Shown: one piece after another, positions 1 through 64,000 of the stretch | How positions within the stretch are numbered: the stretch's first letter is position 1 | How the letters are laid out: the number at the start of each line of letters is the position of its first letter | Assembly: GCF_964204645.1 (NCBI RefSeq) | Contig: NC_134033.1 | Coordinates: 15,694,655 to 15,758,654, forward strand | Length of the DNA: 64,000 bases | Direction of reading: 5' to 3' | Source: Tubulanus polymorphus | Taxonomy: Eukaryota; Animalia; Nemertea | Notes under the pieces: model-generated | The model's input: only the letters and a program-made list of their open reading frames with translations | Databases searched by the model: none | What the model was told of the DNA's origin: nothing | Translations under genes and position numbers: made by a program

Positions 1-405
1 CACATAATTTTTTTTTTAAACTTCGATTGTGCATTATGGTTCACATATGGCACAATTTTCAATTCAGCGCTACCTGGTGGATCCTCGCTTGCCACGAGCA
101 GAATCCCGATCCCATTACGACATCTAGAGCGGGATAGCTCGTACAGCATGGGTTCTCTAGTCTACGCTTCTATGATTGGCTATCGTTCTGTGCTCGGTTA
201 AACGATACCAGGTCGCCAATGAATTCAAACACGAGTAATGGTTAATGTATTTATATGAAAAGTATTTGGTAATGTATACGCATTCACCATTAGTATAACA
301 ACTGCCTTTGTCAGCTTGGATTTTTTAAATTTTCATCCTATTTGAATTAGTTTATATTCTTATAGGTTATATCCAGACAGTTGACGCCTTTCATCGAGTT
401 CAGTA

Positions 406-3400
406 ATGGCGACTGACGGGTCCTCGGTTGGTGAAGGTACTGTAATTTATATCTCCGAAGCGGACAACGTTTTGAAAGCCGTATCGATTTACGGGAAACG
501 ATGGTTGTACACGACTTACGCGATGTTGTCGGTTTCGACTTGCTCACTGACAGCTTGGCACATGTTCGCAATCGCTTTTATAGGTAAATTCATCCACCAT
601 GGCCGCGCTATATATAAAGATTAGATTGAGGATAAAAATGAAGTTGAATGTATAATCTAGAGAAAATAGATTTTATTTGCGAATATTTCTTTCTCGAATT
701 TTAAAATTCACAAATGAATTTCAACGTATCGTCGCAACAGGTGGACTTCCCGATGACTATCACTGTCGAGTGGGCGCCAATCAATCGATACCTCAGATTT
801 ATAAAGATGGTAAATGGACGAATGATAAATGTCGTATGTACAAGAATGAATCTAGTGGTGATAATCAGACGATACCGTGTAATAATGGATGGGTTTATTA
901 TACCGATTATCAAAGCACCATCGTTACCGAGGTAGGGACATTATCAGTGATCAATAATCTCTCTTGCGTTTGAAATAAACAAATTTACACTTTTCTGCTT
1001 CGGCGAGTGTGGTCACTATACCGCCATCCTCGCTTGCCAGTGTTTGATTGCCTCCAAAACCTGGCAAGCGAGGATGCTATAGGCCAACGCCAACAAACTT
1101 AGCTGCAAAACTTAATTAATTCAAAATCCGCAGAGAAACGATGAAATTATAGCTCCAATTTTTCAGAAGTTTCTGACTTTCTGCTTGCAGTGGGATCTGG
1201 TCTGCGACAGGGACTATTTACCTCAAATGGCGCAGACTATTTTTTTCGTCGGTACTTTGATCGGAGCCGGAAGTCTGTCACCGTTAGCTGATTGGTTGGG
1301 GCGTAAAACGGTCCACATCGGTTCACTGATTGGAATCGCAGTTTTTGGAATTGTAGTGATATTTTCACCTAATTACACGATGTTTGCCGTGATGAGATTT
1401 CTATCTGGAATTTGTCAACAGGTTTGAATTTCATAAATTTCAGGATCCAGTTTAACCCAGTTTTCGGTTAAGAGTTCACTCGACTATAAATTGTGGAGCT
1501 GTGTGCTGGTATAATTTCTCCGTGTTTAACTATAGGTCATCTAAGTTCCTTCTGATAAATGATTCTTTCCTCTATTTGATTATGATTATATCTATTCCAG
1601 GGTATCGCGCTGTCTGGAGGTGTTATGGTTTTTGAATTGTTCCATAAAACGAATAGATACCTATTCTGTCTTGCTTTAACGTTCGCCTGGTCATTTATGG
1701 TCGTGTTGCTGGCAGCGTTCGCCTTCTTAGTTCGAGATTGGAAGCATTTACAACTCCTGATCTCGATTCCGGGATTATTAGCAATTTTCGGTATTTGTTG
1801 TCTTACCGAATCGATACCCTGGCTGATCGGCCGAGGTCGAATCGCCGAGACCGAACAGATTCTACGGAAAGTAACGAACGGTGCCGAGATCAAACTGTCG
1901 GTTCCGGGTGACGGATTTCCGGAAGAAGTGACATCGAATATAAGAAGAAAAAAGAGTTTGAAAACTGACATAACGAAATGGATGAAAACTTTGGGACGAA
2001 AACGTTGCAAACCAAAACGAAATTCTCACACAGTACGTAATTCACACTTACGTGTCCCGTGTTGGTCACAAATTGAAGAAGTCTCAGAACTAAAATTTTG
2101 AACATTTCATCGAATCCGGTGTACACTAATACACTAGCAGAATCCCTGTTGACATAAAATATTTGAAATAGATTAAATGGTTTGAAGTCTATTGCTATAG
2201 ATTACTTTAGTCAAGTTAAGTTGTACATTAAGTAGGATGATATCTATTTGCAGCGTGCGCCCCCTACTGGCAGTGTGGAGGAAAAGCGCGAAACTTTGTT
2301 GGACGTGATGAAACATCCTCGTTTACGTTGGTATTCAATAATCATATGTCTAATGTGGTAAGCAACTAGAAATCTAACCGCTGTTAAACTGTGCTGTGAC
2401 CGAAGAAATGGCCTTACAGCTCAATGGGATGAGGCACGAAGTCGTTGTAATCGGGTTCGAATCCTGCTGGCTGCTTACAGCGCGCGCTTCAACCTCAGAA
2501 GGTGTTGGTCCCGTCGTTAATCTTAGTAAACAACCCAATAGGATTTATCTTGGAAAACCAAGATTTGAACGTAATTTAAATTGTTATATATTAGAGTGTA
2601 TCTTGAACAGGTTGAATTCATCGATTGCTTATTACGGAATTACTTTGAGCGCCACGTCTCTAGTCGGAAACAGATATCTGAATTTCGGTTTGGTCGCGCT
2701 CGCCGAAGCTCCGACTTTCATTTACACAAGTACCATGTCGACAAAGTAGGCAGTGATGATTCTGTAAAAAGTACATTTCATTCTGGATCAAAATACAAAC
2801 AAGTCATAGATTTGTTGATCGCCATTATTTATAGGGCTGGTCGTCGTATTGCATCATCTATTGCCCAGGTTGCTGGAGGAATTGCGCTCATCATTGTGGC
2901 TTTCATACCAAAAACACTTAGTAAGTTTATATTCAACTCGTAAAGTTAATCTGAATATGAGATGTAGAATAGCCGCGTTAACCTGCTGCTGGTATAGCTG
3001 TATTACTTCATAGTTTAACTTGATAAGGGTTTCTGCTGTTTCACAGAAAACCTTATTGATTTCCTCCGGATTATTATCATCATTATTATTATATTCATTT
3101 CTATTATTACTGTTAATATTGTTATGATTATATTATTATTAATCCCTAAAAGTCACTGAAATACCCAAGGCTCCTTAACTACTTGGCGGATATCTACCAA
3201 TTTGATTTAAGATTTTGCTTAACCCCAATACCAACAAATACGAAGAGTCTTGATTTTGATTGACCCCATCGATTCATCTCCAAAAAACTTACAATATACG
3301 CTGAAATCAAGTGAACCTTCACTGTACTATCCGTCATCACGTTTGCTGCTCCGAAAACGTTTGATCCTGATCAATCCCTGATCAATCATAAATCTTGTAT

Positions 3401-4140
3401 AGATCATCGTGACGTCCTGATAACGATCTTATGTGAAATCTTGACGAATGTTTTATGCAATTTATCGAATATTTCTTTACGTAACCATCAAGTAATTCAT
3501 TTCCTTTTTCATTACAGCGGATGGAACGAGTTTTGCGCCATTAATTCTCACTTTTACGATGGTCGGGATGTATTTCATATCGTGCTCATTTACTTTGGCA
3601 TATCTTTACGGCAAGGAAATCTATCCGACAAGTACCAGGTAAAAACGATGCCAACTTCATCGACCGTTCATAAAATTCATGAACGCGGAAAGGTTTCTTA
3701 TTTGGTGATTTCGTTAAAATTCCCTTTTTTCAGAAATAGTGGTATAGGTTTGTCTTCCGTTTGTGCTAGAATTGGAGGAATGTTGGCGCCGTTTGCAGGA
3801 TATATGGTATGTAATATTTGGGGAAAAAACAAGGCCACTTGTCACTGGTAAATTGAGTTTGATTCTTTTATAAGGGTTCTTATTGCTGTTGTAGATGGCA
3901 AAGATTTACTGGTTTCCGGGAGTATTTCTAGGCTCTGTATCTGTAATCATCGGTCTACTGGTATTACACCTTCCTGAACCGCTTGGACGTCCAATACCGC
4001 ATAAAATCGCCGACCTGGATTCCTGGACGCGTCAACGATATCGATCGCCAACAGACGACAACATGGCCGACGAGCAACTTCCGGCGTTACTGGAAGAACA
4101 TGAACTTGAGGAAGATGGTCGAAATAACTTCGTTGTTTAG
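406..4140 (+). CDS. SLC22 family (organic cation transporter-like, MFS) copy 1; 10 exons: 406-583, 741-931, 1191-1421, 1601-2032, 2254-2357, 2611-2745, 2835-2920, 3518-3638, 3734-3806, 3895-4140
   Basis: GT-AG joins keep the frame. Hallmark SLC22 motifs are present: C..GWVY..YQSTIVTEWDLVCDR, LADWLGRK, ESIPWL, EIYPTSTRNSGIG, LPEPLGRP. Confidence 0.93.
1025..1076. repeat. Short hairpin (16-bp perfect inverted repeat CATCCTCGCTTGCCAG); related arms at ~71-95 and ~25210-25233
   Basis: Seen directly. Confidence 0.6.
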
Positions 4141-4487
4141 TCTTGGGTTTTATTCTTTACTCTCAAACCGATTTTTCAATTCACAACTATTAATTCAATT
4201 TATCTTTTATCAAATTTATGACTCAATAATATACATAATTATACCGATAAAATATCTGGTTATTTGATATATATCTTTCGTTGATTGACGGTGAATATCA
4301 GCACTTGCAGAACAAAACCCACTTATCAATTGACACATCAGGTCCACGCTCGTTTTTCATAATCAGTTCGACCTTATTACGTATTATTTATGATCAGTCG
4401 TAACTGTTTTCGTATATCAGGCGCCTGACAGATTTGTAAACGCTCTGGTTAGATATCTTACTATACGGTAAAAGATAACGCCCGGTA

Positions 4488-7400
4488 ATGGCGACTCGAC
4501 TTTCTCAGTCTTCCGTCAGCAGTAACGCGGTTTATATCACCGAAGTAGACACGATTCTGAGAGCCATATCGAACAACGGTAAACGATGGTTGTACACGAC
4601 TTATTTCGCGTTATGCGCGGCTTACTGCTTTCCGTGCGCCTGGCACATGTTCGCGATCACTTTCGTCGGTAAGTGTCGACGTCTTTGAGAAGGTAAACGA
4701 TTTATCTATTAAACGACGATTAAAAGAAAACTTACTAAAACCAATTCGAAAATCTAATCAAAATTTGAATACAGACCTCATAAGGAGCTGTGAGAGCCGT
4801 GTTAACTTGAATGAACTGCGTGTTAACCTTCAGAAGTTTGATCGATTTGTTTAAAACCACACGAACTGTCATTGCATAGCTTCACCAGTAGTTTTTCCGT
4901 TTAGTATTGTGGGTCGGTCCACTTTCCGTTTGGACACGGCTGAAGTGGTCCATCGAGACTATAATCGACTTGAAATAAGGATTTTCCCTCTTAATACTTC
5001 ATTGATAGATTTCCTTTTAATTTGCCTTGATTTGGTGTCCCTTACGAACCCACCGTTACACCTGCCGCGATCGAAACAGTGCAGGTTTCATTTTCAAATC
5101 GGGAATCGAAGTACAGACATAGTTGTGTGGATCGGCAGTCGAATTTACTGAATTATTTCTATCGAATTACATAATTGGAAATTTCGGTTCCGGTTCATTC
5201 AAACTATCATACAAGCAGCCTGAGCCGACAAGCGCCTGATCAGTCCATTATTTCTTTTCACGATGTTTACTCGAAAGTCATCAAACATTTTCTAGATCAT
5301 TGTCGTAAAAATAGTTGTCATTTTTCAAGTCTACTGGAATATTGCCATCAGTTTGCATTTTATTTATAAGCTTACGTATATACAACCATGAACTCTACTC
5401 GAGTCCAAAAAAAAAAACAACTTGAAATACAGTATCGTCACAATCGACGGTTTCCCTCTGTTGAGTGATAAGAATCTAAATATGTTATGATTTTTTTATC
5501 TAATTTTTTTTCAAATCAGGTGGACTGCCCGATGACTATCACTGTCGAGTGGGCGCCAATCAATCGATACCTCAGATTTATAAAGACGGTAAATGGACGA
5601 ATGATAAATGTCGTATGTACAAGAATGAATCTAGTGGTGATAATCAGACGATACCGTGTAATAATGGATGGGTTTATTATACCGATTACCAAAGCACCAT
5701 CGTAACTGAGGTAATTAACATGATCATCGTATCTTAACTTAATTGAAGTCCCCGATACAGTCTCTGGTGATAAAAGGACCCAAGACCCTATGACTTTTTT
5801 AATACTTAATTCAGGAGACCAATAGTTAAAACATTTGAAAGGTCGAGAATGATATCTTGATTTTGAATTTGTGAAAACTTTATAGCATTGATTTCATCGT
5901 GTCTGTGATTTTGAAGAGTTTCCACTGATTGTGGTGAGTCTTGCGACCGTTGGATAAAAATCTGCTAATCCCACAAATTTTATAATGGCTAGTCCTAAAC
6001 CAGTAATAAGCAATTAGCAATTAGCAAATTAGTATGACAAAGGGACTGGATGAGCTGATAAGACCAGTGTAAAAGGTCTCCTCCATTGATATGGCCGAAG
6101 AAACATCATTTTTCACAATTCTTTTTATAACTGTATCTAGAATTTGTTTCTTTTTTTCTGATTGCAGTGGGATCTGGTGTGTGACAGGGACTATCTACCT
6201 CAAATGGCGCAGACTATTTTTGTCGTCGGTACTTTGATCGGAGCCGGGAGTCTGTCGCCGTTAGCCGATTGGTTGGGACGCAAAAAGGTCCACATCGGTT
6301 CACAGATGGCGATGGCGATTGTGGGAATAATAACAATATCTTCTACTAATTACGTCATGTTTGCCGTAATGCGAGTCATAACAGGTGCACTTCAACAGGT
6401 ACGATCGTCCGAACTGGTGCGTGCAGCTTCTGCTGCAAGAAAACCTTTCTGATCAGTTTTAAAATCTGCAATTGCAAATAAATCCCTGTCATTTCTTTGT
6501 TACGTATATATAGGACAAGTTGTATAACCACTGGCCAAGTGGACTGGTTGTAGAAAGCAAGCGTGCTAGCTAACCAGTAGACCAATAGAAGCATAGTCCA
6601 CTTGTCCACAGTGGTTATAGAGCTTATCCTATATTCCCAACATCTTCGTTAGTTTTTCAATCTACCTCTAGTATTTCTTCTTATTTCCAGGGAGTGGTAC
6701 TATCCACTACTGTCCTGTTATTCGAGTTGTTCCCGGCGGAAAAAAGGGCTCATGCTAACTTGAGTACTTGGTTACTTTGGTCGCTCGGTATCATCTCTCT
6801 GGCCACGTTCGGTTACTTCGTACGGAATTGGAAATATCTCCAGTTGCTGATTTCCGTTCCGGCGTTTCTAGACCTAATCGGTATCTGGTTCTTCCCGGAG
6901 TCCATACCGTGGTTGATCGCGCACGGAGAAATCGACGAAGCTCAAAAGACAATCGACAAAGCCGTCGAAAAAGCGAGAGTTAAAATTCCGATTCCCGGTT
7001 CGCTTCTAGATTTGGACGTCCTAGAGAAACCCGGTTTGAGAAAGTCGTCAGATACAGTGCGACACAGTTCAACAGATGATCCGCCGGTATTTAACATTAA
7101 GAAATTTCTTGCTACACACGTCATCACACAAATCATCTTAATAATAGAAATCTGGTTCCACATTTAAAATTACCGGATCCAGATTCAAATAAGACGCTAA
7201 CAACTGTAGGACTGGGTACAAAGTCAAATTAAGTCCACACAACCGTGGAACTGGGTTCACAGTCGAAGTAAACCTTCACAGAACTGAATCCAGAGTCAAA
7301 TTAAAACCACTAAACTCTGGGACTGGGTCTAGAATAAAATACTGAAGAATTTGTTAAAATTTCAGGCACAACCGACTGAAGAAAAGCGCGAAACTTTGTG

Positions 7401-8567
7401 GGACGTGATGAAACATCCTCGTTTACGTTGGTATTCGTTGATCATGTGTCTAATGTGGTAAGTTCTTAAAACTATTCCCCCTAAAGACTTAATCTAATCG
7501 ACTGAAAAACTGGCACTAGAATTATTCCGTCCATCTTTAAAGGTTCAACTCTTCGATGGCTTATTACGGAATTTCACTGAGCGCCACGTCTTTGGTCGGC
7601 AACAGATATTTGAATTTCGGTCTGGTCGGAGTGATGGAAATTCCAAGTTACATATTCACCGTTACAACAGCACCGAGGTGAAATAATCAATCAACAAAAA
7701 AACCTAGTCCTTTTCATTTCTTGTTTTTTTTTCATTCCGCGAAAACGCAATTTTTTCTTGTGTAGAATTGGTCGTCGTATTCCGTCATGTATTTCGCAAG
7801 TAGGTGGTGGAATCGCACTTATTATTGTGCCCTTCATACCAAAAACACTCGGTAAAAGTTTTAGTCACCTTTCTATTCCGCTCATAAAGCAATGAATCCT
7901 TTGAGTTTTCCTTTATCTTTTGTTCTCTGTATCTCCTTTACGCGTAGCTGATGGGACGAGTTTGGCTCCTCTGATTGTTACTGTTACTATGGTCGGCATG
8001 TTTTTCGAGGCATCGGCATTTGCACTGGCATTTCTTTACGGACAAGAGATTTATCCGACCAGCACCAGGTTAACAATTAGTTTCATTGCTAGATGAAGGT
8101 AGCACCAACGAGTTCTTTGTTAAAGAGAATACCTTTATGTGAACATTGTACGTTTCATTTTTCCAGAAATAGTGGTATGGGTTTATCCTCCGTGTGGGCC
8201 AGAATTGGAGGAATGTTGGCGCCGTTTGCGGGATATATGGTATGTAATATTTGAAAAAAAGCATTCGTCACTGGTGTAAAATGTGCCAATTTGTTGATTA
8301 AGTATTTAATTTCTGTTGTAGGTGACTAAGATCTACTGGTTTCCGGGAGTATTTCTAGGCTCTATATCTATAATCATCGGTCTACTGGTATTATACCTTC
8401 CTGAACCGCTTGGACGTCCAATACCGCAGAAAATCGCCGACATGGATTCCTGGACGCGTCAACGATATCGACCGCCAACAGACGACAACATGGCCGACGA
8501 GCAACTTCCGGCGTTACCGGAAGTACAAGAACACGAAGCAGATGGTCGAACTAACTTCGTTATTTAG
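4488..8567 (+). CDS. SLC22-like transporter copy 2 (10 exons; exon 2 5520-5710, exon 4 6691-7086, last exon 8322-8567)
   Basis: Same exon structure and motifs as copy 1 (WDLVCDR, ELFPAEKR, PESIPWL). Confidence 0.92.
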
Positions 8568-9024
8568 TCTAGGCTCCAGTGTCATGTATCGTAGCTCGCA
8601 GCTACCATATCTTACCATCAGCTACCAGTCTGCGTCGTATAGCTGCCAACTACCAACCAGCTGCCAATTCCTCGTTACCCTTTGAGCAATCATTTGACGA
8701 CCATTCCAGTAAAATTGATTGGTCAACAATTTAGAAATAGAAGACGCGACGTTTCGGACACTCATTAAGAAATCATCGTCAGCATCAAAAGAATTTAGTA
8801 TGAAAAGCATATTTAAAAAAAGGAAAAATTGATTCGTTGTTTTGAAAATTATTCAACTAAAAATGAAAAATTCAAAGATTTGTGAAAAAAAGAATTTCAA
8901 TTGTCTGAAGTTTTATACTTTATGCAGTTGAAAAAATTCAACGCTGTGATTTACTTTTACCAATCGTCAACCGGTAAAATACGGATTAACGTTGTATGAA
9001 GGGAATCAATTTTGAAATCGACAG

Positions 9025-9972
9025 TTATTCGACAGAATTTCTACAGCGGATTTTCATACAGAAATATTCACGTATTTCTCGCCCCAGTAAAAGGTATATG
9101 TAGAAATTCACCACGAAATTACAAACCAGGAATTGTGTGAAAATCTCGAGTAGAAATTCTCTCTGTTCCGGTGAGATTGGTAAAAATACAATAATAGTCG
9201 TTGGAAGTGTGAATAGCGCAAATGCGAATGAAACTGTTACGAGCATTATTGTTATACGTTTTGATTTTGTAATTTTCTGATCGGACGAAACCATTTTAGA
9301 ACTTCTGAATAACTGAACTATTATAACAGAATTTGATGTTATGATCAAAGTTAACGGTATGATGTTAAAGTGGATGACAGATATGTAGAAAACTGTTATT
9401 TGGTCGACCAACCGGGCGAAACACCCGGAAATCTGGTCAGTAAAATGCAGCGACAAAGCAGGGCTGAGGTATAGAACTAGTAAATTTACTGCAGTGATTA
9501 TCAATATTGCAAATCTAGCGAATCTCGGTGTACATATCAAACGAGATGAGAACGGGAAAAGTACAATTGCAGCACGTTCTAAAGTTATGGCTACTATAAA
9601 CCACGCACTATTGTTGCTCACAAGTATCATTACAGATTCATAGATTTGACAACTAATCAGCGATTTCATGATGAATATAGGACCGTCTTTAACGTGGAAA
9701 AGAACAAACTGTAAAACAGGTATCAGCGTATAATTGACGCAATAAATAGAGTCACTAAGGGACAAAGCGATCAGATAGTTAGCGTAAGATAAACCGCGGA
9801 ATCTGCGACTTATCATTATCAGGAAAGTAGCCGAATTTCCAAACGTTCCTAACAGGAACACGATATGCAGAATGACCAATGCCACTGTACGGCGGATTCC
9901 AGACTTGTTCACCACCGACATGATGACGATATAACTGTAAGGTCGACTGATTTGCGTCTGAGTTGAATTCAT
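9025..9972 (-). CDS. Intronless rhodopsin-class (class A) GPCR, peptide-receptor-like orphan, 315 aa
   Basis: Seven hydrophobic segments with GN in TM1, LSLSD in TM2, ITLER (DRY-equivalent), FTLP in TM6 and NFVVNFYIY in TM7. Confidence 0.88.
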   Translation of the reverse strand: MNSTQTQISRPYSYIVIMSVVNKSGIRRTVALVILHIVFLLGTFGNSATFLIMISRRFRGLSYANYLIALSLSDSIYCVNYTLIPVLQFVLFHVKDGPIFIMKSLISCQIYESVMILVSNNSAWFIVAITLERAAIVLFPFSSRLICTPRFARFAILIITAVNLLVLYLSPALSLHFTDQISGCFARLVDQITVFYISVIHFNIIPLTLIITSNSVIIVQLFRSSKMVSSDQKITKSKRITIMLVTVSFAFALFTLPTTIIVFLPISPEQREFLLEIFTQFLVCNFVVNFYIYLLLGREIREYFCMKIRCRNSVE

Positions 9973-10384
9973 GATTCATAACAATCAACTGTTGAAGAGA
10001 CTGACTGTATGAATAGACTGACACGAAATAAAGCCATGTCTAATTTATTGGAACGTTTGCAACAAAGAGAAAATGCGTAGAAATCTAACACAATTTACTC
10101 ATATTTTGTTGAAGTTTGTTACTGTGTAAAATTTGTATGTAACTAAATTAAATATCAACATTCGTTGTACAAGAATTCATTGTAAATGATGAAATCGTAG
10201 TGAAATATCTGAACTGGTTGGAAATTGTAAGCGCACGTTCTGAGTGAGGTCAGAACTATATCACAATTCCTATCTATACGTGGGACGCAATCACACCCGA
10301 ACCACCGTGCCGGAGGTCCCGAGTTCGAACCCAGTAAATACGTACACGAATTTCTCGTCCTAGTCAGTGAAAGATATAGTCGAA

Positions 10385-11241
10385 AGTAACCACAGTTTCA
10401 AAACATGGAATTGATCGATTAAGATATTATATAGAAATTCTCTTTGTTCCGGAAAGATTTGTAAAAATGTAGAGATAGTTGATGGAAGATTAAACATAGT
10501 ATAATACATGTATATGCGAGTGTAACTGTTACAGGCGTTTTGATTTTGTAGTGTTCTGATAAACCCATTTTCGAACCTCCGAATAACCGAATTATTATAA
10601 CAGCATTGGATACTGTGATCAAAGATGATGGTATAAATGTAAGGTATACCTGTCGACTATGGTTTAAAGTATCATTTGGTCAGGTGGTTCATGGTAACAT
10701 CCGAAATATTGGTCGGTAAAAAGTACCGAAATACTAGGTGTAGGATATGGAAAAAGTGGATTTACTGAAATATAGAATATAGAATATTTTAGTGCTCACA
10801 AAAGTACTTTTGCTTAGAGCAAAAAGACAATACAAAATGAATGTCAATACAATACAATATCAATACAATATCAGGACAATATCAGAAGCAATGTATTATG
10901 TTGTATTTTGGATAGGTGATAGGTGATAGCCAAGGCTAATATGTATCCAAAATTACACTACACAGTTAATGTGCGACAAAAATAATACAGCAATGTTATT
11001 CAAAATGTATGAGGCCTCTTCGTATAAATAAGGCAAGCTTTCGGAGTTTTACATCTGATGATCTGAATAGGTCTACAAATTTATGTAATTGTGGGTTATC
11101 CACAAAGTACGAGCTAAAAAGGTCTCGACGGAAATTGGCAAAAAACGGACACAAAGAGAAATGTATGTAAAAAACTGCAGTAACTAAGCTATAGCAAATC
11201 TCGGTGTACATGACAAAACGAAATGCGAACGGGAAAAGCAC
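10385..11241 (-). pseudogene. Degenerate paralog (TM4-TM7 region) of the 9025-9972 GPCR, interrupted by a LINE fragment
   Basis: VLFPFAFRF and ITVSNAVIIIRLFGGSKM align to VLFPFSSRL and IITSNSVIIVQLFRSSKM of the intact gene. The copy has frameshifts and lacks the 5' half. Confidence 0.75.
10768..11165 (-). mobile_element. 5'-truncated non-LTR retrotransposon 3' end (CR1/L2-like ORF2 C-terminus plus short-repeat tail)
   Basis: HFSLCPFFANFRRDLFSSYFVDNPQLHKFVDLFRS..KLRKLALFI resembles the C-terminal motif of CR1/L2-group ORF2. It is followed by (TATTG)n and (TTCTATA)n tail-like repeats. Confidence 0.6.
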
Positions 11242-11452
11242 GTTTGATAATCAAACTAATAGTCTACTTGGCCGTTGCGTTTTCTTCAATCGCTGATTGA
11301 TAGTAGATTTCAGCAAGCGGCCACTTATGGGTTGACATGTCAGGTTCACGCACGTTTTTCGTAATCAGTTCGACCTTATTATCTCATGATCACAGTCGTC
11401 GTCTTGTATATCGATCGTGTCGGTGATCCGGCGAGGGTTAGAGATCGCGATA

Positions 11453-14400
11453 ATGGCCACTCGGGTCTCTCAGTCATCCGTCAGTAGTAACGCGGTTTAT
11501 ATCACTGAAGTAGACACGATTCTGAGAGCCATATCGAACAACGGTAAACGATGGTTGTACACGACTTATTTCGCGTTATGCGCGGCTCTCAGCTTCCCGT
11601 GCGCCTGGCACATGTTCGCGATCACTTTCGTCGGTAAGTGTCGGATGAAAAAATACTAAAAACTATTTGAAAATCTTATTTCATCAAAATCTAGATACTG
11701 ACTTTATAAGGATTTGTAAAGAAATCGTGGTAAATTCAATTGACGTGAGGAATTAACTTAATTTGTTTTAAGAAAATATCAAGCTTTTGCTACTAGAGCA
11801 CATAGTTGCTTCATCAGTTAAGTCAAGAACTCATTTGCCTGATAAAGCGGCAATGCACTAGTAGCGAAAGCTTGTATGCCTAGGAATATTACATCAGTAT
11901 TCGTGAACATGACTATCAGGATAAAGTCAAAACGTCGAATAAACTACTATAGCTAAAGGAAGGTAACCTTTTCGGACTTAAAGTCTTTCTATTCTAGTAT
12001 TGTGGGTATTTACCGTAGTGTCGTTTCAACGCGCACTCCGGGTGTTCCTCCATCAAGACCAAACTAATTGCAAATGATTTAAAGTTAAATCTAAATATCG
12101 AAGGTGTTGTCAGTTTTCGAGTTCACTTGGAATATTGCTATCAATAAGTCAATTTTACATTCATAAACGTAAGCACACAACTTTGTCCTCTAAAAGAGTC
12201 CAACGAACAACTCGGCAAACAAAAGGTCAACCCCAGTATTATCGTAAAGTTTGAAATATACTATCGTCGCAACAGGTGGACTGCCCGATGACTATCACTG
12301 TCGAGTGGGCGCCAATCAATCGATACCTCAGATTTATAAAGATGGTAAATGGACGAATGATAAATGTAGTATGTACAAGAATGAATCTAGTGGTGATAAT
12401 CAGACGATACCGTGTAATAATGGATTGGTTTATTATACCGATTATCAAAGCACCATCGTTACTGAGGTAATTAACATAATCATCTTATCGTAACTTTATT
12501 GAATTCCCCTACAGGCTGGTCATTATTTACCCCATGCTTTTGTGCTGATCAGACTAGTGTAAAATGTCTCCTCCATTAAAATAGTCACAGCAACAACATC
12601 TCTCACAATTTTTGATAAGTGTTTCTACAATTTTGCTTCTAACTTTCTGATTGCAGTGGGATCTGGTGTGTGACAGGGACTATTTACCTCAAATGGCACA
12701 GACTATTTTTGTCGTCGGTACTTTGATCGGAGCCGGAAGTCTGTCGCCGTTAGCCGATTGGTTGGGACGCAAAAAGGTGCACATCGGTTCACAGATAGCG
12801 ATGGCGATTGTGGGAATTATAACAATATTTTCTCCTAATTACGTCATGTTTGCCGTAATGCGAGTTATAACAGGTGCACTTCAACAGGTACGATCATCCG
12901 AACTGGTGCATACAGCTTCTGCTGCAAGAAAATCTAACTCACCTATTTCTTCTCATTTCCAGGGAGTGGTTCTATCCACTAGTGTCCTGTTGTTCGAATT
13001 GTTCCCGGCTGAAAAAAGGGCTCATTCGAACCTGAGTACTTGGTTATTTTGGTCACTCGGTATCATTTCTCTGGCCACGTTCGGTTACTTCGTACGGAAT
13101 TGGAGATATTTGCAGTTGCTGATTTCAATTCCTGCATTTCTGGACCTATTCGGTATCTGGTTCTTCCCGGAGTCCATTCCGTGGTTGATCGCGCACGGAG
13201 AAATCGACGAAGCTCAAAAGACAATCGACAAAGCCGTGAAAGGAGCGAAAATAAAAATCCCGATCCCCGGTTCGCTTCTAGAGTTGGAAGTACCGGAGAA
13301 ACCAAGTTTGAGAAAGTTGAGTCATGAATTGAAAAGGAAGTTGTCAGATTCGGTGCGGCACAGTTCAACAGAGGATCCACCGGTATTTAACAAAAAAACC
13401 TCCCTTGCTACAACTCAACTAATGCAGTGGAACCTCAATACATCGAACTCAATACGAAACCTTATAATATGCGCGTCAACCGATAGTTCGTTATATCCAA
13501 AATGAAATTAGTTAGATTTTCAAACTTGGGACGAAATTCTTGTTATACCCGATGAATCGCTATATCCGAGTTCGTTACGACGGGGTACCACTGTGGTAGT
13601 AGAATCTAGTTCCACATTTGAACTTAGTGGATCCAAAGTAAAATTAAACCCACACAACAGTGGAACTGGATCCAGAGTCAAATAAAACTCACACAACTGT
13701 GGAGCTGGATTCAGAGTCAAATTAAACCCGTACAACAGTGGAACTGGATCCAGAGTCAAATAAAAGTCACACAACTGTGGAGCTGGATTCAGAGTCAAAT
13801 TAAACCCGCACAACAGTGGAACTGGATCCACAGTCAAATAAACCTCACACAAACTGTGGAACTGGATTCAGAGTCAAATTAAGGAATTCGTTGATATTTT
13901 CAGGCACCGCAACCTGAGGAAAAACAAGAATCGTTGTGGGACGTGATGAAACATCCTCGTTTACGTTGGTATTCGTTGATCATGTGTCTAATGTGGTAAG
14001 TTCCTAAAACTATTCCCCCTAAAGACTTAATCTATTCGACTGAAAAACTGGCACTAGAATAATTCCGTCCATCTTTAAAGGTTCAACTCTTCGATGGCTT
14101 ATTACGGAATTTCACTGAGCGCCACGTCTTTGGTCGGCAACAGATATTTGAATTTCGGTCTGGTCGGAGTGATGGAAATTCCAAGTTACATATTCACCGT
14201 TACAACAGCACCGAGGTGAAATAATAAATCAACAAAAAACCTAGTCCTTTTCATTTCTTGTTTTTTTCATGCCGCGAAAATGTAATTTTTTCTTGTGTAG
14301 AATTGGTCGTCGTATTCCGTCATGTATTTCACAAGTAGGTGGTGGAATCGCACTTATTATTGTGCCCTTCATACCAAAAACACTCGGTAAAGTCTTTTAG

Positions 14401-15131
14401 TAACCTGTCTGTTCAATCCATAAAGCTATAGATCATTTAAAAATCGTATAAACCTTTTCGTTTCCTTTGTGTCTTGTACCGGTAGCTGATGGGACGAGTT
14501 TGGCTCCTCTGATTGTTACTGTTACTATGGTCGGCATGTTTTTCGAGTCATCGGCATTTTCACTGGCATTTCTTTACGGACAAGAGATTTATCCGACCAG
14601 CACCAGGTGTTGTAACAATTTGTTTCATTGCCTAATCGTTACATCCGTTCGTCGATGAAGACAAAAATGCAGCAGCAAAGAGTTATTTGGTCAAAATTAA
14701 AATGTGAACATCGTTTGTTGTTTAATCTTTTTTTCAGAAATAGTGGTATTGGTCTTTCCTCGATGTGGGCGAGGGCTGGAGGAATGTTGGCGCCGTTTGC
14801 GGGATATATGGTATGCAGTATTGGAAAACAAGGCCACTTGTCACTGGTAAATTGTTGACTTTGTTTATACGCGTTTTTATTGCTGTTGTAGGTGACTAAG
14901 ATTTACTGGTTTCCGGGAGTATTTCTAGGCTCTGTATCTATAATCATCGGTCTACTGGTATTGTACCTTCCTGAACCGCTTGGACGTCCAATACCGCAAA
15001 AAATCGCCGACATGGATTCCTGGACGCGTCAACGATATCGACCGCCAACAGACGACAACATGGCCGACGAGCAACTTCCGGCGTTACCGGAAGTGCAAGA
15101 AAATGATGTTCGAAGTAACTTCGATATTTAG
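11453..15131 (+). CDS. SLC22-like transporter copy 3 (exon 2 12276-12466; 75-nt intron 3 12888-12962)
   Basis: Same exons and motifs. Exon 1 and introns 5-6 are nearly identical to copy 2. Confidence 0.92.
13628..13880. repeat. ~39-bp tandem repeat (GGAACTGGATCCAGAGTCAAATAAAACTCACACAACTGT), ~6.5 copies; more degenerate orthologous array at 7170-7335
   Basis: Seen directly; the unit resembles one arm of the 38007 MITE family. Confidence 0.8.
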
Positions 15132-15795
15132 TGTCACAGCGCCTCTTTTCGTTGTACCTTTCCAGATCAGAACCAAGTAAAGATTCAGCATTCATTGTGT
15201 TCATATTTAGTCCTGGGTCTTATTTTGAATTCGATTCAATTCTTTTATAAATTCGACGACTTAAAACATTTTATGCACCCGCGTTTCAAAACATTCCATT
15301 TATATTTTGATAGAGATTTTATATGAAAACATCTTATTATCACGAATGTATAGGTTTTTTATATATCCGCATATGCAATGTATATGCATCGTGGCAAGTT
15401 CCGAACCAAATTTGTGAGATAGATCGTGGATATTATAAAAGCATATGCTATTATCTAAATCTAGTCATAACTCAGTGGAACTGGGTCCGTCAATGTTGGT
15501 TAACTAATTACTGATTTTTTATTCTACGTATCTCTTTGTACTAATAATCGTCCTAATGATGATTCGAGTTGATGTTCAGCTATCAAAAACATAAAATCAG
15601 GTCATCACAATCGATCCGTGCTATAAACTATTACTGAGTTGTACTTTTTTGTCGTTCATTGAGAGATATGAAAGATCGTTTCGTGGATTGGTCATGGGTC
15701 CGATCCGTTCAAGTGTTATTGATCAACAATAAACGTTCAAATCAGTTTGTCCTGGATTTTCTGCACCGAAACTCATTTGGTCTTTAAAAGCAGTA

Positions 15796-18700
15796 ATGGC
15801 GGCTCGTGAGTCTTTCTCATCCGTTGGAAGTACCGTAATTTACATCTCCGAAGTGGACAATATTCTGAGGGCCGTATCAATTTACGGTAAACGATGGTTG
15901 TATACAATTTACGTGGCATTATGTGTGGCTTTCTGCTTCCCAGCGGGATGGCACATGTTCGCGATCACTTTCGTGGGTAAGTTACAGGCACCAGAGTCCC
16001 AGTTGTGCAGTCATGACTAAAATCCAAAGGTTGCCTTAAATGTGAAGACTGGTCTTAAGTTGTTAAGTTTGGTTATAGAACTAAAATCAGGTTAGACTGG
16101 TCTTAAGTTGTTAGATTGGCCATGGAACCAAAATGAGCTTGGACTGGTCTTTAGTTGTTGGATTGGCTATAGAACCAAAATTAGGTTAAACTGGTCTTCA
16201 GCTGTTAGATTGGATCCATAACTGAGGTGGTCTAAGGTTGGTCTCTAATCTAAGCTGTGACTGTGCAACTGGCCCCAGGGACTAGATCTAATCTTTTAAC
16301 AGACTCGCATTTAATCATCTATTCGAAGAAAACCTCCGATTCAGTTAAATGATTATGTCATTTATTCAAGTTTCTTTCCTCCAAATGTAATCGAATGTCA
16401 ACATGTCAATACGCCACGCATAGTTTACAATACTCTCAAGTGAAATCTATCAGCAAATCTTTTATCTGAAAACAAATAAATATCTTTCCAAAATAAGAAG
16501 GGCAAGGTTCTGTTATAGATTTTTTTAGACATCGAATCGATAAGATACAAACTATTTGACTATCAGTTTATGAAATTTAGTTTTGAATTGAAAAGAATAC
16601 CGATAATTATTCAGATTTGATAAAATCATGATTCGGGATTATATGAATTTTCTATTTCGCAAATGAATTCCAACGTATCGTCGCTACAGGTGGACTGCCC
16701 GATGACTATCACTGTCGAGTGGGCGCCAATCAATCGATACCTCAGATTTATAAAGATGGTAAATGGACGAATGATAAATGTCGTATGTACAAGAATGAAT
16801 CTAGTGGTGATAATCAGACGATACCGTGTAATAATGGATGGGTTTATTATACCGATTATCAAAGCACCATCGTTACACAGGTATAATGTAATTATTGTCA
16901 TTAATCACTTAAATTTTCTAAGTATTTAAAATGATAAAGTGAAGTTATAATGTCTTTGTTTCTGCAGGTTTTTGAATTTTAAAAGTATGTTTAATATTAT
17001 TCTGTTATCCGGTCATGCACTCGATGCCCGAATGTTTGATAATGGCTACTTAAAACCTGTTGCCGTATGATGCTTGTATGACAACCGGACTCGATGAGCT
17101 CACCAAAACTAGACTCTGAGGTCTCATCTATTCAGATAATGCCAGTCGAAAAACGATATTTTGCAAAAAAGATAATTGTTTAATGCTGCTTGGATCGGCG
17201 TTTCTAGAATTTAACAAATTTTAAAGGAAGTTACGAAATATCATCGTTTCTGCTCTTCATAGAGAAACTTTGTATTCTATTATCGTGGCATGTCCGGTCA
17301 GTTTATTTTACACTCAATGTGCCCGATAGCCTTCGGCGGATATGTCCGAAGGTTTAATAATGACCTCTTCTAAACCTGTCGCCTACGACCATTGTATGAC
17401 GGAGGGGCTCAATGAGCTTATTGAACTAGTCTCCTAGGTCTCCTCCATTCATATCAAACTGGACAAAGAAACGACATTTTCCACAATCCAAATAAGATTT
17501 CTAACTTTCTGTTTGCAGTGGGATCTGGTCTGTGACAGGGACTATCTACCTCAAATGGCGCAAACTATTTTTGTCGTCGGTACTTTGATCGGAGCCGGGA
17601 GTCTGTCGCCGTTAGCCGATTGGTTGGGACGTAAAAAGGTCCACATCGGTTCGCAGATGGCGATGGCGATTGTGGGAATAATAACAATATCTTCTCCTAA
17701 TTACGTCATGTTTGCCGTAATGCGAGTAATAACAGGTGCACTTCAACAGGTACGATCTGGCGCAGCTGCTGAAAACGAAGATTGCTTCATCACAAATACA
17801 TCCGTTAAGTCAAAGATATCATTAACTGGTAAAATTCCCTTTTGAGAAACTTAGCTCGTTTTTCAAAAAACAGAATCCCAACACCGATGGATAATCTACG
17901 ACAGTACATTATAGAAATGCTGAATAACTTTTGACATTTCTACCCTATATACGAACGGGTTTTCCGTATTTCTTGAAATTAATTTTGTGAATTAGATTAA
18001 TGTTTCGCCTTTCCAGGGAGTGGTCCTATCCAGTACTGTTCTGTTATTCGAGTTGTTCCCGACTGAAATGAGGACTGTCTCCACTCTCAGTACCTCCATA
18101 TTCTGGGCGATGGCTGTCGTCATACTGGCCACATTCGGTTACTTCGTACGGGATTGGAGATATCTCCAGTTGCTTATATCCATTCCGGCGTTTTTGGACC
18201 TACTCGGTATCTGGTTCTTCCCGGAGTCCATACCGTGGCTGATCGCGCACGGCAAAACCGACGAGGCCGAAAAGGTCATCGCAACGGCGGTGAAAGGCGC
18301 GAAGATCAAAATCCCGATTCACGAGATGGAATTCCCGGAGCGACCCAGTTTGAGGCGATCGAGTCTGGAATTGATGAATAAATCGATGACGCAAATGCGT
18401 AATTTGAAAAGAAGGTTGTCAGATCGGCGACGCAGTTCAACACAGACACCACCGGTATATACAAGAACAACCCCCAGCGCCCAGTAACGGGTGAATTCCG
18501 ATAGAGATTATCCATGGATGAAAACTAACCTCAACGACTTGGATACTATGAATGTTTAACTTTTCATCTCTGGATAGTATTTTATCAACCCAATTTGAGT
18601 AGACATTCTTAACCCTACAGTGTCAAATCCTGACTATTTGACCGTAAGAAGGCACATTTCGTTCATTCTAAATTACAGAGATTTTCGCATTTCTAGGCAC

Positions 18701-20136
18701 CTGACCCCGAAGAAAAGCGCGAAACTTTATTGGACGTGATGAAACATCCTCGTCTACGCTGGTATTCATTGATCATGTGTCTAATGTGGTAAGTCTTTAG
18801 ACTTCTAACAATCATGAGTTATTGGGTTCGAGTCCATCAATTTGCGCCATATAATATCTTTGTTACAGGTTAAATGCGTCAATGTCTTATTACGGAATTT
18901 CACTGAGCGCCACGTCTTTGGTCGGCAACAGATATTTGAATTTCGGTTTGGTCGGAGTTACGGAAATCCCTAGTTACATATTTACTCTCATAGTATCGAC
19001 CAAGTAAGACTTTTTAAAACCATAAGAGTCTATCTATTCCAGTATACAGGGTGGTCCAAAAAGCGCAACCTCATACTACCACTTATCAGAGGCCTTCAAT
19101 TTTCATACAGATCGATCGGAAATTTTGTTCGAAAAGACACAATAACTCTCAATTTTTTCGAGCTATTTTGGTTCCAGGGCCAATGTTGTGAACCGATCAG
19201 CGCCTCAAACCAGCTCAATTTCTAATGTCTAACAAACAGATAATCGTAGCGGAATCCAAATCTACAGTTTACTGGTCAGCACCCTTGCGTTATATGTACA
19301 TACCACACTTGGATTCGATTCCCGGTGAGTGCGCGTAATTTGCTGCATTTCTTTAAATCTTGTGTTCTATTTTTGTAGATTTGGGCGCCGTATTCCTTCA
19401 TGCTGTGTCCAAGTTGCTGGTGGAATCGCACTCATTGTTGTAGCTTTCATACCAAAAACACTATGTAATATTGACATCTCTTTTAGCTACATTTTGTTTC
19501 GGTGTTCGAGTCAATGTATAAACATTTTATATCGTAGCTGATGGGACTAGTTTGGCTCCTCTGATTGTTACTGTTACTATGATCGGCATGTTGTTCGAGT
19601 CATCGGCTTTTTCACTGGCATTTCTTTACGGACAAGAGATTTATCCGACCAGCACCAGGTTATTATACACAAATGCATCACCAAGAGCTCTTTGTAAAGA
19701 ATATGTGCATAATCAATTGTTCATTTTTCAGGAATAGTGGTATGGGTTTGTCCTCTGTGTGTGCTAGAATTGGAGGAATGTTGGCGCCGTTTGCGGGATA
19801 TATGGTTTGTAACATTTGCAAGACAAGTAATTTGAATTATTGAAAAACAAGTATTTTGTTACTGGTTACTTTATTAGGCTTTTATTGCTGTTGTAGATGG
19901 CAAAGATCTACTGGTTTCCGGGAGTATTTCTAGGCTCTGTATCTATAATCATCGGTCTACTGGTATTATACCTTCCTGAACCGCTTGGACGTCCAATACC
20001 CCAGAAAATCGCCGACATGGAGTCATGGACGCGTCAACGATATCGACCGCCAACAGACGACAACATGGCCGTCGAGAAACTTCCGGCGTTACCGGAAGTA
20101 CAAGAAAATTATGATCGAAATAACATCGATATTTAG
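15796..20136 (+). CDS. SLC22-like transporter copy 4 (exon 2 16690-16880)
   Basis: All 10 exons are recognisable with canonical splice sites. Confidence 0.92.
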
Positions 20137-20762
20137 TCCCGGGTTTTATTCTGAATTCGATTAATTCCTTTGTTAATTCAGTTAATGCTTCAACAACTTT
20201 GATCTTTTCATAAAAAACGAGATCCATGTTTAGGACAAAATTTGATTAATGACAACAAAGCATTCCATTTATATTTTGATAGAGATTTTTATAAGAAAAC
20301 AACTTGTTATTCTAAATGTATAGTTTTTAAAAACAGTTCTGCATATATATAAACTGTATATTGTAAATTATGAGTTAGAACGTTGTTATTATATAAGGAT
20401 GTAATCATCTAATTTGAAGTCATAACTCTGGAACTGGAACGATCAATGTTGGTTAACTAATTAACTGATTCTATATCCAACATATTTATATGTATTTTGA
20501 TCCTTCGATTGGTGAATTGAGTCGATGTTCAGCTATTTGAAAATATAAAATCGGGTAATCACAATCGATCTGTGTTATAAATCATTACTGAGTTGTAGTT
20601 TTTTCTGTCGTTCATTGAGAGATATAAAAAATTGATATCTCATTTCATGGGTTGACAATGTCAAAACCGTTCAAGTGTTATTGATATATGATCAACAATC
20701 AATGTTCAAATCAGTTTGTCCAGGATTTTCTGTACCGTGGCTGGCTTTGTCTTTGAGCAGTA

Positions 20763-23700
20763 ATGGCGGCTCGTGAATCTTTCTCATCCGTTGGAAGTAC
20801 CGTAATTTACATCTCGGACGTGGACGATATTTTGAAGGCCGTATCAATTTACGGTAAACGATGGTTGTATACGACTTATGTCGCATTAAGTATAGCTTCT
20901 TGCTTTCCAACGGGATGGCACATGTTCGCAATTACTTTCGTGGGTAAGTTACAGGCACCAGGGGCTAGTTGTGCAATCTTTTTAAAAGTGATCTTGAATG
21001 TTAAGGTTTTAAGTTGTAAGATTAGGTATAGAACCGAAGTGAGTTTAGACTGGTCTTAAGTTGTAAGATTGGTTATAGAACCAGAATGGGCTTAGACGGG
21101 TCTCAAGTTGTTAGATTGGTTATAAAACCAGAATGAGCTTGGACTGGTCTTAAGTTGTTTGGCTATAGAAATAAAATGGGTTTAGACTGGTTATTGATCG
21201 TGCAAGTGTTGCTCTTGGTAATAGATGGCACCAAGGATCAAATCTAGTTCATAACTGAGTCACTTTTTAGTACGTGCACAATTTTCTATTTTATAGTTAA
21301 ATGATTGTGTCATTTCTACAAGTTTCGTTCATCATAATTTAACTGAATGAAAATATATCAGATATATCACATAAAGTTCACGATACCGAGTGGAATCGAT
21401 CAGCAAATCTTTTATCTAAACGCAAATACAAAATCCAACTATTTATCTTTAGCAAAATAATAAGGGCAAAGTTTCACTAGTGCCGTAGTATTTTTCACGA
21501 TCAAAAAGATTAGATTATTTTCTTATCGCAAGGTGGACTGCCCGATGACTATCACTGTCGAGTGGGCGCCAATCAATCGATACCTCAGATTTATAAAGAT
21601 GGTAAATGGACGAATGATAAATGTCGTATGTACAAGAATGAATCTAGTGGTGATAATCAGACGATACCGTGTAATAATGGATGGGTTTATTATACCGATT
21701 ATCAAAGCACCATCGTTACTGAGGTAGTGTAAACATTTCAGTGATCACTCTTAATTGAAATATGATATCTTACTTGGCGTTTCATTGGTCAAGTTAGATT
21801 TTGAAGTATCATATTGACAAAAGGAAGTTACAAAATATCATCGTTCCTGGTCTTGTTTGAGTAACTTTGTATTCTATTATCGTGGCATGTCCGGTCAGTT
21901 GATCATGTACTCAATGTGCCCGATAGCCTTTGGCGGATATGTCCGAACGTTTAATAATGACCACTTCTAAACCTGTCACCTATGACTATTGTATGACGGA
22001 GGGGCTCAATGAGCTTATTGAACTAGTCTCATAGGTCTCCTCCATTCATATGAAACTGGACAAAGAAACGACATTTTCCACAATCCAAATAGAATTTCTA
22101 ACTTTCTGATTGCAGTGGGATCTGGTGTGTGACAGGGACTATTTACCTCAAATGGCGCAGACTATTTTTGTCGTCGGTACTTTGATCGGAGCCGGAAGTC
22201 TGTCGCCATTAGCTGATTGGTTGGGACGCAAAACTGTCCACATCGGTTCGCAGATGGCGATGGCGATTGTGGGAATTATAACAATATTTTCTCCTAATTA
22301 CGTCATGTTTGCCGTAATGCGAGTAATAACAGGTGCACTTCAACAGGTACGATGTCGCAGCTGCTGCAAAAGTTGATAGCTTCATCAGAAATTTCCGTTA
22401 TATATCCAATCCGTCAAGTGTAAGATATAATCTATTGGTAGAATCCAAATTTGACACACAAATATTAAGCAATTTTTAAAAAACTAGAATCCCAACGAAC
22501 GATTACACACAAAATTACTAAATAGCTTGTGTCCATTTCCTACTTGCTTGGAAATAGTTTTCTTAAATTCGAAAGTATTGATTCATGTTTTCCATTTCCA
22601 GGGAGTGGTCCTATCCACTAGCGTCCTGTTATTCGAGTTGTTCCCGGCTGAAAAGAGAGCTCTCTGTACCCTTAGTATTTCCATATTCTGGGCGATGTCT
22701 CTCGTCATACTGGCCACGTTCGGTTACTTCGTACGGAATTGGAGATATTTCCAGTTGTTGATTTCAATTCCGTCGTTTATCGACCTACTCGGTATCTGGT
22801 GCTTCCCGGAGTCCATAGCCTGGCTGATAGGGCGTGGAAAATTCGACGAAGCTGAAAGAACTATTGAAACGGCGGTGAAAGGCGCGAAGATTAAAATCCC
22901 GATCTCCGCTTCCCTTCTCAAGATGGCGGTCCCGGAACGACCCAGTTTGAGACGATCGAGTTCGGAGATGAGTGATTTGAAAAGAAGGTCGTCAGATCCA
23001 CGACGCAGTTCAACACAGGCTCCACCGGTATATACCAGACCAACCCCCAGCATCCATTTCAACAGTTCTGAGATTAAATAGTGGAATTTAGTTACAACGA
23101 ACTTCAAGGCAGCAAAATCTGTTAGTTCGTTATAACTGATAATTCTGTAAACAGTATGAAATTATTGAATGTCTTATTTGGGACGAAAGATAGGTTTGTC
23201 ACAGGTCAGTCGATAAATCGTTGTTACCCGAGGTCGTTATAACGAGTATCAAAACGTAACATTTGAAAAGACATTCTTACGTGGCAAATCTTGACCATTT
23301 AACCGTGAAACAAGTTTTTTATCTGCTATCCTAAGTTATATAGGAATTTTCAGGAACCTGACTTCGAAGAAAAGCGCGAAACTTTGTTGGACGTGATGAA
23401 ACATCCTCGTTTACGTTGGTATTCATTGATCATGTGTCTAATGTGGTAAGTCTTTAGACTTCTAATAATCATGACTTATTGGGTTCGAGTCCATAAATTT
23501 GCGCCATATAATATCTTTTTTACAGGTTTAATGTGTCAATGGCCTATTACGGAATTTCACTGAGCGCCACGTCTTTGGTCGGCAACAGATATTTGAATTT
23601 CGGTTTGGTCGGAGTTACGGAAATTCCCAGTTACTTACTCACTCTCCTTGTAACAACCAAGTAAGACGTTAAGAATCCTTATATTCTATCTATTCCAGTA

Positions 23701-24689
23701 TATATAACTGGAAAGAATATATTTTACAAATACGATAAGCTGTACATAACCACTCACTAGTACTACGTAAGACTATAGTTTTATTGGTTCACTGGTTACC
23801 ACCCTCTACGACACTTAGGTTCGATTCCCGATGAGTGCGCGTAATTTGCCGCATTTCTTTAAATCTTTTGTTCTAATTTTGTAGATTTGGGCGCCGTATT
23901 CCTTCATGCTGTGTCCAAGTTGCTGGTGGAATCGCACTCATTGTTGTAGCTTTCATACCAAAAACACTATGTAAGATTGATATCTCTTTTAGTACCATTT
24001 TTTCGATAAATGTCAATAATTGTATAAACATTTTATATCGTAGCTGATGGAACGAGTTTGGCTCCTCTTATTGTTACTGTTACTATGGTCGGCATGTTGT
24101 TCGAGTCATCGGCTTTTTCACTAGCATTTCTTTACGGACAAGAGATTTATCCGACCAGCACCAGGTTGTTGTTATACATAATAGCTCGCGTCACATCGTC
24201 AAACCCCTCCCCTCCAGAGATGTAGACACATATACTATAGGAACTCTTTGTAAAGAATAATATGTAGATAGTCAAATGTTCCCTTTTCCAGGAATAGTGG
24301 TATGGGTTTGTCCTCCGTGTGTGCTAGAATTGGAGGAATGTTGGCGCCGTTTGCGGGATATATGGTGTGTAATATTTGAAAGACAAGCAACTTGCAATAT
24401 TGAAAAAAAAAGTTATAGTGCTGGTTCATTTATAAGGTTTTTATTGCTGTTGTAGATGACAAAAATCTATTGGTTTCCGGGAGTATTTCTAGGCTCTGTA
24501 TCTATAATCATCGGTCTACTGGTATTATACCTTCCTGAACCGCTTGGACGTCCAATACCGCAGAAAATCGCCGACATGGATTCCTGGACGCGTCAACGAT
24601 ATCGACCGCCAACAGACGACAACATGGCCGACGAGCAACTTCCGGCATTACCGGAAGGGCAAGAACAATACGATGAGGAAGACTTGTAA
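20763..24689 (+). CDS. SLC22-like transporter copy 5 (exon 2 21533-21723)
   Basis: All 10 exons are recognisable. The upstream region and several introns are shared with copy 4. Confidence 0.92.
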
Positions 24690-25933
24690 GATAACGTAAT
24701 CAAACTCGCTCGATTACCTTTGTATATTTCGCGCTAAGATTTTGAATATATTTATCTGTAAATAAGGATTATTAATATTGGAAATGAAAAATAAACTATA
24801 TTCACGATGATTTCTTCAACATTTTTTTCTTCTCAGAACACTTAATTAACTAGTTTAAACGTGTTTGATTTCTTGGCGCGTTGACGGCACTTCAAATCAA
24901 GTGTTATTTCTGAAAATATGTCGAGTAACATTCCGCGTCCGGTTCCTACGTATAAACTTCTGCCTTTGTTCACTCAATTCACACGTGAACTTGACACGTC
25001 GTAATTTATCGATTTAGTAAATCAACACACATATGTTAGCTACAATCGGAACCCAGGGACTGCCCAAAAGTTGATAATTCACATGACAATCATCAGCACT
25101 TCGGTCATTCATCTTTGGCCATTCATTGAATTTGAAAAAGATGAGGATGCATGGGTTATAATTGAATCTGAGAAGAATTCTGGTGACGTCGTTGTACGTG
25201 CAGAAGCACACCTGGTGGATCCTCACTTGCCAAAGTCGACCCCGGAGTCTGAATTCACTCCGAAAATCCAAATTGATGTTGATACTCAGTTTACGTTCTG
25301 TTCGCGCCAGGCCGAACTAAAGATAGCGAATATTACACGCTCCATTGCTTCTTACCTCAATAGACATATTCAAAACATTACGATATCCGTCATAAGTCAT
25401 AAGTTACAAGTTATCAGTCGGCTTGAAAACCTAATAGCCGGCTAGGATAAATATTTACCTACATTTCGGATGATGATTCCAACATCTGCGGCATAGGTGC
25501 TTCTATTTTTTCTAAATGTCAAATATTTTTATTTCCTCGGCGAGGAGTTTGTGTGTGTACAACTCGACCCATATCCCCAGTTTCAGGCGATCTAGGGTCG
25601 ATGGGGCTTCGGGAAATAACCGATTGACTGAGTTTATAATCTCTTACACCGAGCAATTAGCAGCTCTTCGCGGGTCTAACTCGGCGAACTTAGGCAAATA
25701 ATCCGCCGAAACGAGTAACCCGAACTCGATGAGAGATGAGAGATGGGTAGCGCTTCTGTTGTCTATGCGTAACATAAGGAGTTATGATAAATAAAAACTA
25801 TACTGCGCTCCAATTTATGATGATAACACATGTAGAGTATTGTGCTACGTAGCAGTCAGTCATTTAGTAAGTTAGTCGAGTATTTTGCGGAGGTTTTAAC
25901 CGCGAGTTCAAACGTGGCCGGGCAGTATTCGCG

Positions 25934-28900
25934 ATGGCAGCTCGTGGTTCCATTTCATCAGTGGGTAACCCTGTAATCTATATCGCCGAAGTCGACAACA
26001 TCCTGAAAGCGATTTCAAACTACGGGAAAAAATGGCTGTACACGACTTATTTGATATTAGGGATATCTTCGGGATTTCCGACCGCTTGGCACATGTTTGC
26101 CATCTCGTTTGTTGGTAAGTAAATTTATCGCTTTCCGAATCTTTGAACCATTGGTGCACAGGCTGGAATAGCTAGTCGTATTTACAAAATTCGAGTGAAT
26201 CTGTCAACGTAAAGCAAAGTGAATATAATTGAAAATGTCGTCGTGAAAGTTAACGAATTTTAGTGAAATTGAAAATAGAAAATTTAAATCAGAATTCAAT
26301 GAATTTGATAAATTTTTTCTTTTCATCATGTACGGCTCTTTTTGAATAAGAGTGTGTATTCGAATTAGAAAATTTTTATTATCATGTAGATTTTTCATTT
26401 TTTCAAAAATCGTCTTTTTATGTATAACAGACGGATCCCATTGTGGTTTCATTTTGATAAATCGTGTCGTGCAAAATTCGATTGACTGTGGGACTTCTTC
26501 ATTCATCTGGTATTTTTTATATTGAATTGGAAAAATTGAATCTACTTTCTTATCGCAAGGTGGACTGCCCGATGACTATCACTGTCGAGTGGGCGCCAAT
26601 CAATCGATACCTCAGATTTATAAAGATGGTAAATGGACGAATGATAAATGTCGTATGTACAAGAATGAATCTAGTGGTGATAATCAGACGATACCGTGTA
26701 ATAATGGATGGGTTTATTATACCGATTATCAAAGCACCATCGTTACCGAGGTAGGGGAAACATTATCAGTGATCACTCTTAATTGAAATATGATATCTTA
26801 CTTAGCATTCCATCGGTAAAGTTAGATTTTGAAGTACCACAATGACGAAGTTATAAGATCACCGAAGTTAATACTGTAGACTTCAATTAAGTCTGATCTT
26901 TTGGGACTGTAAAAATGTGCCCGGATTGAGTGATATCCGAGTTGGAATTATGTATTTCGCTTATTGTGTCACAGAAATATCTAACAAATATATCTGAGTT
27001 TATCGGATCTTTGGCCGAGTCTATCATCGTTTCTGCAGTTTCAACAAAAGTTTGAATTATATTATTGTGGCGTGTCCGGTCAGTTGATCATGCACTCAAT
27101 GTGCCCGATAGCCTTTAGCGGATATGTCCGACGGTTTATTAATGACCACTTCTAAACCAGTTGCCTATGACCATTGTATGACTAAGAGACTTGATGAGCT
27201 GACCGAACTAGTCTCATAGGTCTCCTCTATTTATATGGAACCTGTCGAAGAAACAACGTTTTCAAAATTAAAATAAGATTTTTAAATTTCTGATTGCAGT
27301 GGGATCTGGTCTGCGACAGGGACTATTTACCTCAAATGTCGCAAACTATTTTTGTCGTCGGTACTTTGATCGGAGCCGGAAGTCTGTCGCCGTTAGCCGA
27401 TTGGTTGGGGCGTAAAAAGGTTCACATCGGTTCACAGATAGCGATGGCAGTCGTCGGAATCGTCACCATGTTTTCGCCTAATTACGCCATGTACGCCGTG
27501 ATGAGATTCCTGTCCGGCGCGCTGCAACAGGTTCGAGTAAAACTATCAAGAAAAAAAAACGGAAATTAGTATTTCATAAATGATTTCCGATGCTAACACG
27601 GCATGATGAGCACAGGTGTACACGAGCAACGAAGCATTCATTGCTATCTACATTCATTAGCATACTTATGCGTTTTGTATATCATATTTCATACTACAGT
27701 GTTGTACATATATTTCTAGGGAGTTGTTTTGTCAGCCAGCGTACAGATTTTCGAACTGTTCCCCGCCAGTACTAGAACTGTATTTTCGCTGATGGTTCAA
27801 TTCTACTGGGCGGTCGGCGTCATCTTTCTCGCCGTGTTCGCGTTTTTTGTTCGGGATTGGAGATATCTGCAACTGGTCATTTCTATCCCGGCGTTTTTGG
27901 TCCTGCTCGGTATCTGGTTCTTCCCGGAGTCCGTACCGTGGCTGATCGCGCACGGCAAAACCGACGAGGCCGAAAAGGTCATCGAAAAGGCGGTGAAAGG
28001 CACGAAGATCAAAATCCCGATTCCCGGTTCGCTTTTGGAGATGGAGGTCCCGGAGCGACCCAGTTTGAGGCGGTTGAGTTTGGAACTGAAAAATAAATCG
28101 GTGACGCAAATGCGCAATTTGAAAAGAAGGTTGTCAGATCCGCGACGCAGTTCAACACAGGCTCCACCGGTACATACCAGAACAACCCCCGATACCCAAT
28201 TAAACTGTTCGTAATGAAAATCTTAAGTGAAAACACTTGATTCGGTTCCATAGTTTTGGGTTAATTGATTCACTGTTAAAAAATTGAAGATGACCGAATT
28301 ATATCTCCAACTCACATTGTGGAACTGGGTCCTGACATTGAACTGATTTTAACTTCAACTCAAAGCTTTGAAAAATCTTAGTCTTGGAACCAGTTCCACA
28401 GTTCTGAGTTAAATATGACTCTAGAATTAAAACATTGAAAATGAACTAACTTTAACCCAGAGTTAGCTCTAACTCACAGTGGAACCGGGTCCAGGATATC
28501 AATTATTTTTAATTTTGACGTGCCAATCTATCTAATAATGAAACGTACATTTTAGGCCCCGCCCCCTGAGGAAAAAGCGGAAACTTTATTGGACGTGATA
28601 AAACATCCTCGTTTACGTTGGTATTCATTGATTATGTGCTTGATGTGGTAGGTTCAATCGTTCGTTCGTTCGTTCGTATTGTCCAGCTATAAAGTATTCT
28701 TCATATTTTCAATCATGAATTAAAGGTTAAATTCATCGATGGCTTACTATGGAATCTCGTTGAGCGCGACGACCCTGGTCGGCAACAGATACCTGAATTT
28801 CGGTTTGGTCGGAGTCGTGGAAATTCCAGCTTACTGCTTCACAATCGCCGCGGCCACTAAGTAATCATTTCAATGCACGCATCATTTACGTTTATGCAAC

Positions 28901-31900
28901 AAATTCATATTCGAATTCGAGGAAAATGAAATTTCAATTCAACGTTTTACATTATTTTCTTGTCTGTAGAATTGGACGCCGTATCCCGTCATGTTTTGTC
29001 CAAGTAGGCGGCGGTGTAGCGCTGATTATCGTGGCATTCATACCAAAAACACTGGGTGAGTCTGATTATTTAAACTGATATAAGCTCAGTGCAGAAGTTA
29101 TTGAAAATATGTAAAAATTATCGTTCGAACAAAAATCATCGGATCCGGGTATTTTTAATAGGGGGAGGTCAAAAATCCGAAGTCTATTTTTTACACGAAC
29201 TTGGTACATGAACGTGAGCGCCGAGGACAAAGTCATGCAGGAGGATTTGGGGAGGCCCCTAAGAAAGTTTTGAAAAGACAGATTTTCTGAGCATCTAGGA
29301 GTGATTCCAGTACAAAATGACTGGTAATAATCTCGCGCTGTATGTTTCTTTAAGCCAAGTTGTGAAAATGTTTTCCTGACAAAGAATAGGGGCCCGGGCC
29401 ACTTAGGTCCGACTTGGCTCCGCCACTGTGACTGTTTCCGTAAAAAATGGAATTTACATATATATATATCTCGAAAATGCCTGTCAGAATAGATAATTTA
29501 AGATATATATCATCAATTGTGGGGATGGTTCATTGATTCGATAAGGTTATTATTATCATTAGTAATTTGAAAAAGGAATCACGATGTGCTGTGTTGCTTT
29601 CTCCTATTTAAAATGCGTTAGTTTTTGTATATAGTTACTGCTTGTGTTCATTGTCAGTCACTTCGAACAGTCGGTTGTATTTTGAAAAAAAGTGTATCCA
29701 GCGTGGTAACCTTATATATCCGGTTTTCAAATTTGAGGTCAGTAACAGTGAAGATCCGTTTTAAAAAGTGAAATTAGACACGACCCCCTGTCGGTAGACG
29801 GAAATTGTGTTTAGGTTAGAATAGAGAAAATTGGACCACAACTTCCAAGCGAAATAAGTCATACGCGTTGCTAGATACCTAAATAAATTCTAACGTCAAA
29901 ACAGGTAGCACCGTCGTGTAGGTTAACCGATTTTCAGAAGCAAGTTCACATCGGCTCGGCTAATATCCGACCGTTATCGAAATCCATTAGTATCCAGTTG
30001 TAGTAGGTATTGACGAAACGGCCTATATCCACCTTTCATAGGTGGCGTTACTGGAGAACCATAAGCGTTCCCAGTCAGACGATACTATGCAAGCGTCTAT
30101 TCGTTCGAACGAAAATGATTCACCGTGAGGTGCTGCCGCTATGCCTGTCGTTAGCGGACTTTTCATGCACTAATATGAGTGGACTCTGGCAATCTATGTA
30201 CGGGGTCGATTGCCAGACTCTACTCACATTAGTGCATGGAAAATCCGCTATCGATGAGCATAGCGGCAGCACCTCACGGTGCAGTATAAACAAAGTTATA
30301 TCGTGCTGAGAGAAATTCAGTAGTTCTAAAAAGTCTTTTTGTTAGGATTTTTATCTAGAAGATCCTCGTGTATAATTTACAAGTGTGCAGCAAAACTATC
30401 TAGTTTTTGTATAATTGGTTTTGACTTGCTGGTGATCAGACAAGTATTTCGTTCGTTTGTTGTGTTAAGTCGTAATTATCGCCGTTGTTCGACTTTTTGC
30501 CCTTTCGACTAGAATATAGTTAGAATATGTTCAGGTCGTTTGTCCTGAAATCCAACGGATGGAAATGTTTGGTAGCACAGTTACTTTTTAAAAACTAAAT
30601 ACTTTGCCTAAATTTGCACATTTCAACGCGTAGAAAACACGAAGTTCCATCTCGCATTTAATCATTATATATTTAAAAAACATCGTCGATGTGTTAAACT
30701 TATGATAACTCAAATATCCGTCAGTTGGTCGTTTTACAATGTCGTCTGCTCAGAATAGCACTCTCGTCGTAACGTCATGCCGGGAAACGTTACTGCTACC
30801 GATGAAATCGATTTTCGTCGAAGCGTTTTACGTTTCTACGATTTTAAACAGCGCGTTAGCGTTGGTCGGAATCACTTCGAACATTCTCACAATCGTCACG
30901 ATCGAACGATACATTAAACGCAAATCGTATTACGTCTGTAAATTCGTAGCTTGTTTCGATTTATCGTTTCTCGTTTCGTTCGCGTTTTTGTACCCGATTC
31001 GGATTTTATACGTTTACGCTGTTCTGGCCGACGTCATGTTTCGTTTATACGGACGCAGATTCGCTTATTGGATTTCGTACACGTTCAGACTGGGCGGTTG
31101 GTTTACGTACGTATTTTCCTTCGCGTTTATATGGTTTCAAACCTCGCGTAACTGGTCGATCGTTTTGCTCAGCGTCGACCGATTGATTGTGATTTCGTTT
31201 CCGTTGCGAGCCGCGAAATTCTGGACGAAAAACAAACAACTTTTGATCGTGATTTTGATCGCTATTTCATGCGCGTTTATTAACTGGAATTTTATAATAC
31301 CGAGATCATTCCCGGCTCTTTATCGCTGGCCTTGTCTTCGATTGAACATTCTCGTTTATACTATGTATGGCGGTTATGACGTATTTAAACATACAAAGTT
31401 GTATGACTATTACGAAGATTATATCTACATATTCATAACATCAATATTACCTTCTGTATTTTTAATAAATGTTAATTTTCTATTAATGTTTGTTTTATAT
31501 CGAGCGACCCCAGCTCGACGATCTCTTCGTCGAAGCGATTCAGAAACGAATGTCGTCGATCTCCGCGCTCTCAAAAATGTCATCGCCCTCGTCGTATTTT
31601 TTCTAATCTGTGAAATCCCGGCGACGATGCCGAGATTTTTATCATTAATTGGGTACGTAATATCCAATTATCGAATGCTGGTTGCAATAAACAGAATCGC
31701 TCTCACTTCAACGGTGTTCAATTCAGTCGGTAATTTTTTCATTCTAATTTCCGCTGATGATAGATTCAGAAACTCAGCGCGACGCGCGGCGCTACCCGCC
31801 TCATCGTCTTTTTATAGGGTTGAAACGAATTAGAGAATATAAGTTTCTGCACTGAATAAATCTACCGAAGCTCATACGACTATCTACGACCTTTTCCCCA

Positions 31901-32927
31901 ACTTTCGTTGTTATTTCTTGACACTTAATTCCACGACTTTCGTACATAAAGAACAGAAAACGTGAAATTATCAAAACACGGCTCCTCAACTCTTCTCAAA
32001 ACATTCGATGATCTTACAATATCAAACTTAAGAATATTTTCATTTACAATAGAGGTTCACTGATCGGGGCTTCGCGGGTGAACTTACTCATCTGTCTTTT
32101 TTATACCGGTAGCTGATGGGACGAGTTTGGCTCCTCTGATTGTTACTGTTACTATGGTCGGCATGTTTTTCGAGGCATCGGCTTTTTCACTGGCATTTCT
32201 TTACGGACAAGAGATTTATCCGACCAGCACCAGGTAAATGTCTCCGAACTAAATAGAAACTTAGTACTTGTATTTGGATCGGTGAATGCAGCGCTTTATT
32301 GAGACAATGTTTATGAATTTATAGGAATAGTGGGTTAGGTTTGTCTTCAATGTGGGCGAGGGCTGGAGGAATGTTGGCTCCGTTTGCGGGTTATATGGTA
32401 TGTAATATTGAAATACAAGCCGTTATCACGGGTGTAATTTGATAGAACGATAACCACACTCAAACGTGGTGAACGGATAATAAGATAAAATCCCACTATT
32501 TACAGATTAAAAGAATTTAAAAACAAGAATTTTTTTATTAAATCTAAAATATTTAAAAGACACGACGTTTCGATCTCACCCTAGAGATCATCGTCAGGTG
32601 ACTTAAATTCTTTTAATCTGTAAATAGTGGGATTTTATCTTATTGTGTAATTTGAGTTCGATTCGTTTATAAGGGTTTTCATTGCTGTTGTAGATGACAA
32701 AGATCTACTGGTTTCCGGGAGTATTTCTAGGCTCTGTATCTATAATCATCGGTCTACTGGTATTATACCTTCCTGAACCGCTTGGACGTCCAATACCGCA
32801 GAAAATCGCCGACATGGATTCCTGGACGCGTCAACGATATCGACCGCCAACAGACGACAACATGGCCGACGAGCAACTTCCGGCGTTACACGAACAGAAC
32901 GAGGACGATTTAATGGAAATAAAATAG
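25934..32927 (+). CDS. SLC22-like transporter copy 6 (exon 2 26560-26750; enlarged intron 7 29056-32112 hosting a GPCR gene)
   Basis: Exons 1-7 lie before 29055; exons 8-10 start at ~32113, ~32325 and 32694, all in frame. Confidence 0.9.
30121..30281. mobile_element. ~160-bp fully palindromic MITE (termini CCGTGAGGTGCTGCCGCTATGC), copy 1
   Basis: The arms are reverse complements over ~70 bp; other copies lie at 33369 and 61824. Confidence 0.85.
30739..31833 (+). CDS. Intronless rhodopsin-class GPCR (FMRFamide/peptide-receptor-like orphan), 364 aa, nested same-strand in SLC22 copy 6 intron 7
   Basis: 7TM pattern: GITSNILT, ACFD, LSVDR, FFLICEIP, NSVGNFFI. Confidence 0.88.
   Translation: MSSAQNSTLVVTSCRETLLLPMKSIFVEAFYVSTILNSALALVGITSNILTIVTIERYIKRKSYYVCKFVACFDLSFLVSFAFLYPIRILYVYAVLADVMFRLYGRRFAYWISYTFRLGGWFTYVFSFAFIWFQTSRNWSIVLLSVDRLIVISFPLRAAKFWTKNKQLLIVILIAISCAFINWNFIIPRSFPALYRWPCLRLNILVYTMYGGYDVFKHTKLYDYYEDYIYIFITSILPSVFLINVNFLLMFVLYRATPARRSLRRSDSETNVVDLRALKNVIALVVFFLICEIPATMPRFLSLIGYVISNYRMLVAINRIALTSTVFNSVGNFFILISADDRFRNSARRAALPASSSFYRVETN
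32558..32603 (-). ncRNA. Minimal Penelope-type hammerhead ribozyme motif inside a 42-bp inverted repeat (32479-32644)
   Basis: Minus strand reads agtcac CTGACGA T GATCTC-tagggt-GAGATC GAAA CG TC gtgtct: both core boxes, stem II and stem I pairing. Confidence 0.65.
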
Positions 32928-33368
32928 AGAAAATCTAACGAAATTTGATAACAGTTTTTTTAAATAATTCTAGATTTTTTAATTGAATACAAATGTATAT
33001 CAAAAACGGATTGTTTCTACTAAAATCGTATCAATATTATACCTATATACATTTATAACATGTATTAATAATAAGCGATCTTTTAAAGTTATACCGCGAC
33101 TTATGAAGTTCTTTTCTATGGCGATTTTAAAACCGATCACGAATTGAGAACGGGTATTTAAATACCAATTTAGTACTTACCACGGTTTGCAGATTACTTC
33201 GTTTCCGCGAAACAAATATATCTATTTTTCACCGTGTAACCTCCGGGGTTCCATTTTTTTCTAGCTGATTACGTGGCCATGAAATCATCTTTTCGGGTCC
33301 ACGTTATCAACGAAAACGAAGAGTTTCGTGGGCCATGGAGTATTTTATTCGTTCGAACGAAAATGATT

Positions 33369-33529
33369 CACCGTGAGGTGCTGCCTCTATACCTGTCGTT
33401 AGCGGACTTTCCTTGCACTAACATGAGTGGACTCTGGCAATCTCTGTACAGCGTCGATTGCCAGAGTCCACTCACATTAGTGCATGGAAAATCCGCTATT
33501 GATGAACTTAGCGGCAGCACCTCACGGTG
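33369..33529. mobile_element. Same palindromic MITE, copy 2 (within duplicated block 33346-33735)
   Basis: Matches 30121-30281, including the flanks. Confidence 0.85.
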
Positions 33530-34574
33530 CAGCATAAACAAAGTTATATCGTGTTGAAATTCAGTAGTTCTAAAAAGTCTTTTTGTTAGGATTTTTATCT
33601 AGAAGATCCTCGTGTATAATTTACATGTGTGCAGCAAAACTATCTAGTTTTTGTATAATTGGTTTGGACTTGCTGGTGATCAGACAAATATTTCGTTCGT
33701 TTGTTGTGTTAAGTCCGTTACTTTCCGCCGTTGTTCCGGACTAGACTTCCTTTCACCCGGCGGTGCAGATAACCAAATGTCCCGGCCGGACTCTGCTTAC
33801 GGTGGAGCTTATTTTTTTCGTGGTGTTAATTCGTGTGACGACAACCAATCGTCGCCCCGACTGACCTAACAACCCCCTCCCCCCCCCCCATAAGCACTTG
33901 CTCAGTGCCTCGTCATAGAAAACCGCCTTGCGCAGTAGACAGGAGCCACCTTCTCGGTTATCTGAGTAAGTCGTCTATAGTCGAACTAAACGAAACCGAA
34001 TGTCCGTAAGTCGGAACTATATTCCGGAAATAGTTCGGAAATCAAGCGCATTCGGTTATTAGTTTCGACCACTAGTCGACTAGATACGAAAACCGAATTT
34101 GGCCCAGATTGCTGTTACATCATCTCACTGCATCTTCTCCTCATTAATAGTATTTCCGTTTAGATATAAATGATTTCCGGTTTACTTCCGGTAAGGTTAT
34201 AGAAATGCGTGGTAGGATAAGATAAGTCAAGCTTATCGTTGAACTATCGGCAGGATTCATTGTTTTCGATTGCCAGAGTCGGCAATTCCCGGTGATCCCA
34301 AAATCCGTGAGCGCCTCTGTAAATATTCTACGCTCGAGAAGAAAATCAACACTTACCGAACGACTCTAGAAACAGCTTTGAATTATTCAGAAGGAAATCA
34401 GAAATTTTATTTTGAATGGAATATTCTGGTGACACAGGTGACGCAAAATAATCAGCGCCGGGATTCACAATTGACAAAACATTAAAACATTCGATATTAA
34501 ACCGATCGAAAATGAACGAGCGGATTTAAGCTATTATAAAGGTGCATTTTCTTAGTCTTTTTAGTCTCCCAGCG

Positions 34575-35005
34575 CTAATTGGGGTCATTTTTGGCTCCAG
34601 CTCCAGCTCCGGCTCCGGCTCCGGCTCCGGCTCCAGCTTCATCTCCAGCTCCAGCCCCAGCATTGTTACCACCGTTGTCATCGTCATCATCATCAGCTGA
34701 AAACAAAGAAACGAAATATTTTCCAATCCAAATTATCGAGGACAACTCTCGAGATGGACACTATTATCCTCATTGTTATCATTCCCTTTAAATTTACTTT
34801 ATTATTTATGATTTCTTTACCTTAACTTTTATTCAACAAGTTAAGGCTGCTAACGTCACCCGATCCGTATTAGTAGTCCCTTTTGATTTTGGAGATTTTG
34901 AAAAATGTTTAATGAAACAGGTATGAACTTACCGGCTTCTGCATGCGACGTGAAGTGTAACGACAGTAGTAGGAACACGGCTCCGAGAATCAGGAAATAA
35001 CGCAT
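34575..35005 (-). CDS. Small secreted Gly/Ala-rich peptide A (64 aa; coding exons 35005-34933 and 34696-34575): MRYFLILGAVFLLLSLHFTSHAEA-ADDDDDDNGGNNAGAGAGDE(AG)7AKNDPN
   Basis: ATG directly follows a CAG acceptor. A 24-aa signal peptide ends in A-E-A, the phase-1 GT-AG intron joins in frame, and a paralog with the same structure lies at 53387-54156. Confidence 0.75.
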
Positions 35006-36228
35006 CTGCAAATTCAAGAAAAAAATAAACAGAATATTCTTTAATCTATACAAAGTCAAAATTGTTGCTTTTTTCGATTTCAAGCGGAAAGAGTTTACGA
35101 ACTTTTATGATACTATTTCGTCGACTTCAAATAACCTGTGAAATGATAAGAAATATAATTGTACATACTAAAATAGGGGAATGTATACAGTTGAAATGAA
35201 ATATTTAAACTATACCAACTGAAACTTCAGCGTCTCGTACCTGTGAACTATTCTGCGGTTTGAACCTACTTCTAATCCCGACCAATTCTTAAACCAAACT
35301 GACGCACGTCACCTGCTTCTTACTAATTGGACGAACAGATGCCGGCAATTATATATATGAATATGTATGATTAAAACATCTCGTTAATGGAAATTCTCAA
35401 GGGCGGCGCCTTAAAATCGCGAACCATTATCGTTTTCCGATAGCAATTATAATCATAACGTTTGCCCCGATTTAGGTTGTTTTTATTTGCTGGAAAGAAT
35501 CGAAAACGAAACGAATAAATGATTGATTTACAATTAAACTGAAATATTCCATCGTAGCTGAGATAATGGTTTTTCACCAGCATCGAAAGAGTTCAAAGCT
35601 TTTGAAGTCAATACATGTACAATCCGCGCCTGAGGTTCAATATATGGGGTAGAAAAAGCTAAGAACTTTCAATTTATGTCTGGTTCCAAGGGGAGGTAGC
35701 AGAATCCGCACCTAGAACGACGTTAATGATACATAAGAAAAACATTAACTAATTCCAACTTTTGACTAAAGCTCGGCCGCAAAAAACGAAATCATTTTTC
35801 TGACCTCCTCAAAGTAATGGAACTGTACATTACTTTCAATATAATAAACACATTTTCCTCTCAAACCTCGAACTCATTTTGCCGGTCCCACAGTGTGGCG
35901 AGGTTTAATGTTTACGCAGCGCGAAACCTCGATCAGTTGAATAAATACAAAAGAAAATTGAAGTCAAACGTATCATTTTTTTCTGATAAATGGTGTATAT
36001 TTAATTAATTAATATAACACTGTTATTAACACATAGTTTATAATGATTTATTTCTATTTACATTCTATATCATCGTCATAATTATAATCATCTTTACAAC
36101 AACATCATTTTATCTTAATCCATTTATAATAATATTTTACCATTCACGGTGTACACGGTTATTTCGGCGGCATGAAATTTGCCCGACATTATTTTCTAAA
36201 TGATAACTAAAAACGAAGCTCCATCGCC

Positions 36229-37782
36229 ATCGGGCAATCGTCGCTATAGACTGGCAAACCGGTTTACCCGATTGGGCAAACGTCGTTATAGACAGGCAAA
36301 CCGGTTTACCCGATTGGGCAAACGTCGTTATAGACAGGCAAACAGGTTTACCCGATTGGGCAAACGTCGTTATAGACAGGCAAACCGGTTTACCCGATTG
36401 GGCAAACGTCGTTATAGACAGGCAAACCGGTTTACCCGATTGGGCAAACGTCGTTATAGACAGGCAAACAGGTTTACCCGATTGGGCAAACGTCGTTATA
36501 GACTGGCAAACCGGTTTACCCGATTGGGCAAACGTCGTTATAGACAGGCAAACCGGTTTACCCGATTGGGCAAACGTCGTTATAGACAGGCAAACCGGTT
36601 TACCCGATTGGGCAAACGTCGTTATAGACAGGCAAACAGGTTTACCCGATTGGGCAAACGTCGTTATAGACAGGCAAACCGGTTTACCCGATTGGGCAAA
36701 CGTCGTTATAGACAGGCAAACCGGTTTACCCGATTGGGCAAACGTCGTTATAGACAGGCAAACCGGTTTACCCGATTGGGCAAACGTCGTTATAGACAGG
36801 CAAACAGGTTTACCCGATTGGGCAAACGTCGTTATAGACAGGCAAACCGGTTTACCCGATTGGGCAAACATCGTTATAGACAGGCAAACAGGTTTACCCA
36901 ATTGGGCAAACGTCGCTATAGACAGGCAAACCGGTTTACCCGATTGGGCAAACGTCGTTATAGACAGGCAAACAGGTTTACCAGATTGGGCAAACGTCGT
37001 TATAGACAGGCAAACAGGTTTACCCAATTGGGCAAACGTCGCTATAGACAGGCAAACCGGTTTACCCGATTGGGCAAACGTCGTTATAGACAGGCAAACA
37101 GGTTTACCAGATTGGGCAAACGTCGTTATAGACAGGCAAACCGGTTTACCCGATTGGGCAAACGTCGTTATAGACAGGCAAACAGGTTTACCCGATTGGG
37201 CAAACGTCGCTATAGACAGGCAAACCGGTTTACCCGATTGGGCAAACGTCGCTATAGACAGGCAAACCGGTTTACCCGATTGGGCAAACGTCGTTATAGA
37301 CAGGCAAACAGGTTTACCAGATTGGGCAAACGTCGTTATAGACAGGCAAACAGGTTTACCAGATTGGGCAAACGTCGTTATAGACAGGCAAACAGGTTTA
37401 CCCGATTGGGCAAACGTCGTTATAGACAGGCAAACAGGTTTACCAGATTGGGCAAACGTCGTTATAGACAGGCAAACAGGTTTACCAGATTGGGCAAACG
37501 TCGCTATAGACAGGCAAACCGGTTTACCCGATTGGGCAAACGTCGTTATAGACAGGCAAACAGGTTTACCAGATTGGGCAAACGTCGTTATAGACAGGCA
37601 AACAGGTTTACCAGATTGGGCAAACGTCGTTATAGACAGGCAAACAGGTTTACCCGATTGGGCAAACGTCGTTATAGACAGGCAAACCGGTTTACCCGAT
37701 TGGGCAAACGTCGTTATAGACAGGCAAACCGGTTTACCCGATTGGGCAAACGTCGTTATAGACAGGCAAACAGGTTCACCAG
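36229..37782. repeat. 42-bp tandem array, 36 full units plus partial units (CGTCGTTATAGACAGGCAAACCGGTTTACCCGATTGGGCAAA); open in + frame (RRYRQANRFTRLGK)n and - frame (GKPVCLSITTFAQS)n
   Basis: Seen directly. There are no indels, and the unit contains the internal palindromes AAACCGGTTT and GTTTACCCGATTGGGCAAAC. Confidence 0.98.
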
Positions 37783-38006
37783 ATATCTCTATTCAGTATT
37801 CCTATATCTAAAGTGTATCAGAAATAGTACAGAAGACTTCGCTCGAGTCAGATCTGTTGGGACCGTAAAATGTGCCCGACTCAAGTGATGCCCAATTTGG
37901 ATGTTATGTATTTCCAAATGTAGTATCACAAAAAACATTTTTTTTTAAAACATCCGAGTTGAACGGTTATCTCTGAGTTAATAGGATCCGACTCGGGCGG
38001 AGTCTA

Positions 38007-38119
38007 CTGGATCCATTTCCACAGTTGTGAGTTAGAGTTAACTCTGAGTTAAAATTAGTTCATTTTCAATGTTTTAACTCAGAGTCAAATCTTAACTCAC
38101 GACTGTGGAACTGGGCCCT
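38007..38119. mobile_element. MITE family GGATCCAGTTCCACAGTTGTGAGTTA...TAACTCAC.ACTGTGGAACTGGGCCC; also at 28310-28495 and 44674-44780
   Basis: Palindromic structure and multiple dispersed copies. Confidence 0.75.
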
Positions 38120-38340
38120 GTAGTTTACTTGAAGATGAACTAGAAATTATTCTGATTTTGAGAGAGCTTGTATTTTGATATTTTTCGGTGAAGTCGAGAG
38201 CTCTTAAAAAGTAGAAACTATTGTCAAATAGTCGTCGTAGTCCGGTGTCGACCGGACGCTCGACCTCGCAAATCTCTTCGAAATAAAAGTTGATAATAAC
38301 TATATGTGACATTTACACACGCATTTTACAACTGCGCCTA

Positions 38341-38440
38341 GGGCCCAGTTTCACAAAAAAAGATTTCAGCCTAAATCGATTTACGATTAACGAAGAAATT
38401 GAATCGATTCTAAAGAGACATTTTTGTGAAAGTGGGCCCA
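38341..38440. mobile_element. MITE with GGCCCAGTTTCACAAAAA termini; also at 40620-40752
   Basis: TIRs; CTG is duplicated at the 40620 copy. Confidence 0.65.
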
Positions 38441-41400
38441 GTGTTTAAATACCAGACTGCTGTACAAAAAAAAACTAAAATCAATCGAAGATCATAAAAA
38501 ATAACTGAACTGTGTGTTAAATTCTATACAGAAATCTACCAGGATCCAGTTCGATCGATGTCGGGCTAATTTCACTGTAGAGTTTGTAGATTTGAAATGG
38601 GTCTCAATGAGCCATCGATGCCCTCAATTTGCTATATCTATCAGAAGCGAGATACTTTGGGGTCTTGCGTTAAAGATCCCTTTCGTATAAAACCCCTATA
38701 AACATGAGACTTACAATTAAATTGTTGTTTACGTACTATGCGACAATTGTTAAAACAGTTCTGATATGATTGTCAAATATCCCGTAGATGGTTGCTCTAT
38801 TTATCAAAGATGAGATATTTGGGGGTCCTTAGGTTTAGCATAGCATACTTTATATAGGTGTCACTTTCTTCCAAGTCAGTTTCTTGTATGTTAATGAACA
38901 AATTGACCGCAAATATTGTCCTGATTAGACCGAAATCCGGATTAAGTCGATCAGGATTAAGCGGATTTGACTGTATCTAAAAGGTCTTAGATCTTAGATT
39001 AAGGGGGTCTTGGGTTAAGTGACATTTTAAGTTAAAGTTCATTTCCAATCAGTCGAACTCTAGACTGAAATTTCGCTCGACAACTATCAGACAGGGTCCA
39101 GGATTTCAGGTTCATGATTGTAACAAACCGACACAAATTCACACGTCGTCGGTCGAAAAAATACATCCACTGCACGTCAAATAACAGGTGTCGCGTCAGC
39201 CGAGTTCACAACGAAAATACAGCGAAATTAAAATCATATTCTATTTGTGGAATGTTGAAAATGGATACACGCTTAAAAAGAGGCCTGCACAAAAAATACA
39301 ACGTAAATCTCGGTAAATTTTTTCGTAGTGAAATTAATCTATTGCTCCATAACAACTTGCTAAAATACGGCAGCCGCTCGATGAAGTTGGTTAGTTAAAC
39401 TGATGGATAAATACAGTACAACTTGCTTCAGTCGGATCAGTTTTATTCCGGTTTTCACTTATTTCCCCTCTGGGTTATCTTTATTCAAATAAGAGCACAT
39501 AATTCGGATTTTGTTAAATTCGGGCACAATTTTCCAATTCGAGGTGATCCGAATTAAGCGAGTTTTAATGTAAACTAATACAATTTCAATCGTCAGATTT
39601 GCATTTTCACCAGTTGTCTTTAACCAAGTTTTCAGTAACCAGGCCCTGGAATAATACAGATGAAACTGGTAAATTATTCGCGTTTGAAATATTTGCTTTT
39701 CTTCCAATTCACGTGTAGGTTTTTCATCGTTTTATATCAAGCCGAGGTTCGACCAATTCAACGTCGAAACAGTCGCTCGCTCTGTCATCACTGGACGGAC
39801 GAAACCACTCCGATCACGAATGACTCCCTACCCCTCACCCTGATGAACATGGGTGCTTTCTTTACCCTGCCTCCCCATTAGAGTAAGGGTCAACACCGAG
39901 AACAGACGGTCTCCCCTCCTGACACGCGAGGGCCACTTAAATTCCCCCTTTTCCCCTCCTCCGATGAACGGGGGCGGATCAAAGAGGCTTATTTTGAAGG
40001 ACTTGTCATATCCAAAAAGGACGGCACTGAGGGGCCAATTCTTAAGAACTTGTCACATCCCAAAAAGGCACTTCGATGTCGAAGTCTTTGATGTTTAAGC
40101 GTACTCCCGCACTGGAATGCACCAATTTTTTTGTTAGTTGGCAAAATGAAAAGGGGAAATATTTGATGGACTCGTACAAGTCTAAGTTAAGTCTCCTGGA
40201 TCCACCCCAGCCATCGTTTCCACAACAAATAAAAATTCGATAAAATTACAACAAATTTGTGCCCGAACAATCACAATAGACTACGCGGCTTGCCACGGAG
40301 CTGATCACAACCTAAAATCATCCAACTCCAATTCAAGCAATGATGACCCATGATCGCTCCGACTGCCTACAGAATTCACTCGCATCGGAGATTAATATTT
40401 TGGTCCCGCGAGATCCGAAGTTATCAAATTTCACCACCGTACTCATCTAAAACCGGTGAAACAACGAAAAACAAAATATCGACCGCTCAACTGGCGGTAT
40501 TTTAACATCGATCAATTAATCACATCATTCGATAAAAAAAATCTCATTTCTTCAGCGAGTAACGAAACAAAAAATAATGCACGACGATTTCGTCGAAAAT
40601 TACGAGCAAATTCGACTCCTGGACCCAGTTTCACGAAAAAGTTTAAGCCTAAGACGGTTAAGTTTGAATTGTTGTCCTCGTTGAAAACATGAAGTAACCA
40701 ATGGGGATTACACCAAATATTTGAGTTTAACTTTTTTGTGAAGCCGAGCCCTGGCCCTCAGAAAATACACTCCGCTTCCACAAGCCCAGGGACCAGTTCC
40801 ATAGTCAAGGCTAAGACTTAAGACCGGTCTAAGATCAACTTAGTTCTATAGCCAATCTAACAACTTAAGACCAGTCTTAAGATTTAAGACCACTTTTGGT
40901 CTTAAGTCTTGACTATGGAACCGGCCCCTCAGTAGCTTCGGTTGTTTGTAAGCAGGGTCAAACGCGCTTAAGTCGTTGTAATTGCGATGATTATTACGTC
41001 GAGGACTTATCAAAATGATGACTTATGCTTAGTAAATTGAGTTGGAAATACGAATGCAGATTGGGGCTCAAAAAAATGGAGATGACTTCAGCGATGTGAC
41101 GACTTATCCAATCCAAATGACATTTAGTAAATTGAATTGGAAATATGCAGATTGGGACTATAATTAGGACAACTATAAGCGATGTGACTTCATTAACTGA
41201 TCTCGACTCAAGCGAGTTTGACTGCGTCAGGGTTTTCATTAATCGGTTAATCCCGAATTGCCCGATATTTCCACGATCCTCGACTAGCGGAATTACCGAG
41301 ATATTCTCCACGGGGCTCGTAGGAAGTGAATTCTGTCGAATCAACGATCATCGGCAGGCTGATTATAAGTGAGTTTATAGTTATTGTATATCGTATAAGA

Positions 41401-41539
41401 CTGGCGCGAAAAAAAAAAAACAACAAATTCTCTTGCGTCGAGTGAAGTGTCAGTCGTCGCGAGGTGGAGCGAGTATCCACCCGCTATCCACACATCAGCA
41501 TCCACTATTCAGTTATGTATCTGTATGTCCGGGATTTGA

Positions 41540-44500
41540 CTAGTGTAACACGCTGGATACATCCCATAACTGGAAATAGATCGAAACAAAATCTTAAATA
41601 TCGGTTCAAATAAGTGGCACCTACAGTAGTTGTAGAGCATGTAGAGCATGTAGAGCATATGTAATGGACTTATGGCAACATCAATCTGCTGTCCAGACCC
41701 TGTGCATCCTTTTAGAAATAAGATGACTGCCTCATGAATCCCCTGATGATATTATCAAATTGATTACCGAAACCTAGTCTCTCAAATGCGAGGAAATTGC
41801 ATTGAAATGCATGGATATTTCTTTGTGTTCCAGTCAAATTCCACCCCTGGATTTGCCTCTGAGGCTGAGGAGGTCGGGTGCAGGATTGCTCCGGACTTCA
41901 GGACGAGAGGATAAGCTCGAGGGCATGCTCCAGACTGCCGGTTGAGGGAATTGGTGGAGCTGTAGGGTGAAAGGGTGGCTCCAGGCTACATGCCGAGGAT
42001 TAGCACCCGGCTCCAGGGGATTGGCTTACAGGCTGAAGGGGTGGCTCCAGGATGCATGCTGAGAGGATAAGTGCCACGATCCAGGCCGCAGGCTCAATGG
42101 GTGGCTCCAGGCTGCAGATTAATACCGGTACCTGACACTCACCTTAATAACTTTATCTTTGCCGACTGTTAATAGAATTTTACGAATTTCGTCCAAATCC
42201 ATGTGGACAATACTGTGTCGCGAGTCGTGGAATGTCGCCATGGGAACGCGGTCCTCGTCGGTAACCGTTTGACTGCATTCCGCGCAGACCCGCACGTCGA
42301 ATTCGTACCCCATTATCGGTATCGACGTGCGGTTACCGCTGCATTTGTCGCAGACGGCTTTTCCACATTTACGGCAATGGTGCTAAAAGAGGAGAAAATG
42401 AATAATTCGCATTAAGCTCGCGTCGAGGATGAATTTCTGGTTATGGTATTACGTCACGCGGGAACTACAAACGAAGACAGTTTTAACTATAACCATCGGT
42501 GATACAATATTCCACGTTTTAATGATAGAAAATCCCACATTCATATAGCAGAAGATTAAGTGTGAAAAGTTTCCTTTCCGGTGTAGATTTATTCGACTAT
42601 ATCCTGATAGTCATCTTCAGGAATACTGTATACATTGAGCTAGTGTAGTTTATTCAACGTTTCGACTTTATCCTGATAGTCATCTTCAGAAATAATGAGT
42701 GAAACAAAATATCTATATATGATATAAATATCTAGATATGTCTCTAAGAACTAAGAGACAAATTAAGTAAGCTCAACCAAGAATATTAAGTATTCCTAAG
42801 CATTCCGAAGGCAGGGAGCGAGAAATGTGGAAGATCGTCTGCCAAAGGTACTAAGTTTGGTATAATATAAGCTAATTGTCCCATTTAGATCTAAGTTGAT
42901 GAGAAGGTGAATATTTTGGGAGAAGTTTGCAGAGATAATCATCTCTGTAAACAAGATATTTATAACTACGTGTCACGATACAAACTGCGTCTGGCGCGAA
43001 AATTACATCGACAACCGATTCGTCGAAAGCGCCACCTACCTGTCTCGTTCCTATCGTTTTTTCTTCCCACATTTTCTTTAAATTCCAGAAAAATGGCGTG
43101 CCGCATTTTTGACAGTGGTCGCCTTCGGCCCACTCGGGAGTCTGAAATTAAAAATGACCTTTCACATCAATCCTCTGATTTGAGAATCAATTGAGATATT
43201 GAAGAGTAGGGTTCAATTGAACAGTAAGGAGTGAAGTCCTTAATCAAAGTCAGAAATAGACAAGAGTCTCGAATTATGGTCGTTCATCTAAGGTAGGTTT
43301 CAATAGTAAGTATTCCGGTGTTTAGGAATACAAATTCCACTTATTACAAACTCTCTATCGGCAGCTTCTATCAGGTTTACAGATTACAAACTCTCTACCG
43401 GCCGCTTCTATCAGATTTACAGATTACAAACTCTCTATCGGCAGCTTCTATCAGGTTTACAGATTACTAACTCTCTACCGGCCGCTTCTATCAGGTTTAC
43501 GGATTACAAACTCTCTACCGGCCGCTTCTATCAGGTTTACAGATTACAAACTCTCTACCGGCCGCTTCTATCAGGTTTACAGATTACAAACTCTCTATCG
43601 GCAGCTTCTATCAGGATTACAGATTACAAACTCTCTACCGGCCGCTTCTATCGGGTTTACAGATTACAAACTCTCTACCGGCCGCTTCTATCGGGTTTAC
43701 AGATTACAAACTCTCTACCGGCAGCTTCTATCAGGTTTACAGATTACAAACTCTCTACCGGGGCTGCTTCTATCAGGTTTACAGATTACAAACTCTCTAT
43801 CGACCGCTTCTATCAGGTTTACAGATTACAAACTCTCTACCGGCCGCTTCTATCAGGTTTACAGATTACAAACTCTCTACCGGGGCTGCTTCTATCAGGT
43901 TTACAGATTACAAACTCTCTACCGGGGCTGCTTCTATCAGGTTTACAGATTACAAACTCTCTACCGGCCGCTTCTATCAGGTTTACAGATTACAAACTCT
44001 CTACCGGCAGCTTTTATCAGGTTGACAGATTACGTTATTCCGGAATAGTTAGAGCATATTCTGGTCTAACCGAACACGTCAGAAGAGAATTCCGAATTCA
44101 TTAGAGACCAATCGAAACCTATCAAAACCTTGACAGTGTAACTCAGGTTCACTGACCTCTTGGCGTTTGATGTCCATTGTCCAGATAACTAATGCATTAT
44201 CATCACCGGCTGATAGTAACTGTTTTGTACTCGCGGCATAAATCACAGATTGTACTTTATCACTGAAAATGAATACCGATTTTAGATTTTAAGGGATTTA
44301 TAACTGTTTTGAGATCAGGCGCAGATCCAAGCGGTCTACTGGGCCTTGTACGCGATCCTCAAATTTTTAAATCTATTGATTTAATGAATGAACTAAATGA
44401 ACTAAACATGTTGTTAACCCTTTCAGTGCGTCTGCACCGCAGTGCGGTGTACGAATCAGTGATGGATTTTGCTAGTACACCGCACTGCGGTGTATTGATT

Positions 44501-47500
44501 TAATTTACTTACTGATGACCTTGTAATTCGAAGGCCGTCCCCTGTTGACCCCCGATGTCCCAGACGATTATCGTCTGGTCGAAACTTCCGGAAAATAGTA
44601 AACTGCGTTCCACGTCCCACGACAAACACCTTATACTACCTGCAATTATATAATACAGTAATTTGTGAAATCTGGGATCCAGTTCTACAGTTGCTACTTG
44701 AGAGTAAGCCCTTAACTCAGAATCAAGTCCTACAGTTGTGAGTTAGAATTAACTCTGAACTGGGACCCAGTTCCACAGTATGGTGTGATTGAGTTATAGT
44801 AACACCTGTTGAACTGACTGGGGTTGTGCAAGTACCTCCCTGCCCGTCTCCCACATGATATACTATTCATTTACCCGAGTGTCCCTTGAGAGTTGTGATG
44901 ACCTCCAGACGATTTTCGAGTAGTTTAATAACGGTGACTTGACCGGAATAATCACCGACGAACGCGTAACGAGACTGAGAGTCAAATCTGTAGAGTTATC
45001 ATCAAGGATTCATAACAGACATTCCATACCGTAGACCGCTCGTAACAACAGAAAATCTGCAGTAATTCAACACTTGCCGGTTGAACGGTCATGCTGGGTC
45101 GAGAAGATCATCAGTTACAATGGTTCGATACACGAAAGACGGTCTCTCATTTGGCTGATATTTTTGATGTAGTAATGAAGAATTCTGATGATGATATGTC
45201 TCGGGAGGAACGACGATAACTATCATCACTCCTCCCAAGACATATTATCATGATGACGATGGCTGGCCCGACGATCTGGACGACTAAGCCGGTCCGTGAC
45301 CAGAGGGGTCAGACACAGAGGGTGACCTCCCAAAGTTGGCCAACTCGATATCATTTGAAAGCTTGCGAAAAGAGCTTTCAGAAAATGTATACGTTTATGA
45401 CATTAGCCCTCATATCTACTGAGGTATTAAGTTTTCCCTCGTCTGGTCCAAAATCGTTTTCAGGCTGAAAGGTTAAGCGAGTTTGGCTTGACCAAGTTAA
45501 ACATCTACCCCGAGGGATAACTCATGATATCCAGCCCATTAAAACAGGTTTGGGTTGAGGACCTATCCCTACAAATAACTTTTGATATCCAGTCCATAAA
45601 GTAGGATCAGTGTATCTCAACTATTATCAAGTAAAGGATACTGTAGACAAGTACACCAAGCAGACGTCTGGAACCCACCGAGACGACGACCCGTCTCCGA
45701 ACAATGCCACTGGAAATATTTATCTCGACCGGTGCTAAGCAACCATTCACACGTCAACGCGTAGATTATCCCCGTCACTCGACTTTGATGCGCTGAAAAG
45801 TAGTAGTAAATGTTTGATGATTGAATTAGTTATTCTCAAGTGTCGAGTTGGAGATTAAATTTCATACAAATCAAATGCGAAAACAGGTAGCACTTTGTAG
45901 GTTAACTGATATTCTATTAGCTCAATTAGTCGGTCTTATTACTTGCGGGTTTTTTCTTCAAGTACACCTACTACCTGTTTTCTCGTTAGACCAGCATATT
46001 TCCAACAGAATTATGGCGATGAATTATGATTATTTGATTATTTTCAGGATATCTTACCGAGATACGTTCGACTGTGCGTCATACGATTAAAATCATCGGC
46101 TAAAGAGAATTCCTACAAAACGAAGAAATTCAAATTTTTTAAAACGATAGTAAACAGTTAACTGGTCTGCTATAGTTCAGTAGACTGCGCGGAGCTCGCA
46201 GAAACTCCCTCAAACAGGGCGCCGCCACTTTCTGTCCATTTACAAATGCCCTGAATTGTCCACGTGATTACACAAAATTCCCCAGAGAAATTTCTAGGTT
46301 TAAATGTTACGATTCATTTATTTTTCATCGAATCACAAACTGATAAAGTAACATGTGGTCAATACCGTTATATTATGAGAACTCCCCTAGTTCTCGAGGT
46401 TTTAGGTTAAAATTTTTCGAATTCCCTGGGGTCGGTTTTATAGACTGGTATTACCTTTAACCCGTGGGTTAACTAAAAGTGTTTTCAACCAAGTTAGCCC
46501 ACGGGTTAAAGGTAATACTGATCTATAAACCCAGCCCTGAGTTTTCCTTGATTTTTCTGATTCCCCGATATTTCTAGGTCAGTGGCCATCCTGCCGAAGA
46601 TACGCTAATTTCGGGGTACTTGGACCAGGGATGGGCCATCATCATCACGATGAATTGGAGTAAAATAATTTGTTATATATTTTCAGGCGATACACGCGTT
46701 AAAATTCAAGGCAATTGAATCAGATGTATTTTTAGTTCACTTGTATATAGCTACCTGAATGGTTCCGTTGTCTAAACCAATGAACAGTCTTCTTGTTTCC
46801 GGTGTGTAATGCAGAGATGTTGGCGCAACTGAAAAAAAAACACTTGAAAATCAGTCTAAAATTCTAATAACCTTCTGGAGCGAGTTGCATAGTCGTGACT
46901 TAAAGTCAGAAAGTAGTCTTAAATCTTAAGACTGGTCTTAAGTTGTTAGATTGGCTGAAGAACTAAGATAGTCTTAGACTGGTCTTAAGTCTAAGTCATG
47001 ACTATGGAATCAGCTCCTGGGGCCAGTTGCACAGTCATGACTTAAGTCCAAAGGTGGTCTTAAATCTTAAGAATGGTCTTAAGTTGTTAGATTGGCTATA
47101 GAACTAATTTGGTCTTAAACTGGTCTTCAATCTAAGTCATGACTTTGGAACCGGCCCCTGGAGCCAGTTGCATAGTCGTGACTTAAGTCTAAAAGTAGTC
47201 TTAAATCTTGAGACTGGTCGTAAGTTGTTAGATTACCTATAGAACTATGGGCTTAGACTGGTCTTAAGTCTACGCCATGACTGTGCAACCGGCCCCGGGA
47301 GACCTGTTGATCTACAGTTATTGAGTAGTCACAGTGACTCCGAGTTCCACAGAACTGAAGAGTCCTAACGATAGGTCTCCTCAATAGTAGTCACTGGGAC
47401 TACTCCAAACTATTGAACATAAACACAGAACAGAGCTGCTGATATACTACAAACATAATTGACTATTTTTGATTGCCCGGGTAAGAGTCGCGAGACTTGA

Positions 47501-48959
47501 TTATTGGTAATTCAAAAATTGACGAATGCATTTTTTCAGCAGTACTAGATTGAGATTGGATATCAGCAATAAATTGCTGCTGCTGCTGTTGCTGCTGCTG
47601 CTGTTGTTACTGTTAGAATGAAGCAATTTATAGTAATCAGTAACACAGTATTCACAGTGTGATATATCACAGTAAATTACTGCAGAGAACGAGCGTGAAA
47701 TAATTCACACTTAACTTAACTGCGCACAACAAAATTACATCACACCCCAAAACAGTTCTAAAGCCAAGCTCGGGTCGACTAAGATTTGATGATCAGATTA
47801 TTGAGTGCAGTGGAACCTTGTTACAGCGAATTTCACGGGATCAGAAAATCTGTTCGATGTATCCAAGTTCAGTATAACGAGGTTTCACTGTACATACAGA
47901 TCGAGGGGCATGAGTGTACTTACGACCACGACTGATCAGTAACCGGTCTGCGGTTTATTTTCATAAGCCACGAGCCCATCTGATTAAGCAATGGCCACGT
48001 AACAAACTATACCCAAATATAAGCCAAAATTATATTTAGATAAAAAAAAGTTTCAATTTGAAACGTTTTTAGATATTCTTACGCAGGTATCCAAGTGAAC
48101 CCTGACCACCCCCCCCCCCCCTACCTCAGCGTTAGACACTGATAGTTGCATTTAGTGACTTACCGGGCATACAGTGACAGATACTCGGCCAGAATTGTCC
48201 GGTGTCTCGTTTCAACCAAACACGAACGGTACTGAAAATAAACGAAAACAAAGTATTTGAGATCGGCGTTCAGTCCCGAACATGTGACAAGCAATAGACT
48301 AACGGAAGGAAGGGGTCAAGTCATACTTGAACTGGACTATGCTCTATTTCTTAGCAAGCTTTCTGAAGCTGCCACTGCCTCATACGTCTTATAGTTTTAA
48401 CCGTAAAAATGGTAATGTTTATCAGATGTGTGGGCCGATAGGGGACAGGGTTAGCCAGCAACCTCACAGGGAGGTAGCTTATATGTCCCTAGTTCAAGTT
48501 CAAATTTATTTCACAGAAAGCACGACAGGCTATGTGCAGAGATTGAGAGAATCGATGCTCTGGGGCCAGTTCCATAGTCCTGGCTTAGACTTAAGATTTA
48601 AGACAACTTTTCAACTTAGGTCTTGACTATGGAACCGGCATCGACAGTTCAGACACCTGGGCATAGAAATAGTTAAAACATCTGACTGGTGACACTCAAA
48701 TACTCGCGCATTTGTGTTGACAATTATTTGACAGTTGACGCAGACAGACAGCGACTAGCAGTAGCCGGAGAGAAATGAAAGTGACAACTTACCGATCATC
48801 GCAAACACTGATTACTCCATCCTCCCGCGGTATCAACACAGCCATGTGTATCTCATCAGGACTACCCTCCAGTTTATTCAACAGCACCGGTTTACGTACA
48901 TTACCCGCTGACGGAGTTACCGATGGTTTTATCTGCGCTCTCGGTCCTCCACCCTCCAT
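41540..48959 (-). CDS. WDFY2: WD repeat and FYVE domain-containing protein 2 (WDFY1/2 orthologue); 11 exons: 48959-48793, 48231-48164, 46828-46755, 46112-46058, 45792-45643, 44987-44875, 44639-44513, 44262-44157, 43141-43040, 42382-42143, 41569-41540
   Basis: The spliced translation has [46 protein letters not shown]40 repeats, and the FYVE domain [39 protein letters not shown]. Confidence 0.95.
42590..42695 (-). ncRNA. Tandem pair of Penelope-type hammerhead motifs (one core-intact, one deleted), sense to WDFY2 pre-mRNA
   Basis: tattt CTGAAGA T GACT-atcaggataa-AGTC GAAA CG TT gaata at 42651-42695; truncated copy at 42590-42626. Confidence 0.6.
43342..44033. repeat. 40-bp minisatellite, ~17 copies (ATTACAAACTCTCTACCGGCCGCTTCTATCAGGTTTACAG), in a WDFY2 intron
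   Basis: Seen directly; a few units are 41 bp (CCGGGGCTG variants). Confidence 0.97.
46875..47298. mobile_element. Three head-to-tail ~138-bp MITEs (GGGCCAGTTGCACAGTCATGAC termini) separated by single CTG; family also at 15993-16278, 20960-21190, 40788-40928, 48560-48640
   Basis: TIRs, CWG flanks and a shared internal AGACTGGTCTTAAGTTGTTAGATTGGCTATAGAAC motif. Confidence 0.8.
47574..47612. repeat. (CTG/TTG)n microsatellite in a WDFY2 intron
   Basis: Seen directly. Confidence 0.85.
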
Positions 48960-49487
48960 CTTGGATATAATGACGTCACGTGACAGACAGGTACTAAATA
49001 CTGGGGTAGGGAAAACGGGGTCTTTCACTTGGTCTCACGCTTAAATCAGTGCTTTTTTAACTCGGAATTCGGTTTCTGGCTAGGATATGGTACCAGCAAG
49101 CGGGAAATACGTAAATAACGGCATAACAAGTGGAACTTGATGTTGTCACCGTCTTAAAACCGATGCTAAAACAGGTTTTGAGCGTCTGAAATCAGCTGAG
49201 AATGAGCTGTCACAATCGCTGTCAACGCTACGAGGCAGCACCGTACAGACTCATAGTCCGGAACTAAGTCCACGACCGTGGATGGGGCACTGACTCAAGG
49301 TCGTAGACCCGGAAATAAATAAATTTGGCTAAATGCTTACAAAAAACTTAGATTTTGCGCTTAGGAATTGCTGAAATCCGAAGATTAAGGGCTATATTCA
49401 AGTCTTTAGTCTAGCGAATTTTTCTATTTCCTCCTGCGATAGAATAAAGGGACGCTCCAATTCGGAGCTTGTAAATCACTCAGGATA
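48960..49487. promoter_or_regulatory. Putative bidirectional promoter between WDFY2 and LIPT2
   Basis: Divergent ATGs are ~530 bp apart. There is an overlapping CRE/E-box TGACGTCACGTGAC at 48971, plus TGACTCA and CCGGAA motifs at ~49258-49315. Confidence 0.6.
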
Positions 49488-51529
49488 ATGAAAGGACCTT
49501 CCGTTTTAGTTTATAACCTCGGCAGAATATCGTATCAACGGGGTCTCGATATTCAAGCTAACTTCGTGAGACGTTCCTTGGACGCACTCGCTAATAAAGG
49601 TACGATTTATTAAATTTGATTAATTTAATTGTATTGGTACGGTGTACAACGCGTATCTGGACTTAATAAAAACGCGTACGTGGACTTTGATTAAAACGCG
49701 GATCAGGACTTAAACTAAGAACTCGCCCGTCGTATTCAAGGCGTGCATTTTACTTGTGCATTACAAGATCCGTATTTGAATATCGTTCAATTAGCTCATA
49801 ACTAGTGTTAAGAAAACTAATCCCACACACAGAAAGGCCGAAATGTTTTCTTGAGTTGATAATTAATCAGTGTTCCCTATTTCGTCGGTATCCTCCACCG
49901 AAGTAGTTTAGCGGCCTAATCGTTGGTGGTAAGCTTTTCTGAATCAGGTGGGCTTATGCTTAAGTAATATGGATTGTGAAAATATCTGATCGTGAAACTA
50001 AACCACAGGCAGGTTGCTAACTACCACCAGAGAACATCCAAATTCTTGAGTTCTCGAAGAATTATTTCATTACTGTCACTTGTATATTGTTTCATTGTGA
50101 GATACGTAAATTTTTATCCCCAAAACTGTTTTCTTTAAATAAAATTCTACATCGTGGAACTGAAGAGAATGCACGAGAAAATGACAATACGACTTGTATC
50201 TACTTTCTTTTAAATCTTAGACCTGTATTCCTGATTCTATTTTGTTAGGTACGACGCCAGGCGTTCAGCGCCCAGCGGCGGACGATGTTCTACTGCTGAT
50301 GCAACACGATCCTGTCTACACGATCGGAATACGTCGGCGATCGTACACGATTCGCGACGAGCGGAAACTACGCGATCTAGGCGCCGAATTCTACCCGACG
50401 AATCGCGGCGGTCTGATCACGTTTCACGGACCCGGCCAACTGGTCGCGTATCCGATTCTGAATTTGAAGAACTATCGCGGACTGTCGGTTCGCTGTTATA
50501 TCGACGCGTTGCAGAACGTGTTAGTCGATACTTGCGCGGAGTTCGGTGTTGAAGCGCAGAAAACCGCTGATCCCGGGGCCTGGGTGCAAGACCGTAAAAT
50601 AGGTGCCGTAGGTACGTCATTTTAAACAATGAAGTATTTTTCGTCGATATCGAAATTGTCATTATCTACTGTTGTCTACCATTAGCAGGGGTGGGTCCAG
50701 GGGGACTAAGAATTAAGTTAAAGGTCCATCAAAATGTTTGATATTTATATGTCTTTTTATTCGTTATGTTAACAACAACTACAAAAATTGGAACAATTTC
50801 ATTACGGGAGTACGCCTTATATTGCTGTATTTTATATCAAGTGCCTTTTGGGATCAGGTCCAGTTACAAGTGACAAAAATTGTCACCATGGGGGGTGTAC
50901 AATCGGTCATTGAAGTGATGTGATTTAGTAATTTAATTTCTACGTCGCCCTTTTTCACTGTGATATGCTGTTAAACGGCACTTGTATTATTACCCCCAGC
51001 CTATAACTCTTCCATGTATCAGTCATCTCTCCCTGAGGAGAAGTAACAGTCGAGCGCTCAAGAGTCATCTATCAGACCAGGTACCCATTTACTCCCGGTT
51101 GGAGAGAGGCCATGAGGATATAAGTATCTTGCCCAGGGCACTTCTACGGTAATGTACGGGGTTCGAACCTGGCTTCCCAGAGTCGAACTCTCTAACCACT
51201 CGCCCCCACTCCGCTATTCGTTTTGATTTTTATGTTGTGTAATATCGATATTTATATCGATTTTACTTCCAGGTGTTAATGTACGCCGGTATATCAGTCA
51301 TCACGGAGTGGCGTTAAACTGCGATGTCGATTTGAATTGGTTCGAGCACATTGTGCCGTGCGGTATCCAGGGTAAAAAGGCCACGTCGCTAACGGTCGAA
51401 TCATCTCGGCAAATTTCGGTCGATTCTGCCTCGCGCGTATTCGTGGACGCATTTCGAAAGCGATTCGATTGCGATTTGATACATAGAGAATTCCGTGACG
51501 CGGATATTGTCGATCAGATCGGATCTTGA
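49488..51529 (+). CDS. LIPT2: Octanoyltransferase / lipoyltransferase 2 (LipB family); exons 49488-49599, 50249-50611, 51273-51529
   Basis: Motifs LLLMQHDPVYTIGIR, TNRGGLITFHGPGQLVAYPILNL, RKIGAVGV..HGVALNCDVDLNWFEHIVPCG. Confidence 0.95.
51075..51207 (-). mobile_element. tRNA-derived SINE with CORE-like central domain, in LIPT2 intron 2
   Basis: On the minus strand: A-box-like GGCGAGTGG, B-box GGTTCGAACC, then GTGCCCTGGGCAAGATACTTA..CCTCTCTCCA..GTAAATGGGTACC. Confidence 0.65.
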
Positions 51530-51734
51530 TGTTACTTTATCTAAACTAATCAAACGTAAGAACAGGCAGTAATGTGGTATGTGGACTGGTTTTTATTGAA
51601 TCTTGGAGTAGTCGTTTGATTAATCCAAGATTGAAAGTACAAGCTTTTGCTACTAATGCGGAGTAGCTGCACCAGTTAAACCACTCATTTATATCTGGTG
51701 AATGCACCACTAGTAGTGAACGCTTGTGAAGCTA

Positions 51735-51849
51735 CTGGGTCTGGTTTTATGGACTGGTTATATACCTTTGACCCGGGGGCTAACTCAACTCATTTTCAAT
51801 TGAGTTAGCCCTCGGGCTAAAGGTATAACCAGTCTATGAAACCAGCCCT
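51735..51849. mobile_element. MITE with GG.CTGGTTTTATAGACTGGT termini; also at 46428-46537
   Basis: Near-complete palindrome with two dispersed copies. Confidence 0.7.
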
Positions 51850-52069
51850 TGACGTATATAGTAGTTGCCTCAGAAAAACCAGGGGTACTCATTACACCCG
51901 GTGAAGCTACTGTACACTAGTTGCGAGGATTCGTGATTTCAAAATGCTATCAGTTAACCTACACAATCTTATCCGTCAGACCAGACCACATATCTCGACC
52001 CATATCTCGACACATAGTTAGGACTAGAATCGGTATATCTATGCGTACGTCGCATTACGATATGTAAAG

Positions 52070-52365
52070 TCGTTCTCAATTCACGATTGCTCGCAGTAAA
52101 TCACAGTATTATTTCAACAGATCGCTTATTATTGATACATGTCATAAATGTAGATAGATTGGTACGATTTTAGTAGAGACAATCCGTGTTTAATATACAT
52201 TTGTAATCAATTTGAAAATCTAGAAAACATGTAGAATTATAAAAAAAAACTATTATAAAATTTTGTTAGATTTTCTCTATTTTTGTCCTCGTTCTGTTTT
52301 TGTATAACGCCGGAAGTTACTCGTCGGCCATGTTGTCATCTGTTGGCGGTCGGTGTCGTTGACGT
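52070..52365 (-). pseudogene. Inverted fragment of SLC22 copy 6 last exon and 3' UTR (counterpart of ~32830-33152)
   Basis: The reverse complement matches CGTCAACGA..CGACCGCCAACAGA.GACAACATGGCCGACGAG.AACTTCCGGCGTTA and the downstream UTR. Confidence 0.85.
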
Positions 52366-52409
52366 ACACCCGAGAAGCTCCGATCAGTAAACCCTGGCAT
52401 AAATAGGAA

Positions 52410-52700
52410 ATCTTAATAGTTTGATATAATAAGATCATCAAATACATTTAGAAGATTTGAGCAGCCGTATTTTAGGTATAATGATATTTTCACGTTTTCT
52501 GGTTTTTATGTATGGAATTCATTAATTTCATTGCAGAAACCCTGTAAATATTCTCTAATTAGTGTCAACCCTATAAAATGGCTTTATTCAATGAGGCGGG
52601 TAGCGCCGCGCGTCGCGCTGAACTTCTGAATCTATCATCAGCGGAAATTAGAATGAAAAAATTACCGACTGAATTGAACACCGTTGAAGTGAGAGCGATT
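52410..52700 (-). pseudogene. Inverted fragment of the nested GPCR TM7/C-terminus and 3' UTR (counterpart of ~31695-32035)
   Basis: 52590-52700 is almost identical to the reverse complement of 31695-31803. Confidence 0.88.
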
Positions 52701-53386
52701 GTACAATGGTGACTTCAGGTTAACTCCATTTGTTAATTACGCTAGTCGAACGGCTCGTAGTCCGGACGTAGAGTGACACCGATGCTGGACTCTATAGAGA
52801 GGAGATGGTCTGAAACCCTGAAAAGCGCCAAGTTCAAATGAACCAATAGGCAAACGATCAACATGATACATTCACGTCGATGCATCGCGACATCAGCCAC
52901 AATTGTTTATTTCAGTTTGATTGTGAATTTTCATGTTGCGGTCGATTTTCAACAACCTTTTCCAACAAATAAAAACAAGCTAATTGGAGCGAACGGTTAT
53001 AATTGCTATCGAAAATTGATAACGTCTGCGATAATTGGGCGCCGTCCTCGAAAATTTGGAAAATTTCCATTAATTAATGAAATATTTTGATTATATAATT
53101 GCTGGTACCAGCGGTCAGGAGCGTCAGTTTGGTTTACGATTTGGCTGGAATTAGAAGTAGGTTCATACCGCAGAATAAGGTACGTGACGCTGAAGTTTCA
53201 GTTGGTATAGTTTGGTCTTTTTATTCTAACTATACACAATCCTGTGTTTAGTATTCGATTTATATTTGATTATTTCACAGGTTTTTGAAGTTGACGAAAA
53301 AGTATTTTAAAGTTCGAAATCTACAAAAAAAATACAATTTATTTCTTGCAACAAATTCTAAGATATTCGTTTTTCTCAATTTTCAG

Positions 53387-54156
53387 ATGCGTAATATTCT
53401 GATCCTCGGAACGATGTTGCTACTGCTGACGTTACAACTGACGTCACAGGCAGAAGCCGGTAAGTTCAAACGGAGCCCCGGACCTGAAATAGTGAAAAAA
53501 TACATCTCATTTCGTTCGAACGAAATGTTTTTTCGTGGGAACGAAAACTTTTCGTTCGAATGAAAAACTTTTCGTTCCCAAGGAAAGCATTTCGTTTGAG
53601 CGAAAAGATACGATATGAATTGATATGATATACTATCGTTCCCACGAAAAAGATATTCACTTTTCACCACGTCACCTTCGGGACTCCGGAAGTTCAAACC
53701 TATTTCACTAAAACTTCATTTTTGAAAATCACCAAAATCGAAAAGGACGCGGATCGGATGGCCTTGACCTGAGCGGCCTTTTAGTTTGTCGCTAAGGTTA
53801 AAGATAAAGCAGCCGTAAAAAGCATAAGTAAAGTGAGGGAAACTGTTATACCGGTATCGACTATTACTTCACCCACTAGTCAATCCTTCATGAATATTTT
53901 CCATGAGGATTTGTCTCACTGGAGGCAATTCAGAGTCCTTCATCTGATATTGATACTTACATATCGTTGTCCAATAGAATCTGTAATTTGAATTTGGAAA
54001 TATTTCGTTTCTTTCTTTTCAGTTGTTCAGCATCCTACCACCACCAGCAGTAGCAGCGGAGGTGGCGGAGCTGGAGCTGGGGCTGGGGCTGGAGCAGGAG
54101 CTGGGGCTGGAGTTGGAGCTGGGGCTAATGCAGAAGCTGACAATGACCCCAATTAG
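53387..54156 (+). CDS. Small secreted Gly/Ala-rich peptide B (68 aa; coding exons 53387-53459 and 54023-54156): MRNILILGTMLLLLTLQLTSQAEA-VVQHPTTTSSSSGGG(GA)7GVGAGANAEADNDPN
   Basis: Same 73-nt signal-peptide exon, intron phase and NDPN-stop ending as peptide A. Confidence 0.75.
53470..53690. mobile_element. ~220-bp non-autonomous DNA element in the intron of peptide gene B
   Basis: Imperfect TIRs (CGGAGCCCCG / CGGGACTCCG), flanking direct repeat AAGTTCAAAC and internal TTTCGTTC repeats. The element is absent at the equivalent site of paralog A. Confidence 0.7.
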
Positions 54157-54715
54157 CGCTTGGAATACTGTGTCGTATCGCTATGTTGGGTAGGTTATTT
54201 CAATTGACTCCATCTCTTATAGCAAACACCAGAACACGAACAGTTCTTGCTTGATTTTGACGAGGACTTTGGAACTGTATTAAGGGTTTTGTTACACAGT
54301 TGTTAGGGGTTAAGTTCGACTGAAAATCAAACTCAGAACTGTTGAAATTGGATTGTAATATGACGATCATTATGTTTATAACTAATCAAAAGGATGTTTT
54401 TATACATAGTGAATAAAATTACGAATACAAATTTGGACTCATAAAACAGATAACTGAATTATAGCGACGGCTTTTACATATAATGCAGATATGGATGTTT
54501 GTTCTGTTTCAGATGTCAACCCGGTAGCGGAAAAATACAAATCAACAAAAGATATGAAGACAATTCGCCTTTACAATTGCTTAAATCCGATTATACATAT
54601 TTGATTGGTTTATTATTGAATATTTTCTCTCGCCTCTATCTCCAGAACATTTCAATCGAATAAAGTTTCTGATTTTCATCCAGTGCTTTAGTTACTTCGG
54701 TATCCGAATTCCGAA

Positions 54716-57700
54716 TCATTTGATTGGTTGTCGTTTTCTGCGTTTATTTCGAGCTCGTATGGATTTCATATCGATTGTTAGAATAGTATAAAGAAGTGGG
54801 TTCAGAGTTGAGTTTATCGGTAAGAAAAGAACGGCCAGCCAAGCGGCGACCTGGTTCGGTATCTCGACCAAAAATACGGCGCACAACTGAACGATTATTA
54901 ACGGTAACCAGCAAAATAAATTACACAAATTGATGACTAAACTGCGTCGAGCTAGAACGAGTTCTGTAGGATCAGCTCTACCCGAACCGGACCTGCTTCC
55001 GGATACATACTTGTACATCTGCGCGTACGACATCATTATCAGAGTGAGAATGATCGCGTTTAATACAGCGAATATAGCGAACGAATATTGCCAACCATTG
55101 ACATCTATAGATATTAAATTCATAGGTAAACAGATACCTGTGCTACCGTAAAAATTATCACCGAAATAAGACGACCGAGACAGCGGCAGAAAGGCGATTA
55201 AACTCAGAAATATCCAGCATAAACAAGACAGAATCATAATAATATTTGAGGATAAAACTGGGTTACCGGAAAATGGATCGACGATATTCGAATATCTGAA
55301 ACGCGTGAGGAGAAAGAGAAATGTTAAAGAACCTTCACAAGATATCGTCACCACAATTCCGGCAACGCTGCATAATGAACTGCGAGTCCAAGTTTCAGAA
55401 TTCAGAAAATAAACACCTTTATAAACGTGATCAGTTGCAGCGATCAGAAACAGATAAACAGACATCAGGAAATCACAAAGCGCGATATTAATGATGAGGA
55501 TATCCGACGATTTATTTTGCGTTTCTGATGAAACTCGAATCGACCTAAAACGAAATAGAATAACGATGATATTGGAAACGAAAGTAAAGCAAGCGATGAT
55601 CCAGATAACTGCTGTGAGGACAGTGTTCTCAATGAGGTCTGAACACGATGAGAATTGATCAGGATCCGGGAGACACCGGTCAATATTCGGTGCCATACAA
55701 CAGAATTTATACGCGTCCGAAGCGAGAAAATATAAAGACGTCAAATTATCGAAGATATTATTTTCCACAGAAATTATCCGAGAGTTGTTGGTGATATCTA
55801 GAACTCCCAGTGAACTCAACCCAGTAAACGCGTATCTGGATATTGATCTGATAGCGTTACTGCTGATATTCAAATATTTCAGCGCTGGTAAACCTCGGAA
55901 TACGTTACGAGTAAGAGCCGATATAGAGAGACCGTGCAGATCCATAACCGGAAGTGACGTCAAACCGTTGAAGCTTCCGTCGTTCAAATATCTCAGCGGA
56001 TTTCCAGCGAGTAAAAGTTGTTTTAAACTGTTTAAACCAGTGAATATATCAGCATGTAGTGATACTAGGTGATTATAGGACAGATCTAATATATTTAGAT
56101 TGCGTAGATTAGAAAACGCGTTGGAGACAATATCAGATAAATCATTACGGGAAATATTGAGTATAAAAAGGTATAAAAATGGAGAAAATGTCGATTCATT
56201 GAATCTAACTCGGTTATTCGATAAAATCAGAACGCGAGTCGACGCCGCAAAAATTTTAGAAATATCTGATAATAAAGCGTTTTCACAATCAATCAAACGA
56301 CCTTGACATTTACAGTAGTTAGGACACGTGACGTCGCAGAAAGCCTCGTCATCCGAGTTGTGTTTACAATTTACGACGCCATCGCAAACTTCCGACTGAG
56401 GAATACATCTGTGTTCATCACCGCATTTCAACATTCCTGGACACGAAAACGTTTCACAGTTGAATTCATCTTCTGAATGAGGACAATCTGATCGACCATC
56501 GCACACGTGTCTAATCGGTATACAGTAAGACGATGGACATTTCACTGTACCAGCTGCACATTCAAACTCGTTACAATTCAGTAAATGTTCGAGTCTTCTA
56601 CAAACAGGAAAACCTGACGACATTCTTTCTAAAATACATCTATCTCTTCTCGCGTAACAATGAGGAGAATTGAATGAACATCTTTGTTTATCCGATTCTG
56701 TACAGAGTGAAGTGAAATTGGTCGTGCAGTAGTTCTCTTTAGTGCAGTGAATTTGTGGTTTAATCGTTATGTCGGTTGTTACTATTTCATCTTCTTCGAG
56801 GTCCCCGCCACAATCTACAACACCATCCCGGAACAACAGAGAACTGATACATTCGCCATTTACACACAAAAACCCGTTACATTCGTCGGAAGAGCAGACG
56901 ATTTCATCGGATTTATCTTTACAATCAACCAGTCCATCACATCGTTTATATTTACCCACACATTGTCCGTTTTTACACTTAAACTGTTCAGAGGAACATA
57001 AAGTATGATAGCACGAGTTCTCATCTGATCCGTCAGCGCAATCTCGTACAAAATCACATAAATTACTCACTGATATAACTTCTCCATCTGAACACTGGAA
57101 CTGACTGTGTAAGTTTGAACCCGAACAATCGAGTTCATCTTCACCGTGTTGACAGTCGTTTCTAGTATCACATACGCGATGGTCGCTGATACATCTTTGA
57201 TCGTTACATTGAAACTGCCACGATTTACATCCGCTTATAGAAGCTAACTCTTCACCAGTTACATTATAGGAACATAGCACGGAATGAACTACATTTGTCC
57301 CATTATCGAAGGCAGTCACTGACCATTTCACTGTTTTAATATACGTTATCCAATCTCTAATTACAACTGGTTTTATTGCCACAATTCTTCCGCTTGTATG
57401 ATTAGTCAGTATAGCGCCATATTGATGCTGATAGTGGAAAACATTTATCAAATTCTGAATATCAATATTAGATGTTATTATACCTATGTCTCCACCGATT
57501 GTAAGACAGATTTCTTTGGCTGTCTGGATTGTTAGACTTTTAGTATGGAGCGTTTTCCAGGCTGTAAGTATCTGATAGCAATGCGCTTCTATATGAATCC
57601 ATCCTCTCAGACACGTGGAGTTAAATCGTTTAAAGTTGTTGCGTGTTATTTCAGTTGTATCGTTTTGTGAAGATGGATTAAAGTCTTTTCTTTCTGTTTC

Positions 57701-60700
57701 GCAAATGAATGTTGTATGTATTTGTATGATTTGACACGGGAATCGAACCCAGTTCGCTGATCCTCGTGGATTATTCAGTATCATCGCCGCACACGGCATA
57801 TTGACGTCATTTATCGGTTGTTTTAGTTGGGGAGATATCAATCCTAGAATAACTTCTGGTATTGTTTCATTAACAGCAGGTTTAAACCACTCTGTGTAAC
57901 TCAACGGTTTTCCATCAGACCACGAGTAATAACCACTGGACTCCTTTAAAAACAAACAAACACGTGTTATACATTAGTGAACATTCTTATTAGATTTTTT
58001 CCTGTGTTCTATATTTTTAGAAATAACTCAACAAGTGGTTAGAAAATTAATCACAATATCCAAATGTTAATGATAAAATAAATTGCATGTTACCTGCCAT
58101 TTCAATCCAATCATCACAATAAGTCCCGCCTGTGAATATGCCTCATGAAGCAGTTTTGTAGCGAACCGTTTTTTTACGGCCATCATTTCATGTTGAGAGT
58201 TGATACTAAGAAGATGTCCTCCATATTTCTGTTGACAGTAAATTTCAGCGTTTTCCCAATTCAGACGTTTGTGTTTGATGTATCTAATACACGAAACACC
58301 AGAATCTAGAAAATCTGATCGGCAGCCATTAATTAGATTTTTCAGTAAAGGCGATTGTTCTAAAGTGTATTGAATTTTAAATATTGGCATGTACCCCTCA
58401 GTCTTGAAGTACAAGTCATACCCGAGTAGACTGTACAATACAAGTCCTGCTACTGCGTTATTTTCACATACTTTCGTTATATGACGGGTTTCCGATATAA
58501 ATGACAATAATAAATTGTTCGGGTCATCAAATATTTTGATAATTTGTGTCAGTGATATTGATTCCCTGGTGCGATAATCAAGAGATTTAGAGCATGATGT
58601 TTGTCCGATAAATTTAAACAGGAATCTGATGTAATAATTTATATTTTTGTCAGTAGGATTAGAAAAATCAAAGAATTGTGTTTTATGAAAGGAAGAAAAT
58701 CCAGGGAAGTTTGGTGACTGCACGAGTCCACAATAATCAATCTTTTTTATTCCACCAATAAGAATTCGCATCACTTGAATTATCTTTAATTTCTGACATT
58801 TACGCCGTAATACAATCATTAGTGGTGACCTCCAGAATTCATATTTAGTGCGCAATAATTTCACGTGGTTTAATACGAGACTGGTATTAAACACATGATT
58901 ATTGAGACTTATCGCTGAACAGGGATTCCTGGCTCCACGATAACAACTGTCAATTTGATATTCATGATCTGATAAAACATCTATATTTTCTATCGGTAAG
59001 CGTCGATTTTCAGGTGTAATCACGAGACAATGTGATGTCATAGTGATCTGGCGTTCTCCCTCCCGTAGAACATACCCGTCACAGTCGGTAGGAACAAACA
59101 TGAGGTCACGAGTTGATACTAGTTTATCATGCCAGTTGTAAGCGTATGTTACTACAGTAACCGGTCCTCCTGATGTAATCAGACTAACAACAGATCGACC
59201 ATCATAGTTTCCCAGACCAGCAGGACAATACGGACCATAGCGTCTAGCTGTAAAATTACTACCATCATATATATAAAATCCAGCTCTTTCACAATTCTCT
59301 GATAAAACTGTTAGTTTTAATCCAGACTCATAGATGTCGATTTTCGAGCTGAGTGCAAATCTACTGACACGATATTGTAACTTCCGTTTCGAATGTCTAG
59401 GGATGATATGAAAGAATGGCACTTTATGACCATATAATATCTACAATATATTTGAAAATAAAAACATATTATGAGGATTTTATTATTACGATATTTTCTG
59501 CCTCAATACAATAAATCGGCAGCATATTTTGTGTTTTTACTCACTTTTTTATTTTCCACTTTGACGTCTGTTTCCTTCAATGATTCTATTTTGTATTCGA
59601 TCAATGTTGAATTTCTAAACGATTTTCCGACAAAATTCTCTGATAACAGTAAACACAATATCACGAGAAATCCGTCAGATTTTACACTTAAAGATTCCAG
59701 GTAGTTTTTACCGAGTAAAATATCAGTTCCGACAACCGTTAAACCTTCCAGTTTATAAACACCGATGACGTCACCGGAAGTGACGAGATCACGTGACCAG
59801 TTGAAGACGACGTACTGCAGTATTTCAGCTCTGATAAACCAGCAGTATAAGCGTTTAGACTGAGTTATTACGTGCGGCCTATCACCAGGTATGAGCACTC
59901 CGGATTTGTTTTTGTAGATCGGAATCGATGGATTAGAAATATTCCAATCAGATATTCTATACATTTTAACGAATAGATTAGTTTTGAGCTCTGACTGGAC
60001 CTGTTTCATTGAAAAAGTGACGATAGCTTTGTTAGTTTTAGTGTAAATAGAGATGGGCGGATGTCCGGTTTGTTCCCGTATATTCATTATAGGTTCACTT
60101 GAGTTCCATCCGTCATAAATCTGAACGGTCACATATAAACCTGCTTGTTTGATTCTAAAATCTATTTTCTCAAAAGTCAAATTCATACCGAATCCCTCTG
60201 GTATCCCGGACCACTCCAGCCGGAAGAGGTGACAAAGTATATTCATGTAGATGGCAAATTTATAACCAGTTCTAATAGTTTGTAATTGTTTTATTCTGTT
60301 TGAGTGACAGTCGTGAACAGTTTTTAAATGTATTTCCTCCAAACGATAAAATACATAAACTCGACTTCCTTTCACAACATCATTTACATCACTCTTGAAC
60401 ATCAACGATAATGAATTACTGCGGTAAATATCTAATTGTTTTCCATCACCGCACAGTAAGTTATCAGAATCGCTGATGCGAAGATAGTTATCTCTACAGA
60501 ATATAGACTGTTCGATGTCGTAGTAAACTTGGATGTAAAAGGTACTTGGTAAAGAGCTGTTGATGAACCAATAACATTGAACACCGCGCGTAAACGACGG
60601 ATAATTCGGTGAAACGATGTAACCGGACGTAGAATCGAGTGAAAACCACGTATTGTTACACCGTGAACTGACAGTTACAGACGGTTGATCGGTAGAGATC

Positions 60701-60771
60701 CGATCAGTCGTCTGAACCGACGACAGTTTCATTAGTAGAATGAGTAATAACGTTAAGAGACTACGCGTCAT
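54716..60771 (-). CDS. GRL101-like LDLa/LRR-containing GPCR with N-terminal CUB and C-type lectin domains, ~1933 aa; exons 60771-59545, 59440-58094, 57943-54716
   Basis: Signal peptide; CUB (SGYIVSPNYP..CYWFI..LLCG); CTL (LNWENAEIYCQ..GGHLLSINS..WSDG..WVRFPC..FICE); 6-7 LDLa repeats; LRRNT plus LRRs; hinge YKFCC..CSDLI; 7TM ending PINSTLNPLLY. Two phase-0 GT-AG introns join the three long ORFs. Confidence 0.88.
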
Positions 60772-61823
60772 GTTGACATTCTCCTCGATCAGTTTAACTC
60801 TAACTACAGCGAATAGATTTTAATCCAATTAATGTAGGGCGTTTCCCAGTGAATATGGATAGAGCTGGATGAGACTGACTCGGACTACACGGCGACCGTA
60901 AAAAGAAATTCAATAATCTACGAAACCGAATTAATGATTAACGAGATTTAAACGAGGTGTAAAAATATAATTCGATATCTAATGCCGAGTCAGTTCTATA
61001 TACATACCATTTTTCAATGTTATTTCAAAACTCTAAATACGTTCTATTTCGAATACTGTCTCTGCCTTGACGTAAGGTGCTGCCGCAATACTCCTTGTAA
61101 GTGGGTTTTCTAGATACTGACTTTAGTCGACTCTGGCCATCGACGTGTTGAGGAGCACGTGGCGATTACCAGAGGCGATTCATATTTTTTTTATCTTGAA
61201 ATAGGTATTAAACCTGTAATCTATTTGATTCGTAAAGATTTACAATAATCTTATTGTGAATAGTTTTATTTCTTATTCATATGTCAACCTGGAAGCGGAG
61301 ACAAAGTACAAAAGATAAAGAGTGAATTAAAGTGACAGTGATTAATAGTGAATATATCATCATATTACATAATATTTGCATCAATCACGAACCCTGGGTT
61401 CTTGTAGATCAGATAATTCAAAATTTCCTGATAGTCACCTGATATTCCCTGACAGATTTTCAAGAAAACTGTTCCGGAATCCGGAATTCGCTGATTTCCC
61501 TGATCTGTATAAGAACCCTGTAAATCATTGTGCTGATTACTTTCCCAGTCTTGTGTCGGTTCACTAAATTTTAAAATCAAAAACAAAGTTTCCGAATATT
61601 TCAGTGCGGCTTGTTACTTCGGTAAATATTCATTATGATTCTCGAGGATAGAAAATAGAGTGCGTTTGCATCGCGGATTTAGGGATCACCGGGATAATTC
61701 TCAGATACCAACCGAAGAGGGAGCGATGGTTGTCAGTCATAACGAACAAGGGCACGGGATAATCAGAGATAATCGGTTCCGTTGTAAGCGCAGTCTTGTG
61801 CAGCGCGTAGTTCGTAGTAGGTA

Positions 61824-61989
61824 CCGTAAGGTGCTGCCGCTATGCTCGTCGTAAGCGGATTTTCCAGACACTAATCTCAGCCAACTCTGGCAACCAACTT
61901 GCAGAAGAACAAGTCTCGGTTGCCAGAGTCGGCTCGTATTAGTGTGTGAAATATCCGCTAACGACGAGCATAGCGGCAGCACCTCACGG
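61824..61989. mobile_element. Same palindromic MITE family, copy 3 (a decayed arm also lies at ~61071-61140)
   Basis: Shared termini with a different loop and different flanks, so an independent insertion. Confidence 0.8.
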
Positions 61990-63369
61990 AATATCGTTAC
62001 TACGGATGACTGCGCCAGAAAATGCTGTCCGTTATAATCGATAGTTTTAGAACTTCGTTCGCGCGACTAGATAACGACTAATATCTATATAATACTCATT
62101 AATAGTTTACGGCGAAATGTTTTTGGTTGTGTACAAAATTCCGTTTGACGAAGCGACGCTTTTGATTTTAACGGGACCGGAATAATACACCAATTGTCTT
62201 TCACCAGCGCCGACTCGCAACGTCTGTCGACGTTACACTTGAAAACGCAGTCGTCACCTTTTTACTTCTTACAAATATATTCTATTTGTCTATTTATTAT
62301 TCAATTGCTTATTCATTTATGTGTCTATTACATTTCATTCTCGTTTTTTGTTATCGGTAGTAGTGAATCATTTTGTTTTTGCGAATACATTTGAACCTCT
62401 ATATTTATGCATCTATAGTGTGTACAGTGGTGGTTGTGGAAGCATTTTGACATTTGTAAATATAATATAATAATCATTGCATGCATTGGACATTAGAATA
62501 CATGGCTGCGCCGGTCACTGAGTCGTTTGTCTCGCATGGCGGGAGTACGCGTGATAATCAGAGGCTTTCGACTCGCACCGGGGGCTAAACGCTAATAATA
62601 CTTCATGAAATCTAAGTTCGATATGATTCGAAAGAATATTGCTCATTCACATTTCGAAATTGATCGTTTTTTCCAGATGTCAGAATAAGAGCTATGTTTT
62701 ATTCTTATTTTCATCATTTTAGGTCCGCAATAAAATCCAATTTTCGAGAGAATCAAAAAAGACGTCACAAACTTTTTTCGTTGTTGGATAATTTTTGCTT
62801 TTCTAAATGTAATTCAGAGATACATAATAAAAACTAGATGATATTCATAGACTGTGTATAATATTTATCTTGAATTGTTTTGTGTTCGAGACATAATTCA
62901 ATCATCTTTTCGACCGTGCACCACTCATAAATGCTGGTGGATCCGGACTCCGAGTAAAGCTCTGGTCTGTTTTTGTCCTACAATGTATAATCTACCGGTA
63001 ATGTTCTTTTGTAACTGCAGATTTTAACAAATCGATATAAATGCGCAGAAGGCTATAAGAACTCTTTCCATTTCTGTAACTAAACCCTTGGAGTAATCAT
63101 ATTGTCAAATGATTCATAACCATGAGTGTTAATTTCTCCTCGAGAGTAAAATACAGTATTGGATCTTGGGTCATTTACTGTAACGAGGTAGCAAGTGATT
63201 ATGGGGCGAATCGGGCCGATTATTGGTTGTCGTCACACGAATCAAGACCCGCGATAATCTCCGGTAATCCGAGCTACAGTAAAAATCATCTTTAACCCGA
63301 TTTGTTTCGTAAATAAATTCGATCCGATCGTAAATAAGATATAGATTTCATTTGCACAACGCCGTGAGG

Positions 63370-64000
63370 CTATTTGTTTGGTTTTCTGCGTTTATTTCGA
63401 GCTCGTATGGATTTCATATCGATTGTTAGAATAGTATAAAGAAGTGGGTTCAGAGTTGAGTTTATCGGTAAGAAAAGAACGGCCAGCCAAGCGGCGACCT
63501 GGTTCGGTATCTCGACCAAAAATACGGCGCACAACTGAACGATTATTAACGGTAACCAGCAAAATAAATTACACAAATTGATGACTAAACTGCGTCGAGC
63601 TAGAACGAGTTCTGTAGGATCAGCTCTACCCGAACCGGACCTGCTTCCGGATACATACTTGTACATCTGAGCGTACGACATCATTATCAGAGTGAGAATA
63701 ATCGCGTTTAATACAGCGAATATAGCGAACGAATATTGCCAACCATTGACATCTATAGATATTAAATTCATAGGTAAACAGATACCCGTGCTACCGTAAA
63801 AATTATCACCGAAATAAGATGAACGGGACAGCGGCAGAAAGGCGATGAAACTCAGAAATATCCAGCATAAACAAGACAGAATCATAATAATATTTGAGGA
63901 TAAAACTGGGTTACCAGAAAATGGATCGACGATATTCGAATATCTGAAACGCGTGAGGAGAAAGAGAAATGTTAAAGAACCTTCACAAGATATCGTCACC
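63370..64000 (-). CDS. 3' end (TM3-TM7) of a second GRL101-like GPCR, continuing beyond the window
   Basis: Nearly identical to 54733-55350 until the last few codons. Confidence 0.88.
   Translation of the reverse strand, partial: VTISCEGSLTFLFLLTRFRYSNIVDPFSGNPVLSSNIIMILSCLCWIFLSFIAFLPLSRSSYFGDNFYGSTGICLPMNLISIDVNGWQYSFAIFAVLNAIILTLIMMSYAQMYKYVSGSRSGSGRADPTELVLARRSLVINLCNLFCWLPLIIVQLCAVFLVEIPNQVAAWLAVLFLPINSTLNPLLYTILTIDMKSIRARNKRRKPNK

Follow-up and report, generated by a model that had tools for sequence, protein, structure and literature searches.

We analysed an array of ten SLC22 genes in the ribbon worm Tubulanus polymorphus and found that short-tract interlocus gene conversion is likely to homogenise a few blocks within this ancient array. 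An earlier note had described six paralogs, g1 to g6. These lie within the window (the 64,000-nt stretch of DNA that was analysed), but the array comprises ten tandem units on a single chromosome, with units A, B, C and D directly upstream of the window, and spans about 57 kb (window positions -23728 to 32927). Gene models were derived from splice sites and reading frame (Table 1). Nine units are 10-exon genes with intact open reading frames and GT-AG introns throughout; the tenth, D, is a chimera produced by a tandem duplication of 5212 bp (99.48% identity), from which recombination at the locus is seen to be active. C, D and g1 are recent duplicates, 96-99% identical across kilobases. Subfamily I consists of A, B, C, g1 and the chimera D, and subfamily II of g2 to g6. 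Our models of g6 and C are identical to RefSeq proteins P0002 (XP_074657470.1) and P0043, and the first 400 aa of g1 to P0001; no other contigs encoding P0002 or P0043 are on record.

The earlier assignment of these genes to the SLC22 transporters holds. Full-length searches with P0043 (C) and P0002 (g6), exon 2 being searched separately, recovered the Pfam domains Sugar_tr (PF00083, 5.9e-31 for g6 and 3.5e-24 for C) and MFS_1 (PF07690, ~1e-21). The best matches among solved structures are all SLC22 members, namely OCTN2 (3.5e-60), OCT3 (5.4e-56) and OAT1 (3e-55), followed by URAT1, OCT1 and OCT2, in alignments that cover TM2-6 and TM7-12. Full-length relatives outside the T. polymorphus genome reach 36-38% identity at best. 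Exon 2 encodes a loop of ~63-64 residues with three Cys between TM1 and TM2, and the loop-to-TM2 signature, which we take to define the SLC22 family, spans the junction of exons 2 and 3 and aligns with OCTN2 and OCT3.

Table 1. Window coordinates of the six genes, the homogenised blocks and the diverged exons.
Feature	Unit	Position	Strand	Remarks
Gene, subfamily I	g1	406..4140	+	10 exons, 598 aa
Gene, subfamily II	g2	4488..8567	+	10 exons, 583 aa
Gene, subfamily II	g3	11453..15131	+	10 exons, 589 aa
Gene, subfamily II	g4	15796..20136	+	10 exons, 595 aa
Gene, subfamily II	g5	20763..24689	+	10 exons, 589 aa
Gene, subfamily II	g6	25934..32927	+	10 exons, 597 aa; intron 7 of 3057 nt
Exon 1, diverged	g1	406..583	+	N-terminus and TM1
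Exon 1 equivalents	g2-g4	4488-4668, 11453-11633, 15796-15976	+	
Exon 1 equivalents	g5-g6	20763-20943, 25934-26114	+	
Exon 2, homogenised block	g1	741..931	+	extracellular loop
Exon 2	g2	5520..5710	+	
Exon 2	g3	12276..12466	+	
Exon 2	g4	16690..16880	+	30-45 nt of upstream intron common with subfamily I copies
Exon 2	g5	21533..21723	+	
Exon 2	g6	26560..26750	+	downstream intron: 22 nt like C, D, g1, then like g5
Exon 3 block	g1	1171..1316	+	final 20 nt of intron 2 and first 126 nt of exon 3
Exon 3 block equivalents	g2-g4	6168-6293, 12657-12782, 17519-17644	+	exon part
Exon 3 block equivalents	g5-g6	22116-22241, 27300-27425	+	exon part
Exon 4, most diverged exon	g1	1601..2032	+	TM4-TM6 and start of cytoplasmic loop
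Exon 4 equivalents	g2-g4	6691-7086, 12963-13382, 18017-18454	+	
Exon 4 equivalents	g5-g6	22602-23027, 27720-28169	+	
3' block	g1	3734..4089	+	exon 9, intron 9 and first 195 nt of exon 10
3' block equivalents	g2-g4	8167-8516, 14738-15086, 19732-20091	+	
3' block equivalents	g5-g6	24292-24650, 32325-32888	+	

All six positions reported earlier for exon 2 proved exact, each copy being 191 nt long and bounded by AG and GT. The near-invariance described for the six copies extends to the whole array, with 9 of 191 sites variable across the ten. A whole-genome search with exon 2 returned these ten copies at 97-100% DNA identity, all within the array. Genome-wide, the hits drop from these ten at 97-100% to 53% or less. 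Identity was said to collapse near the splice sites, and the high-identity tract indeed stops no more than 3 nt from the acceptor in 23 of 45 pairs and no more than 4 nt from the donor in 31 of 45; with the exception of the recent duplicates C, D and g1, the remaining pairs have 11-85 nt of intron in common beside the exon. When exon 2 was searched against 1.8 billion representatives, own-species proteins matched at 100% and the next match was one fragment at 66%, an exon-2-like stretch of 106 aa from another assembly, for which additional copies were sought and none turned up. Compared with non-array SLC22 proteins of this and other species, the exon 2 protein sequence is 43-50% identical, similar to other exons, and in an SLC22 pair on chromosome C5 of the same genome exon 2 is the least conserved of four compared exons (78% nucleotide identity). 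Because exon 2 is not conserved outside the array, intrinsic constraint does not account for its uniformity within it.

The 5' part of exon 3 and most of exon 10 had been likened to exon 2, and we find the same behavior, with mean identities of 0.94 over the first ~126 nt of exon 3 and 0.97 over the first ~195 nt of exon 10. The claim that homogenisation is restricted to exons fails for the 3' block, which takes in intron 9. Between subfamilies this intron is alignable throughout (similarity 0.84 versus 0.69 for shuffled sequence), and the 20-30 nt of intron adjoining exon 3 and exon 10 are 77-98% identical. Weaker or subfamily-limited blocks occur in exons 5-6 and exon 8, the latter being homogenised within one subfamily only, a correction to the earlier note.

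As reported, exon 1, exon 4 and the 3' end of exon 6 have diverged strongly (identity 0.58-0.72), and the four TM4-TM5 peptides quoted earlier are present in g1, g2, g4 and g6. Silent-site divergence is far from uniform along the genes: between subfamilies I and II, pS is 0.06 in exon 2 and 0.10 in exon 10 against 0.60 in exon 1, 0.74 in exon 4 and 0.72 in exon 8. For g1 and g3, synonymous differences number 2 of 37 in exon 2 versus 171 of 268 in the diverged exons (Fisher P = 3e-12), and the corresponding test for exon 10a gives 6e-16. Polymorphic sites make up 5% of exon 2 versus 66% of exon 4. Introns 1-8 are no more similar between subfamilies than shuffled controls, intron 9 being the sole exception. 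Judged from these sequences, the split between subfamilies is an old one, and most exons and introns 1-8 appear to be at neutral-site saturation.

How the copies group by the intron flanks of exon 2 differs between its two sides. Upstream, one group is formed by A, B, C, D, g1 and g4, joined by g3 for 14 nt, and another by g5 and g6; downstream, the groups are A, g2 and g3, then B and g5, then C, D, g1 and g6, with g6 changing partner after 22 nt. In many pairs the converted tracts include 14-45 nt of intron. The four-gamete test failed for 2 site pairs within exon 2, for 21 within exon 3a and for 7 within exon 10a, and a GENECONV-like permutation test detected many significant pair-specific tracts (P <= 0.0005). 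A and g4, which are ~39 kb apart and belong to different subfamilies, are identical in exon 9 and in the compared stretches of intron 9. Topologies conflict between segments: trees of exon 1, exon 3b+4, exons 6+7 and exon 8 recover the split between subfamilies with 99-100% support and, for exon 3b+4, an inter-subfamily branch of ~0.69 substitutions per site, whereas exon 2+3a and exon 9+10a yield star-like trees that intermix the subfamilies and have branches of ~0.01-0.04. Taken together, silent sites, trees, flanks and tracts support the earlier proposal that block-confined silent-site identity results from interlocus gene conversion.

Some points weigh against this reading. At 191 bp, exon 2 is a short homology island for efficient recombination. 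Furthermore, we see no rise in GC3, the signature of GC-biased conversion: GC3 is 0.365 in exon 2, and 0.445 in the pooled blocks versus 0.476 elsewhere. Such a GC-biased signature is present in mammalian and fish conversion cases (PMC2720389, PMC1852091). Its absence counts against conversion, of which it is a frequent accompaniment and not a strict requirement.

We propose that the ancestral copies would have split long ago into subfamilies I and II, and that non-allelic homologous recombination, with repair from a genomic paralog, would repeatedly overwrite a few blocks in all copies. These would be exon 2, encoding the extracellular loop; ~20 nt of intron 2 together with the first ~126 nt of exon 3, encoding the loop end and TM2; and a 3' stretch that starts with exon 9, takes in intron 9 and ends ~195 nt into exon 10, encoding TM11-TM12. 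Because the neighboring introns have no shared homology, heteroduplex could not extend into them, so tract ends would cluster at splice sites or a few tens of bases away, giving exon 2 its sharp edges without an exon-aware mechanism. Exons 1, 4, the 3' part of exon 6 and exon 8 would escape conversion, whether through excessive divergence, through selection against converted variants, or through both. The outcome would be transporters that have the loop and C-terminal scaffold in common and differ in their pockets.

Positions that align with the OCT3 ligand pocket fall in exons 1, 4 and 8 and in the 3' part of exon 6, and several such positions differ among the paralogs, in agreement with the earlier expectation that pocket residues vary. 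We infer that these pocket-aligned exons have escaped conversion; their dN/dS, which is below 1, gives no sign of selection against conversion there. Pairwise dN/dS is 0.15-0.55 in TM4-5 and reaches 0.96 in the cytoplasmic loop. For most segments and pairs it stays under 1, by a clear margin in the pocket-lining part; elsewhere a few ratios exceed 1, each based on one to four synonymous differences. With these values for TM4-5, the statement that the pocket exons diversify gains no support in the sense of positive selection. Selection might also keep the loop and C-terminal blocks uniform, for a common partner or for mutual assembly through the extracellular loop, with conversion spreading interface changes repertoire-wide and the pocket exons protected; we consider this extension unlikely.

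Alternatively, nucleotide-level selection on the mRNA (a small-RNA target, a splicing code or a translational element) could hold the blocks invariant without any exchange. The edges of exon 2 coincide with splice sites in most pairs, as if the mature RNA were conserved, and the unraised GC3 also fits. However, exon 2 has no RNA structure signal (fold z-score +1.5) and no Rfam match, and its low conservation in the C5 pair and other non-array SLC22 genes is at odds with such selection. Moreover, the conflicting sharing of intron flanks and the four-gamete failures go beyond what selection alone would produce, and intron 9 lies inside the 3' block, making this explanation very unlikely. A cDNA template, an option raised in the earlier note, would have the spliced transcript of one paralog repair another, with tracts contiguous in the mRNA and stopping at exon edges. 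Blocks are indeed contiguous in mRNA coordinates across exon 2/5' exon 3, 3' exon 5/5' exon 6 and 3' exon 9/exon 10. Nevertheless, tracts spill into introns, as seen in intron 1 for g4 and the subfamily I copies, in intron 2 for g6 and C, D and g1, and beside exons 3 and 10; the 3' block spans intron 9; and intron loss occurs in 0 copies. A cDNA template is therefore disfavored and, in our estimate, extremely unlikely.

If the array were instead young, the identical blocks would show its true age and the variable exons and introns would have diverged unusually fast. The close identity of C, D and g1 over kilobases is in line with this, but a young array needs introns 1-8 at background similarity and pS of 0.6-0.74 beside exon bases at 2% difference, with dN/dS below 1 in the variable exons and with topologies in conflict between segments, and is a highly improbable account. 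We consider an assembly or polishing artefact, in which reads mapped to the wrong paralog and made the consensus uniform over short identical stretches, to be the least probable of all. The pattern comes from the assembled sequence, in which the 5.2-kb D/g1 duplicate (99.5%) could in principle be a false duplication. Yet raising ~60-70% identity to 98% along 191 nt, with exact splice-site edges in ten copies, is beyond what polishing can do. Exon 2 variants are private to C, g2, g3, g4 and, jointly, D and g1 (five of ten), all ten exon 2 copies have unique flanks, frames are intact in all nine full genes, and the identical pattern recurs in three separate blocks.

Interlocus gene conversion is a known process, and the array is a clean new example of it with no new mechanism. 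Regional conversion has been described in the clustered protocadherins of fugu, zebrafish and human (PMC1852091, and Noonan et al. 2004 as cited there). As in the SLC22 array, one part of these genes is more than 97-99% identical, silent sites included, while the part that sets specificity is diverged, a pattern ascribed to repeated short-tract conversion. In the protocadherins, however, the mosaic is confined to a single large variable exon, whose converted part has elevated GC3, whereas the SLC22 genes have ten exons and unraised GC3, and, since their introns are no longer homologous, their tracts end at splice sites or close to them. Mosaic concerted evolution of the duplicated mammalian genes BMP8A/B, DDX19A/B and TUBG1/2 (PMC2720389) likewise places long-lasting homogenised stretches beside diverging ones in the same genes, and the proposal made there is that regions with structural or binding roles stay alike and the remainder diverges. 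The converted regions of those pairs take in whole introns, a requirement for inclusion in that study; the SLC22 array has ten copies, and its exon 2 and 5' exon 3 tracts include no more than a few tens of intron bases. For the Tigriopus GOT1 paralogs, diverged islands within converting paralogs are read as regions under selection for different function (PMC3728101; theory in PMC3924837). Relative to that account, the proportions are reversed in the SLC22 array, where divergence covers most of the gene and it is the homogenised parts that form islands.

Our literature search found no report of block-wise concerted evolution or gene conversion in SLC22. Silent divergence differs more than ten-fold between adjacent exons and tract ends are legible base by base in the intron flanks, making the array a very clean natural example of conversion and divergence partitioning a multi-exon gene family. 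It also carries a warning for the phylogeny of SLC22 and other arrayed families, in that exons 2, 3a and 10 would yield a false 'recent expansion' tree. The array could serve as a model for the minimum homology island (about 150-200 bp) that sustains conversion in a spiralian genome, and its members are natural chimeras for mapping the SLC22 segments that set substrate choice.

The array proteins resemble vertebrate SLC22 members (OCT1-3, OCTN1/2, OAT1, URAT1) in their fold, in having a large loop between TM1 and TM2 and in the loop-to-TM2 signature, and differ in that the loop is short (~64 residues) and encoded by its own exon. The role in toxin or xenobiotic handling suggested for them earlier is a guess. 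Judging by alignment, they belong to SLC22 but probably do not act as cation carriers of the classical OCT type. The cation-type pocket Asp that OCT1-3 have in TM11 is absent in all nine proteins, and the position aligned to OCT3 D478 is Arg in 9 of 9, as in the aligned OCTN2.

A whole-genome DNA search found ten copies of exon 2 at 97-100% identity, all in one head-to-tail array with four units (A, B, C and D) upstream of the window and six (g1 to g6) within it. Gene models were built for every unit on the basis of splice sites and reading frame, with 40 kb upstream of the window included. Nine units are intact ten-exon genes with GT-AG introns and 583-598 codons, and models C and g6 agree at every residue with the RefSeq proteins P0043 and P0002, respectively. 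The model-identical RefSeq proteins (XP_0746574xx) are labeled SLC22 member 15/20/21-like or organic cation transporter-like. Array proteins match the Pfam domains Sugar_tr and MFS_1 as well as the solved SLC22 structures of OCTN2, OCT3, OAT1, URAT1 and OCT1/2 (best E = 3.5e-60). Trees of exon 1, exon 3b+4 (3b being exon 3 after its first ~126 nt, 3a), exons 6+7 and exon 8 split the genes with 99-100% support into subfamily I (A, B, C and g1) and subfamily II (g2 to g6); the two branches linking I and II in the exon 3b+4 tree total ~0.69.

The earlier note had described exon 2, which encodes part of the extracellular loop in 191 nt, as nearly invariant across paralogs, with identity collapsing close to the splice sites. 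Its six exon 2 coordinates are all exact. The ten copies differ at just 9 of the 191 sites; among the 45 pairs, high identity breaks off no more than 3 nt from the acceptor in 23 and no more than 4 nt from the donor in 31. Silent divergence by exon is strongly uneven, as that note expected: the proportion of synonymous differences between subfamilies I and II ranges from 0.06 in exon 2 to 0.74 in exon 4, with 0.60 in exon 1, 0.35 in exon 3, 0.44 in exon 5, 0.57 in exon 6, 0.50 in exon 7, 0.72 in exon 8, 0.29 in exon 9 and 0.10 in exon 10. A ten-codon sliding window resolves three low-divergence blocks in mRNA coordinates. One joins exon 2 to the opening ~42 codons of exon 3, another, weaker, covers 3' exon 5 and 5' exon 6, and the third joins 3' exon 9 to the opening ~65 codons of exon 10. 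In the g1-g3 comparison taken alone, synonymous differences stand at 2 of 37 for exon 2 and 171 of 268 for the diverged exons (Fisher P = 3e-12). Since introns 1-8 are no more similar between I and II than shuffled controls, the split between the subfamilies is old at neutral sites. These results confirm that the block-restricted identity is far above chance expectation.

Such identity could stem from intrinsic constraint on exon 2, a reading against which four results argue. At the protein level, exon 2 is just 43-50% identical to non-array SLC22 proteins (from another chromosome of the same genome, the JGI/Logan protein P0049, Lineus and Saccoglossus), and the remaining exons score similarly. 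A six-frame search of the genome returned the ten matches at 97-100% and nothing else above 53%. Exon 2 is unremarkable in two other SLC22 arrays of the genome: in a pair on chromosome C5 (G000:C5:10068001-10102000) it is the lowest of the four exons compared (78% nucleotide identity, with exon 4 at 96%), and in a triple on chromosome C11 (G000:C11:11456001-11486000) it reaches 93-96%, the general level there also being higher. Folding gave no indication of RNA structure in exon 2, which folds worse than shuffles (z = +1.5), and no Rfam family matches anywhere in the array. The C5 and C11 arrays are likewise mosaic, though other exons are involved; exon 3 of the C11 triple is 97.5% identical in one pair and 76-77% in the two others.

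The sequences flanking exon 2 group the units in conflicting ways. Upstream, ~35 nt are common to A, B, C, D, g1 and the subfamily II gene g4; g3 carries 14 nt of this sequence, and g5 and g6 have a different 14 nt in common. On the downstream side, A clusters with g2 and g3, B clusters with g5, and g6 joins C, D and g1, its flank matching theirs for 22 nt before turning into g5 sequence. Four-gamete tests within the homogenised blocks show 2 failing site pairs for exon 2, 21 for exon 3a and 7 for exon 10a (the first ~195 nt of exon 10). Although they lie ~39 kb apart and belong to different subfamilies, A and g4 are identical across exon 9 and the inspected stretches of intron 9. A GENECONV-like permutation of polymorphic sites, a check proposed in the earlier note, yielded tracts specific to particular pairs at the lowest P value that the permutation allows (P ≤ 0.0005), among them g2-g3 (exons 5-7), g2-g6 and g3-g6 (exon 8), g4-g6 (exon 4), A-g4 (exons 9-10) and g1-g6 (exons 2-3). 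Trees of the homogenised blocks are star-like, with branches of ~0.01-0.04 and the subfamilies intermixed. Taken together, the conflicting flanks, four-gamete failures, A-g4 identity, tracts and star trees are positive signs, at the sequence level, of exchange among the copies.

A cDNA template had been left possible for this exchange. Between I and II, identity is 77-92% over the final 20 nt of intron 2, and in intron 9 it is 83-98% over the final 20 nt and 50-87% over the first 30 nt, with similarity across intron 9 overall exceeding shuffles; the exon 2 intron flanks of g4 and g6 have also been transferred between subfamilies. No unit of the array has lost an intron. Because the tracts contain intron sequence and every unit keeps its introns, the cDNA option is disfavoured and the template is, as we read the sequence, genomic DNA. 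Loss of homology in the neighbouring introns, halting heteroduplex extension, accounts for the abrupt borders of exon 2; an exon-aware process is unnecessary to explain them. Unit D formed at the junction of a direct tandem duplication of 5212 bp that begins in intron 4 of C and ends with the final base of g1 intron 3. It joins g1-like exons 1-3 to C-like exons 5-10, lacks exon 4 and is represented in RefSeq by two partial proteins (P0042 and P0041). Unless the duplication is false, it records a recent unequal crossover.

The earlier note had further proposed that the pocket-lining exons diversify. We aligned C to OCT3 with HMMER and took the ligand-site residues from those named in the OCT3 structure paper (PMC9640557). 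By this alignment, six of the nine mapped ligand-site positions vary among paralogs (OCT3 W223, Y227, Q247, I254, E451 and Y454) and three are invariant; the residue aligned to Q247 is T, W, S or Q in different copies. This fits paralogs differing in substrate pocket. The TM11 position aligned to OCT3 D478 (505 of P0043) is Arg in all nine array proteins, as in the aligned OCTN2, suggesting carriers of zwitterions or anions rather than of the classical cation type. Pairwise dN/dS gives no sign of diversifying selection: in exon 4 it stays below 1 (0.15-0.55 in the TM4-5 part, up to 0.96 in the cytoplasmic loop), and the few ratios >1 elsewhere come from comparisons with just one to four synonymous differences. 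More speculatively, selection may favor one common loop in the array transporters, by analogy with OCT1 and OCT2, whose oligomerisation and trafficking require an intact extracellular domain (earlier work cited in PMC9640557). In a protein collection search, no relative of the array proteins outside their own genome exceeded 38% identity; the sole exon-2-like fragment from another assembly spans 106 aa at 66% identity.

Block-wise ('regional' or 'mosaic') concerted evolution is well documented in tandem families (PMC1852091, PMC2720389). In protocadherin clusters the 3' part of the variable exon is >99% identical while EC1-3 diverge (PMC1852091), and mosaic boundaries are conserved in mammalian gene pairs (PMC2720389). 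Islands of divergence under conversion are known from both models (PMC3924837) and observation (PMC3728101). Since the process is well described elsewhere and we found no published report of it in SLC22 or in nemerteans, the array is a new case of a known process. Notable here are the ten copies, the small homology islands (just ~150-200 bp) and the base composition: GC3 is raised in the protocadherin (PMC1852091) and mammalian (PMC2720389) cases, whereas the SLC22 blocks show no rise.

Other features of the region are listed in the table. By eye, the intronless ORF between g2 and g3 has the look of a seven-helix rhodopsin-type receptor. In the inverted copy of the g6 3' end, a piece of intron 7 is followed directly by sequence from the middle of exon 10 and the 3' flank; a 60-nt exon 10 piece in this copy is 92-93% identical to exon 10 of g1-g5. 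A ~165-nt self-complementary element sits in both direct repeats that bracket the last three exons of g6; it may be a MITE-like insertion partly accounting for the 3-kb intron 7 of g6. The two long tandem arrays differ in period: 42/84 nt (~96% identity) in one, ~80 nt (~93%) in the other.

Features of the SLC22 array region (window positions; negative values lie upstream of the window start)
Feature	Position	Strand	Remarks
Window	G000:C9:15694655-15758654		268-Mb genome
Further exon 10 fragment	near -27783		upstream of unit A
Direct tandem duplication, 5212 bp	-8825..1600		99.48% identity, 27 mismatches, 0 gaps
315-codon intronless ORF between g2 and g3	9025-9972	-	opposite strand to array
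Degenerate partial copy of this ORF	10345-10634		~1.3 kb away, 71% identity
78-nt tandem repeat, ~3 copies	13628-13882		g3 intron 4, 92-93% identity
Direct repeats either side of g6 last three exons	30098-30490, 33346-33736		93% identity
Long tandem arrays (two)	36229-37784, 43343-44033		
Inverted partial diverged copy of g6 3' end	52097-52700	-	75-87% identity
Direct repeat, at least 630 nt	54723-55352, 63372-64000		98.3% identity, 8.6 kb spacing, continues past window end
Further copy of ~165-nt self-complementary element	61823-61989

Follow-up and report, generated by a model that had tools for sequence, protein, structure and literature searches.

Two candidate spliced micro-genes in the nemertean Tubulanus polymorphus predicted to encode short secreted peptides with a Gly-Ala core

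Introduction

Crystalline (Gly-Ala)n blocks occur in silk fibroins, including the GAGAGS repeats of the Bombyx mori fibroin heavy chain and the (GA)n runs of spider minor ampullate silk. Fibroins are proteins of thousands of residues with conserved non-repetitive terminal domains, and they are made in a dedicated gland. Small Gly-rich secreted defence peptides encoded by two-exon genes are represented by the nlp/cnc caenacins of nematodes and the Gly-rich antimicrobial peptides of arthropods, which are cationic peptides with a high Tyr, Trp, or His content. Acidic secreted products rich in Asp include the ovine surfactant-associated anionic peptides and molluscan Aspein/Asprich. For isolated Gly-Ala peptides, (GA)6 forms beta-sheet, thioflavin-binding aggregates in vitro and (GA)3 does not (PMC5077081). 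(GA)10 likewise aggregates, and its conjugates with a hydrophilic polymer prevent aggregation and disperse aggregates (PMC13267777).

Here we analyze two related loci, copy A and copy B, within a 64,000-nucleotide stretch of the T. polymorphus genome (contig NC_134033.1, positions 15,694,655 to 15,758,654), which we refer to as the window. An earlier note on this DNA had proposed that each locus holds a spliced gene for a small secreted peptide with a Gly-Ala run. When we read both strands and translated the exons, the coordinates and translations given there for copies A and B were confirmed to the base.

Results

Gene layout of copies A and B

The positions of all features of the two copies are collected in Table 1. 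Coding exon 1 of copy A, translated from 35005 to 34934 on the minus strand, reads MRYFLILGAVFLLLSLHFTSHAEA and is followed by a G at 34933 and then the donor GTAAGT. The ATG at 35005 abuts a TTTGCAG acceptor, so the coding exon begins exactly at the ATG. The predicted signal peptide has a single Arg (position 2), a hydrophobic core of 14 residues, and Ala-Glu-Ala at positions -3 to -1. Exon 2 completes the split codon G/CT (Ala) from 34696 and past it reads DDDDDDNGGNNAGAGAGDE(AG)7AKNDPN followed by a stop codon, ending at 34575. Six Asp residues come first in this exon, then a short run of Asn and Gly and (AG)3; an Asp-Glu pair separates these repeats from (AG)7, after which Ala and Lys lead to Asn-Asp-Pro-Asn and the TAG stop.

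For copy B, translation of exon 1 from 53387 to 53458 on the plus strand gives MRNILILGTMLLLLTLQLTSQAEA, after which come a G at 53459 and GTAAGT. The split codon is G/TT (Val), with exon 2 beginning at 54023, and the remainder of exon 2 is VQHPTTTSSSSGGGG(AG)7VGAGANAEADNDPN with a stop codon, ending at 54156. The copy B head consists of Val-Val-Gln-His-Pro-Thr3-Ser4-Gly4 and leads into (AG)7, a slightly degenerate continuation, and Asn-Asp-Pro-Asn-TAG. Common to both copies are the length of exon 1, an intron in phase 1, the splice motifs GTAAGT...TTTTCAG, and the terminal NDPN followed by the stop codon.

Table 1. Positions of predicted features of copies A and B in the window
Feature	Position	Strand	Description
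Copy A promoter region	35340-35560	-	Blocks common with copy B, 53-80% identity in blocks; TATATAA at 35355-35349
Copy A putative non-coding first exon	35241-35305	-	GTACG donor at 35240; no ATG
Copy A possible second non-coding mini-exon	35114-35135	-	After CACAG, before GTAT; purely conjectural
Copy A coding exon 1	34933-35005	-	ATG, 24-residue signal peptide, and first base of split codon (phase 1)
Copy A intron	34697-34932	-	236 nt; GTAAGT...TTTTCAG
Copy A coding exon 2	34575-34696	-	Poly-Asp head, Gly-Ala core, KNDPN, TAG stop
Copy A 3' UTR	34406-34574	-	Bounded by AATAAA at 34411-34406
Copy B promoter region	52890-53120	+	TATATAA at 53092-53098
Copy B putative non-coding first exon	53121-53179	+	GTACG donor at 53180
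Copy B coding exon 1	53387-53459	+	Signal peptide; phase 1
Copy B intron	53460-54022	+	Holds palindromic MITE-like insertion
Copy B coding exon 2	54023-54156	+	Thr/Ser-rich head, Gly4, Gly-Ala core, ADNDPN, TAG stop
Copy B 3' UTR	54157-54664	+	Insertion of ~377 nt relative to copy A; AATAAA at 54412 and 54659

The MITE-like insertion in the copy B intron is a palindrome of 228-229 bp (~53466-53694) flanked by a direct duplication of ~10 bp, and it has at least 68 matches genome-wide, spread over many contigs. The insertion begins a few bases past the donor and leaves GTAAGT intact. Rfam searches at both loci yielded nothing except sub-threshold miRNA-like matches on the MITE hairpin. Similar sub-threshold hairpin matches to miRNA families are also present elsewhere in the window, at 38001-38126 and 46426-46540.

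Homology upstream and downstream of the coding exons

Pairwise alignment and sliding identity indicated that similarity between the copies reaches ~550 bp upstream of the ATG, stopping in copy A upstream of ~35560. This stretch contains several conserved promoter blocks of 15-25 nt each in both copies, and with TATATAA also found in both, the shared upstream sequence with a TATA-like box described in the earlier note was borne out. The block containing the putative first exon is 83-90% identical between A and B and ends in AG/GTACG; in copy B, this exon would begin ~30 bp past the TATA box. The block of the possible mini-exon is conserved in the A/B alignment together with its AG and GT borders. 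Both putative 5' exons lack an ATG, which would make that of the signal peptide the first in the mRNA. Folding of RNA from the conserved 5' block revealed nothing notable (z = +0.5 and +0.8; copy A, z = +0.5). A spliced-leader RNA gene was considered as the identity of the 5' block and rejected due to a copy number of only two.

Homology between the copies appears to end just past the stop codon because of the ~377-nt insertion in the copy B 3' UTR. Further downstream it resumes, with A 34484-34561 corresponding to B 54547-54626, and AATAAA signals follow this block in both copies.

Differences between the copies as a test for translation

Aligned non-coding DNA of A and B is 29% diverged, making the copies old duplicates whose differences are usable as a coding test. 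The pooled coding differences (n = 36) are distributed 8/5/23 over codon positions 1/2/3 (chi-square p = 0.0004; binomial p = 0.0002), and the non-coding differences, at 72/71/65, display no such bias (p = 0.81). Total coding divergence is 21-24%, slightly below that of the non-coding DNA. In the signal exon, 15 differences fall 6/0/9 by codon position, the zero at position 2 having a chance of ~0.002, and every replacement in the h-region of the signal peptide swaps one hydrophobic residue for another. When random 15-substitution mutants of this exon were simulated, only 3% kept signal-peptide features, for which the criteria were an open frame, an equally hydrophobic core without charge or Pro, and small residues at -3 and -1.

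The final 29 codons of exon 2 contain 21 differences, distributed 2/5/14 by codon position, with 14 of them silent. The arrays of GCTGGA units vary at unit position 3 in copy A (GCT/GCC) and at unit position 6 in copy B (GGA/GGG), and the variant sites of both arrays are third codon positions only in the Gly-Ala frame and second positions in the Leu-Glu frame; since slippage copies variants, these array differences are not fully independent events. As a control, an array on another contig proved to be a perfect (CACCAG)13 microsatellite that is homogeneous and has no signal exon.

The coding sequence contains a single indel, which is 12 nt long and in frame. The non-coding DNA contains ~22 indels, mostly not multiples of three, including one of 4 nt just inside the intron. 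The stop codon and both splice sites are kept in both copies, and the frame of exon 2 indicated by silent variation is the same frame that the phase-1 donor of exon 1 delivers via the canonical acceptor. These comparisons show selection on the predicted reading frames, including the Gly-Ala core. The codon-position and indel tests thus uphold the proposal that the Gly-Ala run is coding and not a plain microsatellite, and the shared layout together with the A/B comparison supports the proposed paralogy and the two-exon gene model for a secreted peptide.

Predicted mature peptides

From rule-based signal-peptide features, we infer that the products of both copies are secreted. The predicted mature peptides have 40 residues and a net charge of approximately -8 (A; 8 Asp, 1 Glu, and 1 Lys) or 44 residues and a net charge of approximately -3 (B; 2 Asp, 1 Glu, and 1 His). 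Neither is net cationic, and Tyr, Trp, Phe, and Cys are absent from both. Gly and Ala alternate without interruption for at most 15 residues in A and 14 in B, within cores of 15-22 residues overall; compared by length alone, the uninterrupted (AG)7 of both copies exceeds the (GA)6 that aggregates in vitro (PMC5077081). Dibasic or amidation sites are lacking, with one Lys in A and no Lys or Arg in B, and both peptides end in Asn before the stop codon.

Copies and relatives

Searches of the 268-Mb genome with DNA, two motif patterns, and both exon peptides recovered only these two gene copies, plus one plain microsatellite. The word family in the earlier note is therefore not borne out by DNA, motif, or peptide searches, and its description of the head as interchangeable, resting on two genes, is overstated. 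A word-index search with copy B exon 2 against 5.8 billion clusters found no relatives, only low-complexity chance matches, and a HMMER search of 1.84 billion representative proteins with an A+B profile likewise found none, returning four chance Gly-Ala matches. Against Pfam, the exons of both copies gave a single noise match at E<=10 and nothing else, and the ESM Atlas produced no match. Nothing similar was present in supplements of nemertean neuropeptidomics studies, papers on nemertean mucus proteomes, or the literature on silk-like and Gly-Ala repeats.

With neither a relative nor a paper found, the peptides can still be called undescribed as far as these searches reach. Annotation covers small low-complexity ORFs poorly and searches detect them with difficulty, so that the lack of relatives is weak evidence of true restriction. 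Judged from sequence and to the same extent, A and B are probably two protein-coding genes restricted to their lineage. Absence from protein sets counts against the proposal, as a highly expressed structural protein would be expected in transcriptome-derived sets.

Sequencing runs over the locus

Three runs, all from one study, contain the locus, and their even depth over introns and flanks makes them look like DNA. A fourth run, possibly RNA, contains nothing of the locus, nor of a very high-copy repeat at 33880-34170. Across these four runs, no exon-exon joints appeared. The repeat lies ~240 bp beyond the AATAAA of copy A; in one DNA-like run (X1), it has a summed contig depth of ~44,000 versus ~27 in the flanks, and numerous loose ends fall at 33954 and 34105. 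Haplotype SNPs cluster at 34802-34884 in the copy A intron, at 35132-35199 in the upstream intron, and in the 3' flank; the exons have none listed, an absence that is not significant.

Surroundings of the two copies

On the plus strand at 36200-37888 lies an array of 37 copies of a 42-bp unit (96% identical as DNA) that forms a single ORF of YRQANRFTRLGKRR units. As read, this ORF begins with MITKNEAPSPSGN and has no signal peptide. Near-identity of the units points to a young array, so its open frame alone is no proof of a neuropeptide gene. A second tandem array, with 17 copies of a 40-bp unit at 93% identity, is situated between copies A and B at 43343-44033.

Positions 1-33000 of the window form a tandem array with units of ~5 kb that are 76-98% identical to each other, with matching points near 700, 5517, 12262, 16645, 21526, and 26553. 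Among its ORFs are fragments that resemble MFS/sugar transporters, for example, at 12651-13505. A single long ORF at 54716-57955 on the minus strand combines four LDLa repeats, LRRs, and a rhodopsin-type 7TM domain, as in LGR/relaxin-receptor-like proteins. The 3' 630 bp of this ORF recur at 98% identity at 63372-64000, the end of the window, making it probable that a second, near-identical copy follows. Intronless 7TM ORFs for rhodopsin-type receptors are found at 9025-9972 (minus strand) and 30739-31833 (plus strand), and the gene content, which also includes a CUB protein, is that of an animal. Two degenerate patterns drawn from the published T. polymorphus corazonin precursor matched nothing in the genome.

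Inverted similarity of 76-89% links 31695-33103, which takes in the 3' end of the receptor ORF at 30739-31833, with 52097-52700. These segments lie near each Gly-Ala gene and are not collinear with the gene duplication, so the rearrangement may have been more complex, or the similarity may belong to a separate repeat.

Discussion

We consider it likely, on the evidence of the sequences, that the gene model of two spliced genes for secreted peptides is right. The model is supported by the copy B intron having taken a MITE-like insertion without loss of its GTAAGT donor, and also by the promoter blocks that both copies share together with a TATA box at the right distance. A self-assembling or material-like role for the peptides, argued from analogy, is rather doubtful, and we favor the combined explanation of real genes encoding self-associating secreted peptides with a little less than even confidence.

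In this favored explanation, A and B would have arisen by an old inverted duplication. Each gene would most likely comprise a TATA promoter, one or two short non-coding exons, a signal-peptide exon, a phase-1 intron, and a terminal exon. Co-translational cleavage after Ala-Glu-Ala would release a peptide of 40 residues from A or 44 residues from B, each built from a fast-changing polar head, a Gly-Ala core under purifying selection, and a conserved NDPN end. The poly-Asp head of A and the Thr/Ser-rich, possibly O-glycosylated head of B may set solubility or binding through their charge or glycosylation, and the core may self-associate as beta-sheet, as (GA)6 and (GA)10 do in vitro. The peptides would then be small components of an extracellular secretion or matrix. 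Taken to its furthest, the analogy would make them the smallest natural silk-like building blocks known, namely, secreted 40-residue amphiphiles in which a (Gly-Ala)7 beta-sheet core drives assembly and a swappable head, either Ca2+-binding poly-Asp or glycosylated Thr/Ser, adjusts the time and place at which the worm's secretion sets, a speculation that we regard as improbable.

Real genes might instead encode secreted peptides with a non-structural role, for instance in defence as anionic peptides, in pheromonal or other signalling, in binding metals or Ca2+, or as soluble additives, with the Gly-Ala run being a flexible spacer. A signal exon, phase-1 intron, and short mature exon, with duplication and a hypervariable region beside a conserved signal, form an architecture typical of defence and toxin peptide genes. 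The heads of A and B are also entirely different, and the lack of the peptides in transcriptome-derived protein sets speaks against a bulk material. We nonetheless view a non-structural role as unlikely: the peptides are not net cationic, have no aromatics and no Cys, and offer no sites for dibasic processing or amidation, and the Gly-Ala core is itself selected, as reflected by the 14 silent differences out of 21, which is unexpected for a mere spacer.

It appears less probable still that the locus is a duplicated non-coding or untranscribed segment in which a hexanucleotide microsatellite lies by chance downstream of a signal-like ORF and the similarity of the copies reflects common descent only. 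The GCTGGA array is open in all three frames, exons and flanks have similar overall identity, and the best-conserved A/B block is non-coding; however, third-position bias is seen in both exons and is absent from the flanks, the signal exon has no second-position changes, and the sole coding indel is in frame. Similarly, the runs with the locus are DNA-like, the possible RNA run contains none of it, and the sequence collections searched hold no relative, but the stop codon and both splice sites are conserved and two independently inferred frames agree across the intron.

A different or larger gene model that takes in these exons, with further coding exons or alternative splicing to the neighboring 42-bp-array ORF or elsewhere, is highly improbable: although the upstream exon structure is itself only predicted and the copy A promoter lies ~0.9 kb from the array ORF, which has no signal peptide of its own, that ORF is on the opposite strand with divergent transcription, no such array adjoins copy B, the putative 5' exons have no ATG, and the stop codon is shared by both copies, with homologous 3' UTR blocks and AATAAA coming after it.

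If the two genes, as in the explanation that we favor, are expressed and their products secreted, they would represent an animal that relies on a minimal Gly-Ala peptide of one block and not on a giant fibroin. For biomaterials, such peptides would be of interest as a naturally occurring template for short peptides that self-assemble and have tunable heads. The genes would also be relevant to taxon-restricted micro-genes that are missed by both standard annotation and tryptic proteomics. Were they not expressed, the finding would be a curiosity. The locus is, in addition, a clean example of how comparison of paralogues alone, through codon positions and indels, can validate a spliced micro-ORF.

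Comparison with known systems

As in silk fibroins, alternating Gly-Ala runs are found in a predicted secreted product, and the same basis for beta-sheet stacking is expected. Unlike a fibroin or spidroin, the predicted mature product of A or B has 40-44 residues and one core, without terminal domains and without sequence homology. The Gly-rich defence peptide genes resemble A and B in combining a signal peptide with a short, low-complexity, Gly-rich mature part and in being compact, locally duplicated, and fast-evolving. In contrast to Gly-rich antimicrobial peptides, the A peptide is strongly anionic and the B peptide near-neutral, aromatics are absent, and there is no sequence similarity.

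Likeness to Asp-rich acidic secreted peptides is confined to copy A, in which a run of six Asp directly follows the signal peptide; copy B has Thr/Ser instead, homology is lacking, and no mineralised structure is known to need the Asp run. Neuropeptide and prohormone precursors differ from A and B, which have neither mono- or dibasic cleavage sites flanking the peptide nor a C-terminal Gly. For comparison with the Pro/Thr/Ser-rich O-glycosylation domain of mucin-type glycopeptides, a short HPTTTSSSS stretch occurs in copy B and no such stretch in copy A. Considering length and terminal domains, cationic and aromatic composition, basic cleavage sites, and homology, the predicted peptides are not members of the fibroin, Gly-rich antimicrobial, neuropeptide-precursor, or acidic matrix-protein families.

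The seven-repeat core of A and B lies within the length range in which C9orf72 poly-GA and synthetic (GA)6 and (GA)10 aggregate (PMC5077081, PMC13267777), and the joining of a hydrophilic head to a GA core has a counterpart in the polymer-(GA)10 conjugates, which keep GA peptides dispersed (PMC13267777). C9orf72 poly-GA is a pathological product of RAN translation and synthetic GA peptides are laboratory products, and these peptides are intracellular and unsecreted, whereas A and B are predicted to be ATG-initiated, signal-peptide-bearing gene products under purifying selection. At best, then, each peptide would act as one crystalline block of silk fibroin does, or as poly-GA peptides do.
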